This document shows positions 1 through 64,000 of a stretch of DNA of 64,000 bases, piece by piece (positions within the stretch are counted from its first letter, which is position 1; every line of letters starts with the position of its first letter). Source of the DNA: Botryllus schlosseri. Its lineage: Eukaryota. The notes beneath the pieces are model-generated. The model was not told where the DNA came from. It saw only the letters and a program-made list of their open reading frames with translations, and searched no databases. Location of the stretch: contig CM119372.1 of the NCBI GenBank assembly GCA_051294905.1, forward strand, positions 27,282,001 through 27,346,000, read 5' to 3'. The position numbers were made by a program, and so were the translations under genes.

Positions 1-1335
1 GTTTGTGACCTGGTTCTAGGAACAAGAGTCGCCCACTTCTCTGCAGCAACGAACAAGCCGAGAACGATCCATCGGTTGATTGATTGAGCTAATGGATTTG
101 GGAACATACTGTTTCACCCGATGTATAACAGGCAGATGCAAAATTAATGGTGATCACATGCGAAGCTAAAAATATGCAGCACGTACCAGTAATACTAAAT
201 TGCTGTCAATTTTTGGTATACTCTACAGTCGGGCTACCATATTTTCGTGGCCGGAAATCTTCAGCACAGGGGTCACCAACCATTTCGAAATCAGATGCTA
301 CATCTAGGGTACAGATTAATGCGAATGGCTACCACTTATTCTCGCCGTTTGCCCATGTGTGACTGACTTTTTAAACTTTGACATTTTTGACCGGATAGAG
401 ACCGGATTCATACATGCTGATAACGTCGGATCCGGATCGTCGTTTTCTGTTACCGCCGGATGATTAGGGAGTAGTGTGCAGGATTTAGCTAGATCCATGT
501 GGATATTGGCAGAGTTATTTTATTTTTGGCCGGAGCCGGATTGAAGCCGGATTCGATTTGAAAAAAACAGGATTGAGTGAGACTTGGAAATTTGGCGATC
601 TTCCCGCACTATAGATGATCACTCTTATGGCCACACGAGAGCTCATATTATCCGCGACAATATAAAGTCCTAAATGCACATAACAATAGAATATCTGGCG
701 AATATAGTCTTGCATAGACATCCGGCAACATGCCTTGCCAAGCAGATGAAGCAATTGATGCTAACGATCTCATGAGCTCTTCATTCGTTGAAGTCTCTAA
801 TTACAACGATTCATAAATACCATCGTCAATGTAGCGGAAATTAGGATACGGAGCTTTATGAAATTTGAGTCTTTGGAATTATGCATGTGACATATGAACG
901 TAATTGAATTAATCTGCTCATTACTCACTAAAAGTTGGCAATCCGTGTCTACCAGGATGTCAGTGCCATGTCGCCGATGAAAATTAGAGCTCCAATAACT
1001 AGAAACCCATGCGATGAAATGCAGAGAATACGACTGCAAGCCCCTTAGATATATTGAAGGTGTATATTTACAATTTTGGAGTGTGATGGGCTTTTAATAA
1101 GGTGGTTAGAGGTAAGTGTACGGCTGCTTTCGTTCCAAGTGTATTCATTACTCAAAATAATCATTAATCGCCTACGCCCTATTCATTGTTTAACCCGAAT
1201 GAGCCGTTCCAATGTCCCTCACATATGTGTCACTGAATTATTTAAATTTAATTACATATATTTGGCTACGAGTCGTCACTAAGGCTACACCCAACGATTC
1301 GAGTAATATAATGTCCTTCGAGTATATATTGTCAT

Positions 1336-2254
1336 TAGGGATGGTGTGAACGTGAGGTTCACGTTCGCGTTTTGTGTGTGAACCTCGGAAATTTAGATGT
1401 TCGCGTTCACAAAAGAACCTTAGTAGGTTCCAGAGATGAGCATGGATTAGGATTTGAAAAAACAGGATTTGTGAAATTTTGTCGGATTTGGATTGGATTA
1501 GGATTAGAGATTTTTTCTGAACGGATTAGGATTTGGATTGGATTTACCGATTTTCTGGGAGATTGATATGGCGTGCGGCGAATGGCGACAAACTTTATTC
1601 AGATCAGTTATTAATTTATTTCTGGTACATTACGCTATGGTACATTCGGTGCTAATGAGCATGAGAGGTGCAGCCCTATGCCAAGTTATCTTAATTCAAG
1701 AGAATTGTTGGTTGTGAAAGAAAAGTTTCCAATTCCTTCTCTGGATTAGGATTCGGATTGGGACTTGAAGCTTCGGATTTGGATTGGATTAGCACATAGA
1801 AATTCCAAATCCGCTCATCTCTGGTAGGTTCTGCACTGTGAAGCTTTTTCATTTATTACAATTTTCACGTCATTATAACATCTTTGGTTGAAATTCTTAG
1901 CCTGGCGCTGACAGCACAACAATAAATTCGACATTAAACGAGCCTTGCCAATTTCAAATATTTTACGTGCTTCGTTACACATGTTTGCCCGAAATATTCA
2001 GCTTTCCGTTTGCAAGTATTTAGTGTCTCGTTGCAGTGAGCTTGGCCCACAATCGAACAGCATCAAGACCGAAATACACTAAATGTAGGTATGGTCAGCG
2101 AATTGTGCTTGTTCAACCAATCAATGAAATTGATATAAAGAATGTACTTAGTTGTCTAATGTAAACATTCTATCAGGCGTACGGGATCGATCTTGATCTA
2201 ATTTGTTTATTGTATCATAAAAACCAAATCCGTGAAGGATTCGCACCATCCCTA
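1336..2254. mobile_element. Non-autonomous hAT-type element, family A (TAGGGATGGTG termini), truncated
   Basis: Termini tagggatggtg / caccatcccta, 8 bp TSD attgtcat/attgtgat. Interior matches other family A copies in the window. Confidence 0.85.
1431..1823. mobile_element. MITE nested in the family A copy
   Basis: TIR cagagatgagc / gctcatctctg, perfect 8 bp TSD gtaggttc (1423-1430 and 1824-1831), GGATT-rich subterminal repeats. Other family A copies show the empty site. Confidence 0.9.
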
Positions 2255-2455
2255 ATTGTGATCTTTCGAGTCACGCAGCGAGAGACGATTTCTTCGATTA
2301 AGCCGCCAGAATTATATGCACCAAACTGCCAAGGGTAACAACCCTTCATAACAAAAATTATAGTTTCGATATTCCTTCCCACATAAGAAGCCTTGAAACC
2401 GCAATCAGTCGTATCAGAACAGACAAAATACGTGGGAAAACTATACGTGCTATAA

Positions 2456-2904
2456 TAGGCTTACCATACGTCCTCTTTTAAGAGGATTTGTCCTCTTTTT
2501 TGACTTTCTTGAAAGTGTCCTCGGAGGACGCCCTTTTGTCCTCTTTTTTGAGATTTTGTCCTCTTTTTTGAAAATTTAGGTCACATTTAAAGCAAATTGC
2601 GAGTGATATGCCGCAAATCAGCACAGAAGTGACGCTCCGGCGGATATTTCGGAGTGAAAAACGGTGAATTTAGCTCTGAGCGAAAAGATGACCTTCTTTT
2701 TTTTTTTTAGTCATCCACCTGTCAATGTCGAGAGCAAAACGGTATTTTGAGCTCTGAGCGGAAAAAATGACCTTTTTTTTTTTTGTCAACCGATCACAAA
2801 GTGGGAAAAATTCACCGGTTTTTGGGAATTCTGCTCCGGTTTTGCATCTTGCAAATTTCTGAAAAAGTGTCCTCTTTTTACATTTTCAAAATATGGTAAG
2901 CCTA
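2456..2904. mobile_element. hAT-type MITE
   Basis: TIR taggcttaccata / tatggtaagccta, perfect 8 bp TSD tgctataa, TGTCCTC subterminal repeats. Confidence 0.9.
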
Positions 2905-3292
2905 TGCTATAACAAGGGTTATTAAACCGCTTTTCAATGATGACCTCTAAATTATTTGGGTGTGGTGTTCTGTGGGTATGGTCAAAGGTGGTCAAATTAG
3001 TCAACATTTCCACTCACGTACAAGTAGATTTCTACTTAATTACAACTAGAAGTAGAAAAATTGAAGACAGGTAAAAACTAACTGAAGTGGAAGTGGAAGA
3101 AGACTGGTTTGATAAGTACTCGAGTTAGCAGTTTCAAAATGTAGGTTTGGTCGATGGGTCGCATACATGCAAGTATTCCTCAGAACTATACTTTCTACTT
3201 TATAAAATCCAAATTATAGAAATGAGTCATTCTGCCTACAAAACAGGTAGAACTGGAAGTAGTCTATAAGCATAACCACTTGTGTAAGTAGT

Positions 3293-3728
3293 TAGGGTTA
3301 CCATACTTTGAGATCTGAAAAAGAGGATACTTTTCAAAAATTCTGAAAGAACTAGTACCGGAATAGAAAACTGGTGATTTTTAAAAGTTTTTGGCTAGTA
3401 GTCCTGTGCTTACTAAAAAGAGGTCATCACTTTGACTCGACTTCCTAATTACCCGCTTTTATCCCATTTTAGAGGTGTTGAATAATTAAAAAGGGTCATC
3501 TTCCCCATCCCTGCTCCTGAAATATCCACCGCACCGTATTTTTCGTTGATGGTCTTGCCAACTCTGGCGTTCGCTACATCGGAGTCTATTTCAGCGCATT
3601 TATACACTTTTTCGACAAAAAGAGGACAAATTCCCGAAAAGGGGAACATTTAGGCGTCCTCCGATGACATATTAAATTTATTGAAAAAAGGGACAAATCC
3701 TCTTTAAAGATGACATATGGTAACCCTA
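3293..3728. mobile_element. hAT-type MITE related to 2456-2904, opposite orientation
   Basis: TIR tagggttaccata / tatggtaacccta, TSD taagtagt/taagtagc. Confidence 0.85.
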
Positions 3729-4070
3729 TAAGTAGCAGGCCTACACTCTAAATTCGAATGCGTGCAGAGGAACGCAAAATTACACGCCAAATCCTTTTTT
3801 TTCAAACTACAACACAACGTGCTGGAGTCGATGTGTATCTAGCTATCCTGTGTTCAATGGTGGTGTGTTCACGCTGACTCGTGCAGAGCTCGAAATTAAT
3901 ACCAGCCATCCATGAATTTTGACTCAGCTTAGGGTCAAAAAATATTTGATTGCAACGAAAGATGAATACAGAACATTAATTTGCAGACGAAAATCTGTGA
4001 ATTTCTAGCTTGCACAATTGAAAAATTCAAGCTTTTCCAAATCGAAATAAGAACTACAGCTACTCAGTTA

Positions 4071-6620
4071 TCATAAATTAGATTCTAATTAGAGCAAAGA
4101 AACGTTTCACTAATTGGTGTAGAATTAGAATTATAGCGACACAGTTGTTTTCACAAATTAGATTCTAATTAGAGCAAAGAAGCATTTCACAAATTGGTGT
4201 AGAATTAGAATTATAGCGACACAGTTGTTTTCACAAATTAGATTCTAATTAGAGTAGGGTTGCCATACGTCCGGAATTTCCCGGACATGTCCGGAATTTC
4301 GCTGTTCAAACTTGCGTCCGGGAGGAATTTTTAAAATATGCCGAAATGTCCGGAATTTTGAAGGCTTGACGTAGGCTCAAAATTATTTCGTAAATCAACA
4401 TAATAACATTATTTTTGGGTATGGTACACGATATTTTTTATCGCGCTACGTGCGATTTACTATCATGTTTATTGTTTTTAATATGGGGACTACCACCCTC
4501 ACAAAAACTGCAATAAATACAAATAATGCTCGTTTACTCAAATAAGCCTAATTGTAATCGCAATGATAGGAGTACGGTATATTACCAGGGATGGTAAAGA
4601 CCATTTAAATGCTTTATTCAAAGCTAGTGGTTCCAAAGGTGGGGGTCGTTTGCCTTTGTTCTGGGGTTCGCCAAGATGTTGAACGTCATCAGCTTCCAAA
4701 ATAGCACGTGAGTAAGTCTGGGCAAAGGTGCTGACTTCTTTTTGTAATCAGCTCATCAAATTTTGACCCGGCCACGGAACATTTTCAAATTGGAGACGAC
4801 TGGGTGTGGGGTGTTTATAAAGCTCCGCGGTGCGCACCGGCATGAGGCTGATGACCAATCTTATCGGTTTGACATGAGCATGACTTGACGATATACAATT
4901 ACGCTTCCTGTATTTTCGAAGTCATTATCCTCCACCAGCTCTACCGCTAACTATGAGCATGTGGCGGCGATAGGATCAAACTATACACTACAGTAATATG
5001 GAAAAACCAATATTATTGACAAAAGTCATTCAAAAAATTTAACGACTAGATACATGTAGAAACCAGATGCATAAAGCAAGCCTCCCAGAAGTTGCGTCGA
5101 TTACCCTATTGTGGGCCCAAAATCATTGTTTATTTGGGCGGGCAGAGCTGAAAAAATGTGATTTCGATCTTGGTTACACAATACACAGCCACATACTCCT
5201 GAACCTGGTTCGTGACCAGATCTGGTCTATAAGCAAAGCTCTGCTAGTGTGACGTCATATTGACAGACAATGTGATCATAACTCGATTTGAAATCCACTA
5301 GTGGACGCTAAAGAGCGTCCAGAATTTGCTTCACAGAAATATGGTAACCCTAAATTAGAGCATAAAAACATTTCACAAACTGGAGTAGAATTAGAATAAT
5401 AGTGACACAGTTGTTTTCACAAATTAGATTCTAATTAGAGCAAAGAAGCATTTCACAAATTAGTGTAGAATTAGAATTAAAGCGACACAGTTGCAACCAC
5501 AAATTAGATTTGAATCAGAGCAAAGAAAATTTCACAAATTGGGATAGAATTACAATCCTAGCGACACAGTTGTTTTCACAAATTTGATTCTAATTAGAGC
5601 ATAAAAACATTTCACAAACTGGAGTAGAATTAGAATTATAGTGACACATTTGTTTTCACAAATTAGATTCCAATTAGAGCAAAGAAGCATTTCCCAAATT
5701 GGTGTAGAATTAGAATTAAAGCGACACAGTTGCAACCACAAATTAGATTTGAATCAGAGCAAAGAAAATTTCACAAATTGAGATAGAATTACAATCCTAG
5801 CGACACAGTTGTTTTCCCAAATATGATTCTAATTAGAGCATAAAAACATTTCACAAATTGGAGTAGAATTAGAATTATAGCGACACAGTTGTTTTCACAA
5901 GTTAGATTGTAATTAGAGCAAAAACACATCGCAAATTGGAGTAGAATTAGAATTATAGCGACACAGTTGTTTCAACAAATTAGATTCTAACTAGAGCAAA
6001 AAAACATTGTACAAATTGGAGTAGAATTAGAATTATAGCGACACACTTGTTTTCACAAATTAGATTCTAATTAGAGCAAAAAAACACTTTACCAGTTGGA
6101 GTAGAATTAGAATTATAGCTGCACAGTTGTTATCACAAATTAGATTCTAATTAGAGCATAAAAACATTTCACAAACTGGAGTATAATTAGAATTACAGCG
6201 ACACAGTTGTTTTCACAAGTTAGATTGTAATTAGAGCAAAAAAACATCACAAATTGGAGTAGAATTAGAATTATAGCGACACAGTAGTTTTCACAAGTTA
6301 GATTGTAATTAGAGCAAAAAAACATCACAAATTGGAGCAGAATTAGAATTATAGCGACACAGTTGTTTCAACAAATTAGATTCTAACTAGAGCAAAAAAA
6401 CATTTTACAAATTGGAGTAGAATTAGAATTATAGCGACACACTTGTTTTCACAAATTAGATTCTAATTGGAGCAAAAAAACATTTCACATATTGGAGTGG
6501 AATTAGAATTATAGCGACACAGTTGTTTTCACAAGTTAGATTGTAATTAGAGCAAAAAAACACCGGAAATTGGAGTAGAATTAGAATTATAGTGACACAG
6601 TTGTTTTCACAAATTAGATT
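4071..6620. repeat. Tandem satellite with ~80 bp unit, interrupted by a transposon
   Basis: Unit approximately aaattagattctaattagagcaaagaagcatttcacaaattggtgtagaattagaattatagcgacacagttgttttcac. About 2 units precede the insertion and about 16 follow it. Confidence 0.95.
4255..5352. mobile_element. hAT-type non-autonomous element inserted in the satellite
   Basis: TIR tagggttgccata / tatggtaacccta, perfect TSD aattagag, GTCCGG subterminal repeats. Confidence 0.9.
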
Positions 6621-6744
6621 CATACATATCATTGATATGTATGGATTTTTCCACATATTCAGATATCTTCTGTAAATAAGTACTTGAACATATGAAGTTC
6701 TGATTACTTTCGAGGGTAAACCATAAACTAGTAAGTTTACTAAC

Positions 6745-8560
6745 CTTTGTCGATCTCATCAGATTTTATCAGTATACCATCATACAGGTCCCTTTTGGAA
6801 CGACACATGAATTATGTTCGCATTCACTAATTCTACGCTCTATATCCATGGTAGCCATCATCATGGACTCAAAAGTCAGGACAACCAAAAATTACATTAG
6901 CAGCAGAAAAGATTTTCCAGGGTACGGGACGAAAACGAATTTACACCAGCTCATTCTAACTTAGATCTAGCCTTATGAAGAAAATGATGTAATTCAAAAA
7001 TATGTAACAATCATTTATTGTTTGGAAGCCTTTTTCAGTTCCCGCGTGTTTATTGAACAGTCCCTACTGGAATCTCGGTACGTTTTGCCTGATATATCAG
7101 GTGAGCAGCGACGATTTTCCAAGTTGAAGTAATTTAATAAAAAATAATAAAAACATAAAACATAGTGTGAGCACTGGACCCCGATTCCATACAAAACATA
7201 TGCCTTGCCCACCATATTTTCAGCACCCAAAAACAATTGTGCCCCAATTTTGTAGCACACCTCAGAACTCAACAGTCCCGAATTGGAGCACATGCTTGTG
7301 GCGCAACTCAGAAATTAACAGACCCCGAATTAGAACTAACTCAAAATGCGCCCATGTCAAGCCACAAAATGTTCAGACAACTAATGGAACTTTTGTAATG
7401 GTCTGTTAAGTTTGAACTTGTGCCAGATCCTGGCATGCAAAACATACCAGATGACACGGATAACGCCGAACAATGTTTGCTGAAAATCAGGACAAGAGTC
7501 AAAATCAGTACAAATCCGACAAATCAGGACGTTATGGTACATCTATGTTCATTGTTCACAAAGTACCAGGTTAAGCAAACAGCAAATCTTACAACTCACC
7601 TCATCAAGCCTAATCGCCCTCAAATCATGCTGTGCCCTGATTCGCTTTTCAGTAACTGATCCATCAGGAGCATAACCTTATCGGCCTCTTCTCCCTACAA
7701 ATAAATATAATCACAATAGCCATGAAGAAGATTTGGTTGAGGGATAGTCCAGTTATTGCATTTTGGTTGATATGAAGGCAAGAGTTCTGCCACAACAATA
7801 TTCAAGATACAGGCTACAATATAAATTGCAACAGAAATTAACAGGACTATCACTACCAATATTCATTCTAGAATAGGTAACTATTACTAACCTCTGCACC
7901 TGTCTCTACTCCAAATATTTTTTCATGCGTAGTAAGCATTTTGCAATACTTATTACGCATCGCTTCGACACTCCGCGGAATGAGCATTTGAAACTCCGGT
8001 CTGATCTAGTGCAAAGGCAAAGCGTTACTATAGAAGCAACTATAGTAGTGAGCTGAGCATGCACACACACTTCTATAGGATATATAGAGGGAACTTGATA
8101 TGAATACAGTAAGATTTATTTCACTGGATAATAATAATAATAATATCCTGAATAAAATGTCATGTAATTGGATAACAAGTGAGTCAACTGCAAAACAAGA
8201 TGTACATAGCTTAGTCAAGAATTTTAGTTGTATCACTAGGTATAAACCCATAATGCGTCAACTTAGAAGATTAACTGACATTATGAAACTTAGTTCTGGT
8301 GCTACTGCAAGTTGATCTAAAAGGTAATCTACTTATATTTCTCATACTGCTGCTTGCTGTAAGAACCCTCTTGACAACATAATCATAACATATCACATGT
8401 TGATATCCTTAAACGAATTACCTTCAGTTAAATTAATGTGTTCTCTCTTAATACCGTTCGCAATCAAGAACTTCTCCATTCCTTCTGCTACGATGAGATT
8501 CGCGACACGTTCGTTCATATCCGCAAAATCGCTGTACTGCGACTTATCGCTCCATTTGCT
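6745..8560 (-). pseudogene. Possible degenerate multi-exon gene, perhaps Myb/SANT-like
   Basis: Minus-strand segments with GT/AG-like borders translate to DMNERVANLIVAEGMEKFLIANGIKREHINLTE (~8422-8560), RPEFQMLIPRSVEAMRNKYCKMLTTHEKIFGVETGAE (~7891-8005) and GEEADKVMLLMDQLLKSES (~7600-7695). The frames do not join cleanly. Confidence 0.3.
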
Positions 8561-9134
8561 TATGCGGTGTATTGACCTTTCACCCTGACCGAGTTCCCGC
8601 CGTTACCGATAGAGGTGAAGCGTAAATGAGAGTGAGAGAGAGAGAGAGGGGGATAAAAGATAGAGGTGCTTATTCACTCAACAGTCAAATGCAGAATGCA
8701 CTGACAATAGCCATGCAGGTAACACTAAAGATTAATAACCAACCTGTTTCAGAAATACATGGTATTGACAATGCTTGATTGATTGATTTCTTGATTGCTA
8801 TACTGCTGATATGCTACGGCAATTAGTCAATAATAGGGAAACGCGATATAATGGAAGTCATAGTCAAGTCATGCAATCACGTGGTTGTAATGATCCATTT
8901 CTCCTGACATTTTGGAAGTAAAATAAAATGATAAGAGAAACGTACACAAAACCTAGTAAATGCAAGAAAGTCACGCACTAAAATCAAGTAGCGACAGTCA
9001 ATAAACAACAGTCTACTTCGTTGCTCCTGTGCAATGTTCCCTCTAAGCTGCACACGTGCGCAATTGCGCAGTGCTGACAGCTGATACGGTGTCTGCGCAT
9101 AGAAAATCTAAGTTGCGCACAACAAATCCGAAGA

Positions 9135-9440
9135 GATGCGTAATGGTGAAGCGTCCGGCTTCTTGATCGGTAGGTCGTGGGTTCGACCGGGTCAGACCAA
9201 TGACCTATGGTATGCGCGACTTCCCTGCTTGGCGCTCATGCATTACTGGGATAGCATGGAGGGGTGGTGCATGGCTTAGAAAGCCGTACAAGGCTATATC
9301 TGTACCTTCCTTGTCCAGCGGCATATGCACATCATGCACTCACGGTATGCATATGCAATGCACAGATCGTGTGTATGTCTATCATGAGCCGGTGTATATG
9401 CCGCAAAAACATGAAGGACAAAAATAAACTACCTCCTTTC
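9135..9440 (+). mobile_element. Degenerate tRNA-derived SINE
   Basis: A-box-like tgcgtaatgg, B-box-like ggttcgacc, then ttccctgcttggcgctcatgcatt, which resembles a conserved SINE central domain. Ends in a (CCTTT)n tail. Confidence 0.45.
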
Positions 9441-10789
9441 CTTTCCTTTTCTGGGGTATAAGTAAGCGGGGTTCAACGCACGCATTATTCACACTCAAGT
9501 CGTTAATATCGTTCAACATCTATTATAGAAATGTTCCATCATTTGAGCAGCTATATCTTGCAGCTCACATCCTCCCCTACAATTAACCCAGCGGGAGCAA
9601 ACTGGCCCAAGGGTCATTGGCTTTACCGATGACGTCATGATCGGCAAACGAGTGTTGGCTGTATATACCCTGCCTTGGATGATCTGGCAATTAAGCAGTG
9701 ACATTATGATAAGTTCCCGATAACAGCGTTTCCAGCGTCGACCTCACAATCCCTCTCAATCTTACTGATCTCACAACTCGTGCGGCGAGTTACCCGACTA
9801 TTAAAATGTATACATAAACTGACTTGATTACTCGGACAAAAGTAAAAGTACTTGGTTACTCATTTCCTCTGGATATGTACCTCTGGCGGTTGCAGAGTGT
9901 CGCCCTCCAATAATTTAACATATTTCCTCCGCAATCGCAATCGCCACTATATTTCGTTCACGCTATTCAACAACATTTCTCAACATTTTTTTACACTATC
10001 CAGCACATGAAGATCAAACATTATTCTCAGACGAGGTCGCAGAGTGGATCAGCGCCGAAAGAAATTGGCTATCTCGTGCGTGACGAAAAAATCCATTACC
10101 ATATTCACAATCAAAATAATGTAGTATTCCTAATAATGTGTTTTATATTATGTGTAAAATAATGCAGCAGTTCTCAAAAATCAATTTTGTATTCGATTAT
10201 GCTACATATGTGCTCAGTATACTGATTTTACGTCATAATGAGTGGTAATCGAACACCGGCCTCAACACGCAGCTACAGTACTCGATTCGCCATCGAATCA
10301 CTTCTCTACTTTATTTCTCCCAGCTCCCCCCGTTATTCGTTACTCTTCGTATAGTGTGATCTTCGGTAACGCTGAAGTCACTCGTTGTTAAATCGGATGC
10401 TAAAATGTTGCAACTTCCTTATTTTTGGTAATTATAGCAATGTGTGGAAAATTTCCACGACAGACTAAAGGAAAAAGGCCGTAACGATATGCCTATATAG
10501 GGTGGTGAGATGAATGTCATATGCACATGCTCCAGACTGTTCAGAGCAGAAAGCGAGCATGTACCTCGTAAAAAGCACGGGTCACTCAACCAATATCTTC
10601 TGTGGTTGTGAATGTGTTACCTTTACGATTGCAGAAGATGCAGGACTGAATGCTTTCCGAGTTGAATTTCGCTTTTGTGATTCCCAAAAACGGTTTTACT
10701 GTGTCACATCCACAATTTGTAGTTTCTTATAATTGTGTTCCTTGTGGTAGCCTACTTTTAGCGAATATTCTAACCGAGTACAACGAAAT

Positions 10790-13537
10790 ATGTCTTTCAC
10801 GATCAAAGATCTTGCATTGATGTTGTTGGTCGTCGCCATAACGTGCAAAAACGTCGAAGGCGGTGAGTTTTATTCTATATTATTGACGTCACGTAGATAC
10901 AGATTATTCCCGATGAACTAGTTCATATATTTTTAATTGTGTTCAAATAATAGTTTGATGGTATGGAAGGTTATGACTGTCGATGAGAGAATTCTCCAAT
11001 ATGAAATTAGGACTATATACAGAGTAATAACTAGGGATGGTGTGAACCTCTGAAAGGTTCAGGTTCGTGTGAACGCGAACCTTTTTAAAAGGTTCTGTGT
11101 GAACACGAACGTGAACCTTATGACGTCATGTGACGTCATATTGCTAATTCCAACCCTATCTTTCTATGAAGTGATAGCCTATATATTAATGTACGCGATA
11201 CCTAGTGACGGCTCGGGTCACATAATGTCACAATGCTGAAGTACATATTGGCGTTTTAAATGTCGCTAAATGTATCAAATGAGGCAATCAATGAATATAA
11301 TATGCTCCCATAAAATCAATCTCCTCCATCGCTTTGCCAACAATTTCGACGAAGACTTACAAGGGAATACAAGCTTACGCCTTAACGGTCTAGGCCAGAC
11401 CGGACCCCGTACGCCTGCTACATTTTAACATCAGAAAACGATATCAATCTCATTGATTGGTTGAATAAAAGCATCATCCGCTAACTACGTATTTCGCTCG
11501 TGATGTTGTGTGATTGCGGGTCAAGCTCGCAGCAGAGAGTTTATAGATATTCACAAACGGAAAGCTGTATATTTCGAGCAAACTTTTGTAACAAAGCAAG
11601 TAAAACTTTTGAGATTGTGAAGGTGCTCGCTCGTTTAGTGTTGATTTTTAATGCTGCCAGCGCCATGCATATAGAGTGGCCAGCAGTTGAAATGCAATAA
11701 ATTCGAACCAAAGATGTTATAATGAAGTGAAAATTGAATATATGAAAAAGGTTCACAGTGCAGAACCTACCAAGGTTCTGTTGTGAACGCGAACCTCTAA
11801 ATTTCCGAGGTTCACACACAGAACGCGAACGTGAACCTCACGTTCACACCATCCCTAGTAATAACTATGAAATGAAGGTAAATCGCGTCGAGCGCGGAAC
11901 AAAATTTCTGTTTACAGGAGCTTCACGCCTCCCAAGTTTGGCACGCCCCCCCCCCCAGTTTGAGAACCTATATGGTTTAGCCTATATTGTAATTCATCAA
12001 GTTTTCTGTTGCTACTGAAGTATGGGAAACAGTTTTGCATGGCTGAATTATCTAGTTAACGAGGCACGCATAGAATGTAAATAGGCTAATTATTTTATGT
12101 TGTGATTGTCAGGTTTCAATAACAATGTAATTGAAATTGCTATTAGGCAAAAAATTTAACAAATTACAATTACAATTACACAAAATAGAAATACTTCAAT
12201 TACAATTACATGAAAAAATGTAATTAAATACATTCAGCCTAATTACAAATTACAATTGATCCAACTCTGGTGTACACCAAAAAAACCTTTTCGTCAAAGT
12301 TGCAGCGCTTTGTCATAGTTTGCAAAAATGTATGTGTGAATATGATAAAATCCAAGCGACGGAAATAAATCATATGTTTAGATGAAAAAAGCTATCACAA
12401 TGCAACCATGCTTTACCTGTCGCGTAAATAGTTTCAGCCATTCATTGCGTAGCTTCGACCCTCATTAAAATAACGATCGGTAGCAAGTAACCTTCTTTCA
12501 AGTGCATTGCATGCGACACCAAATTTTACGCGATGTTGCAGAACAGGGGCACTCGATTGTGTTACCCTTACCGAAGCATGAATTTATTGGTAAACTTTGA
12601 CTCGTAGGCCCGGTATTGTTACAATTTACAGCGCACACTGAGTTTCCAACAATCGAGAAAAATTTAATCAAGGATCAAGACGGCATAGTAATCGATGACC
12701 ATCTTATTAAACATCGTCCGATGCGATTTGTTCGTAGACTGCAGTATATTGGATTATTGATTACGTCTACGTATATGTGGCGATATTTTTCGAGATTTAA
12801 ATAGGTGATTTGATTATATAAGGCGAAAAGTTGCTTCGCATGAGACGATGGGATATTGTTACACTGTCGGGCTCGGTCCCGTCGTAAGATTTGGTGCTGA
12901 ATTGTACATCGGAATTTCGCCCTTATCCGTAAATATTGGTGTGTAAGATACCGACCTGTTTCGATTCAGACTCGGGTTGGATCAATTCCGTGGGCTACAA
13001 GTTTCAGGTATTTACTGGACCTATCACCGGCCGAGCTGCCCAGCAAGAATGCAGTTTGATGGGAGGCAGGTTGGCTGCTGAAGTTCTGCGTGACCCTGCC
13101 GCAGTGAAGTAAGTGTTGGACGTATAAAAGTTTGGAATTGGTACAAAACTGTAACATGTATGCTCTGAATACTTTACCCAATATATTGGTAACTCGTAGT
13201 TCGACAGCAGGTCACCTAGTATAAACCCGCGAGAGCAGCTGTTTAAAAAATTTTTCTCCGATTCAGATATATCATTCAAAATCACTTCGTCAGTGGCGGA
13301 TGGGACGGCCATAACTTGCCTTGGGTAGGTCTACTCAAAATGAACAACCAATGGAGTTGGAGCGATTATAAAGACTGGAATCACGCTACTACCGCTTGGA
13401 ATGTAGGTGAACCGAACGACACATCAGGAGGCGAAAGCTGCGGTCAAATCTGGACGACAACCTCCAGCAAACTTCTCCTGAATGATTCACTATGTCGTAG
13501 TACGACCAACTCCTACATTTGTGAGATGAAGGCCTGA
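10790..13537 (+). CDS. Secreted single-domain C-type lectin, 3 exons (10790-10862, 12970-13108, 13267-13537), 160 aa
   Basis: Exon 1 is a signal peptide (MSFTIKDLALMLLVVAITCKNVEG). Introns are GT-AG and phase-compatible. CTLD hallmarks are present: AQQECSLMGGRLA, WVGL, WSWSD, WNVGEPND, C..LNDSLC..YICE. AATAAA lies at 13718. Confidence 0.93.
11032..11857. mobile_element. Family A hAT-type element in lectin intron 1
   Basis: TIR tagggatggtgtgaac / gttcacaccatcccta, perfect TSD gtaataac. Confidence 0.92.
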
Positions 13538-13717
13538 GATGCACGGGCAGTGTGGCGGAATCGTAATCTAGAATTTGTTCTGTGTTTGATTATCTCGCTA
13601 TTTCGGAAATGAATTGTGTTGCTATTCACGACGCATCTACAATCTACAATCTACATTCACGACGAAAATTACGATATTTTCACGACCACACTGCATGCTC
13701 CCTTTACGCTGGTTGAC

Positions 13718-13723
13718 AATAAA
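13718..13723 (+). promoter_or_regulatory. Polyadenylation signal of the lectin gene
   Basis: AATAAA about 180 bp after the stop codon. Confidence 0.6.
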
Positions 13724-14805
13724 ACGTGATTGTTGAGAACTATTTGATTGTTCATATTGTCATCGATTGGCTAACGACCGTTTCAGAGTTAGCACGCGAA
13801 TCGGTTACTATAGCTGAGCGTATCATGTGCTTTCTGTTTCAATGTCTACATGCCTCAAAATATACCGTTTCGCTAATGGGGGATTAAACCACAATTCACC
13901 CTGTCTATGTCTGGCAAATATATTTAGCCTTATGTCGCAATTGATAACGGAAACTGTCACCAACGATTTGTAATTGACATTACTAATACCGATACATGCC
14001 CTGTACCGTATCGCACGAAACAGACGAAATATGCATAAGATGATTTCAGTAAATATGAGCGTGATGTCCCATAACATGCTAATCTATAACACCACGAAAT
14101 AGCAATGTTGGCGAATTGCGTTAAAAACCAATTATGCAGTTATTAAATGATATGCAGGATATACTAGAAACCTGGGGTCTCAAACACATAGCCCGCGGGC
14201 TGCATGTGGCCCGCGAGATCATCTTGTGCCGCTAGGGTTGGTTCGATTCAGACTTGGAGTAATCGCGATTAGTAATCGTAATCGATTACGACGATTACAG
14301 CATTTTGAAGTAATCGTAATCGCAATCGATTACATTCGAAAAAAATCCGAAGTAATCGTAATCGTAATCGACTACTTCCCATATCTAATCGATTTGTTTG
14401 TGAAGGAACGATTACTTTTTGTTTGGACAAGGACTATGACATAAACTGAATATTCGTGAACAAGAATGAGATAATATACCACGTTAGCATTAGCACAAAC
14501 GTCTGTTTTCAAACGCCACTGACTCGTTATTACGTCAGAAGTATTAGCTCCGCTCGTCATTGCGTGACAAGTATCCACACATAGTAAACCGACATGCGGT
14601 GGACATTGTAGTGTGATTGTAGGAACACCTCCCGTGGTGTATATCAGGTTATCAATACACTACAGAAGCCGCTACCTCGCAGCAGGATATTGATCACCAC
14701 TCTGCCTATAGTTTCAAATAGTAACTTATGTATAAATGTTTGGTTGTGCTTAGTTAAACGCAGTTTACCATTGCTGCTTGGCGAGCAGGAGGCCTACGTA
14801 CGCAC

Positions 14806-16088
14806 TAGGGTTGGATTATCCGGATAACGGTTAACCGGTTAACCGCAGGTATTTTCACTATCTGATATCCGGATATTTTTCTGCCGGTTAACCGGATAAA
14901 AAAGAATCGTTGATAATGCATTTTACACGTTTTAGTAAGCTTCAATAAGTCGTATTCAGTGTTGGCGCGGCCGATTAATGAGATACGTGTTGCCAATTAG
15001 CGAGATGCGTCTGTACACATTGCACAATGTAATGTGACGCGATCTCCTGCTGAGAAGATCGTTAAATTAGGTCATTGATTGCCGCGCGCTCGGCTATCGT
15101 CTCTGGCCTGATTTATCGCGTCTTCAACAAGCCGATAGTTCCACTGGATTGAAGAATCGCATCTGCAATGGGCCATGTGCAGTGTACACACTATTCCATC
15201 GCTGGTCTGCACAATCGCATCTTCATTGGCTTGGTGCTCACGATATTATCGTTGACCTACACAATCGCATCTGCAATAGGCCTACGAACAATATAATCGC
15301 TGGCCTAACCATCTCGGACCCAGCATGCATTGGCTCCTATCTCTCGATGGCTTGTTGACGATACGCAGTTAAGTGTATTCTAATTAGTGATTCTGAGAGT
15401 GACACCGCGAAACTGAATGACATCGAATGTTCGCAAAAATGTGCGTGCGTGCAAGCGTAATTGATTTCCACTGATGATTAATTCGAAAAAAAGAATCGAA
15501 ACCCCCTGATTTTATTTCAATCCCCCTACATTTTAGGCTGGCTGCGTGCCTGATCACATGAATTAGAGCGAGGTATCATGTCGGCATCAATTCCAGTATC
15601 AGCTAGTCGTCCTTCTAGTACTCCAAACCTAAACAAAAGGATGGTCAAAAGGATGTAAAGCCGTTTAAGTTTCCGGCGTACGACCTGCCAACCTTTTGAC
15701 TCTCTACGAAGCGCTGCTTTCTATTCAGCCCACTTCTGTGGAAGCTGAAAAAGCATTCAATGAACGTGGACTCTTTGTTACAAAATTCCGGTCCCGGCTA
15801 CAGGATCCCACAATTGATGCATCTGTGCTATAAAAAGAGGGCATTGCAGAAGCAGTGAACATTAAATTTGCGTGGTTTTTCTCGTATTCGCTCATACTGC
15901 GCGCGTAGGTAGGTACTCTACAATAACACTGTGTAATGATTTTGCGATCCGTTTTACATGCAGACCTAATGAAATCGATTGTCTCACTTAGCAGTTATTA
16001 TCCGGTTAGCCGGTTAGATAAATTTCAAAATATCCGGATATATCCGTTATCCGGATAGTGAAAATTATTGATATCCGAACTAACCCTA
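14806..16088 (+). mobile_element. Internally deleted hAT transposon with a transposase C-terminal remnant
   Basis: Termini tagggttgg / ctaacccta, perfect TSD gtacgcac. 15702-15833 translates LYEALLSIQPTSVEAEKAFNERGLFVTKFRSRLQDPTIDA, matching the hAT dimerisation motif (P.TS..SER.FS..G). Confidence 0.88.
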
Positions 16089-16703
16089 GTACGCACGTGC
16101 ACCTGACGAAGATTCGGAATTTTGAACTCGTCGAATAAGACATTGCAGTTTCCACAACGAAGCATTACAAATAAACAGCTGCTGATATATATCATAACCG
16201 GGCCGTGCTACCTGTAAAGCTGGGGCACGTAATTCATATTCATAGCATCTGGTATGTTGTTATAATTACTGTATGTTGGTAATTCGCGACCTCCAGTCCG
16301 TTGTATAATCACAAGATATTGTACTCGCCCAAACGTAGCAGACTAAAAGAATATCTTTTGTGAGACGCACACACAAATTGTCATGGCTTTATTCTTTTGT
16401 GGATGCGCCGGGTGACATTTGCATTGTGGGCCCAGATTGGAAGGATAGTAGTTATTAGTCCCGCCCACTCAGCGCGGCTATTGACAATGGACGAATACCC
16501 TGAGTTTCGGCCAAGGTATTTCTTTGGTATCACATCCCGTGGAGTTGCGTGTTGGCCGAAACTGCATATGTGTTTTGGTATGTTGTGGGATCGTGGCGCG
16601 GTAATGACCGGCTTCGAAATGCCTGTTCCCATAAAATATAGCCTATGCATGTTTTTTCTTGAGGGGAAGAGGTATGCATTTCAAACCCAGCTATCTACTG
16701 GAG

Positions 16704-17630
16704 CAGGGGTCACCAACTGCTTTGAAACAAAAAGCTACTTCTTGTGTAGTGTGTACTGATTATTGCGACGACCGACGGGTTACCTCGTTCTCCCGTCGTT
16801 TATCCATGTTCAGTTGGATTTCTTCACTTAGAGTAAGACAGTCAGAGCACTGGGTCGGGTTTCCGCCCCTTACCAAGAAAAAAAAACGCTCACTCGCAGG
16901 CACTCACACCGGCTCCTCCAAGCTCAGTTGCGTTGCTGCAGTGCGCGCAGAAGCGCCGATCTACGCGTCTAGACTCGGGAATATTAACTATATAGATTCC
17001 CCTTGAGCCGCCGCGTGGGCGGAGACAAGCAATGCCCCGAGCGACTGATGCGTTCGTATGTTCCTTGGCGTCGGCCGACCCATGTACAACTGCTGCTCAT
17101 ATGAAACGAGCTTCAACTATCAAATCTCTTATTTGGATATTTGCTACAGCGCAGTAGTGGCCATACGAACGGAGGGGGGGGCTGGGCGAGACTTACCGGG
17201 GCCCCTATAAGTATCTATCCGTAATTTATGGGGGACTTCGCCCCCCAGACCCCTCTTTCGCATCTGTTATTATTATCTATATCTATCAAGGTTTGGCCAG
17301 GTGCTGGATTCGGCCATGTCTATTTCTTCATATGTGCAAAGATACATTACATTAAAACTAAGTAATTCCACCGCATGCAGAGACGTGATGATTATCGGGA
17401 TATGGTACTTTGATGATTTGATGATGATTGACACATCTGTACGGAATCCTATTCTTGCCTTACACGGATTTCCATGTTTATTCGTTATTATCCTTGAAAA
17501 AAGCGCATAATCCAAATAGGGGAGCCCTTCGGCCAGCCCCCGCTGGCGACCGCCCACCTCGCCCACGCTAAAAGCCACCACTACTACAGCGACCGCGGGC
17601 GACTCATTTGGTCCGCGTTGGTGACCCCTG
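16704..17630. mobile_element. hAT/Charlie-like element containing a nested element (17152-17583)
   Basis: TIR caggggtcaccaac / gttggtgacccctg, TSD tactggag/tactagag. The inner element has TSD ctacagcg. Confidence 0.88.
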
Positions 17631-18294
17631 TACTAGAGATATTTGAATCGCAAAGCTCGAAAAATATTTACAAGAATTAAATAGATTCTCGAAAATGCTC
17701 TATCATATATGTTGGTTTACGAAATACTTCTGAGTCCCCTTCGAGCACGCTCCTCACTCTATCAAGGAATTTGGGGCGCGGCAGGTAAAAACCTGGCTAT
17801 AATGGAAATCGTTGGATGCGATAAATCATCCACTATAAAGTTGGGCAATTGATATATTATGACGTAATAAGCAAATGACGCATGATGAAGAAAGTTGATA
17901 TCTCATTAAGCCTTTTCATCGCAATCCTTGTATTGTCTTCCCATGTATCATTTAAGATTATAGTCCTAAGCAGAACAAATGTAATCGTGAGTAATCGTGA
18001 TTACTTTTTCAATGTAATCGTAATCGTAATCGACTACTTCCTGATTTGGCTGTAATCGTAATCGTAATCGTAATCGCGTGATTCAGAAGTAATCGTAATC
18101 GCAATCGATTACATTCATAAAGTAATCACCCCATGTCTGTTCGATTTGTTTGAAATAAGGTCAGATTCTTTTGAAATGACGTCAGTCTCATGTTTGAAAT
18201 GAGGATAGTCATGTTAGAAATAAGGATAGTCATGTTTGAAATAAGGATAGTCGCTATATTCACTTTGCAGTAACAAGAACGATTTCCCAGTGGT

Positions 18295-19785
18295 ATCGCA
18301 GTCCGAACACAGCCCAGACATGATGTCCTAACACTCCCCAGACATGATGTCCTAGTGTCAACACAGTCCTAACACACCCCAGACATGATGTCCGAACACG
18401 CGCCAGACGCAACGTCTGAGTGTCAACACAGGCCGAGCACGCCCAAGACACCATGTCTGAACACGCGCCAGACACGATGTCCGAGTATCAACACAGGCCG
18501 AACACGCCCAAGACACCATGTCCGAACACGCGCCAGACACGATGTCCGAGTATCAGCACAGGACTAACACGCCCAAGACACCATGTCAGAATGGCAGCAC
18601 AGGCCAAACACACCCCAGACATGATGCCCGAACACGTCCCAGACACGATGTCCGAGTGTCGACACAGGCCTAACACGCCCAAGACACCATGTCTGAATGG
18701 GAACACAGATCGAACACGCCCCAGACACAATGTTTGAATGGCAATAGCACAGGCCGAACACACCCCAGACATGATGTCCGAAAACGCCCCAGACACGATG
18801 TTCGAGTGTCAAGTCAGTCCAAACACAACCCAGACACCATTTTTGAATGACCGATATCACCCCAGACATGATGTCCAAACACGCGCCAGACACGATGTCC
18901 GAGTATCAACACAGGCCGAACACGACCAAGACACCATGTCCGAATGGCAACACAGATCGAACACGCCCCAGACACAATGTTTGAATGGCAATAGCACAGG
19001 CCGAACACACCCCAGACATGATGTCCGAGCTCGCCGCAGACACGATGTCCGACTGTCAACACAGGCCGAACACGCCCAAGACACCATGTCCGAATGGCAG
19101 CACAGATCGAACACGCCCCAGACACCATGTTTGAATGGCAATAGCACAGGCTGAACACACCCCAGACATGATGTCCGGACTCGCCGCAGACACGATGTCC
19201 GAGTATCAACACAGGCCGAACACGCCCAAGAAACCATGTCCGAACACGCGCCAGACACGATGTCCGAGTGTCAACACAGGCCGAACACGCCCGTCAAGAC
19301 ACCATGTCCAAATGGCAGAACATGCCGAACACACCCCAGGCATGATGTCCGAACACGCCCAAGACACGATGTCCGAGTGTCAACACAGGCCTAACACGCC
19401 CTAGACACCATGTCTGAATGGCAACACAGACCGAACACGCCCCAGACACGATGTCCGAGTGTCAACTCAGTCCGAACACAACCCAGACACCATGTTTGAA
19501 TGGTCCATCTCACCCCAGACATAATGTTCGAGGGCACGCCAGACACGATGTCCGAGTATCAACACAGGCCGAACATGCCCAAGACACCATGTCCGAATGG
19601 CAACACAGACCGAACACGCCCCAGACACCATGTTTGAATGGCAATAGCACAGGCCGAACACACCCCAGACATGATGTCCGAACTCGCCGCAGACACGATG
19701 TCCGAGTGTCAACACAGGCCGAACACGCCTCAGACATAATGTCTGAATGGCAGCACAGGCCGAACACACCCCATACCAGACATGG
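18295..19785. repeat. Complex minisatellite of ~19-23 bp subunits with higher-order repeats
   Basis: Recurrent ccgaacacgccc(c/a)agacac(c/g)atgt and gtgtcaacacagg subunits. Preceded by a short 21 bp tandem (gaaataaggatagtcatgttt) at ~18185-18252. Confidence 0.95.
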
Positions 19786-22700
19786 GGTGATTACTTCACG
19801 AATGTAATCGATTGCGATTACGATTACTTGTGAATCCAGCGATTACGATTACGATTACAGCAAAATCAGGAAGTAGTCGATTACGATTACATTTCAAAGG
19901 TAATCACGATTACTCACGATTACATTCGATTTGCTTCTTCGAACTAATTTCAGAAGAGATATTGGAAGACAATATAAGACTTGCGATTAAAAGGTCTAAT
20001 GAGAAAACAACTTTATTTATAAACCATAGGTTATTTGCTTGTTACGTCATAATGCACCCATTGCCCAACTCTATACAGGACTATTCGTCGCACCCAACGA
20101 TTTGCATTCTTGCCAGGTCCGTAACTGCCACACCCCACTCTCCCCAATAGGACCAGGAGCGAGCTCTAAGGGGACTCAAAAGTATTTCGTAAATCAACAT
20201 AAATTATTATAGAGTATTTTCAAGAGAGTTAATTAACTTGAAAATTTTCTTCGAGCTTCGGGATTTAATGTCTCTAAATAGCTTGATTTTGAAATGCGTA
20301 CCTCTCCCCCTCAAGAAAAAAAGCATGCATAATTTATAGGAATAGGCATTTCGGTGGCGGTCATTACCCCGCCACGACACACCAAAAGACGTATGCCATT
20401 TCGACAAACATGCAACTCCACAAAGTGTGCTACCAAAGAATGACATTGGCCAAAACTTTGGGTATGTGTCCATTGCCAGTAGCCGGCGTGACGAATAGTC
20501 CGGTCCTTCCAATCTGAGCCCCAACAATGCAAATGCTACCCAAGGCACTCACAGAGGAATGAAGACATGACAATTCGTGTGTGCGTCTCACGAAAGTTTT
20601 TTCTTTTAGTCTGCTACGTTTGGGCGACTACAGTATCTTTTGATTATGTAAAAGACGGGAGGTCACGAATTAACAACATACAATAAAGTAATTACACCAA
20701 CATATCAGATGCTATAATTATGAATTACGTGCCCCCAGCTCTACTGGTAAATCTGAATGACTCGACTCGACTCGAATCCATTTTTGTATGGACTCGACTT
20801 GACTTTATTTCTGTCTCTTGCAAGAATAGACTGTGGCGTATGGTCCGGCTCCAACAGTTATGGCTTAAGTTAACTTAGGTTTGGGCTCATTAGGCCCATT
20901 TACATGGCGGTTTAAGTCAGCTTCGAAGCTGACTCGTCGATCCGACTCTCTCGTATTCGATGAAGAGAAAAAAGCAAACTGCTTAAGTCGAATCGAGCCT
21001 CAAGCTGTCATGGGTGGGTTTACGATGGGTGGTTTACGATCGGCTTGAGTATTCGGCGATTTTCCTTGGCCGGCGTTGGTTTTTGCCGCCCAGGATATTG
21101 GCATCGTAATTCATATTTCTCATCTGTTGGTGAGAAATTGGGCAAACATGGCAAGAAAAGGTGTAGTTACTTTGTAAGTGCTCGCATGTTTACGATGGTA
21201 TACATGTAATACACCAGTACCGGTGTAGCAACCGTGCTCTTTTATGACAGTTTTGTAGCCTTGTTGCTGTCATCAACTACATAAAATGGCGAACAAGGTA
21301 AAGACATTACATCTGTATTTCTACTTCTCAGACTACAGTTCGGAAGATATGTGGATTGTACCGGTGTAACAATTCGACTACGACATGCCGAGTCGCACAT
21401 GTAACCATGCCTATTGTCTAGTTATTGTTTCTGTTTATTGTAATTGTTTATTTGATACCAATAACATTTATGCCATTTGAAACTTACGTTTTAACTAACA
21501 TTCACTCCTTATGATACTTACAAGAGTCATGTTTTTTAATGACAAAATTGGCGAGTCCTGTCCTGTAATATTATTCTTGGTAAGCCAGGTTATCAATACT
21601 GATCCTTCAGTTCAGTAGTTCTCAAACTTTATAGACACGCCCGCTTGATGATAGTGAAAAATTTCGTGCCCCCCCCCCCCTTATTGTCATATGAAAACAT
21701 ATACTATTAAAAAGGGAAACCAGAAGGATTGCAATCCAAACGCATAGTCTAATTGCATGGAAGGTTATCCCTGTTAAGGGACCTCTCAAATACGAAATCC
21801 GGACTATACACACAGCAGTAATGATGAGCTGACATCAAATTGCTGCCATAAAATGGGTTTCTCATGAGTGACATTCTACAAAATGGGTACTGAATGAGCA
21901 TACTCGGCGGGGCTTCGTCGTCGTTCCAAAGCCACTTCGATTCAAATCCCTGCTTGCTAGATTCAAAAGTCATTTTATTCATGGCATATGACATGACCTC
22001 ATATTCAAATATCTTATTTGTCCATTTCTCCACTCTGCACATAAGCTTGACCACTGTAGTTATTGGATTTCACTACGCTTGCGTATTCGACATGATCATT
22101 GATCAGCATCATCAGTATAACCTCAAAAACAATATAGATTCGGCATGCAACTTTACTGGCATTAAAATATTATTATAATGATGCGAAAATATCCTACATT
22201 AATTCTGTTGAATATGAATATAAGTTGGTCCATTATCGGGAATTTCGACAAAATATATACATTGGTATTGTTGTTATAGCGGTCATTTCATGCAGCATTT
22301 CCGTCAATCAACCTCACTTACATTCAAATATGTCAGCTACTGTATTGAATGGAGCATCCATATCGATTTACATGGATACGCGCGCTGACTCACTTCGAAT
22401 TAGTAGTTTATAATTGGCATACCACCAAGATTGGCTGGTTTGTTGAGGTTATTATAACATGCAATTATGCAATTTAACTGCTTAAAAGTGAAAATGTTAG
22501 TTGAATTGAAGTTGAATCGAATTTGGATGATTTGATTTGACCCGAGTCATTTTGAAAATTTGCGTTACTTGAGTCGTGACTGGACTTCCTTCAAAATTTA
22601 ATGACTTGTGACTCGAAGGTAGTAACTTGATCCCGACACTTGTGAAAAATACTACATATTGTTTGGGTTTGAAAATGATCAATCAATCTCGAGTACCTAA

Positions 22701-23502
22701 CAATCCCTTCATTCACAGAACAACCGGTGGTCAAGTTGAAAATGAAAAGCACTGCGTAAAACGCAAGTGAACATTTTCCAAGGTCGCACAGTCTGATTAG
22801 ATACGACGAGAAGAGTGTTATTAACCCCGATGCGAACGTCATAATTTACTAATCTGCTGATGATGACATGGCCATATATTTGTATGAATATTTTTCTGTG
22901 GCTGGTTATTTCCTACATTTATAATATATCATTACCATTGCTCCGTTATCCTCCATCAATTATTATTTTACCTGTCAGTATCTTTGGGGATTCTGTTCAT
23001 CTTCAGAGATTCTGTAGAATTGAGCTTCTAGCATGAAGCTCAATGCTTCTGCTTCTAGAAGCAGAATGCTTCTGCTAACATGCTTTCAAATTTGCACCTC
23101 AGTTAGAAAAAATGTTCAGGAGACACTAGTATTCGCAATGTGCTTTTGTCAGAACCTCTTGCAACGTTCTATTGCTACAGTATCAAACAGAAGCACTCCG
23201 CACAGAGCTCTGACATATCAGTGCATATATATTTAAAACCGTGCCGAAAGTATCATATTTGCATATTGTAAGAGAGTTGAACTATTGAACTAAAGAACTA
23301 TAATCAAGCAAGTGCGCCGAGCCATTCAATAAACTGTAAATAGTGCGTAGGCGTTTAATTTGATAACCCAAAATTTCACGTCCATGCAGTATCATTTCCA
23401 AGTGCAATTTATTTTACGAATTCTACTTTCATACAGAGACAGGGGCATTGTGCAAGATTGGTGAGAATGACAATTTTTATAACTTTTTGGTAGGTTAAAA
23501 TT

Positions 23503-24418
23503 AAGGGATGGTGCAAACCCCTGAAAGGTTCTGGTTCATGTGAACGCGAACCTTTTTAAAAGGTTATGTGAGAACGCGATCGTTAGCTATGACGTCACCT
23601 GGCGTCATATTCCCAATTCCTACCCTACATTTCCGTAAAGTAATATATTAATGTATATGATAACTAGCGACGACTCGGGTCACATTATGCCATAATACTG
23701 AAGTAGTCTACATGCGGACTTTTTAAACGCCACCTAATGTATCCACTGTAACAATCAAATGCTATAAAAATTCCACAAAATCAATATCTTCCGTCGCTTT
23801 GCCAGCAATTTCAAAGAGGACTCGCCTAGACCGGACAGACGTATTTTTAAGAGTGAAACGACGGTTTCTATACTTGTGACAGATATATCAAAAACAATAT
23901 GTACAGTAACCAAAACCCTAATCTGGTATCCAATAAGGATATCGAAACAAGATAGATCTTTTACGCATGATAGATTTTTTACATTAGATATCGATGTATT
24001 CTTTATATCAATTTCGTTGATGTAAATATAAATGATTGGTTATAGTATTTTTCGGTCTTGTTATTGCGTGATTGCGGGAAAAAACTCACAGCAGAGAGTT
24101 ACTAAAGATTCACAAACATAACGCAGAAAATTCCGACCAAACTTTTGAGCAAATAATTTTTTGAAATCGACAAGGAGCATGCACGTTTAGTGCTGAGTTT
24201 CTTTTCATGGTGCCGATGCCTTTCGGAGAGTGGTCCGAAATTGGAAAGCAAAGAATTTCAACAAAAGACAGATCGTTATAATGAAATGAAAAATTGTAAT
24301 ACATGAAAAAGGTTCACCATGCAGAACCTACCAAGGTTCGTTTGCGAACGCTATCCACCAAATTTCCGAGGTTCACACACAGAACGCGAACGCGAACCTC
24401 ACGTTCACAACATCCCTA
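23503..24418. mobile_element. Family A element, diverged copy (mirror 42700-43615)
   Basis: Degenerate TIRs, TSD ttaaaatt/ttaaaaat. Confidence 0.8.
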
Positions 24419-24546
24419 TTAAAAATGTTTTTAAATGGATTTTTCTTGTCAATGGAGGACCAAGCAATACCATCAACGTAAGCGAGGCTCTGCTTACTTG
24501 AAGGGTGAGTTAGGCACGACTATTAGGTGATTATATAGGTAATGCC

Positions 24547-25544
24547 TAGGGATGGTGTGAACGTGAGGTTCACGTTCGCGTTCTGTGTGTGAACCTCAGA
24601 TATTTAGAGGTTCACGTTCACAAAAGAACCTTGGTAGGTTCTGCACTGTGAACCTTTTTCATATATTACAATTTTCACTTCATTATAGCATCTTTGGTTG
24701 AAATTTATTTCATTTCAACTGCGGGCCCGGCATATGCATGGCGCTGGCAGCATAAAAATCAACACCAAACAAGCATGCACCTTGACGATCTCAAACATTT
24801 TACTTGCTTTGTTACAATTGTTTGCTCGAGATATCCAGCTTTCCGTTTGCGAATATTTAGTGACTCATCTCTGCTGTGAGTTTGACCCGCAATCACACAA
24901 CATCAAGAGCGAAACACTACATGTAGGTAGTCAGCGAATGACTCTTATCCAGGGATATCTAGAAGTTCTAGATATCCCTGCTCTTATCCATCCAATCAAC
25001 GAAATTGATATCGTTGTCTGATGTAAAAAATCTAGCAGGCGTACGGCGTCAATCTCGATTTCATATGTTTATTGTATCATGAAAACCAACTCCGTGGATT
25101 GGGGTGTTGGCTACTGCTATAACATGTTAAAGGGGTAATATCGGTAGCAAGTAGGGAAACCCGTTTTACACTCTGCTCAATATCAACTTAGCAATACTCG
25201 GGAGCCGAATACATTGACCGGTCTGACCTTAACCGTTGAGGCGTAAGCTTATATTCACTTGCAAGTTCTCGTCGAAATTGTGGCAAAGCTACTCAAGATA
25301 TTGATTTTCCGGTATGATTATATCAATTGATTGCCCCAGTTGATACATCTGCAGACGTTTAAAACATCAATAGGTATTTCAGCATTGTGGCATTATGTGG
25401 CCCGAATCGTCGCTAGGTATTGCAAGACTATCACTTCACTGAAATGTAGGGTTGAAATTAGCAATATGACGTCACGTGACGTCACGAGGTTCACGTTCGC
25501 GTTCACACAGAACCCGAACCTTTTAGAGGTTCACACCCTCCCTA
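24547..25544. mobile_element. Family A element (mirror 41545-42571)
   Basis: TIRs present, TSD gtaatgcc/gtaattcc. Confidence 0.9.
24950..24980. mobile_element. 31 bp hairpin insertion with 8 bp TSD (mirror 42138-42168)
   Basis: cagggatatctagaa-g-ttctagatatccctg, flanked by ctcttatc on both sides. Absent at the homologous site of other family A copies. Confidence 0.88.
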
Positions 25545-26141
25545 GTAATTCCACCTGATTAAAATTGGTTGGAAGCAACTAGCAACTTAATATTCCTTTA
25601 ACAGTCGGACCAGTCATCGCACGCGAATACGAGCATGAAGACCCAACAATTGCTAATTGCGTCAGTGACGACATCCATTGCAAGCAGCTTCCTAAGGCGT
25701 ATCTGTAAGTAATCTTACATAGGACCACGCCGAATCGAGTACATGACTGATTCCATTTTGGGAAATAAGCCACGAGTCAAATATTTGAGTGTCATTTGTT
25801 ATGAAACCATAACAGTAATACTTGTAGAGTTTCTATTGTGTCCCATTTATGCGATCGCGAAGTATAAGTAATGTAAGTCGGACTTATTTCATAAATATAC
25901 TTTCAATTTGGTAACCGAACTCTGAAATAGCGCTCTGAGAGGACGCCCAAGGTCAAGCCCTATACTTCAAAGAAATGCCGTCTCCAGCGCATGTTATATC
26001 TTGCTCTGTGTGTTTTGAAAGAAATGATACCGACATAAGCAGTGGGGGCTTCTGGGGTGGGCGAGGTGGGCCGTCGCCAGGGGACCCCCCTGGTCGAAGG
26101 GCCCCCCTCTTTGCTTTATGCGATTTTTTCAAGGAATATAG

Positions 26142-27134
26142 TAGGGATGATGTGAACCTCTGAAAGGTTCAGGTTCGTGTGAACGCGAACCTTTTTGAAA
26201 GGTTCTGTGTGAACGCGAACGTGAACCTCATGACGTCACGTGACGTCATATTGCTAATTCCAACTCTATCTTTCAATCAAGTGATAGCCTATATTAATGT
26301 ACACCATACCTAGCGACGACTCGGGCCATGTAATGCCACAACGCTGAAGTACATATTGGCGTTTTAAACGTCGCTAAATGTATCAACTGAGGCAATCAAA
26401 TGATATAATACCCCCATATATCATCCGTCGCTTTGCCAACAATTTCGACGAGGAGTTGCAAGGGAATATAAGCTTGCCCCTTATAACGGTCTTGGCCAGA
26501 CCGGACAATGTATTCGGCGTCTGAGTATTGCTACATTGAGATTGGGCAGAGTGTAAAACAGGTTTCTATACTTGCCAGCGGTATTAGGCTACCCCACAAG
26601 ATATACAGCTGTAGCCAACACCTCAATCGCACGTATTTGGTTTTAATGATACAGTGAACAGATGAAGTCAAGATTAAACCCGTACGCCTGCTAGATTTGT
26701 TACATCAAAAACGATATCCATCTCATTGATTGGTTGAATAAGCATCATTCGCTGACTACATGTAGTGTATGTCGCTCGTGATGTTGTGTGATTGCGGGTT
26801 AAGCTCACAGCAGAGTCACTAAATATCCACAAACGGAAAGCTGGATATTTCGAGCAAACTTTTGTAACAAAGCAAGTAAAATCTTTGAGATTGTCAAGGT
26901 GCATGCTCGTTTTGTTGTTAATTTTTTATGCTGCCAGCGCCATGCATAGAGTTGCCCGCAGTTGAAATGTAATAAATTCGAACCAAAGATGTCATAATGA
27001 AGTGAAAATTGTAATATATGTAAAGAGGTTCACAATGCAGAACCTATCAAGGTTCTGTTGTGAACGCGAACCTCTAAATTTCCGAGGTTCACACACAGAA
27101 CGCGAACGTGAACTTCACGTTCACACCATCCCTA
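26142..27134. mobile_element. Family A element, full length ~1 kb (mirror 39955-40947)
   Basis: TIRs present, perfect TSD gaatatag. Confidence 0.92.
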
Positions 27135-27164
27135 GAATATAGCGAATAAACGGAGAAATCCCAG

Positions 27165-27201
27165 CAGGGATATCTAGAACTAGTAGTTCTAGATATCCCT
27201 G
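27165..27201. mobile_element. 37 bp hairpin insertion with 8 bp TSD (mirror 39888-39924)
   Basis: cagggatatctagaacta-g-tagttctagatatccctg, flanked by aatcccag on both sides. Confidence 0.88.
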
Positions 27202-27331
27202 AATCCCAGTACCAATCAAGAATATGATTCCGTACAGATGGGTCAATCATCATCAAATCTATGCATTTGTTAGAAAAGTCCCATATCCAGATAATCATCA
27301 CGTCTCTGCATGCGTTAGAATTACTCAGTTG

Positions 27332-28543
27332 CAGGGCCGTAACAGCACTTCGTCAGCCCCCCCCACAAAACGTTGGTCTTGGGCCCCCCATATGTTGACG
27401 AACCGAACTTCGGGGGGGGGGTGGGGGCTTCGCCCTCCAGACCCCCTCCTGCTGTTTTCTTATTACCGCTACTTACTTATCCTCCACATTGGAGGCCGTT
27501 TGGTGGGTCAGCTTTTCTCGCCTGAACGCGCCAAGCGCGAAAATTTTCTATAATTCATGATTCAATCGGTCAATATGATCGGGAATTGCATATATGATGC
27601 TATCAATTTTTATCCTCTCTCTGCTCACGTAATCAGATTAACAGGTAGAGCTGAGTGAGGTGTGTTAATTAAACATCTTCGTGCGTATACCCGTTGGCAG
27701 GAATGAAACAGCACTTCGTCAGGCCCCGCAAAAAATCTTGCGTCTGGGGCTCCCATAGGGTGATATACCTACCCACATCACCTTACTCGCTTTTGTCACG
27801 AAATGAATTGTATACTGCTTATTGGGCCAGCACCAAGCGCGAAAATTTTCAAAAATTCATAATAAAATCGGTCAATAAGATCGGGAATTGCATATATATT
27901 GCTATCAACTTCTTATCCTCTCTGCTCACGTAATCAGATTTACCGGTAGAGCTGAGTGAGGTGTCCTGAAAACTGTAGGGGCCGTTGGTATGACTCTTTA
28001 ACATGATGGTATTTCGTGACCTCCTGTCTGCTATATATAAAATATAGAATCGCCATAACGTAGGCTACGAAACTAAAAGACGCACACGATTTCAAATTGG
28101 TATTTCTTCACTGGCATATAATTTTTCCCTGCGGGACGGTAGTGGTCTTGTGAGATTGCCAAGACAGTATTTCGTATATATAACGAAGTTTTCGGTCAGC
28201 ATTGGGTCAGTCCTTTTCGACCAAGGTTTTCTCGCTGACTATCGTTCTGGCACACTTCTTGGAGTCGCATGTTACATGTTATATGTCTTGTTGCACCGTG
28301 GCGCGGTAATGGCCAACGCCAATATGCCCATTTCAATAAATCTTTTTCGTGTGGGAAGAGTACCCCAAAATCAAGACAATTGGCTACATGAAATCGCTTG
28401 TAGCGCGAAAAAAATTGAAAAAGTTGCATAAAGTTTATAAAAATGCTCTATAATTCATGCTAATTCACGAAATAATTTTGGGCCCCCTCGGAGATCGCCC
28501 CCTCCCCAAATTGGGGGTGTGGGGTGCGGCAGTTACGGGCCTG
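27332..28543. mobile_element. CAGGGCCGTAAC-terminated element with internal ~300 bp direct repeats (mirror ~38548-39757)
   Basis: TIR cagggccgtaac / gttacgggcctg, TSD ctcagtt(g/t)/cttagttt. Related sequence occurs at 47100-48330 and 50750-51283. Confidence 0.8.
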
Positions 28544-29226
28544 CTTAGTTTTTATGTAGGCTATCCTTGCACACATGCAATAATAGATATGGGCGAATCC
28601 AACACCTGGCTCAAACCCTTGACGTGGTGAAAGATAGATAATATTAGTAATAGACGCGAAAGGGGGATATGGGGGGCCGAGCCCCCCATAAGTTACGATT
28701 ACATTCTTATAGGGTATCCCCCGGTAAGTCTCGCCCAGGGCCTCCCCATTCGTAAGGCCATCACTGGACATAAGGCTGCAGCTCTACCATGATAGAATGG
28801 GAAGAAAGTGTTGAAACGGGAATTCTCGTTGATACAAAAAGTGACCAGAGGAGTATGATTTCGATAGTCCAAACCATCACTCTTATCGCCCGATTCGAAT
28901 CATGGAAAGTTGAGCTCGATTCAGATTTGAGTACGCTAGTCGTTGTGCCCATCCGTGCCTTGTGCCCCTGCCTTATGCCTCTATAGTAAACAATTCCCTC
29001 CCAATTATATTCGATGAACGGCATGCTGTTGTAACCAAGCAGCAGGCTGCAATTAAGTAGTAATGACGCTACCCTTGATAGTACTGCCCACCGTTTATAA
29101 ACATTTTTATATGTAGATTTTTTGGGACACCGATGTCTGCGTACGCCTAATATCGCTATCATGAGAGATTTCAACTCATTTAGGTTCAATTTTGCACGAA
29201 AATAGGAATATCCCGTTATTAAATGT

Positions 29227-30190
29227 CAGTGTTGGGATGACTCGAGTCATGACTTGACTCGAGTCAGACTCGAGTCACCTTTTTCGTATGACTTGACTTG
29301 ACTCGAGTCACTTTCCTAAAATGACTTGACTTGACTTGACTCGGCGTATCAGAAAGCTGGATTGACTCGTGACTCGAAGCAAAATTCACGAGTCAATTTC
29401 AAGTCATCAAGTAATCGGTGTCAATAAAAATCACTGTATCTTGCATATGTTCGGATTGTTCGCAAAACGCTGGTGTAACCCGTGAGAGCGATCAATCATT
29501 CAATGATCGTGCGTTCTACTGAGCCTCCATTGTTCTCTCACAAACAAATTGACCACAATCGAAGTGATCGAAGCTTACAGCTTGCGTTGTCATAAGTAAA
29601 GTCTAGTATAGCAAAATGTCTGTTTCTGTTCTCTGCTCTTACCTTAACCAAACCTCTTGTTTTATTGAAATTGAATTCGAATTTAGTTTATATAGTCCTC
29701 AACCATTGGCGCAGACTGGAATTGTATCATATCATTTTGTAAATGGGTTATGCATTGCATCTTATCAATTCGTTTCTAAATTCTCTATTTTGACTGGTAA
29801 CTATAAACTGAGGCTATGCAATTGCTTATGTAGTTTAGCAGTTCTAGGTATATGTGACCGATACAGCGCCTTCTTGCGTGAATATTTAACACAATGTTCG
29901 TTCATCGGTTAAAAATCAATGACCACTAAATCTGTATGTCAGAAAGCTAACAAAATGCAATGACGTAATCATGCCTGATACTTCGACAAGGCAACTTGAC
30001 TTGAATTTTGACTTGACTCGTGACTTGACTTGACTTGACTCGACTTGACTCGAGTCACCTTTGAAAATCGAGTGACTTGACTTGACTCGAGTCACCATCG
30101 AAAATGATTGACTTGACTTGACTCGAGTCAAAATGTGCAATGACTCGAAATGACTCGTGACTCGAAGGTAGTGACTTGATCCCAACACTG
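29227..30190. mobile_element. hAT-type element with (GACTT/GACTC)n subterminal arrays (mirror 36911-37864)
   Basis: TIR cagtgttgggat / atcccaacactg, perfect TSD ttaaatgt. Confidence 0.92.
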
Positions 30191-30577
30191 TTAAATGTCA
30201 GTTTCAGGTTTCTCGTAGGCTAGGTTTGGTTTCTACTGAATATCCATAACAGATATTAATCATGGTATCACTGAAATGATGCAAAGGGTCTTATCTTCCC
30301 CTTTGTTCAGACCGACATCCAGTTCCAATTCTTCTGATCGGTGGACATCTTGCGAGACGTGGAATTACGGTTATAAATATTGCTTGATTTCTTAAGTAGG
30401 CCTAATGAAATCCTCTGACTACCTATAAGTCCGTCGTACGAGCATAAAACTCGATCAATAATCATATTGACTGACAATAAATATTATCTAAGATTCTTTT
30501 TTTAAGCTCAGTCTTGCCAATTCATGCCAGGCTCTACTTCGAGAGCAGGCTCGGTTCGTTTTCTCCTGCGTCTAACC

Positions 30578-31647
30578 CAGGGGTTCTCAAAGGGTGGGCC
30601 ATGGCCCACTAGTGGGCCACAGGAGTAATTTTGGTGGGCCACAGAGCTATTTCGAAAATTATAGCATTCATGAAAGTTTGGTTGCATTTTTTTTTGTTCA
30701 TATTAAAAAAATATATTGATGTTATCGAGTTATACGTATGCTGCATAAAGCTTTTCATCCGACTCTGATGAGACTTAGTGGCACGTATGGAGTCATGAAT
30801 GTACAAGTCGAAATGGGAGGGGATACGGCGGCTTTTGTCCCACAAGCTATGACAACCTCCGGCCGGCAGCGACGAAAATAATTTCAATTATATAATAACT
30901 GAAAGTTAATGCTGAAATATCCAAGTATTCCGGCAGGGTCATAATGGATTGAGGAGTTGGCACAGCATATTAATCTTCGGAGTCGGTCTAAAAATGTCCG
31001 GCCTTGAAATCGTTATACATAATGTAAGAGTCACATGAATTGGTGGTATCCTTGGAATTAATGTTATTACATCACAACTTCAAAAGGTACAAGACATATA
31101 CTAGGTAGGCCTACACTGTATTACTAGCGTATTAAAAAAATTTCAACACTTCTCTGTAGTATCCCATTCATCAAAGAATTGTTTAAAGCGGCCCAGAATG
31201 GGTTTAGTATTCCCCATCAGAGTGGAATTAAACCCCTAATCATACAGTGAATGCGGGGATTGGATCATTGGGTTTCGCGACTTGAGTCGAACAGAGGATG
31301 TAGAGTGCACACACGAGTTACACGATATTGCAGGGCCGTAACTTTCGCACCCCTAACCAACAATTGGGAGAGCTCTAAGTTGGTAATAATTATTTCGTTG
31401 GTTGTCTGTTGGAGATTTATGTACCTTGAAATATTTTGTCGCGCTCCGCGCGATTTCATGTTCCCTCGGATCGACATTTAAATATGAACAGTAGCCTAAT
31501 CAAAGAAAAATGCGTACATTTTAGAGGAAAAGCCATATCGGTGGCGATTAGCCTACCACACATTGAAATGACTTTATAAGAGGTGGGCCACAGAACATTT
31601 TCAAACCGGAAAATGGGCCACAGCCAAAAAATGGCTGATAACCCCTG
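30578..31647. mobile_element. hAT/Charlie-like non-autonomous element (mirror 35454-36523)
   Basis: TIR caggggttctca / tgataacccctg, perfect TSD gtctaacc. Confidence 0.88.
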
Positions 31648-32970
31648 GTCTAACCTGTTGCACCAGGTTTATATTGGCAGTTTCGACATTGCTTCCTATG
31701 TAGGCCTATATAGCCTATGTATTTATTTCATTCCATTACATTACATAAAAGGAGATTAGGCCTAGCGAAAAATAGAAAGAAGTTGGTGATTTATAGCTAT
31801 TGCTACGGATGTGTGTATGTATCATACAAATGGACATATGGTTATAGAGTTTCGCAATGCCGTTATTGATGTTTGTCACAAGAGGTCTTTCAGGCGAGAC
31901 AGGGTCATAGGTAGTGGTTCTTCTGTGTCCGTTATCGGACCAGTCTGAATGTTGCCTCGTGTCCTTGCTTTTCACTGGAATACTTTATTATCAAGCATAT
32001 CTACATAATACACGGATCATAGAGTTTCTATTCTAGCAAGTCGCAACGCCTTTATTCGTGAACAATACAATTGGCAAAATACGATTATTGTCTGCTGAAT
32101 ACAGTTAAGAGCCGATAAAACAGTGGCGCTTACGACGATATAAGTTGGCATATTTCCATGCTCCCGCTGCTTTAATCGTAATCTGGCGTTAGCGTAGCGT
32201 ATGCGCTGTGCGACATACAAAATATGAAACTGTAAATCCTAGCATTCATTACAAATGTGCTGGATAAATAGGAATTTTTAAATCTACTCAGAATTGCTTC
32301 GCGGGCCGGATGAAATCGTCTGGCGGGTCGTATGTTTGACACCCCTGCTCTAGCTGTTGCGCAGGTGGTTTTGTACATCCTGGTTTTATATGCCTTTGAC
32401 TCATCTTCCATCTTGTTTTCAATCTCTAGCTTGGTTCTGTGTTTTCTAGCTTTTTCATTGTATATGGTTATAATAAATTTGGTTGCAATAGTACGGCATG
32501 TTACCTGATTATGGTCAATAACTACTTACACTTCGACATAACCACTTCCAAATGCGGGACATGGGTGTTTTGGACGACTGTTCGTTCTACACGGCAAGAA
32601 GCGAGTGGCACCAGCGTCATGACACCAATGGCAGTGGTTCGAATCTCGGTTCGGACCAACTACTATATGAAAAAGCCCAGAAGGAAGATGGGCCCAAGTT
32701 ATGGACGCACGAAAAACGGGAGAGAAGAGTGCGTGAATAGAAGTCGTCCGTAACACGATTGAAAAAGACCTCACCAAGAATTGATGTTACTGAACTTAAT
32801 GTACGGGGCGCAAATGACAACAGAGTTTATAAGCGCAACAGTCATGAATAAAACAAATAAACAAACGAACACGGCAGGATAAAACGTGACCATACAAAAG
32901 ATGTAGCAGATACAACTGTACCAAGGTGCCTTATCGAGACGTGAAGTTGATTCGAGAATGCTCCGCTAAG

Positions 32971-33234
32971 GTTTGTTTGTTTTGTGGTATTCATGGTGTT
33001 TGTCGACTACGATGGTCATTTACACCAGGCAGATAATCTTTTTTATTTTCCGTGACTGCCGGCCCACCTCCAGGCTTTTGTAAGACACCGCTGACGCGGA
33101 TGAGGTGGCGAGGAGGAGCGTAGGTAAACCTCCAACACTTAGATATCGGAATTCGGAAGTCGACCTCGGTCGGACTCGAACCCGCACCCATTGGTGTTGC
33201 AGCCGCGGATTATACCACTGCGCTATCTCGCCAC
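32971..33234 (-). mobile_element. tRNA-derived SINE (mirror of 33867-34130)
   Basis: Reverse complement of the 33867 copy. Confidence 0.88.
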
Positions 33235-33866
33235 AGCACCGGTAAGGTAAATCGTTTCGTATAGTTCGGCAACAGATCATCACCATCGTAAATGTTACCC
33301 ATAGTAAGTAAACATAACATGGTTTGTTTAAATGCGGAATCCGTATGTAATTGCCTGAACATGCCCAGTAAATGATCTGTTACCTACTAGCTATTCCCAG
33401 CTCGCAGTGTTATTTTCGATAGGATACACTTCCATTGGTGACGCACTGTGATTATGAAGTAGGATCCTGCTAACAAGTCGAAGTTTGATTGATTGAATTC
33501 ACGAAGTCGTTTCGACTCCTGCAATTCTTTTTATCGTATCGCAATTCTTGGCGTCTGGCATTTTGCTCCACAATTCAATAATACTCATACTCATAAACAC
33601 TTCTGCCATCGTAAACAGTTTAACTTGTTAGCAGGATCCTACTTCATAATCACAGTGCGTCACCAATGGAAGTGTATCCTATCGAAAATAACACTGCGAG
33701 CTGGGAATAGCTAGTAGGTAACAGATCATTTACTGGGCATGTTCAGGCAATTACATACGGATTCCGCATTTAAACAAACCATGTTATGTTTACTTACTAT
33801 GGGTAACATTTACGATGGTGATGATCTGTTGCCGAACTATACGAAACGATTTACCTTACCGGTGCT

Positions 33867-34130
33867 GTGGCGAGATAGCGCAGTGGTATAATCCGCGGCT
33901 GCAACACCAATGGGTGCGGGTTCGAGTCCGACCGAGGTCGACTTCCGAATTCCGATATCTAAGTGTTGGAGGTTTACCTACGCTCCTCCTCGCCACCTCA
34001 TCCGCGTCAGCGGTGTCTTACAAAAGCCTGGAGGTGGGCCGGCAGTCACGGAAAATAAAAAAGATTATCTGCCTGGTGTAAATGACCATCGTAGTCGACA
34101 AACACCATGAATACCACAAAACAAACAAAC
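33867..34130 (+). mobile_element. tRNA-derived SINE with (AAAC)n tail
   Basis: A box tagcgcagtgg, B box ggttcgagtcc, ctgcaac anticodon-like loop (Cys-like) and (aaac)n tail. Degenerate TSD ccttaccggtgc / ccttagcggagc. Confidence 0.88.
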
Positions 34131-37100
34131 CTTAGCGGAGCATTCTCGAATCAACTTCACGTCTCGATAAGGCACCTTGGTACAGTTGTATCTGCTACAT
34201 CTTTTGTATGGTCACGTTTTATCCTGCCGTGTTCGTTTGTTTATTTGTTTTATTCATGACTGTTGCGCTTATAAACTCTGTTGTCATTTGCGCCCCGTAC
34301 ATTAAGTTCAGTAACATCAATTCTTGGTGAGGTCTTTTTCAATCGTGTTACGGACGACTTCTATTCACGCACTCTTCTCTCCCGTTTTTCGTGCGTCCAT
34401 AACTTGGGCCCATCTTCCTTCTGGGCTTTTTCATATAGTAGTTGGTCCGAACCGAGATTCGAACCACTGCCATTGGTGTCATGACGCTGGTGCCACTCGC
34501 TTCTTGCCGTGTAGAACGAACAGTCGTCCAAAACACCCATGTCCCGCATTTGGAAGTGGTTATGTCGAAGTGTAAGTAGTTATTGACCATAATCAGGTAA
34601 CATGCCGTACTATTGCAACCAAATTTATTATAACCATATACAATGAAAAAGCTAGAAAACACAGAACCAAGCTAGAGATTGAAAACAAGATGGAAGATGA
34701 GTCAAAGGCATATAAAACCAGGATGTACAAAACCACCTGCGCAACAGCTAGAGCAGGGGTGTCAAACATACGACCCGCCAGACGATTTCATCCGGCCCGC
34801 GAAGCAATTCTGAGTAGATTTAAAAATTCCTATTTATCCAGCACATTTGTAATGAATGCTAGGATTTACAGTTTCATATTTTGTATGTCGCACAGCGCAT
34901 ACGCTACGCTAACGCCAGATTACGATTAAAGCAGCGGGAGCATGGAAATATGCCAACTTATATCGTCGTAAGCGCCACTGTTTTATCGGCTCTTAACTGT
35001 ATTCAGCAGACAATAATCGTATTTTGCCAATTGTATTGTTCACGAATAAAGGCGTTGCGACTTGCTAGAATAGAAACTCTATGATCCGTGTATTATGTAG
35101 ATATGCTTGATAATAAAGTATTCCAGTGAAAAGCAAGGACACGAGGCAACATTCAGACTGGTCCGATAACGGACACAGAAGAACCACTACCTATGACCCT
35201 GTCTCGCCTGAAAGACCTCTTGTGACAAACATCAATAACGGCATTGCGAAACTCTATAACCATATGTCCATTTGTATGATACATACACACATCCGTAGCA
35301 ATAGCTATAAATCACCAACTTCTTTCTATTTTTCGCTAGGCCTAATCTCCTTTTATGTAATGTAATGGAATGAAATAAATACATAGGCTATATAGGCCTA
35401 CATAGGAAGCAATGTCGAAACTGCCAATATAAACCTGGTGCAACAGGTTAGACCAGGGGTTATCAGCCATTTTTTGGCTGTGGCCCATTTTCCGGTTTGA
35501 AAATGTTCTGTGGCCCACCTCTTATAAAGTCATTTCAATGTGTGGTAGGCTAATCGCCACCGATATGGCTTTTCCTCTAAAATGTACGCATTTTTCTTTG
35601 ATTAGGCTACTGTTCATATTTAAATGTCGATCCGAGGGAACATGAAATCGCGCGGAGCGCGACAAAATATTTCAAGGTACATAAATCTCCAACAGACAAC
35701 CAACGAAATAATTATTACCAACTTAGAGCTCTCCCAATTGTTGGTTAGGGGTGCGAAAGTTACGGCCCTGCAATATCGTGTAACTCGTGTGTGCACTCTA
35801 CATCCTCTGTTCGACTCAAGTCGCGAAACCCAATGATCCAATCCCCGCATTCACTGTATGATTAGTGGTTTAATTCCACTCTGATGGGGAATACTAAACC
35901 CATTCTGGGCCGCTTTAAACAATTCTTTGATGAATGGGATACTACAGAGAAGTGTTGAAATTTTTTTAATACGCTAGTAATACAGTGTAGGCCTACCTAG
36001 TATATGTCTTGTACCTTTTGAAGTTGTGATGTAATAACATTAATTCCAAGGATACCACCAATTCATGTGACTCTTACATTATGTATAACGATTTCAAGGC
36101 CGGACATTTTTAGACCGACTCCGAAGATTAATATGCTGTGCCAACTCCTCAATCCATTATGACCCTGCCGGAATACTTGGATATTTCAGCATTAACTTTC
36201 AGTTATTATATAATTGAAATTATTTTCGTCGCTGCCGGCCGGAGGTTGTCATAGCTTGTGGGACAAAAGCCGCCGTATCCCCTCCCATTTCGACTTGTAC
36301 ATTCATGACTCCATACGTGCCACTAAGTCTCATCAGAGTCGGATGAAAAGCTTTATGCAGCATACGTATAACTCGATAACATCAATATATTTTTTTAATA
36401 TGAACAAAAAAAAATGCAACCAAACTTTCATGAATGCTATAATTTTCGAAATAGCTCTGTGGCCCACCAAAATTACTCCTGTGGCCCACTAGTGGGCCAT
36501 GGCCCACCCTTTGAGAACCCCTGGGTTAGACGCAGGAGAAAACGAACCGAGCCTGCTCTCGAAGTAGAGCCTGGCATGAATTGGCAAGACTGAGCTTAAA
36601 AAAAGAATCTTAGATAATATTTATTGTCAGTCAATATGATTATTGATCGAGTTTTATGCTCGTACGACGGACTTATAGGTAGTCAGAGGATTTCATTAGG
36701 CCTACTTAAGAAATCAAGCAATATTTATAACCGTAATTCCACGTCTCGCAAGATGTCCACCGATCAGAAGAATTGGAACTGTATGTCGGTCTGAACAAAG
36801 GGGAAGATAAGACCCTTTGCATCATTTCAGTGATACCATGATTAATATCTGTTATGGATATTCAGTAGAAACCAAACCTAGCCTACGAGAAACCTGAAAC
36901 TGACATTTAACAGTGTTGGGATCAAGTCACTACCTTCGAGTCACGAGTCATTTCGAGTCATTGCACATTTTGACTCGAGTCAAGTCAAGTCAATCATTTT
37001 CGATGGTGACTCGAGTCAAGTCAAGTCACTCGATTTTCAAAGGTGACTCGAGTCAAGTCGAGTCAAGTCAAGTCAAGTCACGAGTCAAGTCAAAATTCAA

Positions 37101-40100
37101 GTCAAGTTGCCTTGTCGAAGTATCAGGCATGATTACGTCATTGCATTTTGTTAGCTTTCTGACATACAGATTTAGTGGTCATTGATTTTTAACCGATGAA
37201 CGAACATTGTGTTAAATATTCACGCAAGAAGGCGCTGTATCGGTCACATATACCTAGAACTGCTAAACTACATAAGCAATCAGTTTATAGTTACCAGTCA
37301 AAATAGAGAATTTAGAAACGAATTGATAAGATGCAATGCATAACCCATTTACAAAATGATATGATACAATTCCAGTCTGCGCCAATGGTTGAGGACTATA
37401 TAAACTAAATTCGAATTCAATTTCAATAAAACAAGAGGTTTGGTTAAGGTAAGAGCAGAGAACAGAAACAGACATTTTGCTATACTAGACTTTACTTATG
37501 ACAACGCAAGCTGTAAGCTTCGATCACTTCGATTGTGGTCAATTTGTTTGTGAGAGAACAATGGAGGCTCAGTAGAACGCACGATCATTGAATGATTGAT
37601 CGCTCTCACGGGTTACACCAGCGTTTTGCGAACAATCCGAACATATGCAAGATACAGTGATTTTTATTGACACCGATTACTTGATGACTTGAAATTGACT
37701 CGTGAATTTTGCTTCGAGTCACGAGTCAATCCAGCTTTCTGATACGCCGAGTCAAGTCAAGTCAAGTCATTTTAGGAAAGTGACTCGAGTCAAGTCAAGT
37801 CATACGAAAAAGGTGACTCGAGTCTGACTCGAGTCAAGTCATGACTCGAGTCATCCCAACACTGACATTTAATAACGGGATATTCCTATTTTCGTGCAAA
37901 ATTGAACCTAAATGAGTTGAAATCTCTCATGATAGCGATATTAGGCGTACGCAGACATCGGTGTCCCAAAAAATCTACATATAAAAATGTTTATAAACGG
38001 TGGGCAGTACTATCAAGGGTAGCGTCATTACTACTTAATTGCAGCCTGCTGCTTGGTTACAACAGCATGCCGTTCATCGAATATAATGGGGAGGGAATTG
38101 TTTACTATAGAGGCATAAGGCAGGGGCACAAGGCACGGATGGGCACAACGACTAGCGTACTCAAATCTGAATCGAGCTCAACTTTCCATGATTCGAATCG
38201 GGCGATAAGAGTGATGGTTTGGACTATCGAAATCATACTCCTCTGGTCACTTTTTGTATCAACGAGAATTCCCGTTTCAACACTTTCTTCCCATTCTATC
38301 ATGGTAGAGCTGCAGCCTTATGTCCAGTGATGGCCTTACGAATGGGGAGGCCCTGGGCGAGACTTACCGGGGGATACCCTATAAGAATGTAATCGTAACT
38401 TATGGGGGGCTCGGCCCCCCATATCCCCCTTTCGCGTCTATTACTAATATTATCTATCTTTCACCACGTCAAGGGTTTGAGCCAGGTGTTGGATTCGCCC
38501 ATATCTATTATTGCATGTGTGCAAGGATAGCCTACATAAAAACTAAGCAGGCCCGTAACTGCCGCACCCCACACCCCCAATTTGGGGAGGGGGCGATCTC
38601 CGAGGGGGCCCAAAATTATTTCGTGAATTAGCATGAATTATAGAGCATTTTTATAAACTTTATGCAACTTTTTCAATTTTTTTCGCGCTACAAGCGATTT
38701 CATGTAGCCAATTGTCTTGATTTTGGGGTACTCTTCCCACACGAAAAAGATTTATTGAAATGGGCATATTGGCGTTGGCCATTACCGCGCCACGGTGCAA
38801 CAAGACATATAACATGTAACATGCGACTCCAAGAAGTGTGCCAGAACGATAGTCAGCGAGAAAACCTTGGTCGAAAAGGACTGACCCAATGCTGACCGAA
38901 AACTTCGTTATATATACGAAATACTGTCTTGGCAATCTCACAAGACCACTACCGTCCCGCAGGGAAAAATTATATGCCAGTGAAGAAATACCAATTTGAA
39001 ATCGTGTGCGTCTTTTAGTTTCGTAGCCTACGTTATGGCGATTCTATATTTTATATATAGCAGACAGGAGGTCACGAAATACCATCATGTCAAAGAGTCA
39101 TACCAACGGCCCCTACAGTTTTCAGGACACCTCACTCAGCTCTACCGGTAAATCTGATTACGTGAGCAGAGAGGATAAGAAGTTGATAGCAATATATATG
39201 CAATTCCCGATCTTATTGACCGATTTTATTATGAATTTTTGAAAATTTTCGCGCTTGGTGCTGGCCCAATAAGCAGTATACAATTCATTTCGTGACAAAA
39301 GCGAGTAAGGTGATGTGGGTAGGTATATCACCCTATGGGAGCCCCAGACGCAAGATTTTTTGCGGGGCCTGACGAAGTGCTGTTTCATTCCTGCCAACGG
39401 GTATACGCACGAAGATGTTTAATTAACACACCTCACTCAGCTCTACCTGTTAATCTGATTACGTGAGCAGAGAGAGGATAAAAATTGATAGCATCATATA
39501 TGCAATTCCCGATCATATTGACCGATTGAATCATGAATTATAGAAAATTTTCGCGCTTGGCGCGTTCAGGCGAGAAAAGCTGACCCACCAAACGGCCTCC
39601 AATGTGGAGGATAAGTAAGTAGCGGTAATAAGAAAACAGCAGGAGGGGGTCTGGAGGGCGAAGCCCCCCCCCCCCGAAGTTCGGTTCGTCAACATATGGG
39701 GGGCCCAAGACCAACGTTTTGTGGGGGGGGGGCTGACGAAGTGCTGTTACGGCCCTGAAACTGAGTAATTCTAACGCATGCAGAGACGTGATGATTATCT
39801 GGATATGGGACTTTTCTAACAAATGCATAGATTTGATGATGATTGACCCATCTGTACGGAATCATATTCTTGATTGGTACTGGGATTCAGGGATATCTAG
39901 AACTACTAGTTCTAGATATCCCTGCTGGGATTTCTCCGTTTATTCGCTATATTCTAGGGATGGTGTGAACGTGAAGTTCACGTTCGCGTTCTGTGTGTGA
40001 ACCTCGGAAATTTAGAGGTTCGCGTTCACAACAGAACCTTGATAGGTTCTGCATTGTGAACCTCTTTACATATATTACAATTTTCACTTCATTATGACAT

Positions 40101-43100
40101 CTTTGGTTCGAATTTATTACATTTCAACTGCGGGCAACTCTATGCATGGCGCTGGCAGCATAAAAAATTAACAACAAAACGAGCATGCACCTTGACAATC
40201 TCAAAGATTTTACTTGCTTTGTTACAAAAGTTTGCTCGAAATATCCAGCTTTCCGTTTGTGGATATTTAGTGACTCTGCTGTGAGCTTAACCCGCAATCA
40301 CACAACATCACGAGCGACATACACTACATGTAGTCAGCGAATGATGCTTATTCAACCAATCAATGAGATGGATATCGTTTTTGATGTAACAAATCTAGCA
40401 GGCGTACGGGTTCAATCTTGACTTCATCTGTTCACTGTATCATTAAAACCAAATACGTGCGATTGAGGTGTTGGCTACAGCTGTATATCTTGTGGGGTAG
40501 CCTAATACCGCTGGCAAGTATAGAAACCTGTTTTACACTCTGCCCAATCTCAATGTAGCAATACTCAGACGCCGAATACATTGTCCGGTCTGGCCAAGAC
40601 CGTTATAAGGGGCAAGCTTATATTCCCTTGCAACTCCTCGTCGAAATTGTTGGCAAAGCGACGGATGATATATGGGGGTATTATATCATTTGATTGCCTC
40701 AGTTGATACATTTAGCGACGTTTAAAACGCCAATATGTACTTCAGCGTTGTGGCATTACATGGCCCGAGTCGTCGCTAGGTATGGTGTACATTAATATAG
40801 GCTATCACTTGATTGAAAGATAGAGTTGGAATTAGCAATATGACGTCACGTGACGTCATGAGGTTCACGTTCGCGTTCACACAGAACCTTTCAAAAAGGT
40901 TCGCGTTCACACGAACCTGAACCTTTCAGAGGTTCACATCATCCCTACTATATTCCTTGAAAAAATCGCATAAAGCAAAGAGGGGGGCCCTTCGACCAGG
41001 GGGGTCCCCTGGCGACGGCCCACCTCGCCCACCCCAGAAGCCCCCACTGCTTATGTCGGTATCATTTCTTTCAAAACACACAGAGCAAGATATCACATGC
41101 GCTGGAGACGGCATTTCTTTGAAGTATAGGGCTTGACCTTGGGCGTCCTCTCAGAGCGCTATTTCAGAGTTCGGTTACCAAATTGAAAGTATATTTATGA
41201 AATAAGTCCGACTTACATTACTTATACTTCGCGATTGCATAAATGGGACACAATAGAAACTCTACAAGTATTACTGTTATGGTTTCATAACAAATGACAC
41301 TCAAATATTTGACTCGTGGCTTATTTCCCAAAATGGAATCAGTCATGTACTCGATTCGGCGTGGTCCTATGTAAGATTACTTACAGATACGCCTTAGGAA
41401 GCTGCTTGCAATGGATGTCGTCACTGACGCAATTAGCAATTGTTGGGTCTTCATGCTCGTATTCGCATGCGATGACTGGTCCGACTGTTAAAGGAATATT
41501 AAGTTGCTAGTTGCTTCCAACCAATTTTAATCAGGTGGAATTACTAGGGAGGGTGTGAACCTCTAAAAGGTTCGGGTTCGTGTGAACGCGAACCTTTTTG
41601 AAAGGTTCTGTGTGAACGCGAACGTGAACCTCGTGACGTCATGTGACGTCATATTGCTAATTTCAACCCTACATTTCAGTGAAGTGATAGTCTTGCAATA
41701 CCTAGCGACGATTCGGGCCACATAATGCCACAATGCTGAAATACCTATTGATGTTTTAAACGTCTGCAGATGTATCAACTGGGGCAATCAATTGATATAA
41801 TCATACCGGAAAATCAATATCTTGAGTCGCTTTGCCACAATTTCGACGAGAACTTGCAAGTGAATATAAGCTTACGCCTCAACGGTTAAGGTCAGACCGG
41901 TCAATGTATTCGGCTCCCGAGTATTGCTAAGTTGATATTGAGCAGAGTGTAAAACGGGTTTCCCTACTTGCTACCGATATTACCCCTTTAACATGTTATA
42001 GCAGTAGCCAACACCCCAATCCACGGAGTTGGTTTTCATGATACAATAAACATATGAAATCGAGATTGACGCCGTACGCCTGCTAGATTTTTTACATCAG
42101 ACAACGATATCAATTTCGTTGATTGGATGGATAAGAGCAGGGATATCTAGAACTTCTAGATATCCCTGGATAAGAGTCATTCGCTGACTACCTACATGTA
42201 GTGTTTCGCTCTTGATGTTGTGTGATTGCGGGTCAAACTCACAGCAGAGATGAGTCACTAAATATTCGCAAACGGAAAGCTGGATATCTCGAGCAAACAA
42301 TTGTAACAAAGCAAGTAAAATGTTTGAGATCGTCAAGGTGCATGCTTGTTTGGTGTTGATTTTTATGCTGCCAGCGCCATGCATATGCCGGGCCCGCAGT
42401 TGAAATGAAATAAATTTCAACCAAAGATGCTATAATGAAGTGAAAATTGTAATATATGAAAAAGGTTCACAGTGCAGAACCTACCAAGGTTCTTTTGTGA
42501 ACGTGAACCTCTAAATATCTGAGGTTCACACACAGAACGCGAACGTGAACCTCACGTTCACACCATCCCTAGGCATTACCTATATAATCACCTAATAGTC
42601 GTGCCTAACTCACCCTTCAAGTAAGCAGAGCCTCGCTTACGTTGATGGTATTGCTTGGTCCTCCATTGACAAGAAAAATCCATTTAAAAACATTTTTAAT
42701 AGGGATGTTGTGAACGTGAGGTTCGCGTTCGCGTTCTGTGTGTGAACCTCGGAAATTTGGTGGATAGCGTTCGCAAACGAACCTTGGTAGGTTCTGCATG
42801 GTGAACCTTTTTCATGTATTACAATTTTTCATTTCATTATAACGATCTGTCTTTTGTTGAAATTCTTTGCTTTCCAATTTCGGACCACTCTCCGAAAGGC
42901 ATCGGCACCATGAAAAGAAACTCAGCACTAAACGTGCATGCTCCTTGTCGATTTCAAAAAATTATTTGCTCAAAAGTTTGGTCGGAATTTTCTGCGTTAT
43001 GTTTGTGAATCTTTAGTAACTCTCTGCTGTGAGTTTTTTCCCGCAATCACGCAATAACAAGACCGAAAAATACTATAACCAATCATTTATATTTACATCA

Positions 43101-46100
43101 ACGAAATTGATATAAAGAATACATCGATATCTAATGTAAAAAATCTATCATGCGTAAAAGATCTATCTTGTTTCGATATCCTTATTGGATACCAGATTAG
43201 GGTTTTGGTTACTGTACATATTGTTTTTGATATATCTGTCACAAGTATAGAAACCGTCGTTTCACTCTTAAAAATACGTCTGTCCGGTCTAGGCGAGTCC
43301 TCTTTGAAATTGCTGGCAAAGCGACGGAAGATATTGATTTTGTGGAATTTTTATAGCATTTGATTGTTACAGTGGATACATTAGGTGGCGTTTAAAAAGT
43401 CCGCATGTAGACTACTTCAGTATTATGGCATAATGTGACCCGAGTCGTCGCTAGTTATCATATACATTAATATATTACTTTACGGAAATGTAGGGTAGGA
43501 ATTGGGAATATGACGCCAGGTGACGTCATAGCTAACGATCGCGTTCTCACATAACCTTTTAAAAAGGTTCGCGTTCACATGAACCAGAACCTTTCAGGGG
43601 TTTGCACCATCCCTTAATTTTAACCTACCAAAAAGTTATAAAAATTGTCATTCTCACCAATCTTGCACAATGCCCCTGTCTCTGTATGAAAGTAGAATTC
43701 GTAAAATAAATTGCACTTGGAAATGATACTGCATGGACGTGAAATTTTGGGTTATCAAATTAAACGCCTACGCACTATTTACAGTTTATTGAATGGCTCG
43801 GCGCACTTGCTTGATTATAGTTCTTTAGTTCAATAGTTCAACTCTCTTACAATATGCAAATATGATACTTTCGGCACGGTTTTAAATATATATGCACTGA
43901 TATGTCAGAGCTCTGTGCGGAGTGCTTCTGTTTGATACTGTAGCAATAGAACGTTGCAAGAGGTTCTGACAAAAGCACATTGCGAATACTAGTGTCCCCT
44001 GAACATTTTTTCTAACTGAGGTGCAAATTTGAAAGCATGTTAGCAGAAGCATTCTGCTTCTAGAAGCAGAAGCATTGAGCTTCATGCTAGAAGCTCAATT
44101 CTACAGAATCTCTGAAGATGAACAGAATCCCCAAAGATACTGACAGGTAAAATAATAATTGATGGAGGATAACGGAGCAATGGTAATGATATATGATAAA
44201 TGTAGGAAATAACCAGCCACAGAAAAATATTCATACAAATATATGGCCATGTCATCATCAGCAGATTAGTAAATTATGACGTTCGCATCGGGGTTAATAA
44301 CACTCTTCTCGTCGTATCTAATCAGACTGTGCGACCTTGGAAAATGTTCACTTGCGTTTTACGCAGTGCTTTTCATTTTCAACTTGACCACCGGTTGTTC
44401 TGTGAATGAAGGGATTGTTAGGTACTCGAGATTGATTGATCATTTTCAAACCCAAACAATATGTAGTATTTTTCACAAGTGTCGGGATCAAGTTACTACC
44501 TTCGAGTCACAAGTCATTAAATTTTGAAGGAAGTCCAGTCACGACTCAAGTAACGCAAATTTTCAAAATGACTCGGGTCAAATCAAATCATCCAAATTCG
44601 ATTCAACTTCAATTCAACTAACATTTTCACTTTTAAGCAGTTAAATTGCATAATTGCATGTTATAATAACCTCAACAAACCAGCCAATCTTGGTGGTATG
44701 CCAATTATAAACTACTAATTCGAAGTGAGTCAGCGCGCGTATCCATGTAAATCGATATGGATGCTCCATTCAATACAGTAGCTGACATATTTGAATGTAA
44801 GTGAGGTTGATTGACGGAAATGCTGCATGAAATGACCGCTATAACAACAATACCAATGTATATATTTTGTCGAAATTCCCGATAATGGACCAACCTATAT
44901 TCTTATTCAACAGAATTAATGTAGGATATTTTCGCATCATTATAATAATATTTTAATGCCAGTAAAGTTGCATGCCGAATCTATATTGTTTTTGAGGTTA
45001 TACTGATGATGCTGATCAATGATCATGTCGAATACGCAAGCGTAGTGAAATCCAATAACTACAGTGGTCAAGCTTATGTGCAGAGTGGAGAAATGGACAA
45101 ATAAGATATTTGAATATGAGGTCATGTCATATGCCATGAATAAAATGACTTTTGAATCTAGCAAGCAGGGATTTGAATCGAAGTGGCTTTGGAACGACGA
45201 CGAAGCCCCGCCGAGTATGCTCATTCGCGCGCCCACAGTTGTGTCACTGTTGGTAACATATAACGAGATCACCCGTCGAATATAATCACTGTGAATTCGA
45301 ATCCAATATTCTGCAGGACATGACTATTCTTTGATTCCTTGAATCGTGGGATGCTAAATCCTCACACAAATCACGTGCAACTTCAACAGCACAAAATTTT
45401 CCTATACTCTAATAAGGTAAAGTAAACGGATGTGTAGCACGACCACCGGTTTGTATATGACTTGATCCGCCAATAAATAAAACTTTTCGGTCGCATGAAC
45501 GCGGATATCACTGACTACAGTTATCTACGAAAGCAGGAAAAGAATGTCCTTATGGAATATATTCACATCTTATTTGTACAATGTGCTATCATGATCCATA
45601 CCTTCGCATTTCATTCCATGGCTCAGCTGTTCTTGAAGATGTGAGCATGCACAACAAAAGCAAGCATTAACTCTTAAGCATTTGAGTTAAATTTAGTTTC
45701 AGGGTTTTAAGCTCATATGCTAAAGTGCTGCTTGCTCAACATTAGTTTTTCATTGTATCGCAGGGCAAATGTCGGTCAACTGCTCCATACTAAAATTCGA
45801 TACTGAAAGTGCTGAATGCAACTGTCGCTTTGCATAGATCTGCAGACGCAGACAAATGTCCAATTCATATTTCGAAATGCAATTTCACTCTTCTAGTGAA
45901 TAGCTATATTGTTTTCGACTATGTAGATTCGGATATGATAGTCGCATTGGGTTACTCTGTTACTGCGTTATAACACAGCTTCATGATATCTCTCTATATC
46001 GAGAAATCTATCATTATCTTGTTTAGAGTGGTCTTTCCTGCTCCCTGCGATGCAGCAACTGACAGAATGTTTAAATTCAATGGATTAAGATCAACGATGT

Positions 46101-46806
46101 TGTCACATATTTCACGAAGTGTCATTGAATAAATAATACAATGCAATCCCGAATGCCATTACACCGCGATTCCAATAAATCAGAAAAGGCAGACATCTGT
46201 CAAAGCCGAAGGTCCATATTTGTTTTTATGTTAGTACAAAGATCAGCCTCATATACATTGGACAATCACATAAAAAAACTGAAATTGAAATATCAGCTAA
46301 AGAGCCACAACGATCAGGCATAGATAGAGTCACATACAATGCATCTTATATAGTCAACCAACACTCCGTTTCAGAAGGATCGGATTTCAGATAGCCATAC
46401 ATGAGATGAAGGTGCTGACTACATGGTATGATGCGTCCTCCTTTTTCAAGTTTTTTAAAATGTCCTCCAAGGACGCCAAAATGTCCACCTTTTTGGCAAT
46501 TCGTTCTCCTTTACAACTGTTAGAGCTAAGATAGTGGATAGATTCGAGTGAAATGATCATAAATGACGCTAAATAGGAAATTCGTGGTTCGAACGAAAGT
46601 GACAATTTTTTTAAGTCAACCAACGTAAAGTGTGAAAGAGAAACTGTTCTTCGGGAGTTGAGGCGGAAAGTTTACCTTTTTCTAGTCAACCAACCAAAAT
46701 GTTGGGAAAATTTATTATTTTTTTCGGATTTTACTCCAGTATTCAAGTCTGAAAATTTTGAAAAAGTGTCATCCTTTCCTAATTCCAAAATATGGTTACC
46801 ATATAG

Positions 46807-48681
46807 CAGTGGTTCTCAACCTTGCCTCCAGCGCCCCCCAAGGGGCGCTGACGAATTTGAAGGGGGCGGAAACGCTCAGGGGGCGATATGGGGGACGCTG
46901 GGCTCAGGGGGGCGGTATGGGGGGGGTGCTGGAGTAAAATGGCTTCGCAGCAGATGATGTGGTAGTAGGACATATCCTTAATGAGTATTCAGAGCGAATT
47001 AACACCGAAAATATCGTTATATATAGCCTACAAAAGACATATAGCTTTAATTGTCCATAGGCGCCTAAATGACTGGCACCGACTGTTCCTGTCTTGGCAA
47101 TCTGAACCCCAGAAGACGAATTCCATCTGGCAGGGAAAAATAATATGCCAGTGAAGAAATACCAATTTGAAATCGTGTGCGTCTTTTAGTTTAGTACGAT
47201 TGGACGACAGGGATATATAGAACTAGATATCCCCGTTGGGCGATATCCCTGTTGGGCGATTCTATATTTTTTCTGATATAGCAGACAGGAGGTCACGAAA
47301 TAACATCATGCTACGAAGTCATATCAACGGGTCCGCCCGCCCGACTATGTTTAATTATTACTTACGGGCCCTACAGTTTCCAAGACACCTCACAATGTTC
47401 CCTCTACGTTTTGACGAGTCTGCGCACACTCACAAACTCACTGCGCAGACCCTTGAACAACAGTGCGTAACGACTAAAAAAAGGTCATAACTTCCGATTT
47501 GTTGTGCGCAACGTAGATTTTCTGTGCGCAGAGACCGTGTCGGCACTGCGCACGTGCGCAGCTTAGAGGGAACATTGCACCTCACTCAGCTCTACCGGTA
47601 AATCTGGTAACGTGAGCAGAGAGGACGAGAAATTGAAAGCAATATATATGCAATTCCCGATCTTATTGACCGATTTTTATCATGAATTATCGAAAAATTT
47701 CGCGCTTCGCACTGGCTCGCTAAACAGTACAGCTGATTTCGTGGCAAAAGCGAACAACGTGATGGGGGGCGGTCGGTTTATCACCCTTAGGGAGCCCAAC
47801 ACCCAAGTTTTTTCGGTGGGCGTGACGAAGTGTCGTTTCGTTCGTGCCAACGGGAATACGCCCTGAGATGTATAATTATTATTGAGGGGTCCTTTCTTTT
47901 CAATCACACATCACTCAGCTCTACCGGTAAATCTGTTTGCGTGAGCAGAGAGAGGATAAAAATTGATATCAATATATATGCAGTTCCCGATCATATTGAC
48001 CAATTCAATCAATAATTATTGAAATTTTTCGCACTTCGCGCATCTAGGCGAGAATAGCTGGCTCAGTATATGCACACCCAATGTAGATGACTAGTATCAA
48101 CAAATAGCGGATAGCCGAAGGGGGGTCTGGGGGCGAAGCCCCCGGAAGTTTGATTTATCATCCTACGGGGGGCCCAAGACCAACGCTTTTTAGGAGGCTG
48201 ACGAAGTGCTGTTACGGCCCTGGTAACGAATTAATTGTACCTACGGGCACGCCCGAATATGTTTATTATTAATTACCTGCCCTTTATTTTTCAATACAAC
48301 AGCTCACTCAGCGCTACTGGTAAATCTGATTACGTGGGCTGAGAGGATAAAAAGTTTGTAGCGACATATGTTATTACCACCTATTCATTCATGCATTATA
48401 GAATATTTTGGCACCTGGGGCGTCCAGGTCTAGGCCACACAAACTTTACTGACCATCGAAATCACGCTACGGGGTTCTTGGGGCGAAGCCCTCAGAAGTT
48501 TGGTTTATCACGCTATGGGTGCGCAAGCCAGTCATTTTTAAGGGGGTTGATGAAGTGCTGTTACGCCCCTTCCTCTTACTCAATGTCTTTGTTACATTCC
48601 TTACAATATGAGGTTGAGGGGCGCTGGAGCACGATAATCTTTGAAAGGGGGCGCTGGAGGAAAAAAGGTTAAGAACCACTG
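46807..48681. mobile_element. hAT-type element with nested insertions
   Basis: TIR cagtggttct / agaaccactg, TSD ccatatag/ccctatag. Contains a MITE at 47393-47577 (TIR caatgttccctcta, duplicated cacctca) and a degenerate hairpin insert at 47208. Confidence 0.8.
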
Positions 48682-49745
48682 CCCTATAGTGTTAACCCAC
48701 TTTACAAAGAGAGCATCAGTTGTACATTTTGGGCGGAAATAACCTCGACTAAATTTATTAGACATATTTAATGCCGCTGGGTGCATCTACTGTCAAGAAT
48801 ATGGCTCTCATCCAGGATGAAATTTCACCATAGTCCCGACAATCCTTGAATATGGTGTCCTTTCGCTTCGCTTACAGCCATTTCCACCGTTTGCACTCGA
48901 GGTAAATTTGCTATCGTCGACTCTGTTGACATAAAATAATTAAGGCAGTATTCATAGATATACGCTTTCGCCTGCAGACCTCGCGCACTACTCAATCTAC
49001 GAAATGATTGCCACAGCCAGATCACCATTCCTCGTCCTCGATTTGAAATGACGTCAGGAAGATCAGAGTACAGAGCGCTGTTTATTGGAAAAATTAGACG
49101 TCCCGATGGAAGATACGCGTCAGTCGGGATGTCTACACCTGAAATGATATGGAAGAATATGATACGAAATGCCGAATAGAAGGAAGATAGTTTATTTCCG
49201 TGTGCACCAACGATCTGTTTGGAGATGCGACAGAACAGAAGGGGTATCGAGTCAGTACCACTGCTTCCCTCTCCACACAATCCAAGTTTTACGATCAAGT
49301 ATTGGCTTCGACCTGCTGGAAGTTGGTTGTAGCCACGATCTACCAAGCACCAAGATGGGCTTCCTACCATTACGCAATCTCGCTATAAACATATACTCTG
49401 TGTGAGGACAGTAACAGCACTTTGTCACCATCTTGCCCCCATAGGCTAATAAATCAAACTTCTGGGAAGAATCGAATACATAGCTGAATTCGATAAATGA
49501 AATTGGAACTGCATATATTACTGTCGAATTTTCAACTAATAGCCCATGTGCTGAGATCTATACCGTTAGTATGGACGGCATTGGTGTGTTTGTCAATGTA
49601 GCGCCCTTATTTCATACTTATGGATCTTCGAGCGGGCGCGTTGTTATCAATTACTTGGTAGTGTGTCGATGTTTATATTTCTTGACCGTCCGTCTGCTAT
49701 ATAGGCAAAATATTTCGTAATCGCTGATACGTATCAGACCTAAAT

Positions 49746-50742
49746 TAGGGATGGTGTGAACTTGAGGTTCACGTTCGCGTTCTGTGTGCGAACCGCGGAA
49801 ATTTAGAGGTTCGCGTTCACAGCAGAACTTTGGTAGGTTCTGCACTGTGAACCTTTTTCATATATATTACATTTTTCACTTCAATATGATATTTTCGGTT
49901 CGAATTTATTGCATTTCACCTGCGGGCCACTCTATGCGTGACGCTGGCAGCATAAAAATCAACACAAAACTAGCATGCACTTTAACAATCTCAAAGATTT
50001 TACTTGCTTTGTTACAAAAGTTGGCACGAAATATCTAGCATCCCGTTTGTGAATATTTAGTGACTCTCTGCTGTGAGCTTGACCAGCAATCACACAACTT
50101 CACGAGCGACATGCAGTACCTGTAGTCAGCGAATGATGCTTATTCATTATTCAACCAATCAATGAGATTGATAATGCCTTTTGACGTAATAAATTTAGCA
50201 GTCAATCTTGACTTCATATGTTTACTGTATCATTAAAACCAAATCCGTGCGATTGAGGTGTTGGCTACAGCTGTATCACTTGTGGGGTAGCCTATTATCG
50301 GCACCAAATATGGAAACATGTTCTACGCTCTGCCCAATATCAATGTAGCAATAGTCAGACGCCGAATACATTGTCCGGTCTGGCGAAGACTGTTAAGGCG
50401 TAAGCTTATATTCACTGGCAACTCCTCGTCGAAATTGTCGGCAAAGCGACGGATGATATTGATTTTATGGGAAAATCATATCATTTGACTGCCTCATTTG
50501 ATGCATTTAGCTAGGTTTCAAACGCCAATATGTATTTAAGCATTGTGTCATTATGTGGCCCGAGTCATCGCTAGGTATTGTGTACATTACTATAGGCTAT
50601 CACTTAACTGAAATGTAGCGTTGGAATTAGAAATATGACGTCACATGACGTCATGAGGTTCACGTTCGCGTTCACACAGAACCTTTCAAAAAGGTTCGCG
50701 TTCACACGAACCTGAACCTTTCAGAGGTTCACACCATCCCTA
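49746..50742. mobile_element. Family A element in a GPCR intron (mirror 62757-63753)
   Basis: TIR tagggatggtgtgaac / gttcacaccatcccta, partial TSD ctaaat. Confidence 0.9.
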
Positions 50743-53423
50743 CTAAATAACTTCTGCCATGCGACGCACACAACTCAAACAGGCATTTCTTCACCGGGCG
50801 CATTATTTTTCTCTACGGGTGGCATTTGTAAAGTGGGGGCTCGGATTGCCACGACAAGGCAATGGAAAGGCCATCCATTTAGGCGCCTATTGACAAGGGA
50901 AAATTCGACATGGATATATCGGTTTCCGTAAACATGAGGCGGTTATGTTTGGGTCAAGGATTCCTCGCCGGCAAGCTTTTTGGAAGCATACACTTCACAT
51001 TCGTATGTTAGCCGAAACATCATTGTCAACGTCTTGGTGTGTCGTGGCGCGGTAATGACCGACGCCGAAATGCTTTTCTCTAAAAAATAATGCGTGTTTT
51101 GAGGGGGTATCGATATTGATATCATGACATCTAGCAAAAATAAATCGCGCGAATCGCGAAGAAAATTTGACTAAGTTCTAAAAATATATAAAATACTCCA
51201 TCATTTATGTTAAATTACGAAATAATTTTGGGTTCCCTTCGACCTCGACAATTGCGGGTTTGGGGAGCGGCAGTTACGGTCCTGCTCTGTGGACGTATGC
51301 GAATACTCATATAGGGCGTCAATGTTATGTTAACGGCCAGCCTTTATACCGTTTCGTTCGATTTACGAATTGAACATGCAGCATACAATATTTGGTTTAA
51401 ATATTATCTTATTATCGTATCATTCATTATCATATCCCATCATCCCAAACAATTATACCTGTCAATTTAAAGAATCCCATAATGCAGATTGGCATCCAGC
51501 ACATAAAATCCGATACAAGAATCCTGGTAAGCTTGCTTTGCATTGCAGTACCTTGCTTATCTCTTTGTTTGCGCGTAGCCAGCGAGGCTAGGATTTTCTT
51601 GCTGTACGCCTTTCTGTAAATGTACAAAATAAAAGTTGTGTCTCTGAGAAATAGGTGAACTGAACACTTGTCAGCTGCATGCAACGAATTGAAAATCACT
51701 AAATCAACTCGAAGAATGAATGTGAATTGCTTTCCGTGTGGTAATATCAAATCAAATGACGATCCTTGCAAATAAAGACGCAAGTCAAAAATAAGGACCG
51801 ATGTTAAAAATCTATATGTAGTTTCGTAATTGCAGTTTCAACACTAGCATTTTGTGAACTCCTTAAAAGTAACCCGCTGATCCCAATGCTTTCTTAGAAC
51901 CCTGCTCTATATAGTCGAAACTGCACGGTAGACACCTCGTCCCCGATTGTAACGCTCCGATTTTGAACAAATGATGACATCATGACACTGCAACATGTCA
52001 TCTGATATTGTTAATCATACCTGTACAATATGATGTAGCCCAAGAGCATACAAATAAATGCCCCGAAATTAGTCAGCAACAGAAGAAGGGAGTACGACCA
52101 CGATCTGTATTGTCGCTCTGGAAATAGCGCCGGTAGGCAAACGGTATGACTCGAGTAGTATCCGAATTCGTGGACTGCCCTTATGCTCGGATTAATTTGA
52201 GCAACAAGTCTTCTCAGTTTGCTCCATCCTGTACCGCTGCAAACGTTGTTCTTGGAAGTTTGACTTCGATTCATTATTTGTGAAACGTTGCGGATTTGTT
52301 ACCGGTCGTGCAGTTCCTGTATGTCGCTATCGTTCATCAGACCGAGCCAGTTTATCAAGTACTCCTTTTGCGTTTGATTCACCTTTGTCTTGAAAATGGC
52401 AATATTGTGGAATCTACAAACGTGATTTGTGGTCCTGGTATGCTGATATGATGATGTATTATTATCTATATCTGTGAACAAATCCAGTAAACCATAACCC
52501 AGCTTCAATGATAACATTGTTTAACAGCCAGCTTATGCTTCTGACATGACTGTGGCTAATCATGGCTAATTTTGGGTGGCAGGTCATGAATATCAACTTG
52601 AAACTTTCTCATTAGCTCTAATTATTGCCTAAATGTTGTGACCACGCACACACACTACCCCAGAGGTTCTCAACCTCGCGGCACCCTCTCTGAGGGACAA
52701 ATAGTTCGCGGCACCCTATATCACTCCGAATAGCCTGAGTGGCGAGTACCGTAGTGGTACGATCCATGGGGTTACCATATTTGGAGATCTGGAAAAGCGG
52801 ACACTTTCTACAAATCACGCAACTTATCAAATCGGACGAGAATGCCGGTAATTTTACAATTGTTACTGGAATACTGCTGCGTTGACTATAAAAGAAGGTC
52901 ATTTGCATTTTCAAATCACCTCCTGGAAGACCAGCTGTAACGTTATTTTTCAGTCATCCTTGCCATCGCTGCCGTTCAAATCCAGATTCTTCGAGTCTCC
53001 CAAATAATACAGTGATATTGCAGTATGACATTAGGATCCGTTACTAGCTCACGTGACCGTGCCGGGATATTCATAGTTCAACTAGATTTCCCACTCTTTT
53101 CATGTGTAGGCTACTGTAATCGATTTGACGGGATATGCAGCTCCCACACACTGTTGACAATCACCTCACAATTTGGGATTACACAAAATATAGTTTACTT
53201 ATATATTTTACCTCATAAAGTCAGTCAGATTACTTCAGTCTTAGGCAGTTTATTTCCGAAACCATCATGATGTGAATAAACCCAACCTACATTTCAATCT
53301 TTAAATAATACCATTGAAATTGCGTTAATAATTTCACATTGTTTACTGACTGATGTGTTTCGATATGGAAATTACTTACGATATATCCTGCAAAAAGTAA
53401 TCTTCTAAAGAAGGTATCAACGG

Positions 53424-53705
53424 GGGTGGCGAGATAGCGCAGTGGTATAATCCGCGGCTGCAACACCAATGGGTGCGGGTTCGAGTCCGACCGAGGTCGA
53501 CTTCCGAATTCCGACACCTAAGTGTTGGAGGTTTGCCTAGGCTCCTCCTCGCCACCTCATCCGCGTCAGCGGTGTCTTACAAAAAGCCTAGAGGTGGGCT
53601 GTGCTATAAGTCGGAAGTTACGGAAAATAAGAAGAATATCGGACTGATGTAAATAACCATAGTAGTCGACAAACACCATGAATACCCCAAAACAAACAAA
53701 CAAAC
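53424..53705 (+). mobile_element. tRNA-derived SINE inserted antisense in a GPCR exon, left copy
   Basis: Same family as 33867, perfect 13 bp TSD aaggtatcaacgg. Confidence 0.92.
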
Positions 53706-56700
53706 AAGGTATCAACGGTATCAGTCCAGCGAAAATTGAGATCAGCCAGGTGATCCCGACTGCCATGATTGCTCGCCTGTAGTGCGGCGTTGCATGTGGT
53801 CTGCAAGCAATATTATTCTCTTCGAATGGGATGACACATGCACATTTTTACAAATAAAAGAATGTCGAACGTCCCCAAATTATTGAACAAAGGCGAAATG
53901 TGGATAACTCCGTTATATACATCGAAACCGTTCACGAAAGAAAGCTGATTTCTAGGCTACTTAATAAGAATTAGTTCTTTATCTTTTTACTGTTCGTATG
54001 TTGGACGACGTGTTCTCTCATAATTACGAATATAGCTCGACTCAATTTTGTGAAATGGAGGTGTTTTTAATTTTCTGGAGGGGGCACTAACATTAAAATC
54101 AAGAATTCGAGTGACTATAAATCGCGTGAAGTGCTAAGAAAAATATCAAGTCAAGCAAATATTCTAAGAAATATTCTACTATATGGTCATTGGTCATATA
54201 CAAAGATTTACGAAAAATGTGGCTGGCCATTGCTACAAAAACGCGTCGGAACTGATATTTTAGTATTCAACGTTCCAAATTTCTCGGTCAGGCTACCACC
54301 CTTGGGTTGGACTTGCAAGTTCACAATTAATTTTGTCCGGGTATTTTTTTGATATGACTAATTTCCCGAATTACCTCGCTGGCCACTGGTTGGCCGCCTC
54401 TGATATAGGCTAATAGTCAATATTATATGTCCATTATCGCATCATGACTTAAACCACGTATAAAATAAATTCCTTAAGCAACCCAATGCATATACACCAT
54501 GCAGTTATGTGAGCGAAAATCATACTAATTCCAGGGGTCTCATCTAGAAGTCTGGTGGGATTACAAATGTCTTACTAAAAACAGGGTCAGAGTCGGATTA
54601 GTAAACTTACTGATTACAGTATCGGGCATAACTGTCATGAATATGGAAAATAGTGGCTGCGCAGTTGAATTGGCCTGGTATTCAAGTCAGAGCATATCTT
54701 ACTATATTTTGTTTGGATCCAATCAGCAGATTACTAACAAATTGGATTGCCCAATTTCCCACGGCTGACAACGCAGCAGTATTTCACACCAACTTGCCGC
54801 CCTTATCTGGCGACACCAATGTATCTATTGAAACCTCATGACAGCATGCAGTCGATTTATCGTTATCAGAACCATTGTAAACACGGATTGCTCTGATCCG
54901 ACGATTAATAGCGCGCCAAGCATTGAACAGGCGGTGCTTGCTCTCCATTCGACATCGACATCGCAGTATCTGCCTTCGAACACCGCGGCCTTGATGCATA
55001 TGGAAATCGTGTATACCTGAGTATTTACCAGATACACTATTACGGTAAATGCATATAGTAGCTATATACGTATCCTACCCCAACAAGCAAATCAGCAACG
55101 GATAAACTCATTATGAGTAGTCTGTTGATGGTGGTATGCGATGAAGTGACAATTCGATCAGGGCTCTTCAACAGGCCATGTAAATTTGATCCAACTACGA
55201 TTGTACATCGAAAAATGGCAGTAACACCTGCAAAGTAAACGGAGTAGAGTAGAGCATGAACATCATCTACATTAGACTTGAAACCTGTAAAATATTTCTG
55301 TCCCGAGCGATTTAAACTTGGTAAAGTCGACATATCGAGCCTCACTGAAATCCTCTTCCAGTCCAAATACCTCGAGCCCGGTCGATATTTCTAACTGACT
55401 TACTGAATATCCACACCAGAGGAAGGACTCCTGTGCTTTTAATCATGGACTTCTCGTCAGAAAATGCACTGTCAATGCATCCTGGCTGACATTCGAGAGA
55501 GAATTACCACTCATTTTCGCATGCAACGCTTTGCCTATCCGCATCCATGGAATGGATGCATACTGCATGGGCAAGATAAAAAAAAACATAACCACTTTTT
55601 TGACCTCTCCCCATTCAATACACCGCTCTCTCAGAATCACTTATACTGAAATTATTAAATGACACATTTTACGTTGAGGAAATATGCCAGAAATAATCCT
55701 CGTTATCTTGATTTACGAAATAATTCCCCTCCGAGCTCCCCTCCTCAATTTTGGGTATTGCGATGCGGTCGTCGTGGAGTTTAAACGGGCAACAAATTTC
55801 AGCGCTGATAATTTTGGGACCGGGAAAACCTCTTGCTACACATCTACTTTCCTCAAACGATGAATGCGTATATAATAAACTCTAATATGACAGATTATAT
55901 CAGATTAGCTGTAAGCACATTCAACACAAAACATTCAACTGATATCGAGGATTCATCCGACTTTAACCAGCGCGTATGGTGCAAATCAGGTCAGCGACAG
56001 TTTCTGGTGCAACACCAACTAGAACAGATATAACCGAGCCAAGTACATCAAACCTTATGATGGTATATATCACATGGTTTACGTTTACCAATTTTTGCAA
56101 ACCGGAGATATATTCGTAGCTCCATTTTTGGCATAGTCCATCAGAAGTATCGATATTAAACACCTACCATTCGATTTCAATGTGTTCAGGTTTTGACTAT
56201 TGACGATCCAACGCTTTACTTGACGGTCCACCAAAGGTTTCGTGTCATCATAGTAAGCGTTGTCAAGTAGTTTATCCATAAAAAATCTTACTGTAATATG
56301 CAATTCTTACACTGTCTTCAGAGATAACCTTTTCGTCGTCGCAATGGAAATATAAGCATGGGCATCCAATTTCGCACCATTCAGCAATGTTGCACTTGGC
56401 ATCCTGCAATGTATTGTATATGCGTTGTTGGCTACATCTTACAATTAAAATCATGGTCATTACTAAAGCTGGGCTACCTCAAACACATATATCAGTATAG
56501 TTTCCTTGGACATGCAAGTCTCATTCAGAGGGATTAATTTATTGTTAAATGGGGATAATGATTTCATATATCCACTGGTAACATTGTATTGTACGTACAC
56601 TGGCAGAAATGGCTAAAGATGCCCACGGCTTAGTCAAAATGGGTCTCTGAAAGATTCCTCGTCCGCCTTCCATTTTTAGGTATTTTTGTAGGCTCTTTCT

Positions 56701-57103
56701 CATCATATTTCTCATTTCTCAATGATTTCTCCAACACATTCGTCCATGTTATTACCATACTCGTCGAATGTGTTGGAGAAATCATTGAGAAATGAGAAAT
56801 ATGATGAGAAAGAGCCTACAAAAATACCTAAAAATGGAAGGCGGACGAGGAATCTTTCAGAGACCCATTTTGACTAAGCCGTGGGCATCTTTAGCCATTT
56901 CTGCCAGTGTACGTACAATACAATGTTACCAGTGGATATATGAAATCATTATCCCCATTTAACAATAAATTAATCCCTCTGAATGAGACTTGCATGTCCA
57001 AGGAAACTATACTGATATATGTGTTTGAGGTAGCCCAGCTTTAGTAATGACCATGATTTTAATTGTAAGATGTAGCCAACAACGCATATACAATACATTG
57101 CAG

Positions 57104-60100
57104 GATGCCAAGTGCAACATTGCTGAATGGTGCGAAATTGGATGCCCATGCTTATATTTCCATTGCGACGACGAAAAGGTTATCTCTGAAGACAGTGTAA
57201 GAATTGCATATTACAGTAAGATTTTTTATGGATAAACTACTTGACAACGCTTACTATGATGACACGAAACCTTTGGTGGACCGTCAAGTAAAGCGTTGGA
57301 TCGTCAATAGTCAAAACCTGAACACATTGAAATCGAATGGTAGGTGTTTAATATCGATACTTCTGATGGACTATGCCAAAAATGGAGCTACGAATATATC
57401 TCCGGTTTGCAAAAATTGGTAAACGTAAACCATGTGATATATACCATCATAAGGTTTGATGTACTTGGCTCGGTTATATCTGTTCTAGTTGGTGTTGCAC
57501 CAGAAACTGTCGCTGACCTGATTTGCACCATACGCGCTGGTTAAAGTCGGATGAATCCTCGATATCAGTTGAATGTTTTGTGTTGAATGTGCTTACAGCT
57601 AATCTGATATAATCTGTCATATTAGAGTTTATTATATACGCATTCATCGTTTGAGGAAAGTAGATGTGTAGCAAGAGGTTTTCCCGGTCCCAAAATTATC
57701 AGCGCTGAAATTTGTTGCCCGTTTAAACTCCACGACGACCGCATCGCAATACCCAAAATTGAGGAGGGGAGCTCGGAGGGGAATTATTTCGTAAATCAAG
57801 ATAACGAGGATTATTTCTGGCATATTTCCTCAACGTAAAATGTGTCATTTAATAATTTCAGTATAAGTGATTCTGAGAGAGCGGTGTATTGAATGGGGAG
57901 AGGTCAAAAAAGTGGTTATGTTTTTTTTTATCTTGCCCATGCAGTATGCATCCATTCCATGGATGCGGATAGGCAAAGCGTTGCATGCGAAAATGAGTGG
58001 TAATTCTCTCTCGAATGTCAGCCAGGATGCATTGACAGTGCATTTTCTGACGAGAAGTCCATGATTAAAAGCACAGGAGTCCTTCCTCTGGTGTGGATAT
58101 TCAGTAAGTCAGTTAGAAATATCGACCGGGCTCGAGGTATTTGGACTGGAAGAGGATTTCAGTGAGGCTCGATATGTCGACTTTACCAAGTTTAAATCGC
58201 TCGGGACAGAAATATTTTACAGGTTTCAAGTCTAATGTAGATGATGTTCATGCTCTACTCTACTCCGTTTACTTTGCAGGTGTTACTGCCATTTTTCGAT
58301 GTACAATCGTAGTTGGATCAAATTTACATGGCCTGTTGAAGAGCCCTGATCGAATTGTCACTTCATCGCATACCACCATCAACAGACTACTCATAATGAG
58401 TTTATCCGTTGCTGATTTGCTTGTTGGGGTAGGATACGTATATAGCTACTATATGCATTTACCGTAATAGTGTATCTGGTAAATACTCAGGTATACACGA
58501 TTTCCATATGCATCAAGGCCGCGGTGTTCGAAGGCAGATACTGCGATGTCGATGTCGAATGGAGAGCAAGCACCGCCTGTTCAATGCTTGGCGCGCTATT
58601 AATCGTCGGATCAGAGCAATCCGTGTTTACAATGGTTCTGATAACGATAAATCGACTGCATGCTGTCATGAGGTTTGAATAGATACATTGGTGTCGCCAG
58701 ATAAGGGCGGCAAGTTGGTGTGAAATACTGCTGCGTTGTCAGCCGTGGGAAATTGGGCAATCCAATTTGTTAGTAATCTGCTGATTGGATCCAAACAAAA
58801 TATAGTAAGATATGCTCTGACTTGAATACCAGGCCAATTCAACTGCGCAGCCACTATTTTCCATATTCATGACAGTTATGCCCGATACTGTAATCAGTAA
58901 GTTTACTAATCCGACTCTGACCCTGTTTTTAGTAAGACATTTGTAATCCCACCAGACTTCTAGATGAGACCCCTGGAATTAGTATGATTTTCGCTCACAT
59001 AACTGCATGGTGTATATGCATTGGGTTGCTTAAGGAATTTATTTTATACGTGGTTTAAGTCATGATGCGATAATGGACATATAATATTGACTATTAGCCT
59101 ATATCAGAGGCGGCCAACCAGTGGCCAGCGAGGTAATTCGGGAAATTAGTCATATCAAAAAAATACCCGGACAAAATTAATTGTGAACTTGCAAGTCCAA
59201 CCCAAGGGTGGTAGCCTGACCGAGAAATTTGGAACGTTGAATACTAAAATATCAGTTCCGACGCGTTTTTGTAGCAATGGCCAGCCACATTTTTCGTAAA
59301 TCTTTGTATATGACCAATGACCATATAGTAGAATATTTCTTAGAATATTTGCTTGACTTGATATTTTTCTTAGCACTTCACGCGATTTATAGTCACTCGA
59401 ATTCTTGATTTTAATGTTAGTGCCCCCTCCAGAAAATTAAAAACACCTCCATTTCACAAAATTGAGTCGAGCTATATTCGTAATTATGAGAGAACACGTC
59501 GTCCAACATACGAACAGTAAAAAGATAAAGAACTAATTCTTATTAAGTAGCCTAGAAATCAGCTTTCTTTCGTGAACGGTTTCGATGTATATAACGGAGT
59601 TATCCACATTTCGCCTTCGTTCAATAATTTGGGGACGTTCGACATTCTTTTATTTGTAAAAATGTGCATGTGTCATCCCATTCGAAGAGAATAATATTGC
59701 TTGCAGACCACATGCAACGCCGCACTACAGGCGAGCAATCATGGCAGTCGGGATCACCTGGCTGATCTCAATTTTCGCTGGACTGATACCGTTGATACCT
59801 TGTTTGTTTGTTTGTTTTGGGGTATTCATGGTGTTTGTCGACTACTATGGTTATTTACATCAGTCCGATATTCTTCTTATTTTCCGTAACTTCCGACTTA
59901 TAGCACAGCCCACCTCTAGGCTTTTTGTAAGACACCGCTGACGCGGATGAGGTGGCGAGGAGGAGCCTAGGCAAACCTCCAACACTTAGGTGTCGGAATT
60001 CGGAAGTCGACCTCGGTCGGACTCGAACCCGCACCCATTGGTGTTGCAGCCGCGGATTATACCACTGCGCTATCTCGCCACCCCCGTTGATACCTTCTTT

Positions 60101-62048
60101 AGAAGATTACTTTTTGCAGGATATATCGTAAGTAATTTCCATATCGAAACACATCAGTCAGTAAACAATGTGAAATTATTAACGCAATTTCAATGGTATT
60201 ATTTAAAGATTGAAATGTAGGTTGGGTTTATTCACATCATGATGGTTTCGGAAATAAACTGCCTAAGACTGAAGTAATCTGACTGACTTTATGAGGTAAA
60301 ATATATAAGTAAACTATATTTTGTGTAATCCCAAATTGTGAGGTGATTGTCAACAGTGTGTGGGAGCTGCATATCCCGTCAAATCGATTACAGTAGCCTA
60401 CACATGAAAAGAGTGGGAAATCTAGTTGAACTATGAATATCCCGGCACGGTCACGTGAGCTAGTAACGGATCCTAATGTCATACTGCAATATCACTGTAT
60501 TATTTGGGAGACTCGAAGAATCTGGATTTGAACGGCAGCGATGGCAAGGATGACTGAAAAATAACGTTACAGCTGGTCTTCCAGGAGGTGATTTGAAAAT
60601 GCAAATGACCTTCTTTTATAGTCAACGCAGCAGTATTCCAGTAACAATTGTAAAATTACCGGCATTCTCGTCCGATTTGATAAGTTGCGTGATTTGTAGA
60701 AAGTGTCCGCTTTTCCAGATCTCCAAATATGGTAACCCCATGGATCGTACCACTACGGTACTCGCCACTCAGGCTATTCGGAGTGATATAGGGTGCCGCG
60801 AACTATTTGTCCCTCAGAGAGGGTGCCGCGAGGTTGAGAACCTCTGGGGTAGTGTGTGTGCGTGGTCACAACATTTAGGCAATAATTAGAGCTAATGAGA
60901 AAGTTTCAAGTTGATATTCATGACCTGCCACCCAAAATTAGCCATGATTAGCCACAGTCATGTCAGAAGCATAAGCTGGCTGTTAAACAATGTTATCATT
61001 GAAGCTGGGTTATGGTTTACTGGATTTGTTCACAGATATAGATAATAATACATCATCATATCAGCATACCAGGACCACAAATCACGTTTGTAGATTCCAC
61101 AATATTGCCATTTTCAAGACAAAGGTGAATCAAACGCAAAAGGAGTACTTGATAAACTGGCTCGGTCTGATGAACGATAGCGACATACAGGAACTGCACG
61201 ACCGGTAACAAATCCGCAACGTTTCACAAATAATGAATCGAAGTCAAACTTCCAAGAACAACGTTTGCAGCGGTACAGGATGGAGCAAACTGAGAAGACT
61301 TGTTGCTCAAATTAATCCGAGCATAAGGGCAGTCCACGAATTCGGATACTACTCGAGTCATACCGTTTGCCTACCGGCGCTATTTCCAGAGCGACAATAC
61401 AGATCGTGGTCGTACTCCCTTCTTCTGTTGCTGACTAATTTCGGGGCATTTATTTGTATGCTCTTGGGCTACATCATATTGTACAGGTATGATTAACAAT
61501 ATCAGATGACATGTTGCAGTGTCATGATGTCATCATTTGTTCAAAATCGGAGCGTTACAATTGGGGACGAGGTGTCTACCGTGCAGTTTCGACTATATAG
61601 AGCAGGGTTCTAAGAAAGCATTGGGATCAGCGGGTTACTTTTAAGGAGTTCACAAAATGCTAGTGTTGAAACTGCAATTACGAAACTACATATAGATTTT
61701 TAACATCGGTCCTTATTTTTGACTTGCGTCTTTATTTGCAAGGATCGTCATTTGATTTGATATTACCACACGGAAAGCAATTCACATTCATTCTTCGAGT
61801 TGATTTAGTGATTTTCAATTCGTTGCATGCAGCTGACAAGTGTTCAGTTCACCTATTTCTCAGAGACACAACTTTTATTTTGTACATTTACAGAAAGGCG
61901 TACAGCAAGAAAATCCTAGCCTCGCTGGCTACGCGCAAACAAAGAGATAAGCAAGGTACTGCAATGCAAAGCAAGCTTACCAGGATTCTTGTATCGGATT
62001 TTATGTGCTGGATGCCAATCTGCATTATGGGATTCTTTATATTGGCAG
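57104..62048 (+). pseudogene. LGR/GRL101/RXFP-like GPCR pseudogene, right copy; last exon expected beyond the window
   Basis: Exons 58280-58428 (NRLLIMSLSVADLLVG), 58491-58672 (EWRASTACSMLGALLIVGSEQSVFTMVLITINRL), 59707-~60120 (TM4, split by the SINE), 61036-61486 (GYYSSHTVCLP and TM5, in-frame TAA at 61206) and 61894-62048 (SDFMCWMPICIMG). Junctions are phase-compatible except the unclear donor near 60120. The Cys-rich exon 57104-57196 is tentative. Confidence 0.87.
59802..60083 (-). mobile_element. tRNA-derived SINE inserted in a GPCR exon, right copy
   Basis: Perfect 13 bp TSD ccgttgatacctt (59789-59801 and 60084-60096). Removing the SINE restores LIPLIPSLEDYFLQ. Confidence 0.92.
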
Positions 62049-64000
62049 GTATAATTGTTTGGGATGATGGGATATGATAATGAATGATACGATAATAAGA
62101 AAACCAAATATTGTATGCTGCATGTTCAATTCGTAAATCGAACGAAACGGTATAAAGGCTGGCCGTTAACATAACATTGACGCCCTATATGAGTATTCGC
62201 ATACGTCCACAGAGCAGGACCGTAACTGCCGCTCCCCAAACCCGCAATTGTCGAGGTCGAAGGGAACCCAAAATTATTTCGTAATTTAACATAAATGATG
62301 GAGTATTTTATATATTTTTAGAACTTAGTCAAATTTTCTTCGCGATTCGCGCGATTTATTTTTGCTAGATGTCATGATATCAATATCGATACCCCCTCAG
62401 AACACGCATTATTTTTTAGAGAAAAGCATTTCGGCGTCGGTCATTACCGCGCCACGACACACCAAGACGTTGACAATGATGTTTCGGCTAACATACGAAT
62501 GTGAAGTGTATGCTTCCAAAAAGCTTGCCGGCGAGGAATCCTTGACCCAAACATAACCGCCTCATGTTTACGGAAACCGATATATCCATGTCGAATTTTC
62601 CCTTGTCAATAGGCGCCTAAATGGATGGCCTTTCCATTGCCTTGTCGTGGCAATCCGAGCCCCCACTTTACAAATGCCACCCGTAGAGAAAAATAATGCG
62701 CCCGGTGAAGAAATGCCTGTTTGAGTTGTGTGCGTCGCATGGCAGAAGTTATTTAGTAGGGATGGTGTGAACCTCTGAAAGGTTCAGGTTCGTGTGAACG
62801 CGAACCTTTTTGAAAGGTTCTGTGTGAACGCGAACGTGAACCTCATGACGTCATGTGACGTCATATTTCTAATTCCAACGCTACATTTCAGTTAAGTGAT
62901 AGCCTATAGTAATGTACACAATACCTAGCGATGACTCGGGCCACATAATGACACAATGCTTAAATACATATTGGCGTTTGAAACCTAGCTAAATGCATCA
63001 AATGAGGCAGTCAAATGATATGATTTTCCCATAAAATCAATATCATCCGTCGCTTTGCCGACAATTTCGACGAGGAGTTGCCAGTGAATATAAGCTTACG
63101 CCTTAACAGTCTTCGCCAGACCGGACAATGTATTCGGCGTCTGACTATTGCTACATTGATATTGGGCAGAGCGTAGAACATGTTTCCATATTTGGTGCCG
63201 ATAATAGGCTACCCCACAAGTGATACAGCTGTAGCCAACACCTCAATCGCACGGATTTGGTTTTAATGATACAGTAAACATATGAAGTCAAGATTGACTG
63301 CTAAATTTATTACGTCAAAAGGCATTATCAATCTCATTGATTGGTTGAATAATGAATAAGCATCATTCGCTGACTACAGGTACTGCATGTCGCTCGTGAA
63401 GTTGTGTGATTGCTGGTCAAGCTCACAGCAGAGAGTCACTAAATATTCACAAACGGGATGCTAGATATTTCGTGCCAACTTTTGTAACAAAGCAAGTAAA
63501 ATCTTTGAGATTGTTAAAGTGCATGCTAGTTTTGTGTTGATTTTTATGCTGCCAGCGTCACGCATAGAGTGGCCCGCAGGTGAAATGCAATAAATTCGAA
63601 CCGAAAATATCATATTGAAGTGAAAAATGTAATATATATGAAAAAGGTTCACAGTGCAGAACCTACCAAAGTTCTGCTGTGAACGCGAACCTCTAAATTT
63701 CCGCGGTTCGCACACAGAACGCGAACGTGAACCTCAAGTTCACACCATCCCTAATTTAGGTCTGATACGTATCAGCGATTACGAAATATTTTGCCTATAT
63801 AGCAGACGGACGGTCAAGAAATATAAACATCGACACACTACCAAGTAATTGATAACAACGCGCCCGCTCGAAGATCCATAAGTATGAAATAAGGGCGCTA
63901 CATTGACAAACACACCAATGCCGTCCATACTAACGGTATAGATCTCAGCACATGGGCTATTAGTTGAAAATTCGACAGTAATATATGCAGTTCCAATTTC

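Follow-up and report, generated by a model that had tools for sequence, protein, structure and literature searches.

A 23-kb palindrome in Botryllus schlosseri that may be a young fold-back inverted duplication, with a second palindrome to its right

Fold-back inverted duplications at double-strand breaks have a short single-copy spacer between long arms that are nearly identical, and they lack transposon ends (PMC10622511, PMC11724301; like all sources cited here, these are represented by excerpts). In one such system, one end arises by fold-back synthesis whereas the other is captured by end joining (PMC11724301). The events in the excerpts of these two reports are induced in yeast and concern duplications of 5–34 bp or dicentrics which are resolved later. 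In breakage-replication-fusion, a single break yields two fold-back junctions, one per end, and such reciprocal foldbacks were recorded in 23 instances in 2,588 cancers (PMC12807874). ODIRA produces inverted triplications in which two short-spacer palindromic junctions delimit an inverted segment; the yeast spacers measure 40–80 bp, and natural genomes are said to contain long palindromes only rarely if the spacer is short (PMC10766186). Conversion-maintained palindromes of the mammalian X and Y chromosomes show arm identities above 99% (PMC8600007, PMC8981503). Lastly, large palindromic duplications in a tunicate assembly were judged real by their authors after depth and long-read checks (PMC12448946).

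Self-BLAST of a 64,000-nucleotide window of the Botryllus schlosseri genome (the whole stretch of DNA analysed, from contig CM119372.1) reveals a palindrome, P1, as a single inverted match spanning 21892–45226. It comprises three parts:

21892–33478, plus strand: P1 left arm (X), 11,587 bp, from the arm alignment
33479–33622, no strand: P1 spacer (S), 144 bp, without a second copy in the window
33623–45226, minus strand: P1 right arm (X'), 11,604 bp, from the arm alignment

The arm and spacer lengths returned by self-BLAST and arm alignment are those given in an earlier note on this DNA. The exact alignment which that note proposed yields 15 substitutions (7 transitions and 8 transversions; 0.13% of 11,573 aligned bases) and four indels of 29, 2, 4 and 10 bp, where three had been counted. 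Only two of the 19 differences lie in homopolymer runs. Since the largest indel is 29 bp, the nested transposons are all common to both arms, as had been noted. An inverted match of 11.6 kb at 99.9% is beyond chance.

As in described fold-back duplications, near-identical inverted arms flank a short single-copy spacer at P1. Unlike the induced yeast fold-backs, P1 combines an 11.6-kb arm with an interstitial position, 19 arm differences and no visible priming repeat: a short inverted repeat, including one of 5–6 bp, is seen neither at its centre nor at that of the neighbouring palindrome, P2. The folding energies of the P1 and P2 spacers (-10 and 0 kcal/mol, computed without a shuffle control) correspond to a weak fold or none. 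P1 shares high arm identity with the mammalian sex-chromosome palindromes but is far smaller, gene-free, apparently absent from a second sample and devoid of a significant conversion signal. The tunicate palindromes were found by gene synteny and, in the excerpts of that report, are blocks of dozens of genes, whereas P1 is a nucleotide-exact structure of 23 kb.

On balance we lean towards reading P1 as a real, young, single-locus fold-back inverted duplication without a product of its own. In this reading, a DNA end that had broken or stalled would have switched to the opposite strand at a distance of about 144 bp and would then have copied 11.6 kb backwards. Instead of running on to a dicentric chromosome, the copied end may have become attached to other DNA, putatively the outer end of P2, by way of a 4-bp overlap; the order would then be A-X-S-X'|Y'-T-Y-C. 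The 144-bp spacer probably lets P1 persist. Cruciform extrusion, suggested in the earlier note, is doubtful with a spacer of this length, as a 52-bp spacer already abolished fork stalling in eukaryotic cells (PMC7999016, in excerpt).

We hold with good confidence that P1 is a real palindrome. The best-matching sample, S1, is represented by eight listed contig records of run X1, each with 0 differences from the window; X1 may come from the sample behind the window assembly and is therefore not independent. The existence of both P1 arms in S1 is supported: X1 contigs carry the right-arm alleles at 38088, 43997 and 44195, and the left-arm allele at 36782 occurs in 4 of 4 contigs. Record 3 stops at 44894, one base short of an arm difference (a 1–2% chance for six in-arm ends), and record 4 starts at 45223. 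A contig with an alternative spacer allele (four listed differences) ends at 33479 and continues into the P1 right arm, so that the join between left arm and spacer is probably the new one. A simple fold-back of a left end predicts a spacer continuous with the left arm; the observed continuity with the right arm would call for a cross-fork switch or for a spacer that flipped afterwards. Among the X1 and S2 records listed, none spans the left-arm|spacer join or the join at 45226.

An assembly artefact would mean that one arm was written twice through fold-back reads, which are documented (PMC12870357, PMC6218980, in excerpt), or that the assembly fused two nearly identical haplotypes head to head. 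Side-by-side palindromes with near-equal arms could indeed reflect read length, and depth in X1 stays level from the arms into the flank (18, 20.1 and 17.3 against 17, 18 and 18 in adjoining DNA), without doubling, which at face value denotes one arm and speaks against a palindrome. Contig depth is not equal to copy number, however, and the flat profile is explained if the flank from 45227 onwards is itself two-copy, as it would be if the P2 left arm starts at about 45223. Record 6 (49107–49771, depth 18) crosses 49499, where the P2 mirror is certain, without a break; a depth of 18 thus reads as two copies, and 45223–46515 (depth 17, no difference over 1,293 bp) would then be two-copy too. The ratio of spacer to arm depth is expected at 1:2 or less for a real palindrome and at 1:1 for a single arm. 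The window spacer allele has a depth of 5.8 against 17–20 in the arm contigs, about one third, which argues against an artefact; so do the arm differences outside homopolymers, found in both arms, and the fact that contigs break off at an arm difference and at each of the two junctions. A point against a real palindrome is that the alternative-allele contigs of X1 (13.6, 14.8 and 18.3) exceed the depth expected from a unit of about 9. Diverged alleles in S1 at the spacer, 34326 and 52072 imply that neither P1 arm is the second haplotype. An artefact would also have to include another false join, at 45226, that returns to unrelated DNA. We consider it improbable overall, and two haplotypes joined by the assembler, which the earlier note gave as its refuting case, are unlikely, that case drawing what probability it has from an arm depth that is not twice the flank depth.

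Run X5, from sample S2, provides a comparison outside S1. Its arm records differ from the window arm at 55 of 2,049 bases (2.7%), about 20 times the arm-to-arm value. Record 20 fits the window up to 45225 and continues with 248 letters that have no match there, which we take to be the left flank. The S2 spacer depth of 117 is not below that of the arms (83–88 in three of four arm records, 33 in the fourth). This one second sample shows no branch at 45225 and no 45226 join, and appears to hold a single-arm allele; the P1 duplication therefore looks young, its arms diverging by 0.13% against 2.7% from S2. A further run, X11, contributes only pieces of 90–92% at depths of 2–12, with no junction.

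Both arms carry mutations, seen as derived states. Paralogues within the window polarise four of the 15 substitution sites: the left arm is derived at 25290 and 26676, the right arm at 28000 (from one paralogue only), and 25476 is ambiguous. The 29-bp loss is confined to the left arm.

To the right of P1, the window holds further parts of an inverted arrangement:

45223–45226, no strand: last 4 bp (ATTC) of the P1 right arm, where the S1 contig of the next segment starts
45227–49498, no strand: segment between P1 and visible P2, putative outer P2 left arm, from contig depth
49499–56742, plus strand: P2 left arm, portion mirrored within the window, from the arm alignment
56743–56764, no strand: P2 spacer, 22 bp
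56765–64000, minus strand: P2 right arm, cut by the window end, from self-BLAST and arm alignment

P2, centred at 56743–56764, had been overlooked in the earlier note. Its arms are at least 7.24 kb long, extend past the window end and, in the visible part, differ by six substitutions and one 8-bp indel. The midpoint between the P1 and P2 centres falls at 45152, only 75 bp from the P1 end. Whether P2 abuts P1 is evenly poised. Should its left arm begin near 45223, the segment 45227–49498 would have its mirror beyond the window end, the P1 and P2 arms would measure 11.60 and 11.52 kb, and ATTC is a candidate microhomology joining P1 to the next segment.

A single origin of P1 and P2 is suggested tentatively. 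Each palindrome would derive from one end of the same break, with both ends folding back, growing by comparable lengths and then being joined to each other, as in reciprocal foldbacks; equally tentative is the resulting picture of a twin palindrome of ~46 kb from one germ-line break whose ends were joined through 4 bp. The near-equal arm lengths could also be coincidence. The described reciprocal foldbacks are somatic junction pairs, and the excerpts of that report do not state equal, joined 11-kb arms; the one-break origin is here only inferred.

A remnant of ODIRA-type inverted amplification would account for the same arrangement differently. An ancestral segment of 23.1 kb between the two centres would have been capped at both ends by strand switches, and the inverted dimer re-inserted; the outer copies would have been trimmed later, or the circle cut once near its middle. 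The layout is that described for ODIRA in the excerpts of PMC10766186, with two short-spacer centres (144 and 22 bp), alternating orientation and an intact inverted segment between them, and diverging forks would place the centres about equally far from an origin near 45152. This route, however, needs the 45226 join to be ancestral, and S2 record 20 departs from the window at 45225; the midpoint join looks new. A full triplication would mirror 10.3–21.9 kb against 45227–56742, which self-BLAST did not find. Two full direct copies around the centre segment are likewise absent: the left copy ends at 21892 and covers half of the 23.1-kb segment, and each outer copy here covers only half of the centre. 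The lack of a visible 5–6 bp inverted repeat at the centres also counts against ODIRA, which we regard as improbable.

Gene conversion between the arms of an old, species-wide palindrome, in the manner of mammalian sex chromosomes, is less probable still. An identical stretch of 2,243 bp, the longest between the arms, sits at their inner ends (p=0.31 for its length as a longest run, p=0.016 for its innermost position), and the S1 alternative spacer contig, ending exactly at 33479, could mean a shared join. The spacing of differences along the arms nevertheless fits a uniform distribution overall (KS p=0.12), the arms contain no gene to preserve, and S2 shows neither a branch at 45225 nor a halved spacer depth. 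The earlier note's older duplication held alike by conversion thus finds little support, given the spread of these differences and the absence of an arm-to-flank junction at 45226 in S2.

Within 6 bp of either P1 end there is no flanking direct repeat of 5–12 bp, which leaves no target duplication. Neither outer breakpoint falls inside a repeat seen elsewhere in the window or at a transposon end, in agreement with the earlier description of breakpoints in non-repetitive DNA without target duplications. The Maverick end motifs AGTAGT/ACTACT and AGAGAG/CTCTCT are absent at the P1 ends, and a 29-base arm-end pattern gave 0 matches against metagenome contigs. Depth at the outer arm end (bin 44762–45427) is 43.8 against 10^4–10^5 over true repeats. 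A palindrome inserted as a mobile unit (a Maverick-ended satellite or foldback element), or a duplication driven by transposon ends, is largely refuted by these ends, the target site and a depth that fails to reveal many dispersed copies, and is very improbable. A literature search for palindromic non-autonomous Mavericks of tunicates brought up no report that fits. The low single-locus depth, the missing target duplication and an arm divergence some 20-fold below that from the second sample bear out the alternative put forward before, a recent inverted duplication distinct from a classical foldback transposon.

Taken by itself, P1 is a structural variant of an established type, ordinary and without genes. 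Two neighbouring long palindromes with short spacers, old enough for divergence, are worth recording. If both indeed stem from one break, they would be a natural, inherited case of a repair outcome which, in the literature we searched, is described only in tumours and yeast. The junctions would then be typable by PCR across the population, arm length would record the extent of resection or fork travel, and it would be testable whether this animal handles hairpin ends differently.

About 44% of the P1 left arm is repeat seen elsewhere in the window. The elements identified are:

24546–25546, no strand: inverted-end MITE flanked by a degenerate 8-bp target duplication; 29 bp are missing from the left-arm copy
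26144–27135, no strand: MITE of the same family, presumably hAT-like, with a perfect 8-bp target duplication
29229–30190, no strand: inverted-end MITE flanked by an 8-bp target duplication
30578–31649, no strand: inverted-end MITE flanked by an 8-bp target duplication
32971–33234, minus strand: SINE, which we take to be tRNA-like from its A/B-box appearance; mirror copy at 33867–34130
48825–55229, minus strand: rhodopsin-type GPCR-like exons within and beside P2, resembling TM2, TM3, TM4, TM6 and TM7, labels we assigned from GPCR motifs

The Pfam survey near P1 covered 108 stop-free frames, namely 103 of at least 38 aa and below 40% repeat from 20.7–33.6 kb and five others; of the 130 frames listed from 6.7–17 kb, it covered three. 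No family exceeds the curated cut-off in the P1 left arm, and P1 contains no recognisable gene. The one real match is a C-type lectin exon outside P1, while five matches at E 0.004–0.05 and one more below the cut-off were treated as noise. In the left flank, a single 81-bp stretch resembles the lectin region; across the junction, no such look-alike exists. Frames that cross either outer junction have no Pfam match, and the left-junction frame has neither an Atlas match nor a homologue, so that gene continuity cannot tell which junction is older. Rfam returned 0 matches over the window. In one RNA-seq run, repeat-poor arm bins received almost zero reads. Searching for homologues of the lectin exon and of two GPCR exons gave a sole match, HMMER P0001, a repetitive spurious protein.

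Among 111 frames from 45–56.8 kb, only 7tm_1 is a plausible Pfam match (E=0.049); the GPCR-like exons have Atlas leads of 0.85–0.88 and, the last exon excepted, are mirrored in the visible P2 right arm. Because a SINE-like insertion, bounded by a target duplication of 11 bp, interrupts one exon, the GPCR-like gene is probably a pseudogene. Within P1, the two SINE copies face away from the centre.

Self-comparison of the window returns the first palindrome, P1, as a single inverted match (21892-45226). Alignment of its arms (left, 21892-33478; right, 33623-45226) reproduces the lengths reported in the earlier note, 11,587 and 11,604 bp, and places a spacer of 144 bp between them (33479-33622). 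Arm-to-arm differences comprise 15 substitutions and four indels (29, 2, 4 and 10 bp), where three indels had been counted before. All nested elements are common to both arms, as previously proposed, and the arm contains at least four MITEs with inverted ends and 8-bp target duplications. Paralogues within the window polarise three of the 15 substitutions and the 29-bp loss, with derived states on both arms. The view that P1 is not a classical foldback transposon and lacks a target-site duplication also holds, as no direct repeat of 5-12 bp flanks it. A Maverick-ended palindrome was rejected, since the P1 ends show neither a Maverick-type end motif nor such a repeat. No scanned frame in the arm reached the Pfam cut-off and Rfam gave zero matches across the window.

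Support for both arms was sought in the reads of two samples. The words of 43700-53400 are represented at 76-80% in four S1 runs and at 48% in one S2 run; contigs were compared for 4 of 24 candidate runs, over 33440-53400. The eight listed S1 records (read contigs aligned to the window) match it with zero differences. S1 thus carries the window haplotype and may be the sample behind the assembly. Right-arm alleles occur in three S1 arm records, at three arm-difference sites, while site 36782 has the left-arm allele in four of four contigs. Contig ends are branch points, so their positions are informative: one S1 record ends at 44894, one base short of an arm difference, another starts at 45223, 4 bp within the right-arm end, and a contig of the alternative, diverged spacer allele terminates where the spacer begins (33479). 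Together, these breaks suggest that the S1 reads contain both arms as well as the joins at 33478/33479 and 45226. We consider it quite probable that P1 is real.

Taken plainly, S1 depth would leave P1 with one arm only, the arm records (18, 20.1 and 17.3) being as deep as the DNA to their right (17, 18 and 18). However, the window's own spacer allele has a depth of 5.8, one third of that of the arms, whereas a single arm predicts equal depth. To the right lies a second palindrome, P2, overlooked in the earlier note, whose 22-bp spacer occupies the centre at 56743-56764. The P2 arms extend leftwards to 49499 or beyond and rightwards to the window end (49499-64000), and are 99.9% identical (six substitutions and one 8-bp indel over 7.24 kb). 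S1 record 6 (49107-49771) runs unbroken across 49499 at depth 18, where the P2 mirror is certain. If P2 is real, depth 18 would represent two copies, as would the depth of 17 over 45223-46515. That this second copy stems from an identical second haplotype is unlikely, because the chance of 2,365 bp without a difference is below 1% even at 0.2% heterozygosity; the word share suggests 1.6-2%, assuming that half of the variant words were dropped. The simplest joint reading of the depths is that the P2 left arm starts at about 45223 and touches the P1 right arm, a proposition on which we are evenly divided. P2 arms would then measure 11.52 kb vs 11.60 kb in P1. Against this abutting start, the depth of the S1 alternative-allele contigs (13.6, 14.8 and 18.3) exceeds what a unit of 9 would give, contig depth cannot be equated with copy number, and neither the 45226 join nor the left-arm/spacer join is crossed by any listed record.

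In four arm records of S2, 55 of 2,049 P1 arm bases (2.7%) differ from the window, about 20 times the arm-to-arm value. The arms are therefore not ordinary alleles. Allelic haplotypes joined by the assembler, the case named in the earlier note as fatal to the palindrome, are unlikely. S2 record 20 matches the arm up to 45225, beyond which its remaining 248 letters have no fit in the segment that follows. The S2 spacer is no shallower than the S2 arm. Accordingly, S2 seems to hold a single-arm allele, such as the earlier note had suggested looking for, and the 45226 join looks new, as judged from where the record departs and not from the letters themselves. Since the alternative spacer allele runs on into the right arm, the left-arm/spacer join looks new as well. 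Of the two histories previously offered, recent duplication is thus favoured by S2; an older form kept homogeneous by conversion is not needed, since the differences are spread evenly enough along P1 (KS p=0.12). The innermost 2,243 bp of the arms are identical (p=0.016 for that position; p=0.31 as the longest run), a weak hint of gene conversion.

With near-identical inverted arms around a short single-copy spacer, P1 fits a fold-back inverted duplication. We infer that a fold-back or cross-fork strand switch would start the process, 11.6 kb would be copied backwards, and end joining, through a 4-bp overlap, would capture the new end; to explain how the spacer is oriented, the switch would have to be of the cross-fork type or the spacer would have to have flipped later. 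Should P2 abut P1, the parsimonious history would be a single break with each end folded back and the two ends joined together, although we regard this common origin as rather doubtful. Neither centre shows a visible priming repeat. Fold-back priming at breaks (PMC10622511) and capture of the other end via end joining (PMC11724301) are established in yeast, and reciprocal foldbacks are described in 23 cases in cancers (PMC12807874). The ODIRA route (PMC10766186) also yields two short-spacer centres, but its mid-point join must be old, which the S2 evidence opposes. P1 as a full ODIRA triplication failed its test. A limited search of the open-access literature found no abutting palindrome pair with equal arms.

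No function is indicated for P1. Cruciform extrusion, raised in the earlier note, should be damped by the 144-bp spacer, as should hairpin formation: according to a review, a spacer of 52 bp abolished the stalling of forks in eukaryotic cells, and wild-type yeast stably maintains 6-kb repeats set 280 bp apart (PMC7999016). The 22-bp spacer of P2 would make it the likelier fragile site. In one RNA-seq run (about 6% sampled), bins 44096-46093 had zero reads and 43430-44095 had 0.2-0.3, a weak result given that the run comes from another sample, which may lack the palindrome. The placed reads stem mostly from other repeat copies, because 98% of them continue into other sequence. The loose ends of 60 RNA reads lie at 33867, the first base of a SINE-like element, and resemble what we take to be a template-switch adaptor. 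Somewhere in the genome, therefore, transcription of this family starts at the element's own 5′ end.

P2 carries head-to-head copies of a gene that we take, partly from its motifs, to be rhodopsin-type GPCR-like (Pfam 7tm_1, E=0.049, and Atlas leads):

48825-55229, minus strand: exons of the GPCR-like gene
58278-62077, plus strand: mirror copy

Both copies are probably broken, since one exon is interrupted by a SINE-like insertion (~53426-53708, 11-bp target duplication). Substitutions at 51462 and 51467, 5 bp apart, alter two residues between the copies.

Elsewhere the window contains:

5353-6621: 16 tandem copies of an 80-bp repeat, plus another, short array at 4046-4254
10790-10861 and 13343-13534, plus strand: small secreted C-type lectin gene (signal-peptide-like exon 1; Lectin_C exon, Pfam E=3e-8)
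18299-19776: A+C-rich minisatellite of 24- and 41-bp units, within a nested-element stack

The short array lies 1.1 kb upstream of the larger one, separated by another element. The lectin intron contains a MITE (11033-11858, 8-bp target duplication), and the stack around the minisatellite has mirror-imaged halves (16209-18139 vs 19777-20749). At 45407-45857 and 51608-52032, S2 shows two forms each, at most ~2% and 8-9% from the window, which reflect either very high polymorphism or close paralogues.

What the first reader, a model, noticed from the sequence alone, without database searches (positions are those of the whole stretch)
49499..64000. Second giant palindrome with only a 22 bp loop, creating two head-to-head GPCR copies
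Seen: spacer tccatgttattaccatactcgt (56743-56764). Both receptor copies read outward from the centre. No clear start, signal or LRR exons lie between the centre and the first recognisable exon. Inference: the fold-back occurred inside or just upstream of the gene, so this is a route to receptor-gene duplication or truncation by palindrome formation.
Basis: partly seen in the sequence, partly recalled or inferred. Interest (0 to 1): 0.72.

Follow-up and report, generated by a model that had tools for sequence, protein, structure and literature searches.

The report
Twin fold-back carrying a dead receptor
A sea-squirt chromosome carries two neighbouring mirror-image duplications of almost equal length, probably the scar of one DNA break whose two ends each copied themselves, and the receptor gene doubled in the second one was already broken beforehand.

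Summary
The palindrome is in the sequence as described: 22-bp spacer at 56743-56764, arms 99.8% identical over the 7.2 kb visible on both sides. The receptor is an ascidian LDLa-type (LDLRR/GRL101-like) GPCR, not an LRR receptor. It was already a pseudogene: a SINE-like insert splits an exon in both arms, and conserved motifs are lost. So the palindrome copied a dead gene; truncation by the fold-back is not shown.

The more interesting point is the partner. Contig ends in public runs place the start of the left arm at 45223, exactly where the neighbouring palindrome (21892-45226) ends, with a 4-bp overlap. The arms would then be 11,520 and 11,587 bp. This layout (X-A-A'-B-B'-Y) is a pair of 'reciprocal fold-backs', known from cancers, here healed locally. 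Reads of the likely source sample show two near-identical copies; a second individual has one copy and seems to lack the joint. No read or contig crossing the 22-bp loop was seen, so a mis-assembled tandem duplication remains possible (about 0.2). The scan had noted Polinton-ended palindromes and this receptor family in this genome, but no twin fold-back.

The parts
45223..56742 (.). Left arm (B) of the second palindrome. 49499-56742 is mirrored inside the window; 45223-49498 is inferred.
   Evidence: for the visible part; contigs of X1 and X2 begin exactly at 45223, and main-contig depth in X2 stays at 90-108 (about two copies) from 45223 to the centre.
56743..56764 (.). 22-bp single-copy spacer (fold-back loop s2)
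   Evidence: No record crossing it was listed.
56765..64000 (.). Right arm (B'), runs off the window; predicted end about 68276
   Evidence: mirror arithmetic
45223..45226 (+). Joint between the first palindrome's right arm and this palindrome's left arm, with 4 shared bases (ATTC)
   Evidence: X2 contig 9 ends at 45226 and X1 contig 2 / X2 contig 10 start at 45223. The microhomology is inferred from these contig ends.
21892..33478 (.). Partner palindrome, left arm (A), 11,587 bp
33479..33622 (.). Partner palindrome, 144-bp spacer (s1)
33623..45226 (.). Partner palindrome, right arm (A'), 11,604 bp; 99.4% identical to the left arm including indels, with 14 isolated substitutions
   Evidence: substitutions counted outside the one repeat-slippage block; about 2:1 allele depth at 44895 in X1.
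57945..58103 (+). Frameshifted remnant of the last LDLa exon (57945-58012, by eye only) running into the clear pre-TM1 segment ECQPGC...VWIFS (58013-58103); mirror at 55404-55494, minus strand
   Evidence: best hit of the ectodomain profile, 15.9 bits; donor site
58280..58428 (+). TM1-TM2 exon; the conserved GN of TM1 reads RC; mirror 55079-55227
58491..58672 (+). TM2-TM3 exon; mirror 54835-55016
59707..60127 (+). TM4 exon, split by the SINE-like insert; mirror 53380-53800
59802..60096 (-). SINE-like element (tRNA-type A/B-box-like head and (CAAA)n tail, read by eye), 282 bp plus one copy of a 13-bp target duplication (59789-59801 and 60084-60096); identical in both arms
   Evidence: Very high depth over its mirror shows a high-copy family. 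No Rfam or ARAGORN hit.
61209..61486 (+). ECL2-TM5 exon. Homology begins at 61209, directly after an in-frame TAA; the 5' boundary is unresolved. Mirror about 52021-52298.
61894..62048 (+). TM6 exon; mirror 51459-51613; the arms differ here by two amino-acid changes (IL/KL, AG/TG)
48825..49138 (-). Last (TM7 and tail) exon, seen only in the left arm; lacks four residues including the NP of the NPxxY motif

Best explanation
The two palindromes are one rearrangement. The ancestral order was X-A-s1-(M)-s2-B'-Y. One double-strand break in M left two resected ends. Each 3' end folded back on a few inverted bases (loops of 144 and 22 nt) and copied its own flank for about 11.5 kb. The two new outer ends then joined through 4 shared bases, giving X-A-s1-A'-B-s2-B'-Y and losing M. 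The LDLa-type GPCR in B' was already a pseudogene and was copied as a passenger; any remaining 5' exons went with M or had decayed earlier. Shown: both palindromes, loops, gene lesions (sequence); two near-identical copies and branch points at 45223/45226 (contigs). Inferred: the arm end at 45223, a single event, the break, fold-back priming, loss of M, and resection as the cause of equal arm length.
For: (1) Arms 99.8% identical, 22-bp spacer. (2) X2 contig 9 (740 bp, wholly aligned) ends at 45226; X1 contig 2 and X2 contig 10 start at 45223 with their first base. Both places behave as branch points, as expected if A has two continuations and B two predecessors. (3) In X2 the main contigs have depth 90-108 over both palindromes, and two divergent contigs 38 and 45. 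In X1 the letter at 44895 is T 20.7 of 29, about 2:1 (left arm plus homologue against right arm). (4) Arm-specific letters occur in the sample's contigs: at 51099 X1 has the left-arm and X2 the right-arm letter; at 51945 the main contigs have the left-arm letter. (5) X5, another sample, has near-identical B contigs at depth 42-53 (one copy). Its contig 18 runs through the end of A with 248 unaligned letters, apparently beyond 45225, so it seems to lack the joint. (6) Arm lengths 11,520 (inferred) and 11,587/11,604; a rough null gives about 0.004 for so close a match. (7) Substitution rates 14 in 11,587 and 6 in 7,236 are compatible with one age (P = 0.23). (8) Topology: after a reversal at s1 and a same-direction joint, a second reversal is needed to return to Y. 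(9) Reciprocal fold-backs from one break are described (PMC12807874); yeast fold-back loops have a median of 36 nt with intact MRE11/SAE2 (PMC7467729). (10) Pseudogene: SINE with 13-bp duplication in both arms; NP present in 47 of 47 homologues examined but missing here; TM1 [GAS]N in 51 of 55 homologues but RC here.
Against: No contig or read crossing the 22-bp loop was listed: the joint and loose-end tables were swamped by repeats, and the depth sum of the last bin fits several layouts. At 56433 both arms read T, but X2 shows C (86 of 86) and X1 C at 27.8 of 54.7, so near the centre the assembled arms may be more alike than the molecules. No divergent single-copy contig covers 45281-45707 in X1 or X2, so depth alone cannot exclude that the two B copies are homologues. 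Divergent contigs over the exons may be paralogues (X5 has three contigs at 51945). X1 depth is uneven (17-18 outside, 24-26 inside, about 54 near the centre). The right-arm end lies outside the window. X1 and X2 are one sample and may be the source of the assembly. The inverted microhomology at the loops cannot be measured without the ancestral allele. The null for equal arm length was chosen after the fact.
Confidence: 0.55

Rival explanations
1. Assembly error on a real tandem duplication. The true order is X-[A-M-B']-[A-M-B']-Y, or the two B copies are homologues, and fold-back chimeric reads turned it into two palindromes.
For: The joint A'|B is the same sequence as a head-to-tail B'|A joint, so the contig ends and copy numbers fit this too. 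No loop-crossing record was listed. The T/C conflict at 56433 and the lack of differences within 1.9 and 2.3 kb of the centres are what self-copying reads would give.
Against: It needs two separate fold-back artefacts and complete loss of M from the assembly. Difference-free centres of that length are expected by chance with P = 0.13 and 0.09. Equal arm length is unexplained. The spacer reads as ordinary genomic sequence and is not like the long-read adapter as I recall it (not tested). Large palindromes in one ascidian assembly were checked with long reads and judged real (PMC12448946, passages); that is a precedent, not a test of this locus.
Confidence: 0.2
2. Same real structure, made by replication rather than by an open break. 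A collapsed or re-fired bidirectional bubble centred in M, or serial template switches (fold back at s1, jump to the end of B, fold back at s2), produced it. Equal arms then reflect equal fork travel.
For: Explains the symmetry and the 4-bp overlap equally well. Copy-and-paste 'local n-jumps' with inverted low-level gains are described in cancers (PMC7025897, passages).
Against: It needs three ordered switches, or re-replication plus two central reversals. Short loops at both inner junctions are the usual fold-back signature. Nothing here separates it firmly from the best explanation.
Confidence: 0.14
3. The two palindromes are unrelated: independent fold-backs, an old palindrome kept alike by arm-to-arm conversion, or a member of the Polinton-ended palindromic mobile family that earlier notes report for this genome.
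For: Earlier AI notes describe hundreds of 9-20 kb palindromic elements in this genome (not checked here).
Against: No AGTAGT/ACTACT motif lies at 21892, 45223-45226 or either centre. The arms are host DNA with introns and nested repeats at about two copies, not hundreds. The arms abut to the base, have equal length and similar divergence, and a second individual has a single copy.
Confidence: 0.07
4. One reading: palindrome formation duplicated, or truncated, a working receptor, giving two expressed head-to-head copies or an ectodomain-less receptor.
For: Splice sites of six internal exons are canonical and in phase. No ectodomain exons remain near the centre.
Against: SINE inside an exon in both arms; NP of NPxxY deleted; TM1 GN lost; frameshifted LDLa remnant. 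In 6% of one RNA run of another sample, the exon bins without repeats had depth 0-1.45 against 10-60 on repeats (weak evidence).
Confidence: 0.04

Closest known systems
Reciprocal fold-backs by breakage-replication/fusion (Zhang et al. 2026, PMC12807874; abstract, passages, section 6 and part 1 of supplementary file 3 read)
   Same: Two fold-back junctions facing each other across a lost stretch, attributed to the two ends of one double-strand break; 23 cases in 2,588 cancer genomes.
   Different: There the offsets within a fold-back run from 153 bp to 14.7 kb (46 of 46 junctions in the table, my subtraction); here the loops are 144 and 22 bp, more like hairpin priming. Here the two outer ends are joined to each other after about 11.5 kb each, giving one linear chromosome in what is probably an inherited allele. 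The parts read do not describe how the outer ends are healed; the other supplements were not read.
Fold-back inverted duplications with a single-copy spacer (Hermetz et al. 2014, PMC3907307, passages; Li et al. 2020 in yeast, PMC7467729, passages)
   Same: Inverted duplication around a non-duplicated spacer, attributed to 3' fold-back on 2-8 bp of inverted microhomology; yeast loops have a median of 36 nt.
   Different: Human cases are one-ended, megabase-sized, with 0.8-70 kb spacers, and are healed by a telomere or translocation. Here the event is two-ended, interstitial and of kilobase scale.
Ascidian LDLRR-GPCRs / GRL101-like receptors (Kamesh et al. 2008, PMC2396169, passages; Styela clava XP_039261829.1, XP_039271686.2)
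   Same: Relaxin-receptor-like 7TM with the same loop motifs (GYYSSHxVCLP, SDFxCWMP), preceded by the cysteine segment that follows the last LDLa repeat. The best named hits are Styela and Ciona proteins.
   Different: This copy is decayed, and no intact LDLa repeat, signal peptide or start was found.
Polinton/Maverick-ended palindromic elements noted earlier in this genome (AI notes, unchecked)
   Same: Near-perfect inverted repeats of 10-20 kb in the same genome.
   Different: No Maverick end motif at the visible ends, low copy number, and host gene content.

Membership tests
Fold-back inverted duplication | Near-identical inverted arms around a single-copy spacer | tested here: met
Fold-back inverted duplication | Junction present in real molecules | tested here: inconclusive
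   One search listed no record across the loop; depth arithmetic is undecided
Fold-back inverted duplication | Copy gain of the arm relative to an unduplicated allele | tested here: met
   about two copies in X2 and one in X5. For A, about 2:1 allele depth in X1. For B, a homologue origin of the second copy is not excluded by depth alone.
Fold-back inverted duplication | Inverted microhomology at the spacer edge in the ancestral allele | not testable with these tools
   No genome held; the ancestral continuation was not shown
Reciprocal fold-backs from one break | Two fold-backs of opposite orientation whose loops were neighbours in the ancestral sequence | tested here: inconclusive
   Two loops on one contig with abutting arms; adjacency of s1 and s2 in the ancestor is inferred from topology, not seen
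Reciprocal fold-backs from one break | Same age of both duplications | tested here: met
   14/11,587 against 6/7,236 substitutions, P = 0.23; a weak test
Ascidian LDLRR-GPCR | Relaxin-receptor-like 7TM closest to ascidian GRL101-like proteins | tested here: met
   no tree was built
Ascidian LDLRR-GPCR | LDLa repeats without LRRs in the ectodomain | tested here: inconclusive
   Homologues: 9 of 12 LDLa, 0 of 12 LRR. Window: only the post-LDLa segment scores; no LDLa repeat above controls.
Ascidian LDLRR-GPCR | Intact coding frame with TM1 GN and TM7 NP motifs (functional member) | tested here: not met
Polinton/Maverick-ended palindromic element | AGTAGT...ACTACT ends (motif taken from earlier notes) | tested here: not met
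   no such motif at 21892, 45223-45226 or the centres; the far right end lies outside the window
Polinton/Maverick-ended palindromic element | High copy number | tested here: not met
   non-repeat parts of the arm at about two copies

The most novel reading that the evidence does not exclude
The locus is an inherited, intact fossil of one two-ended break repaired by symmetric fold-back synthesis. The two 11.5-kb arms record how far each end was resected or displaced, a direct ruler of end processing in an animal germline. Twin palindromes of equal arm length are a recurring class of local gene duplication in ascidians, possibly started by breaks at the many giant hairpin elements reported for this genome (that trigger is speculation).
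Probability: 0.3. Interest if true: 0.65.

Novelty: new variant of a known kind. Interest (0 to 1): 0.42.

Why it matters
The receptor side is ordinary: a dead copy in a large ascidian family. The structure matters if real. Reciprocal fold-backs have been inferred from breakpoints in tumours and usually imply dicentric or acentric products. Here they would be healed on the spot into a viable chromosome, with all three junctions readable and arms of equal length, which makes the repair route testable by counting such twins across haplotypes. It is also a warning for assemblies: a tandem duplication and a twin palindrome share their outer junction and differ only at two short loops.

Tried and rejected
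No whole genome is held, so the right-arm end and paralogues could not be read. The word-based protein search of the TM2-TM3 exon found nothing (3 candidates, none at E<=0.001); phmmer did (242 hits). Pfam on 15 window fragments gave only a sub-threshold 7tm_1 match (E 0.027) and two weak unrelated matches. No tRNA or Rfam hit in the window.

Searches for the lost ectodomain all stayed at background. An LDLa profile built from 68 repeat matches in the homologues gave a best hit of 9.2 bits at 46169-46143, E 0.054. A 33-sequence ectodomain profile, with tblastn against control tiles, scored only 58013-58103. A frameshift- and intron-aware alignment of 7 ectodomains gave 0 of 7 above controls (16 of 36 control stretches used). 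A cysteine-rich candidate exon at about 57101-57196, seen by eye, did not score above chance. The idea that the 5' exons lie in the partner palindrome's left arm was tested and not supported.

A templated origin of the spacer gave only one 12-mer match (48368), not treated as meaningful. Maverick ends were rejected. The absence of X5 contigs over 56416-56800 was not used, because the tool states that a hole proves nothing.

Paper searches with no hit: 'giant palindromes' + 'genome assembly' + 'invertebrate'; transposon-excision hairpin terms. 'dup-del-dup' led to PMC6258378 (passages), and 'reciprocal foldback' to PMC12807874 and one preprint whose passages concern non-reciprocal cases. Neither described this healed twin form in the parts read. 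Searches were seen as listings only. These nine searches do not cover subscription journals.
Full report
Observation. Self-alignment of the window shows two giant inverted repeats. The one in question has its left arm ending at 56742, a 22-bp spacer at 56743-56764, and a right arm from 56765 that runs off the window. Over 7,244 columns the arms differ by 6 substitutions and one 8-bp indel. The other palindrome spans 21892-33478 and 33623-45226 with a 144-bp spacer and 14 isolated substitutions plus indels. Neither can be chance.

The gene. The TM2-TM3 exon matched LH/CG, LGR4, FSH, TSH and relaxin receptors among solved structures. It found 242 relatives among 1.84 billion representatives. Of 10 top hits looked up, 6 carry names, all from Styela clava or Ciona, several called GRL101-like. 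Of 12 homologues scanned, 9 have LDLa repeats and none an LRR family. This is the LDLRR-GPCR layout described for Ciona (PMC2396169, passages). The animal is therefore most likely an ascidian; the species was not determined. tblastn with these homologues gave the exons 58013-58103, 58280-58428, 58491-58672, 59707-60127, about 61209-61486 and 61894-62048, their mirrors in the left arm, and a last exon at 49138-48825 on the minus strand.

The gene was dead before the duplication. A 282-bp SINE-like element with a 13-bp target duplication sits inside the TM4 exon, identical in both arms; homologues align to both sides of it. The last exon lacks four residues including NP, which 47 of 47 homologues with that region keep; this exon is visible only in the left arm. 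TM1 reads RC where 51 of 55 homologues have [GAS]N. The DNA just before 58013 looks like a frameshifted LDLa exon (by eye). Three searches found no further ectodomain exon above background, near the centre or elsewhere in the window. Loss of the 5' part at the fold-back is thus possible but not shown. In 6% of one RNA run from another sample, the repeat-free exon bins had depth 0-1.45, which is weak evidence.

Is the duplication real? Five of 24 listed runs hold half or more of the sampled words: four of sample S1, which may be the source, and X5 of sample S2. I laid X1, X2, X5 and X15 on 44000-56800. In X2 the main contigs have depth 90-108 throughout and two divergent contigs 38 and 45; X5's single alleles run at 39-53. 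At 44895, an arm difference of the first palindrome, X1 shows T at 20.7 of 29. X5 has only the divergent type at 44354-44411, at two-copy depth. So sample S1 carries three copies of A, and that duplication is real. At 51099 X1 took the left-arm and X2 the right-arm letter, so both letters exist in the sample. X5 holds the closest B-like sequence at one-copy depth (42.1, 42.1, 50.6, 52.8).

Where the arm ends. X2 contig 9 is wholly aligned and stops at 45226, the end of A'. X1 contig 2 and X2 contig 10 start with their first base at 45223. In a de Bruijn assembly this means that A has two continuations and B two predecessors, with 4 shared bases. A one-letter difference at 45443 between X1 and X2 shows two near-identical copies there as well. 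The simplest reading is that the left arm runs to 45223 and abuts the first palindrome. X5 contig 18 passes the end of A without breaking and carries 248 unaligned letters, apparently on that side (the side is inferred from where the other contigs end). X5 thus seems to lack the joint, and the rearrangement is polymorphic. The arms would be 11,520 against 11,587/11,604 bp. A rough log-uniform null, chosen after the fact, gives 0.004. Divergences fit one age (P = 0.23).

What is not shown. No record crossing the 22-bp loop was listed, because repeats swamped the joint tables, and depth arithmetic does not decide it. At 56433 the contigs show a C that neither assembled arm has. No divergent contig covers 45281-45707 in S1, and divergent contigs over the exons may be paralogues. 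A head-to-tail duplication has the same outer joint and copy numbers, so a mis-assembly at the two loops remains open (about 0.2). Against it: it needs two artefacts and the loss of the middle piece, and leaves the equal arms unexplained.

Mechanism. X-A-s1-A'-B-s2-B'-Y is what results if a break in a lost middle piece M gives two ends, each folds back and copies its flank, and the two new ends join by microhomology. If synthesis stops where resection stopped and the nick is met by the next replication fork, arm length equals resection length, which would explain the symmetry (inference). A bidirectional replication bubble with template switches gives the same product and cannot be excluded. 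Fold-back priming around a single-copy spacer is established for human and yeast inverted duplications (PMC3907307, PMC7467729; passages). Pairs of facing fold-backs from one break are termed reciprocal foldbacks, with 23 cases in PCAWG (PMC12807874). In its table all 46 offsets are 153 bp or more (my subtraction), longer than both loops here. Polinton-ended palindromes, which earlier notes report as abundant in this genome, do not match: no end motif and low copy number.

Novelty and verdict. The receptor is an ordinary pseudogene passenger. The rearrangement is a probable new variant of a known kind: reciprocal fold-backs healed locally with equal arms in a non-tumour animal genome. I found no description of this form in nine searches of the open library or in the scan's notes. 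Unread supplements of PMC12807874, and those of the preprint, may bear on it. Interest 0.42; the symmetric-resection reading has probability about 0.3 and would deserve about 0.65.

Noticed in passing
window 56433 (mirror 57074): Both assembled arms read T, but contigs of the matching sample show C (X2 86 of 86; X1 27.8 of 54.7): a missed arm difference, a paralogue, or a sign of consensus homogenisation near the centre.
   Followed up: partly
window 16209-20749: An older, decayed inverted structure: 17634-18139 against 19777-20276 and 16209-16694 against 20278-20749 (about 79% identical), enclosing a complex 24/41/65-bp minisatellite at 18299-19773.
   Followed up: no
window 5353-6621 and 4067-4254: 80-bp satellite, 16 copies at about 85% match, plus a separate 2.3-copy piece.
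   Followed up: no
window 49746-50748 (mirror 62751-63753); also 26136-27134, 39955-40953, 24546-25514, 41537-42572, 11023-11863: A non-coding repeat of about 1 kb with inverted ends (MITE-like by eye), several copies in the window and very high depth in all DNA runs.
   Followed up: no
window 32971-33234 and 33867-34130: A second copy of the SINE-like element (about 90% identical) lies in both arms of the first palindrome, about 250 bp from its loop.
   Followed up: partly
window 51587-52539 and 53704-53800: Several divergent contigs over the exons (X5: three at 51945, one at depth 128) and protein P0054 (91% identical over 32 residues) point to close paralogues of this receptor with variable copy number.
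   Followed up: no
window 57101-57196 (mirror 56311-56406): Cysteine-rich frame after a good acceptor site, possibly a decayed ectodomain exon. Contigs of X1, X2 and X5 all end at 56415, just outside its acceptor, but it did not score above controls.
   Followed up: partly
window 58677 / 54830: The arm difference nearest the centre falls on position +5 of a splice donor (G in the right arm, C in the left).
   Followed up: no
window 29238-30143 and 36971-37853: Short GACTC/ACTTG-type tandem repeats, mirrored in both arms of the first palindrome.
   Followed up: no
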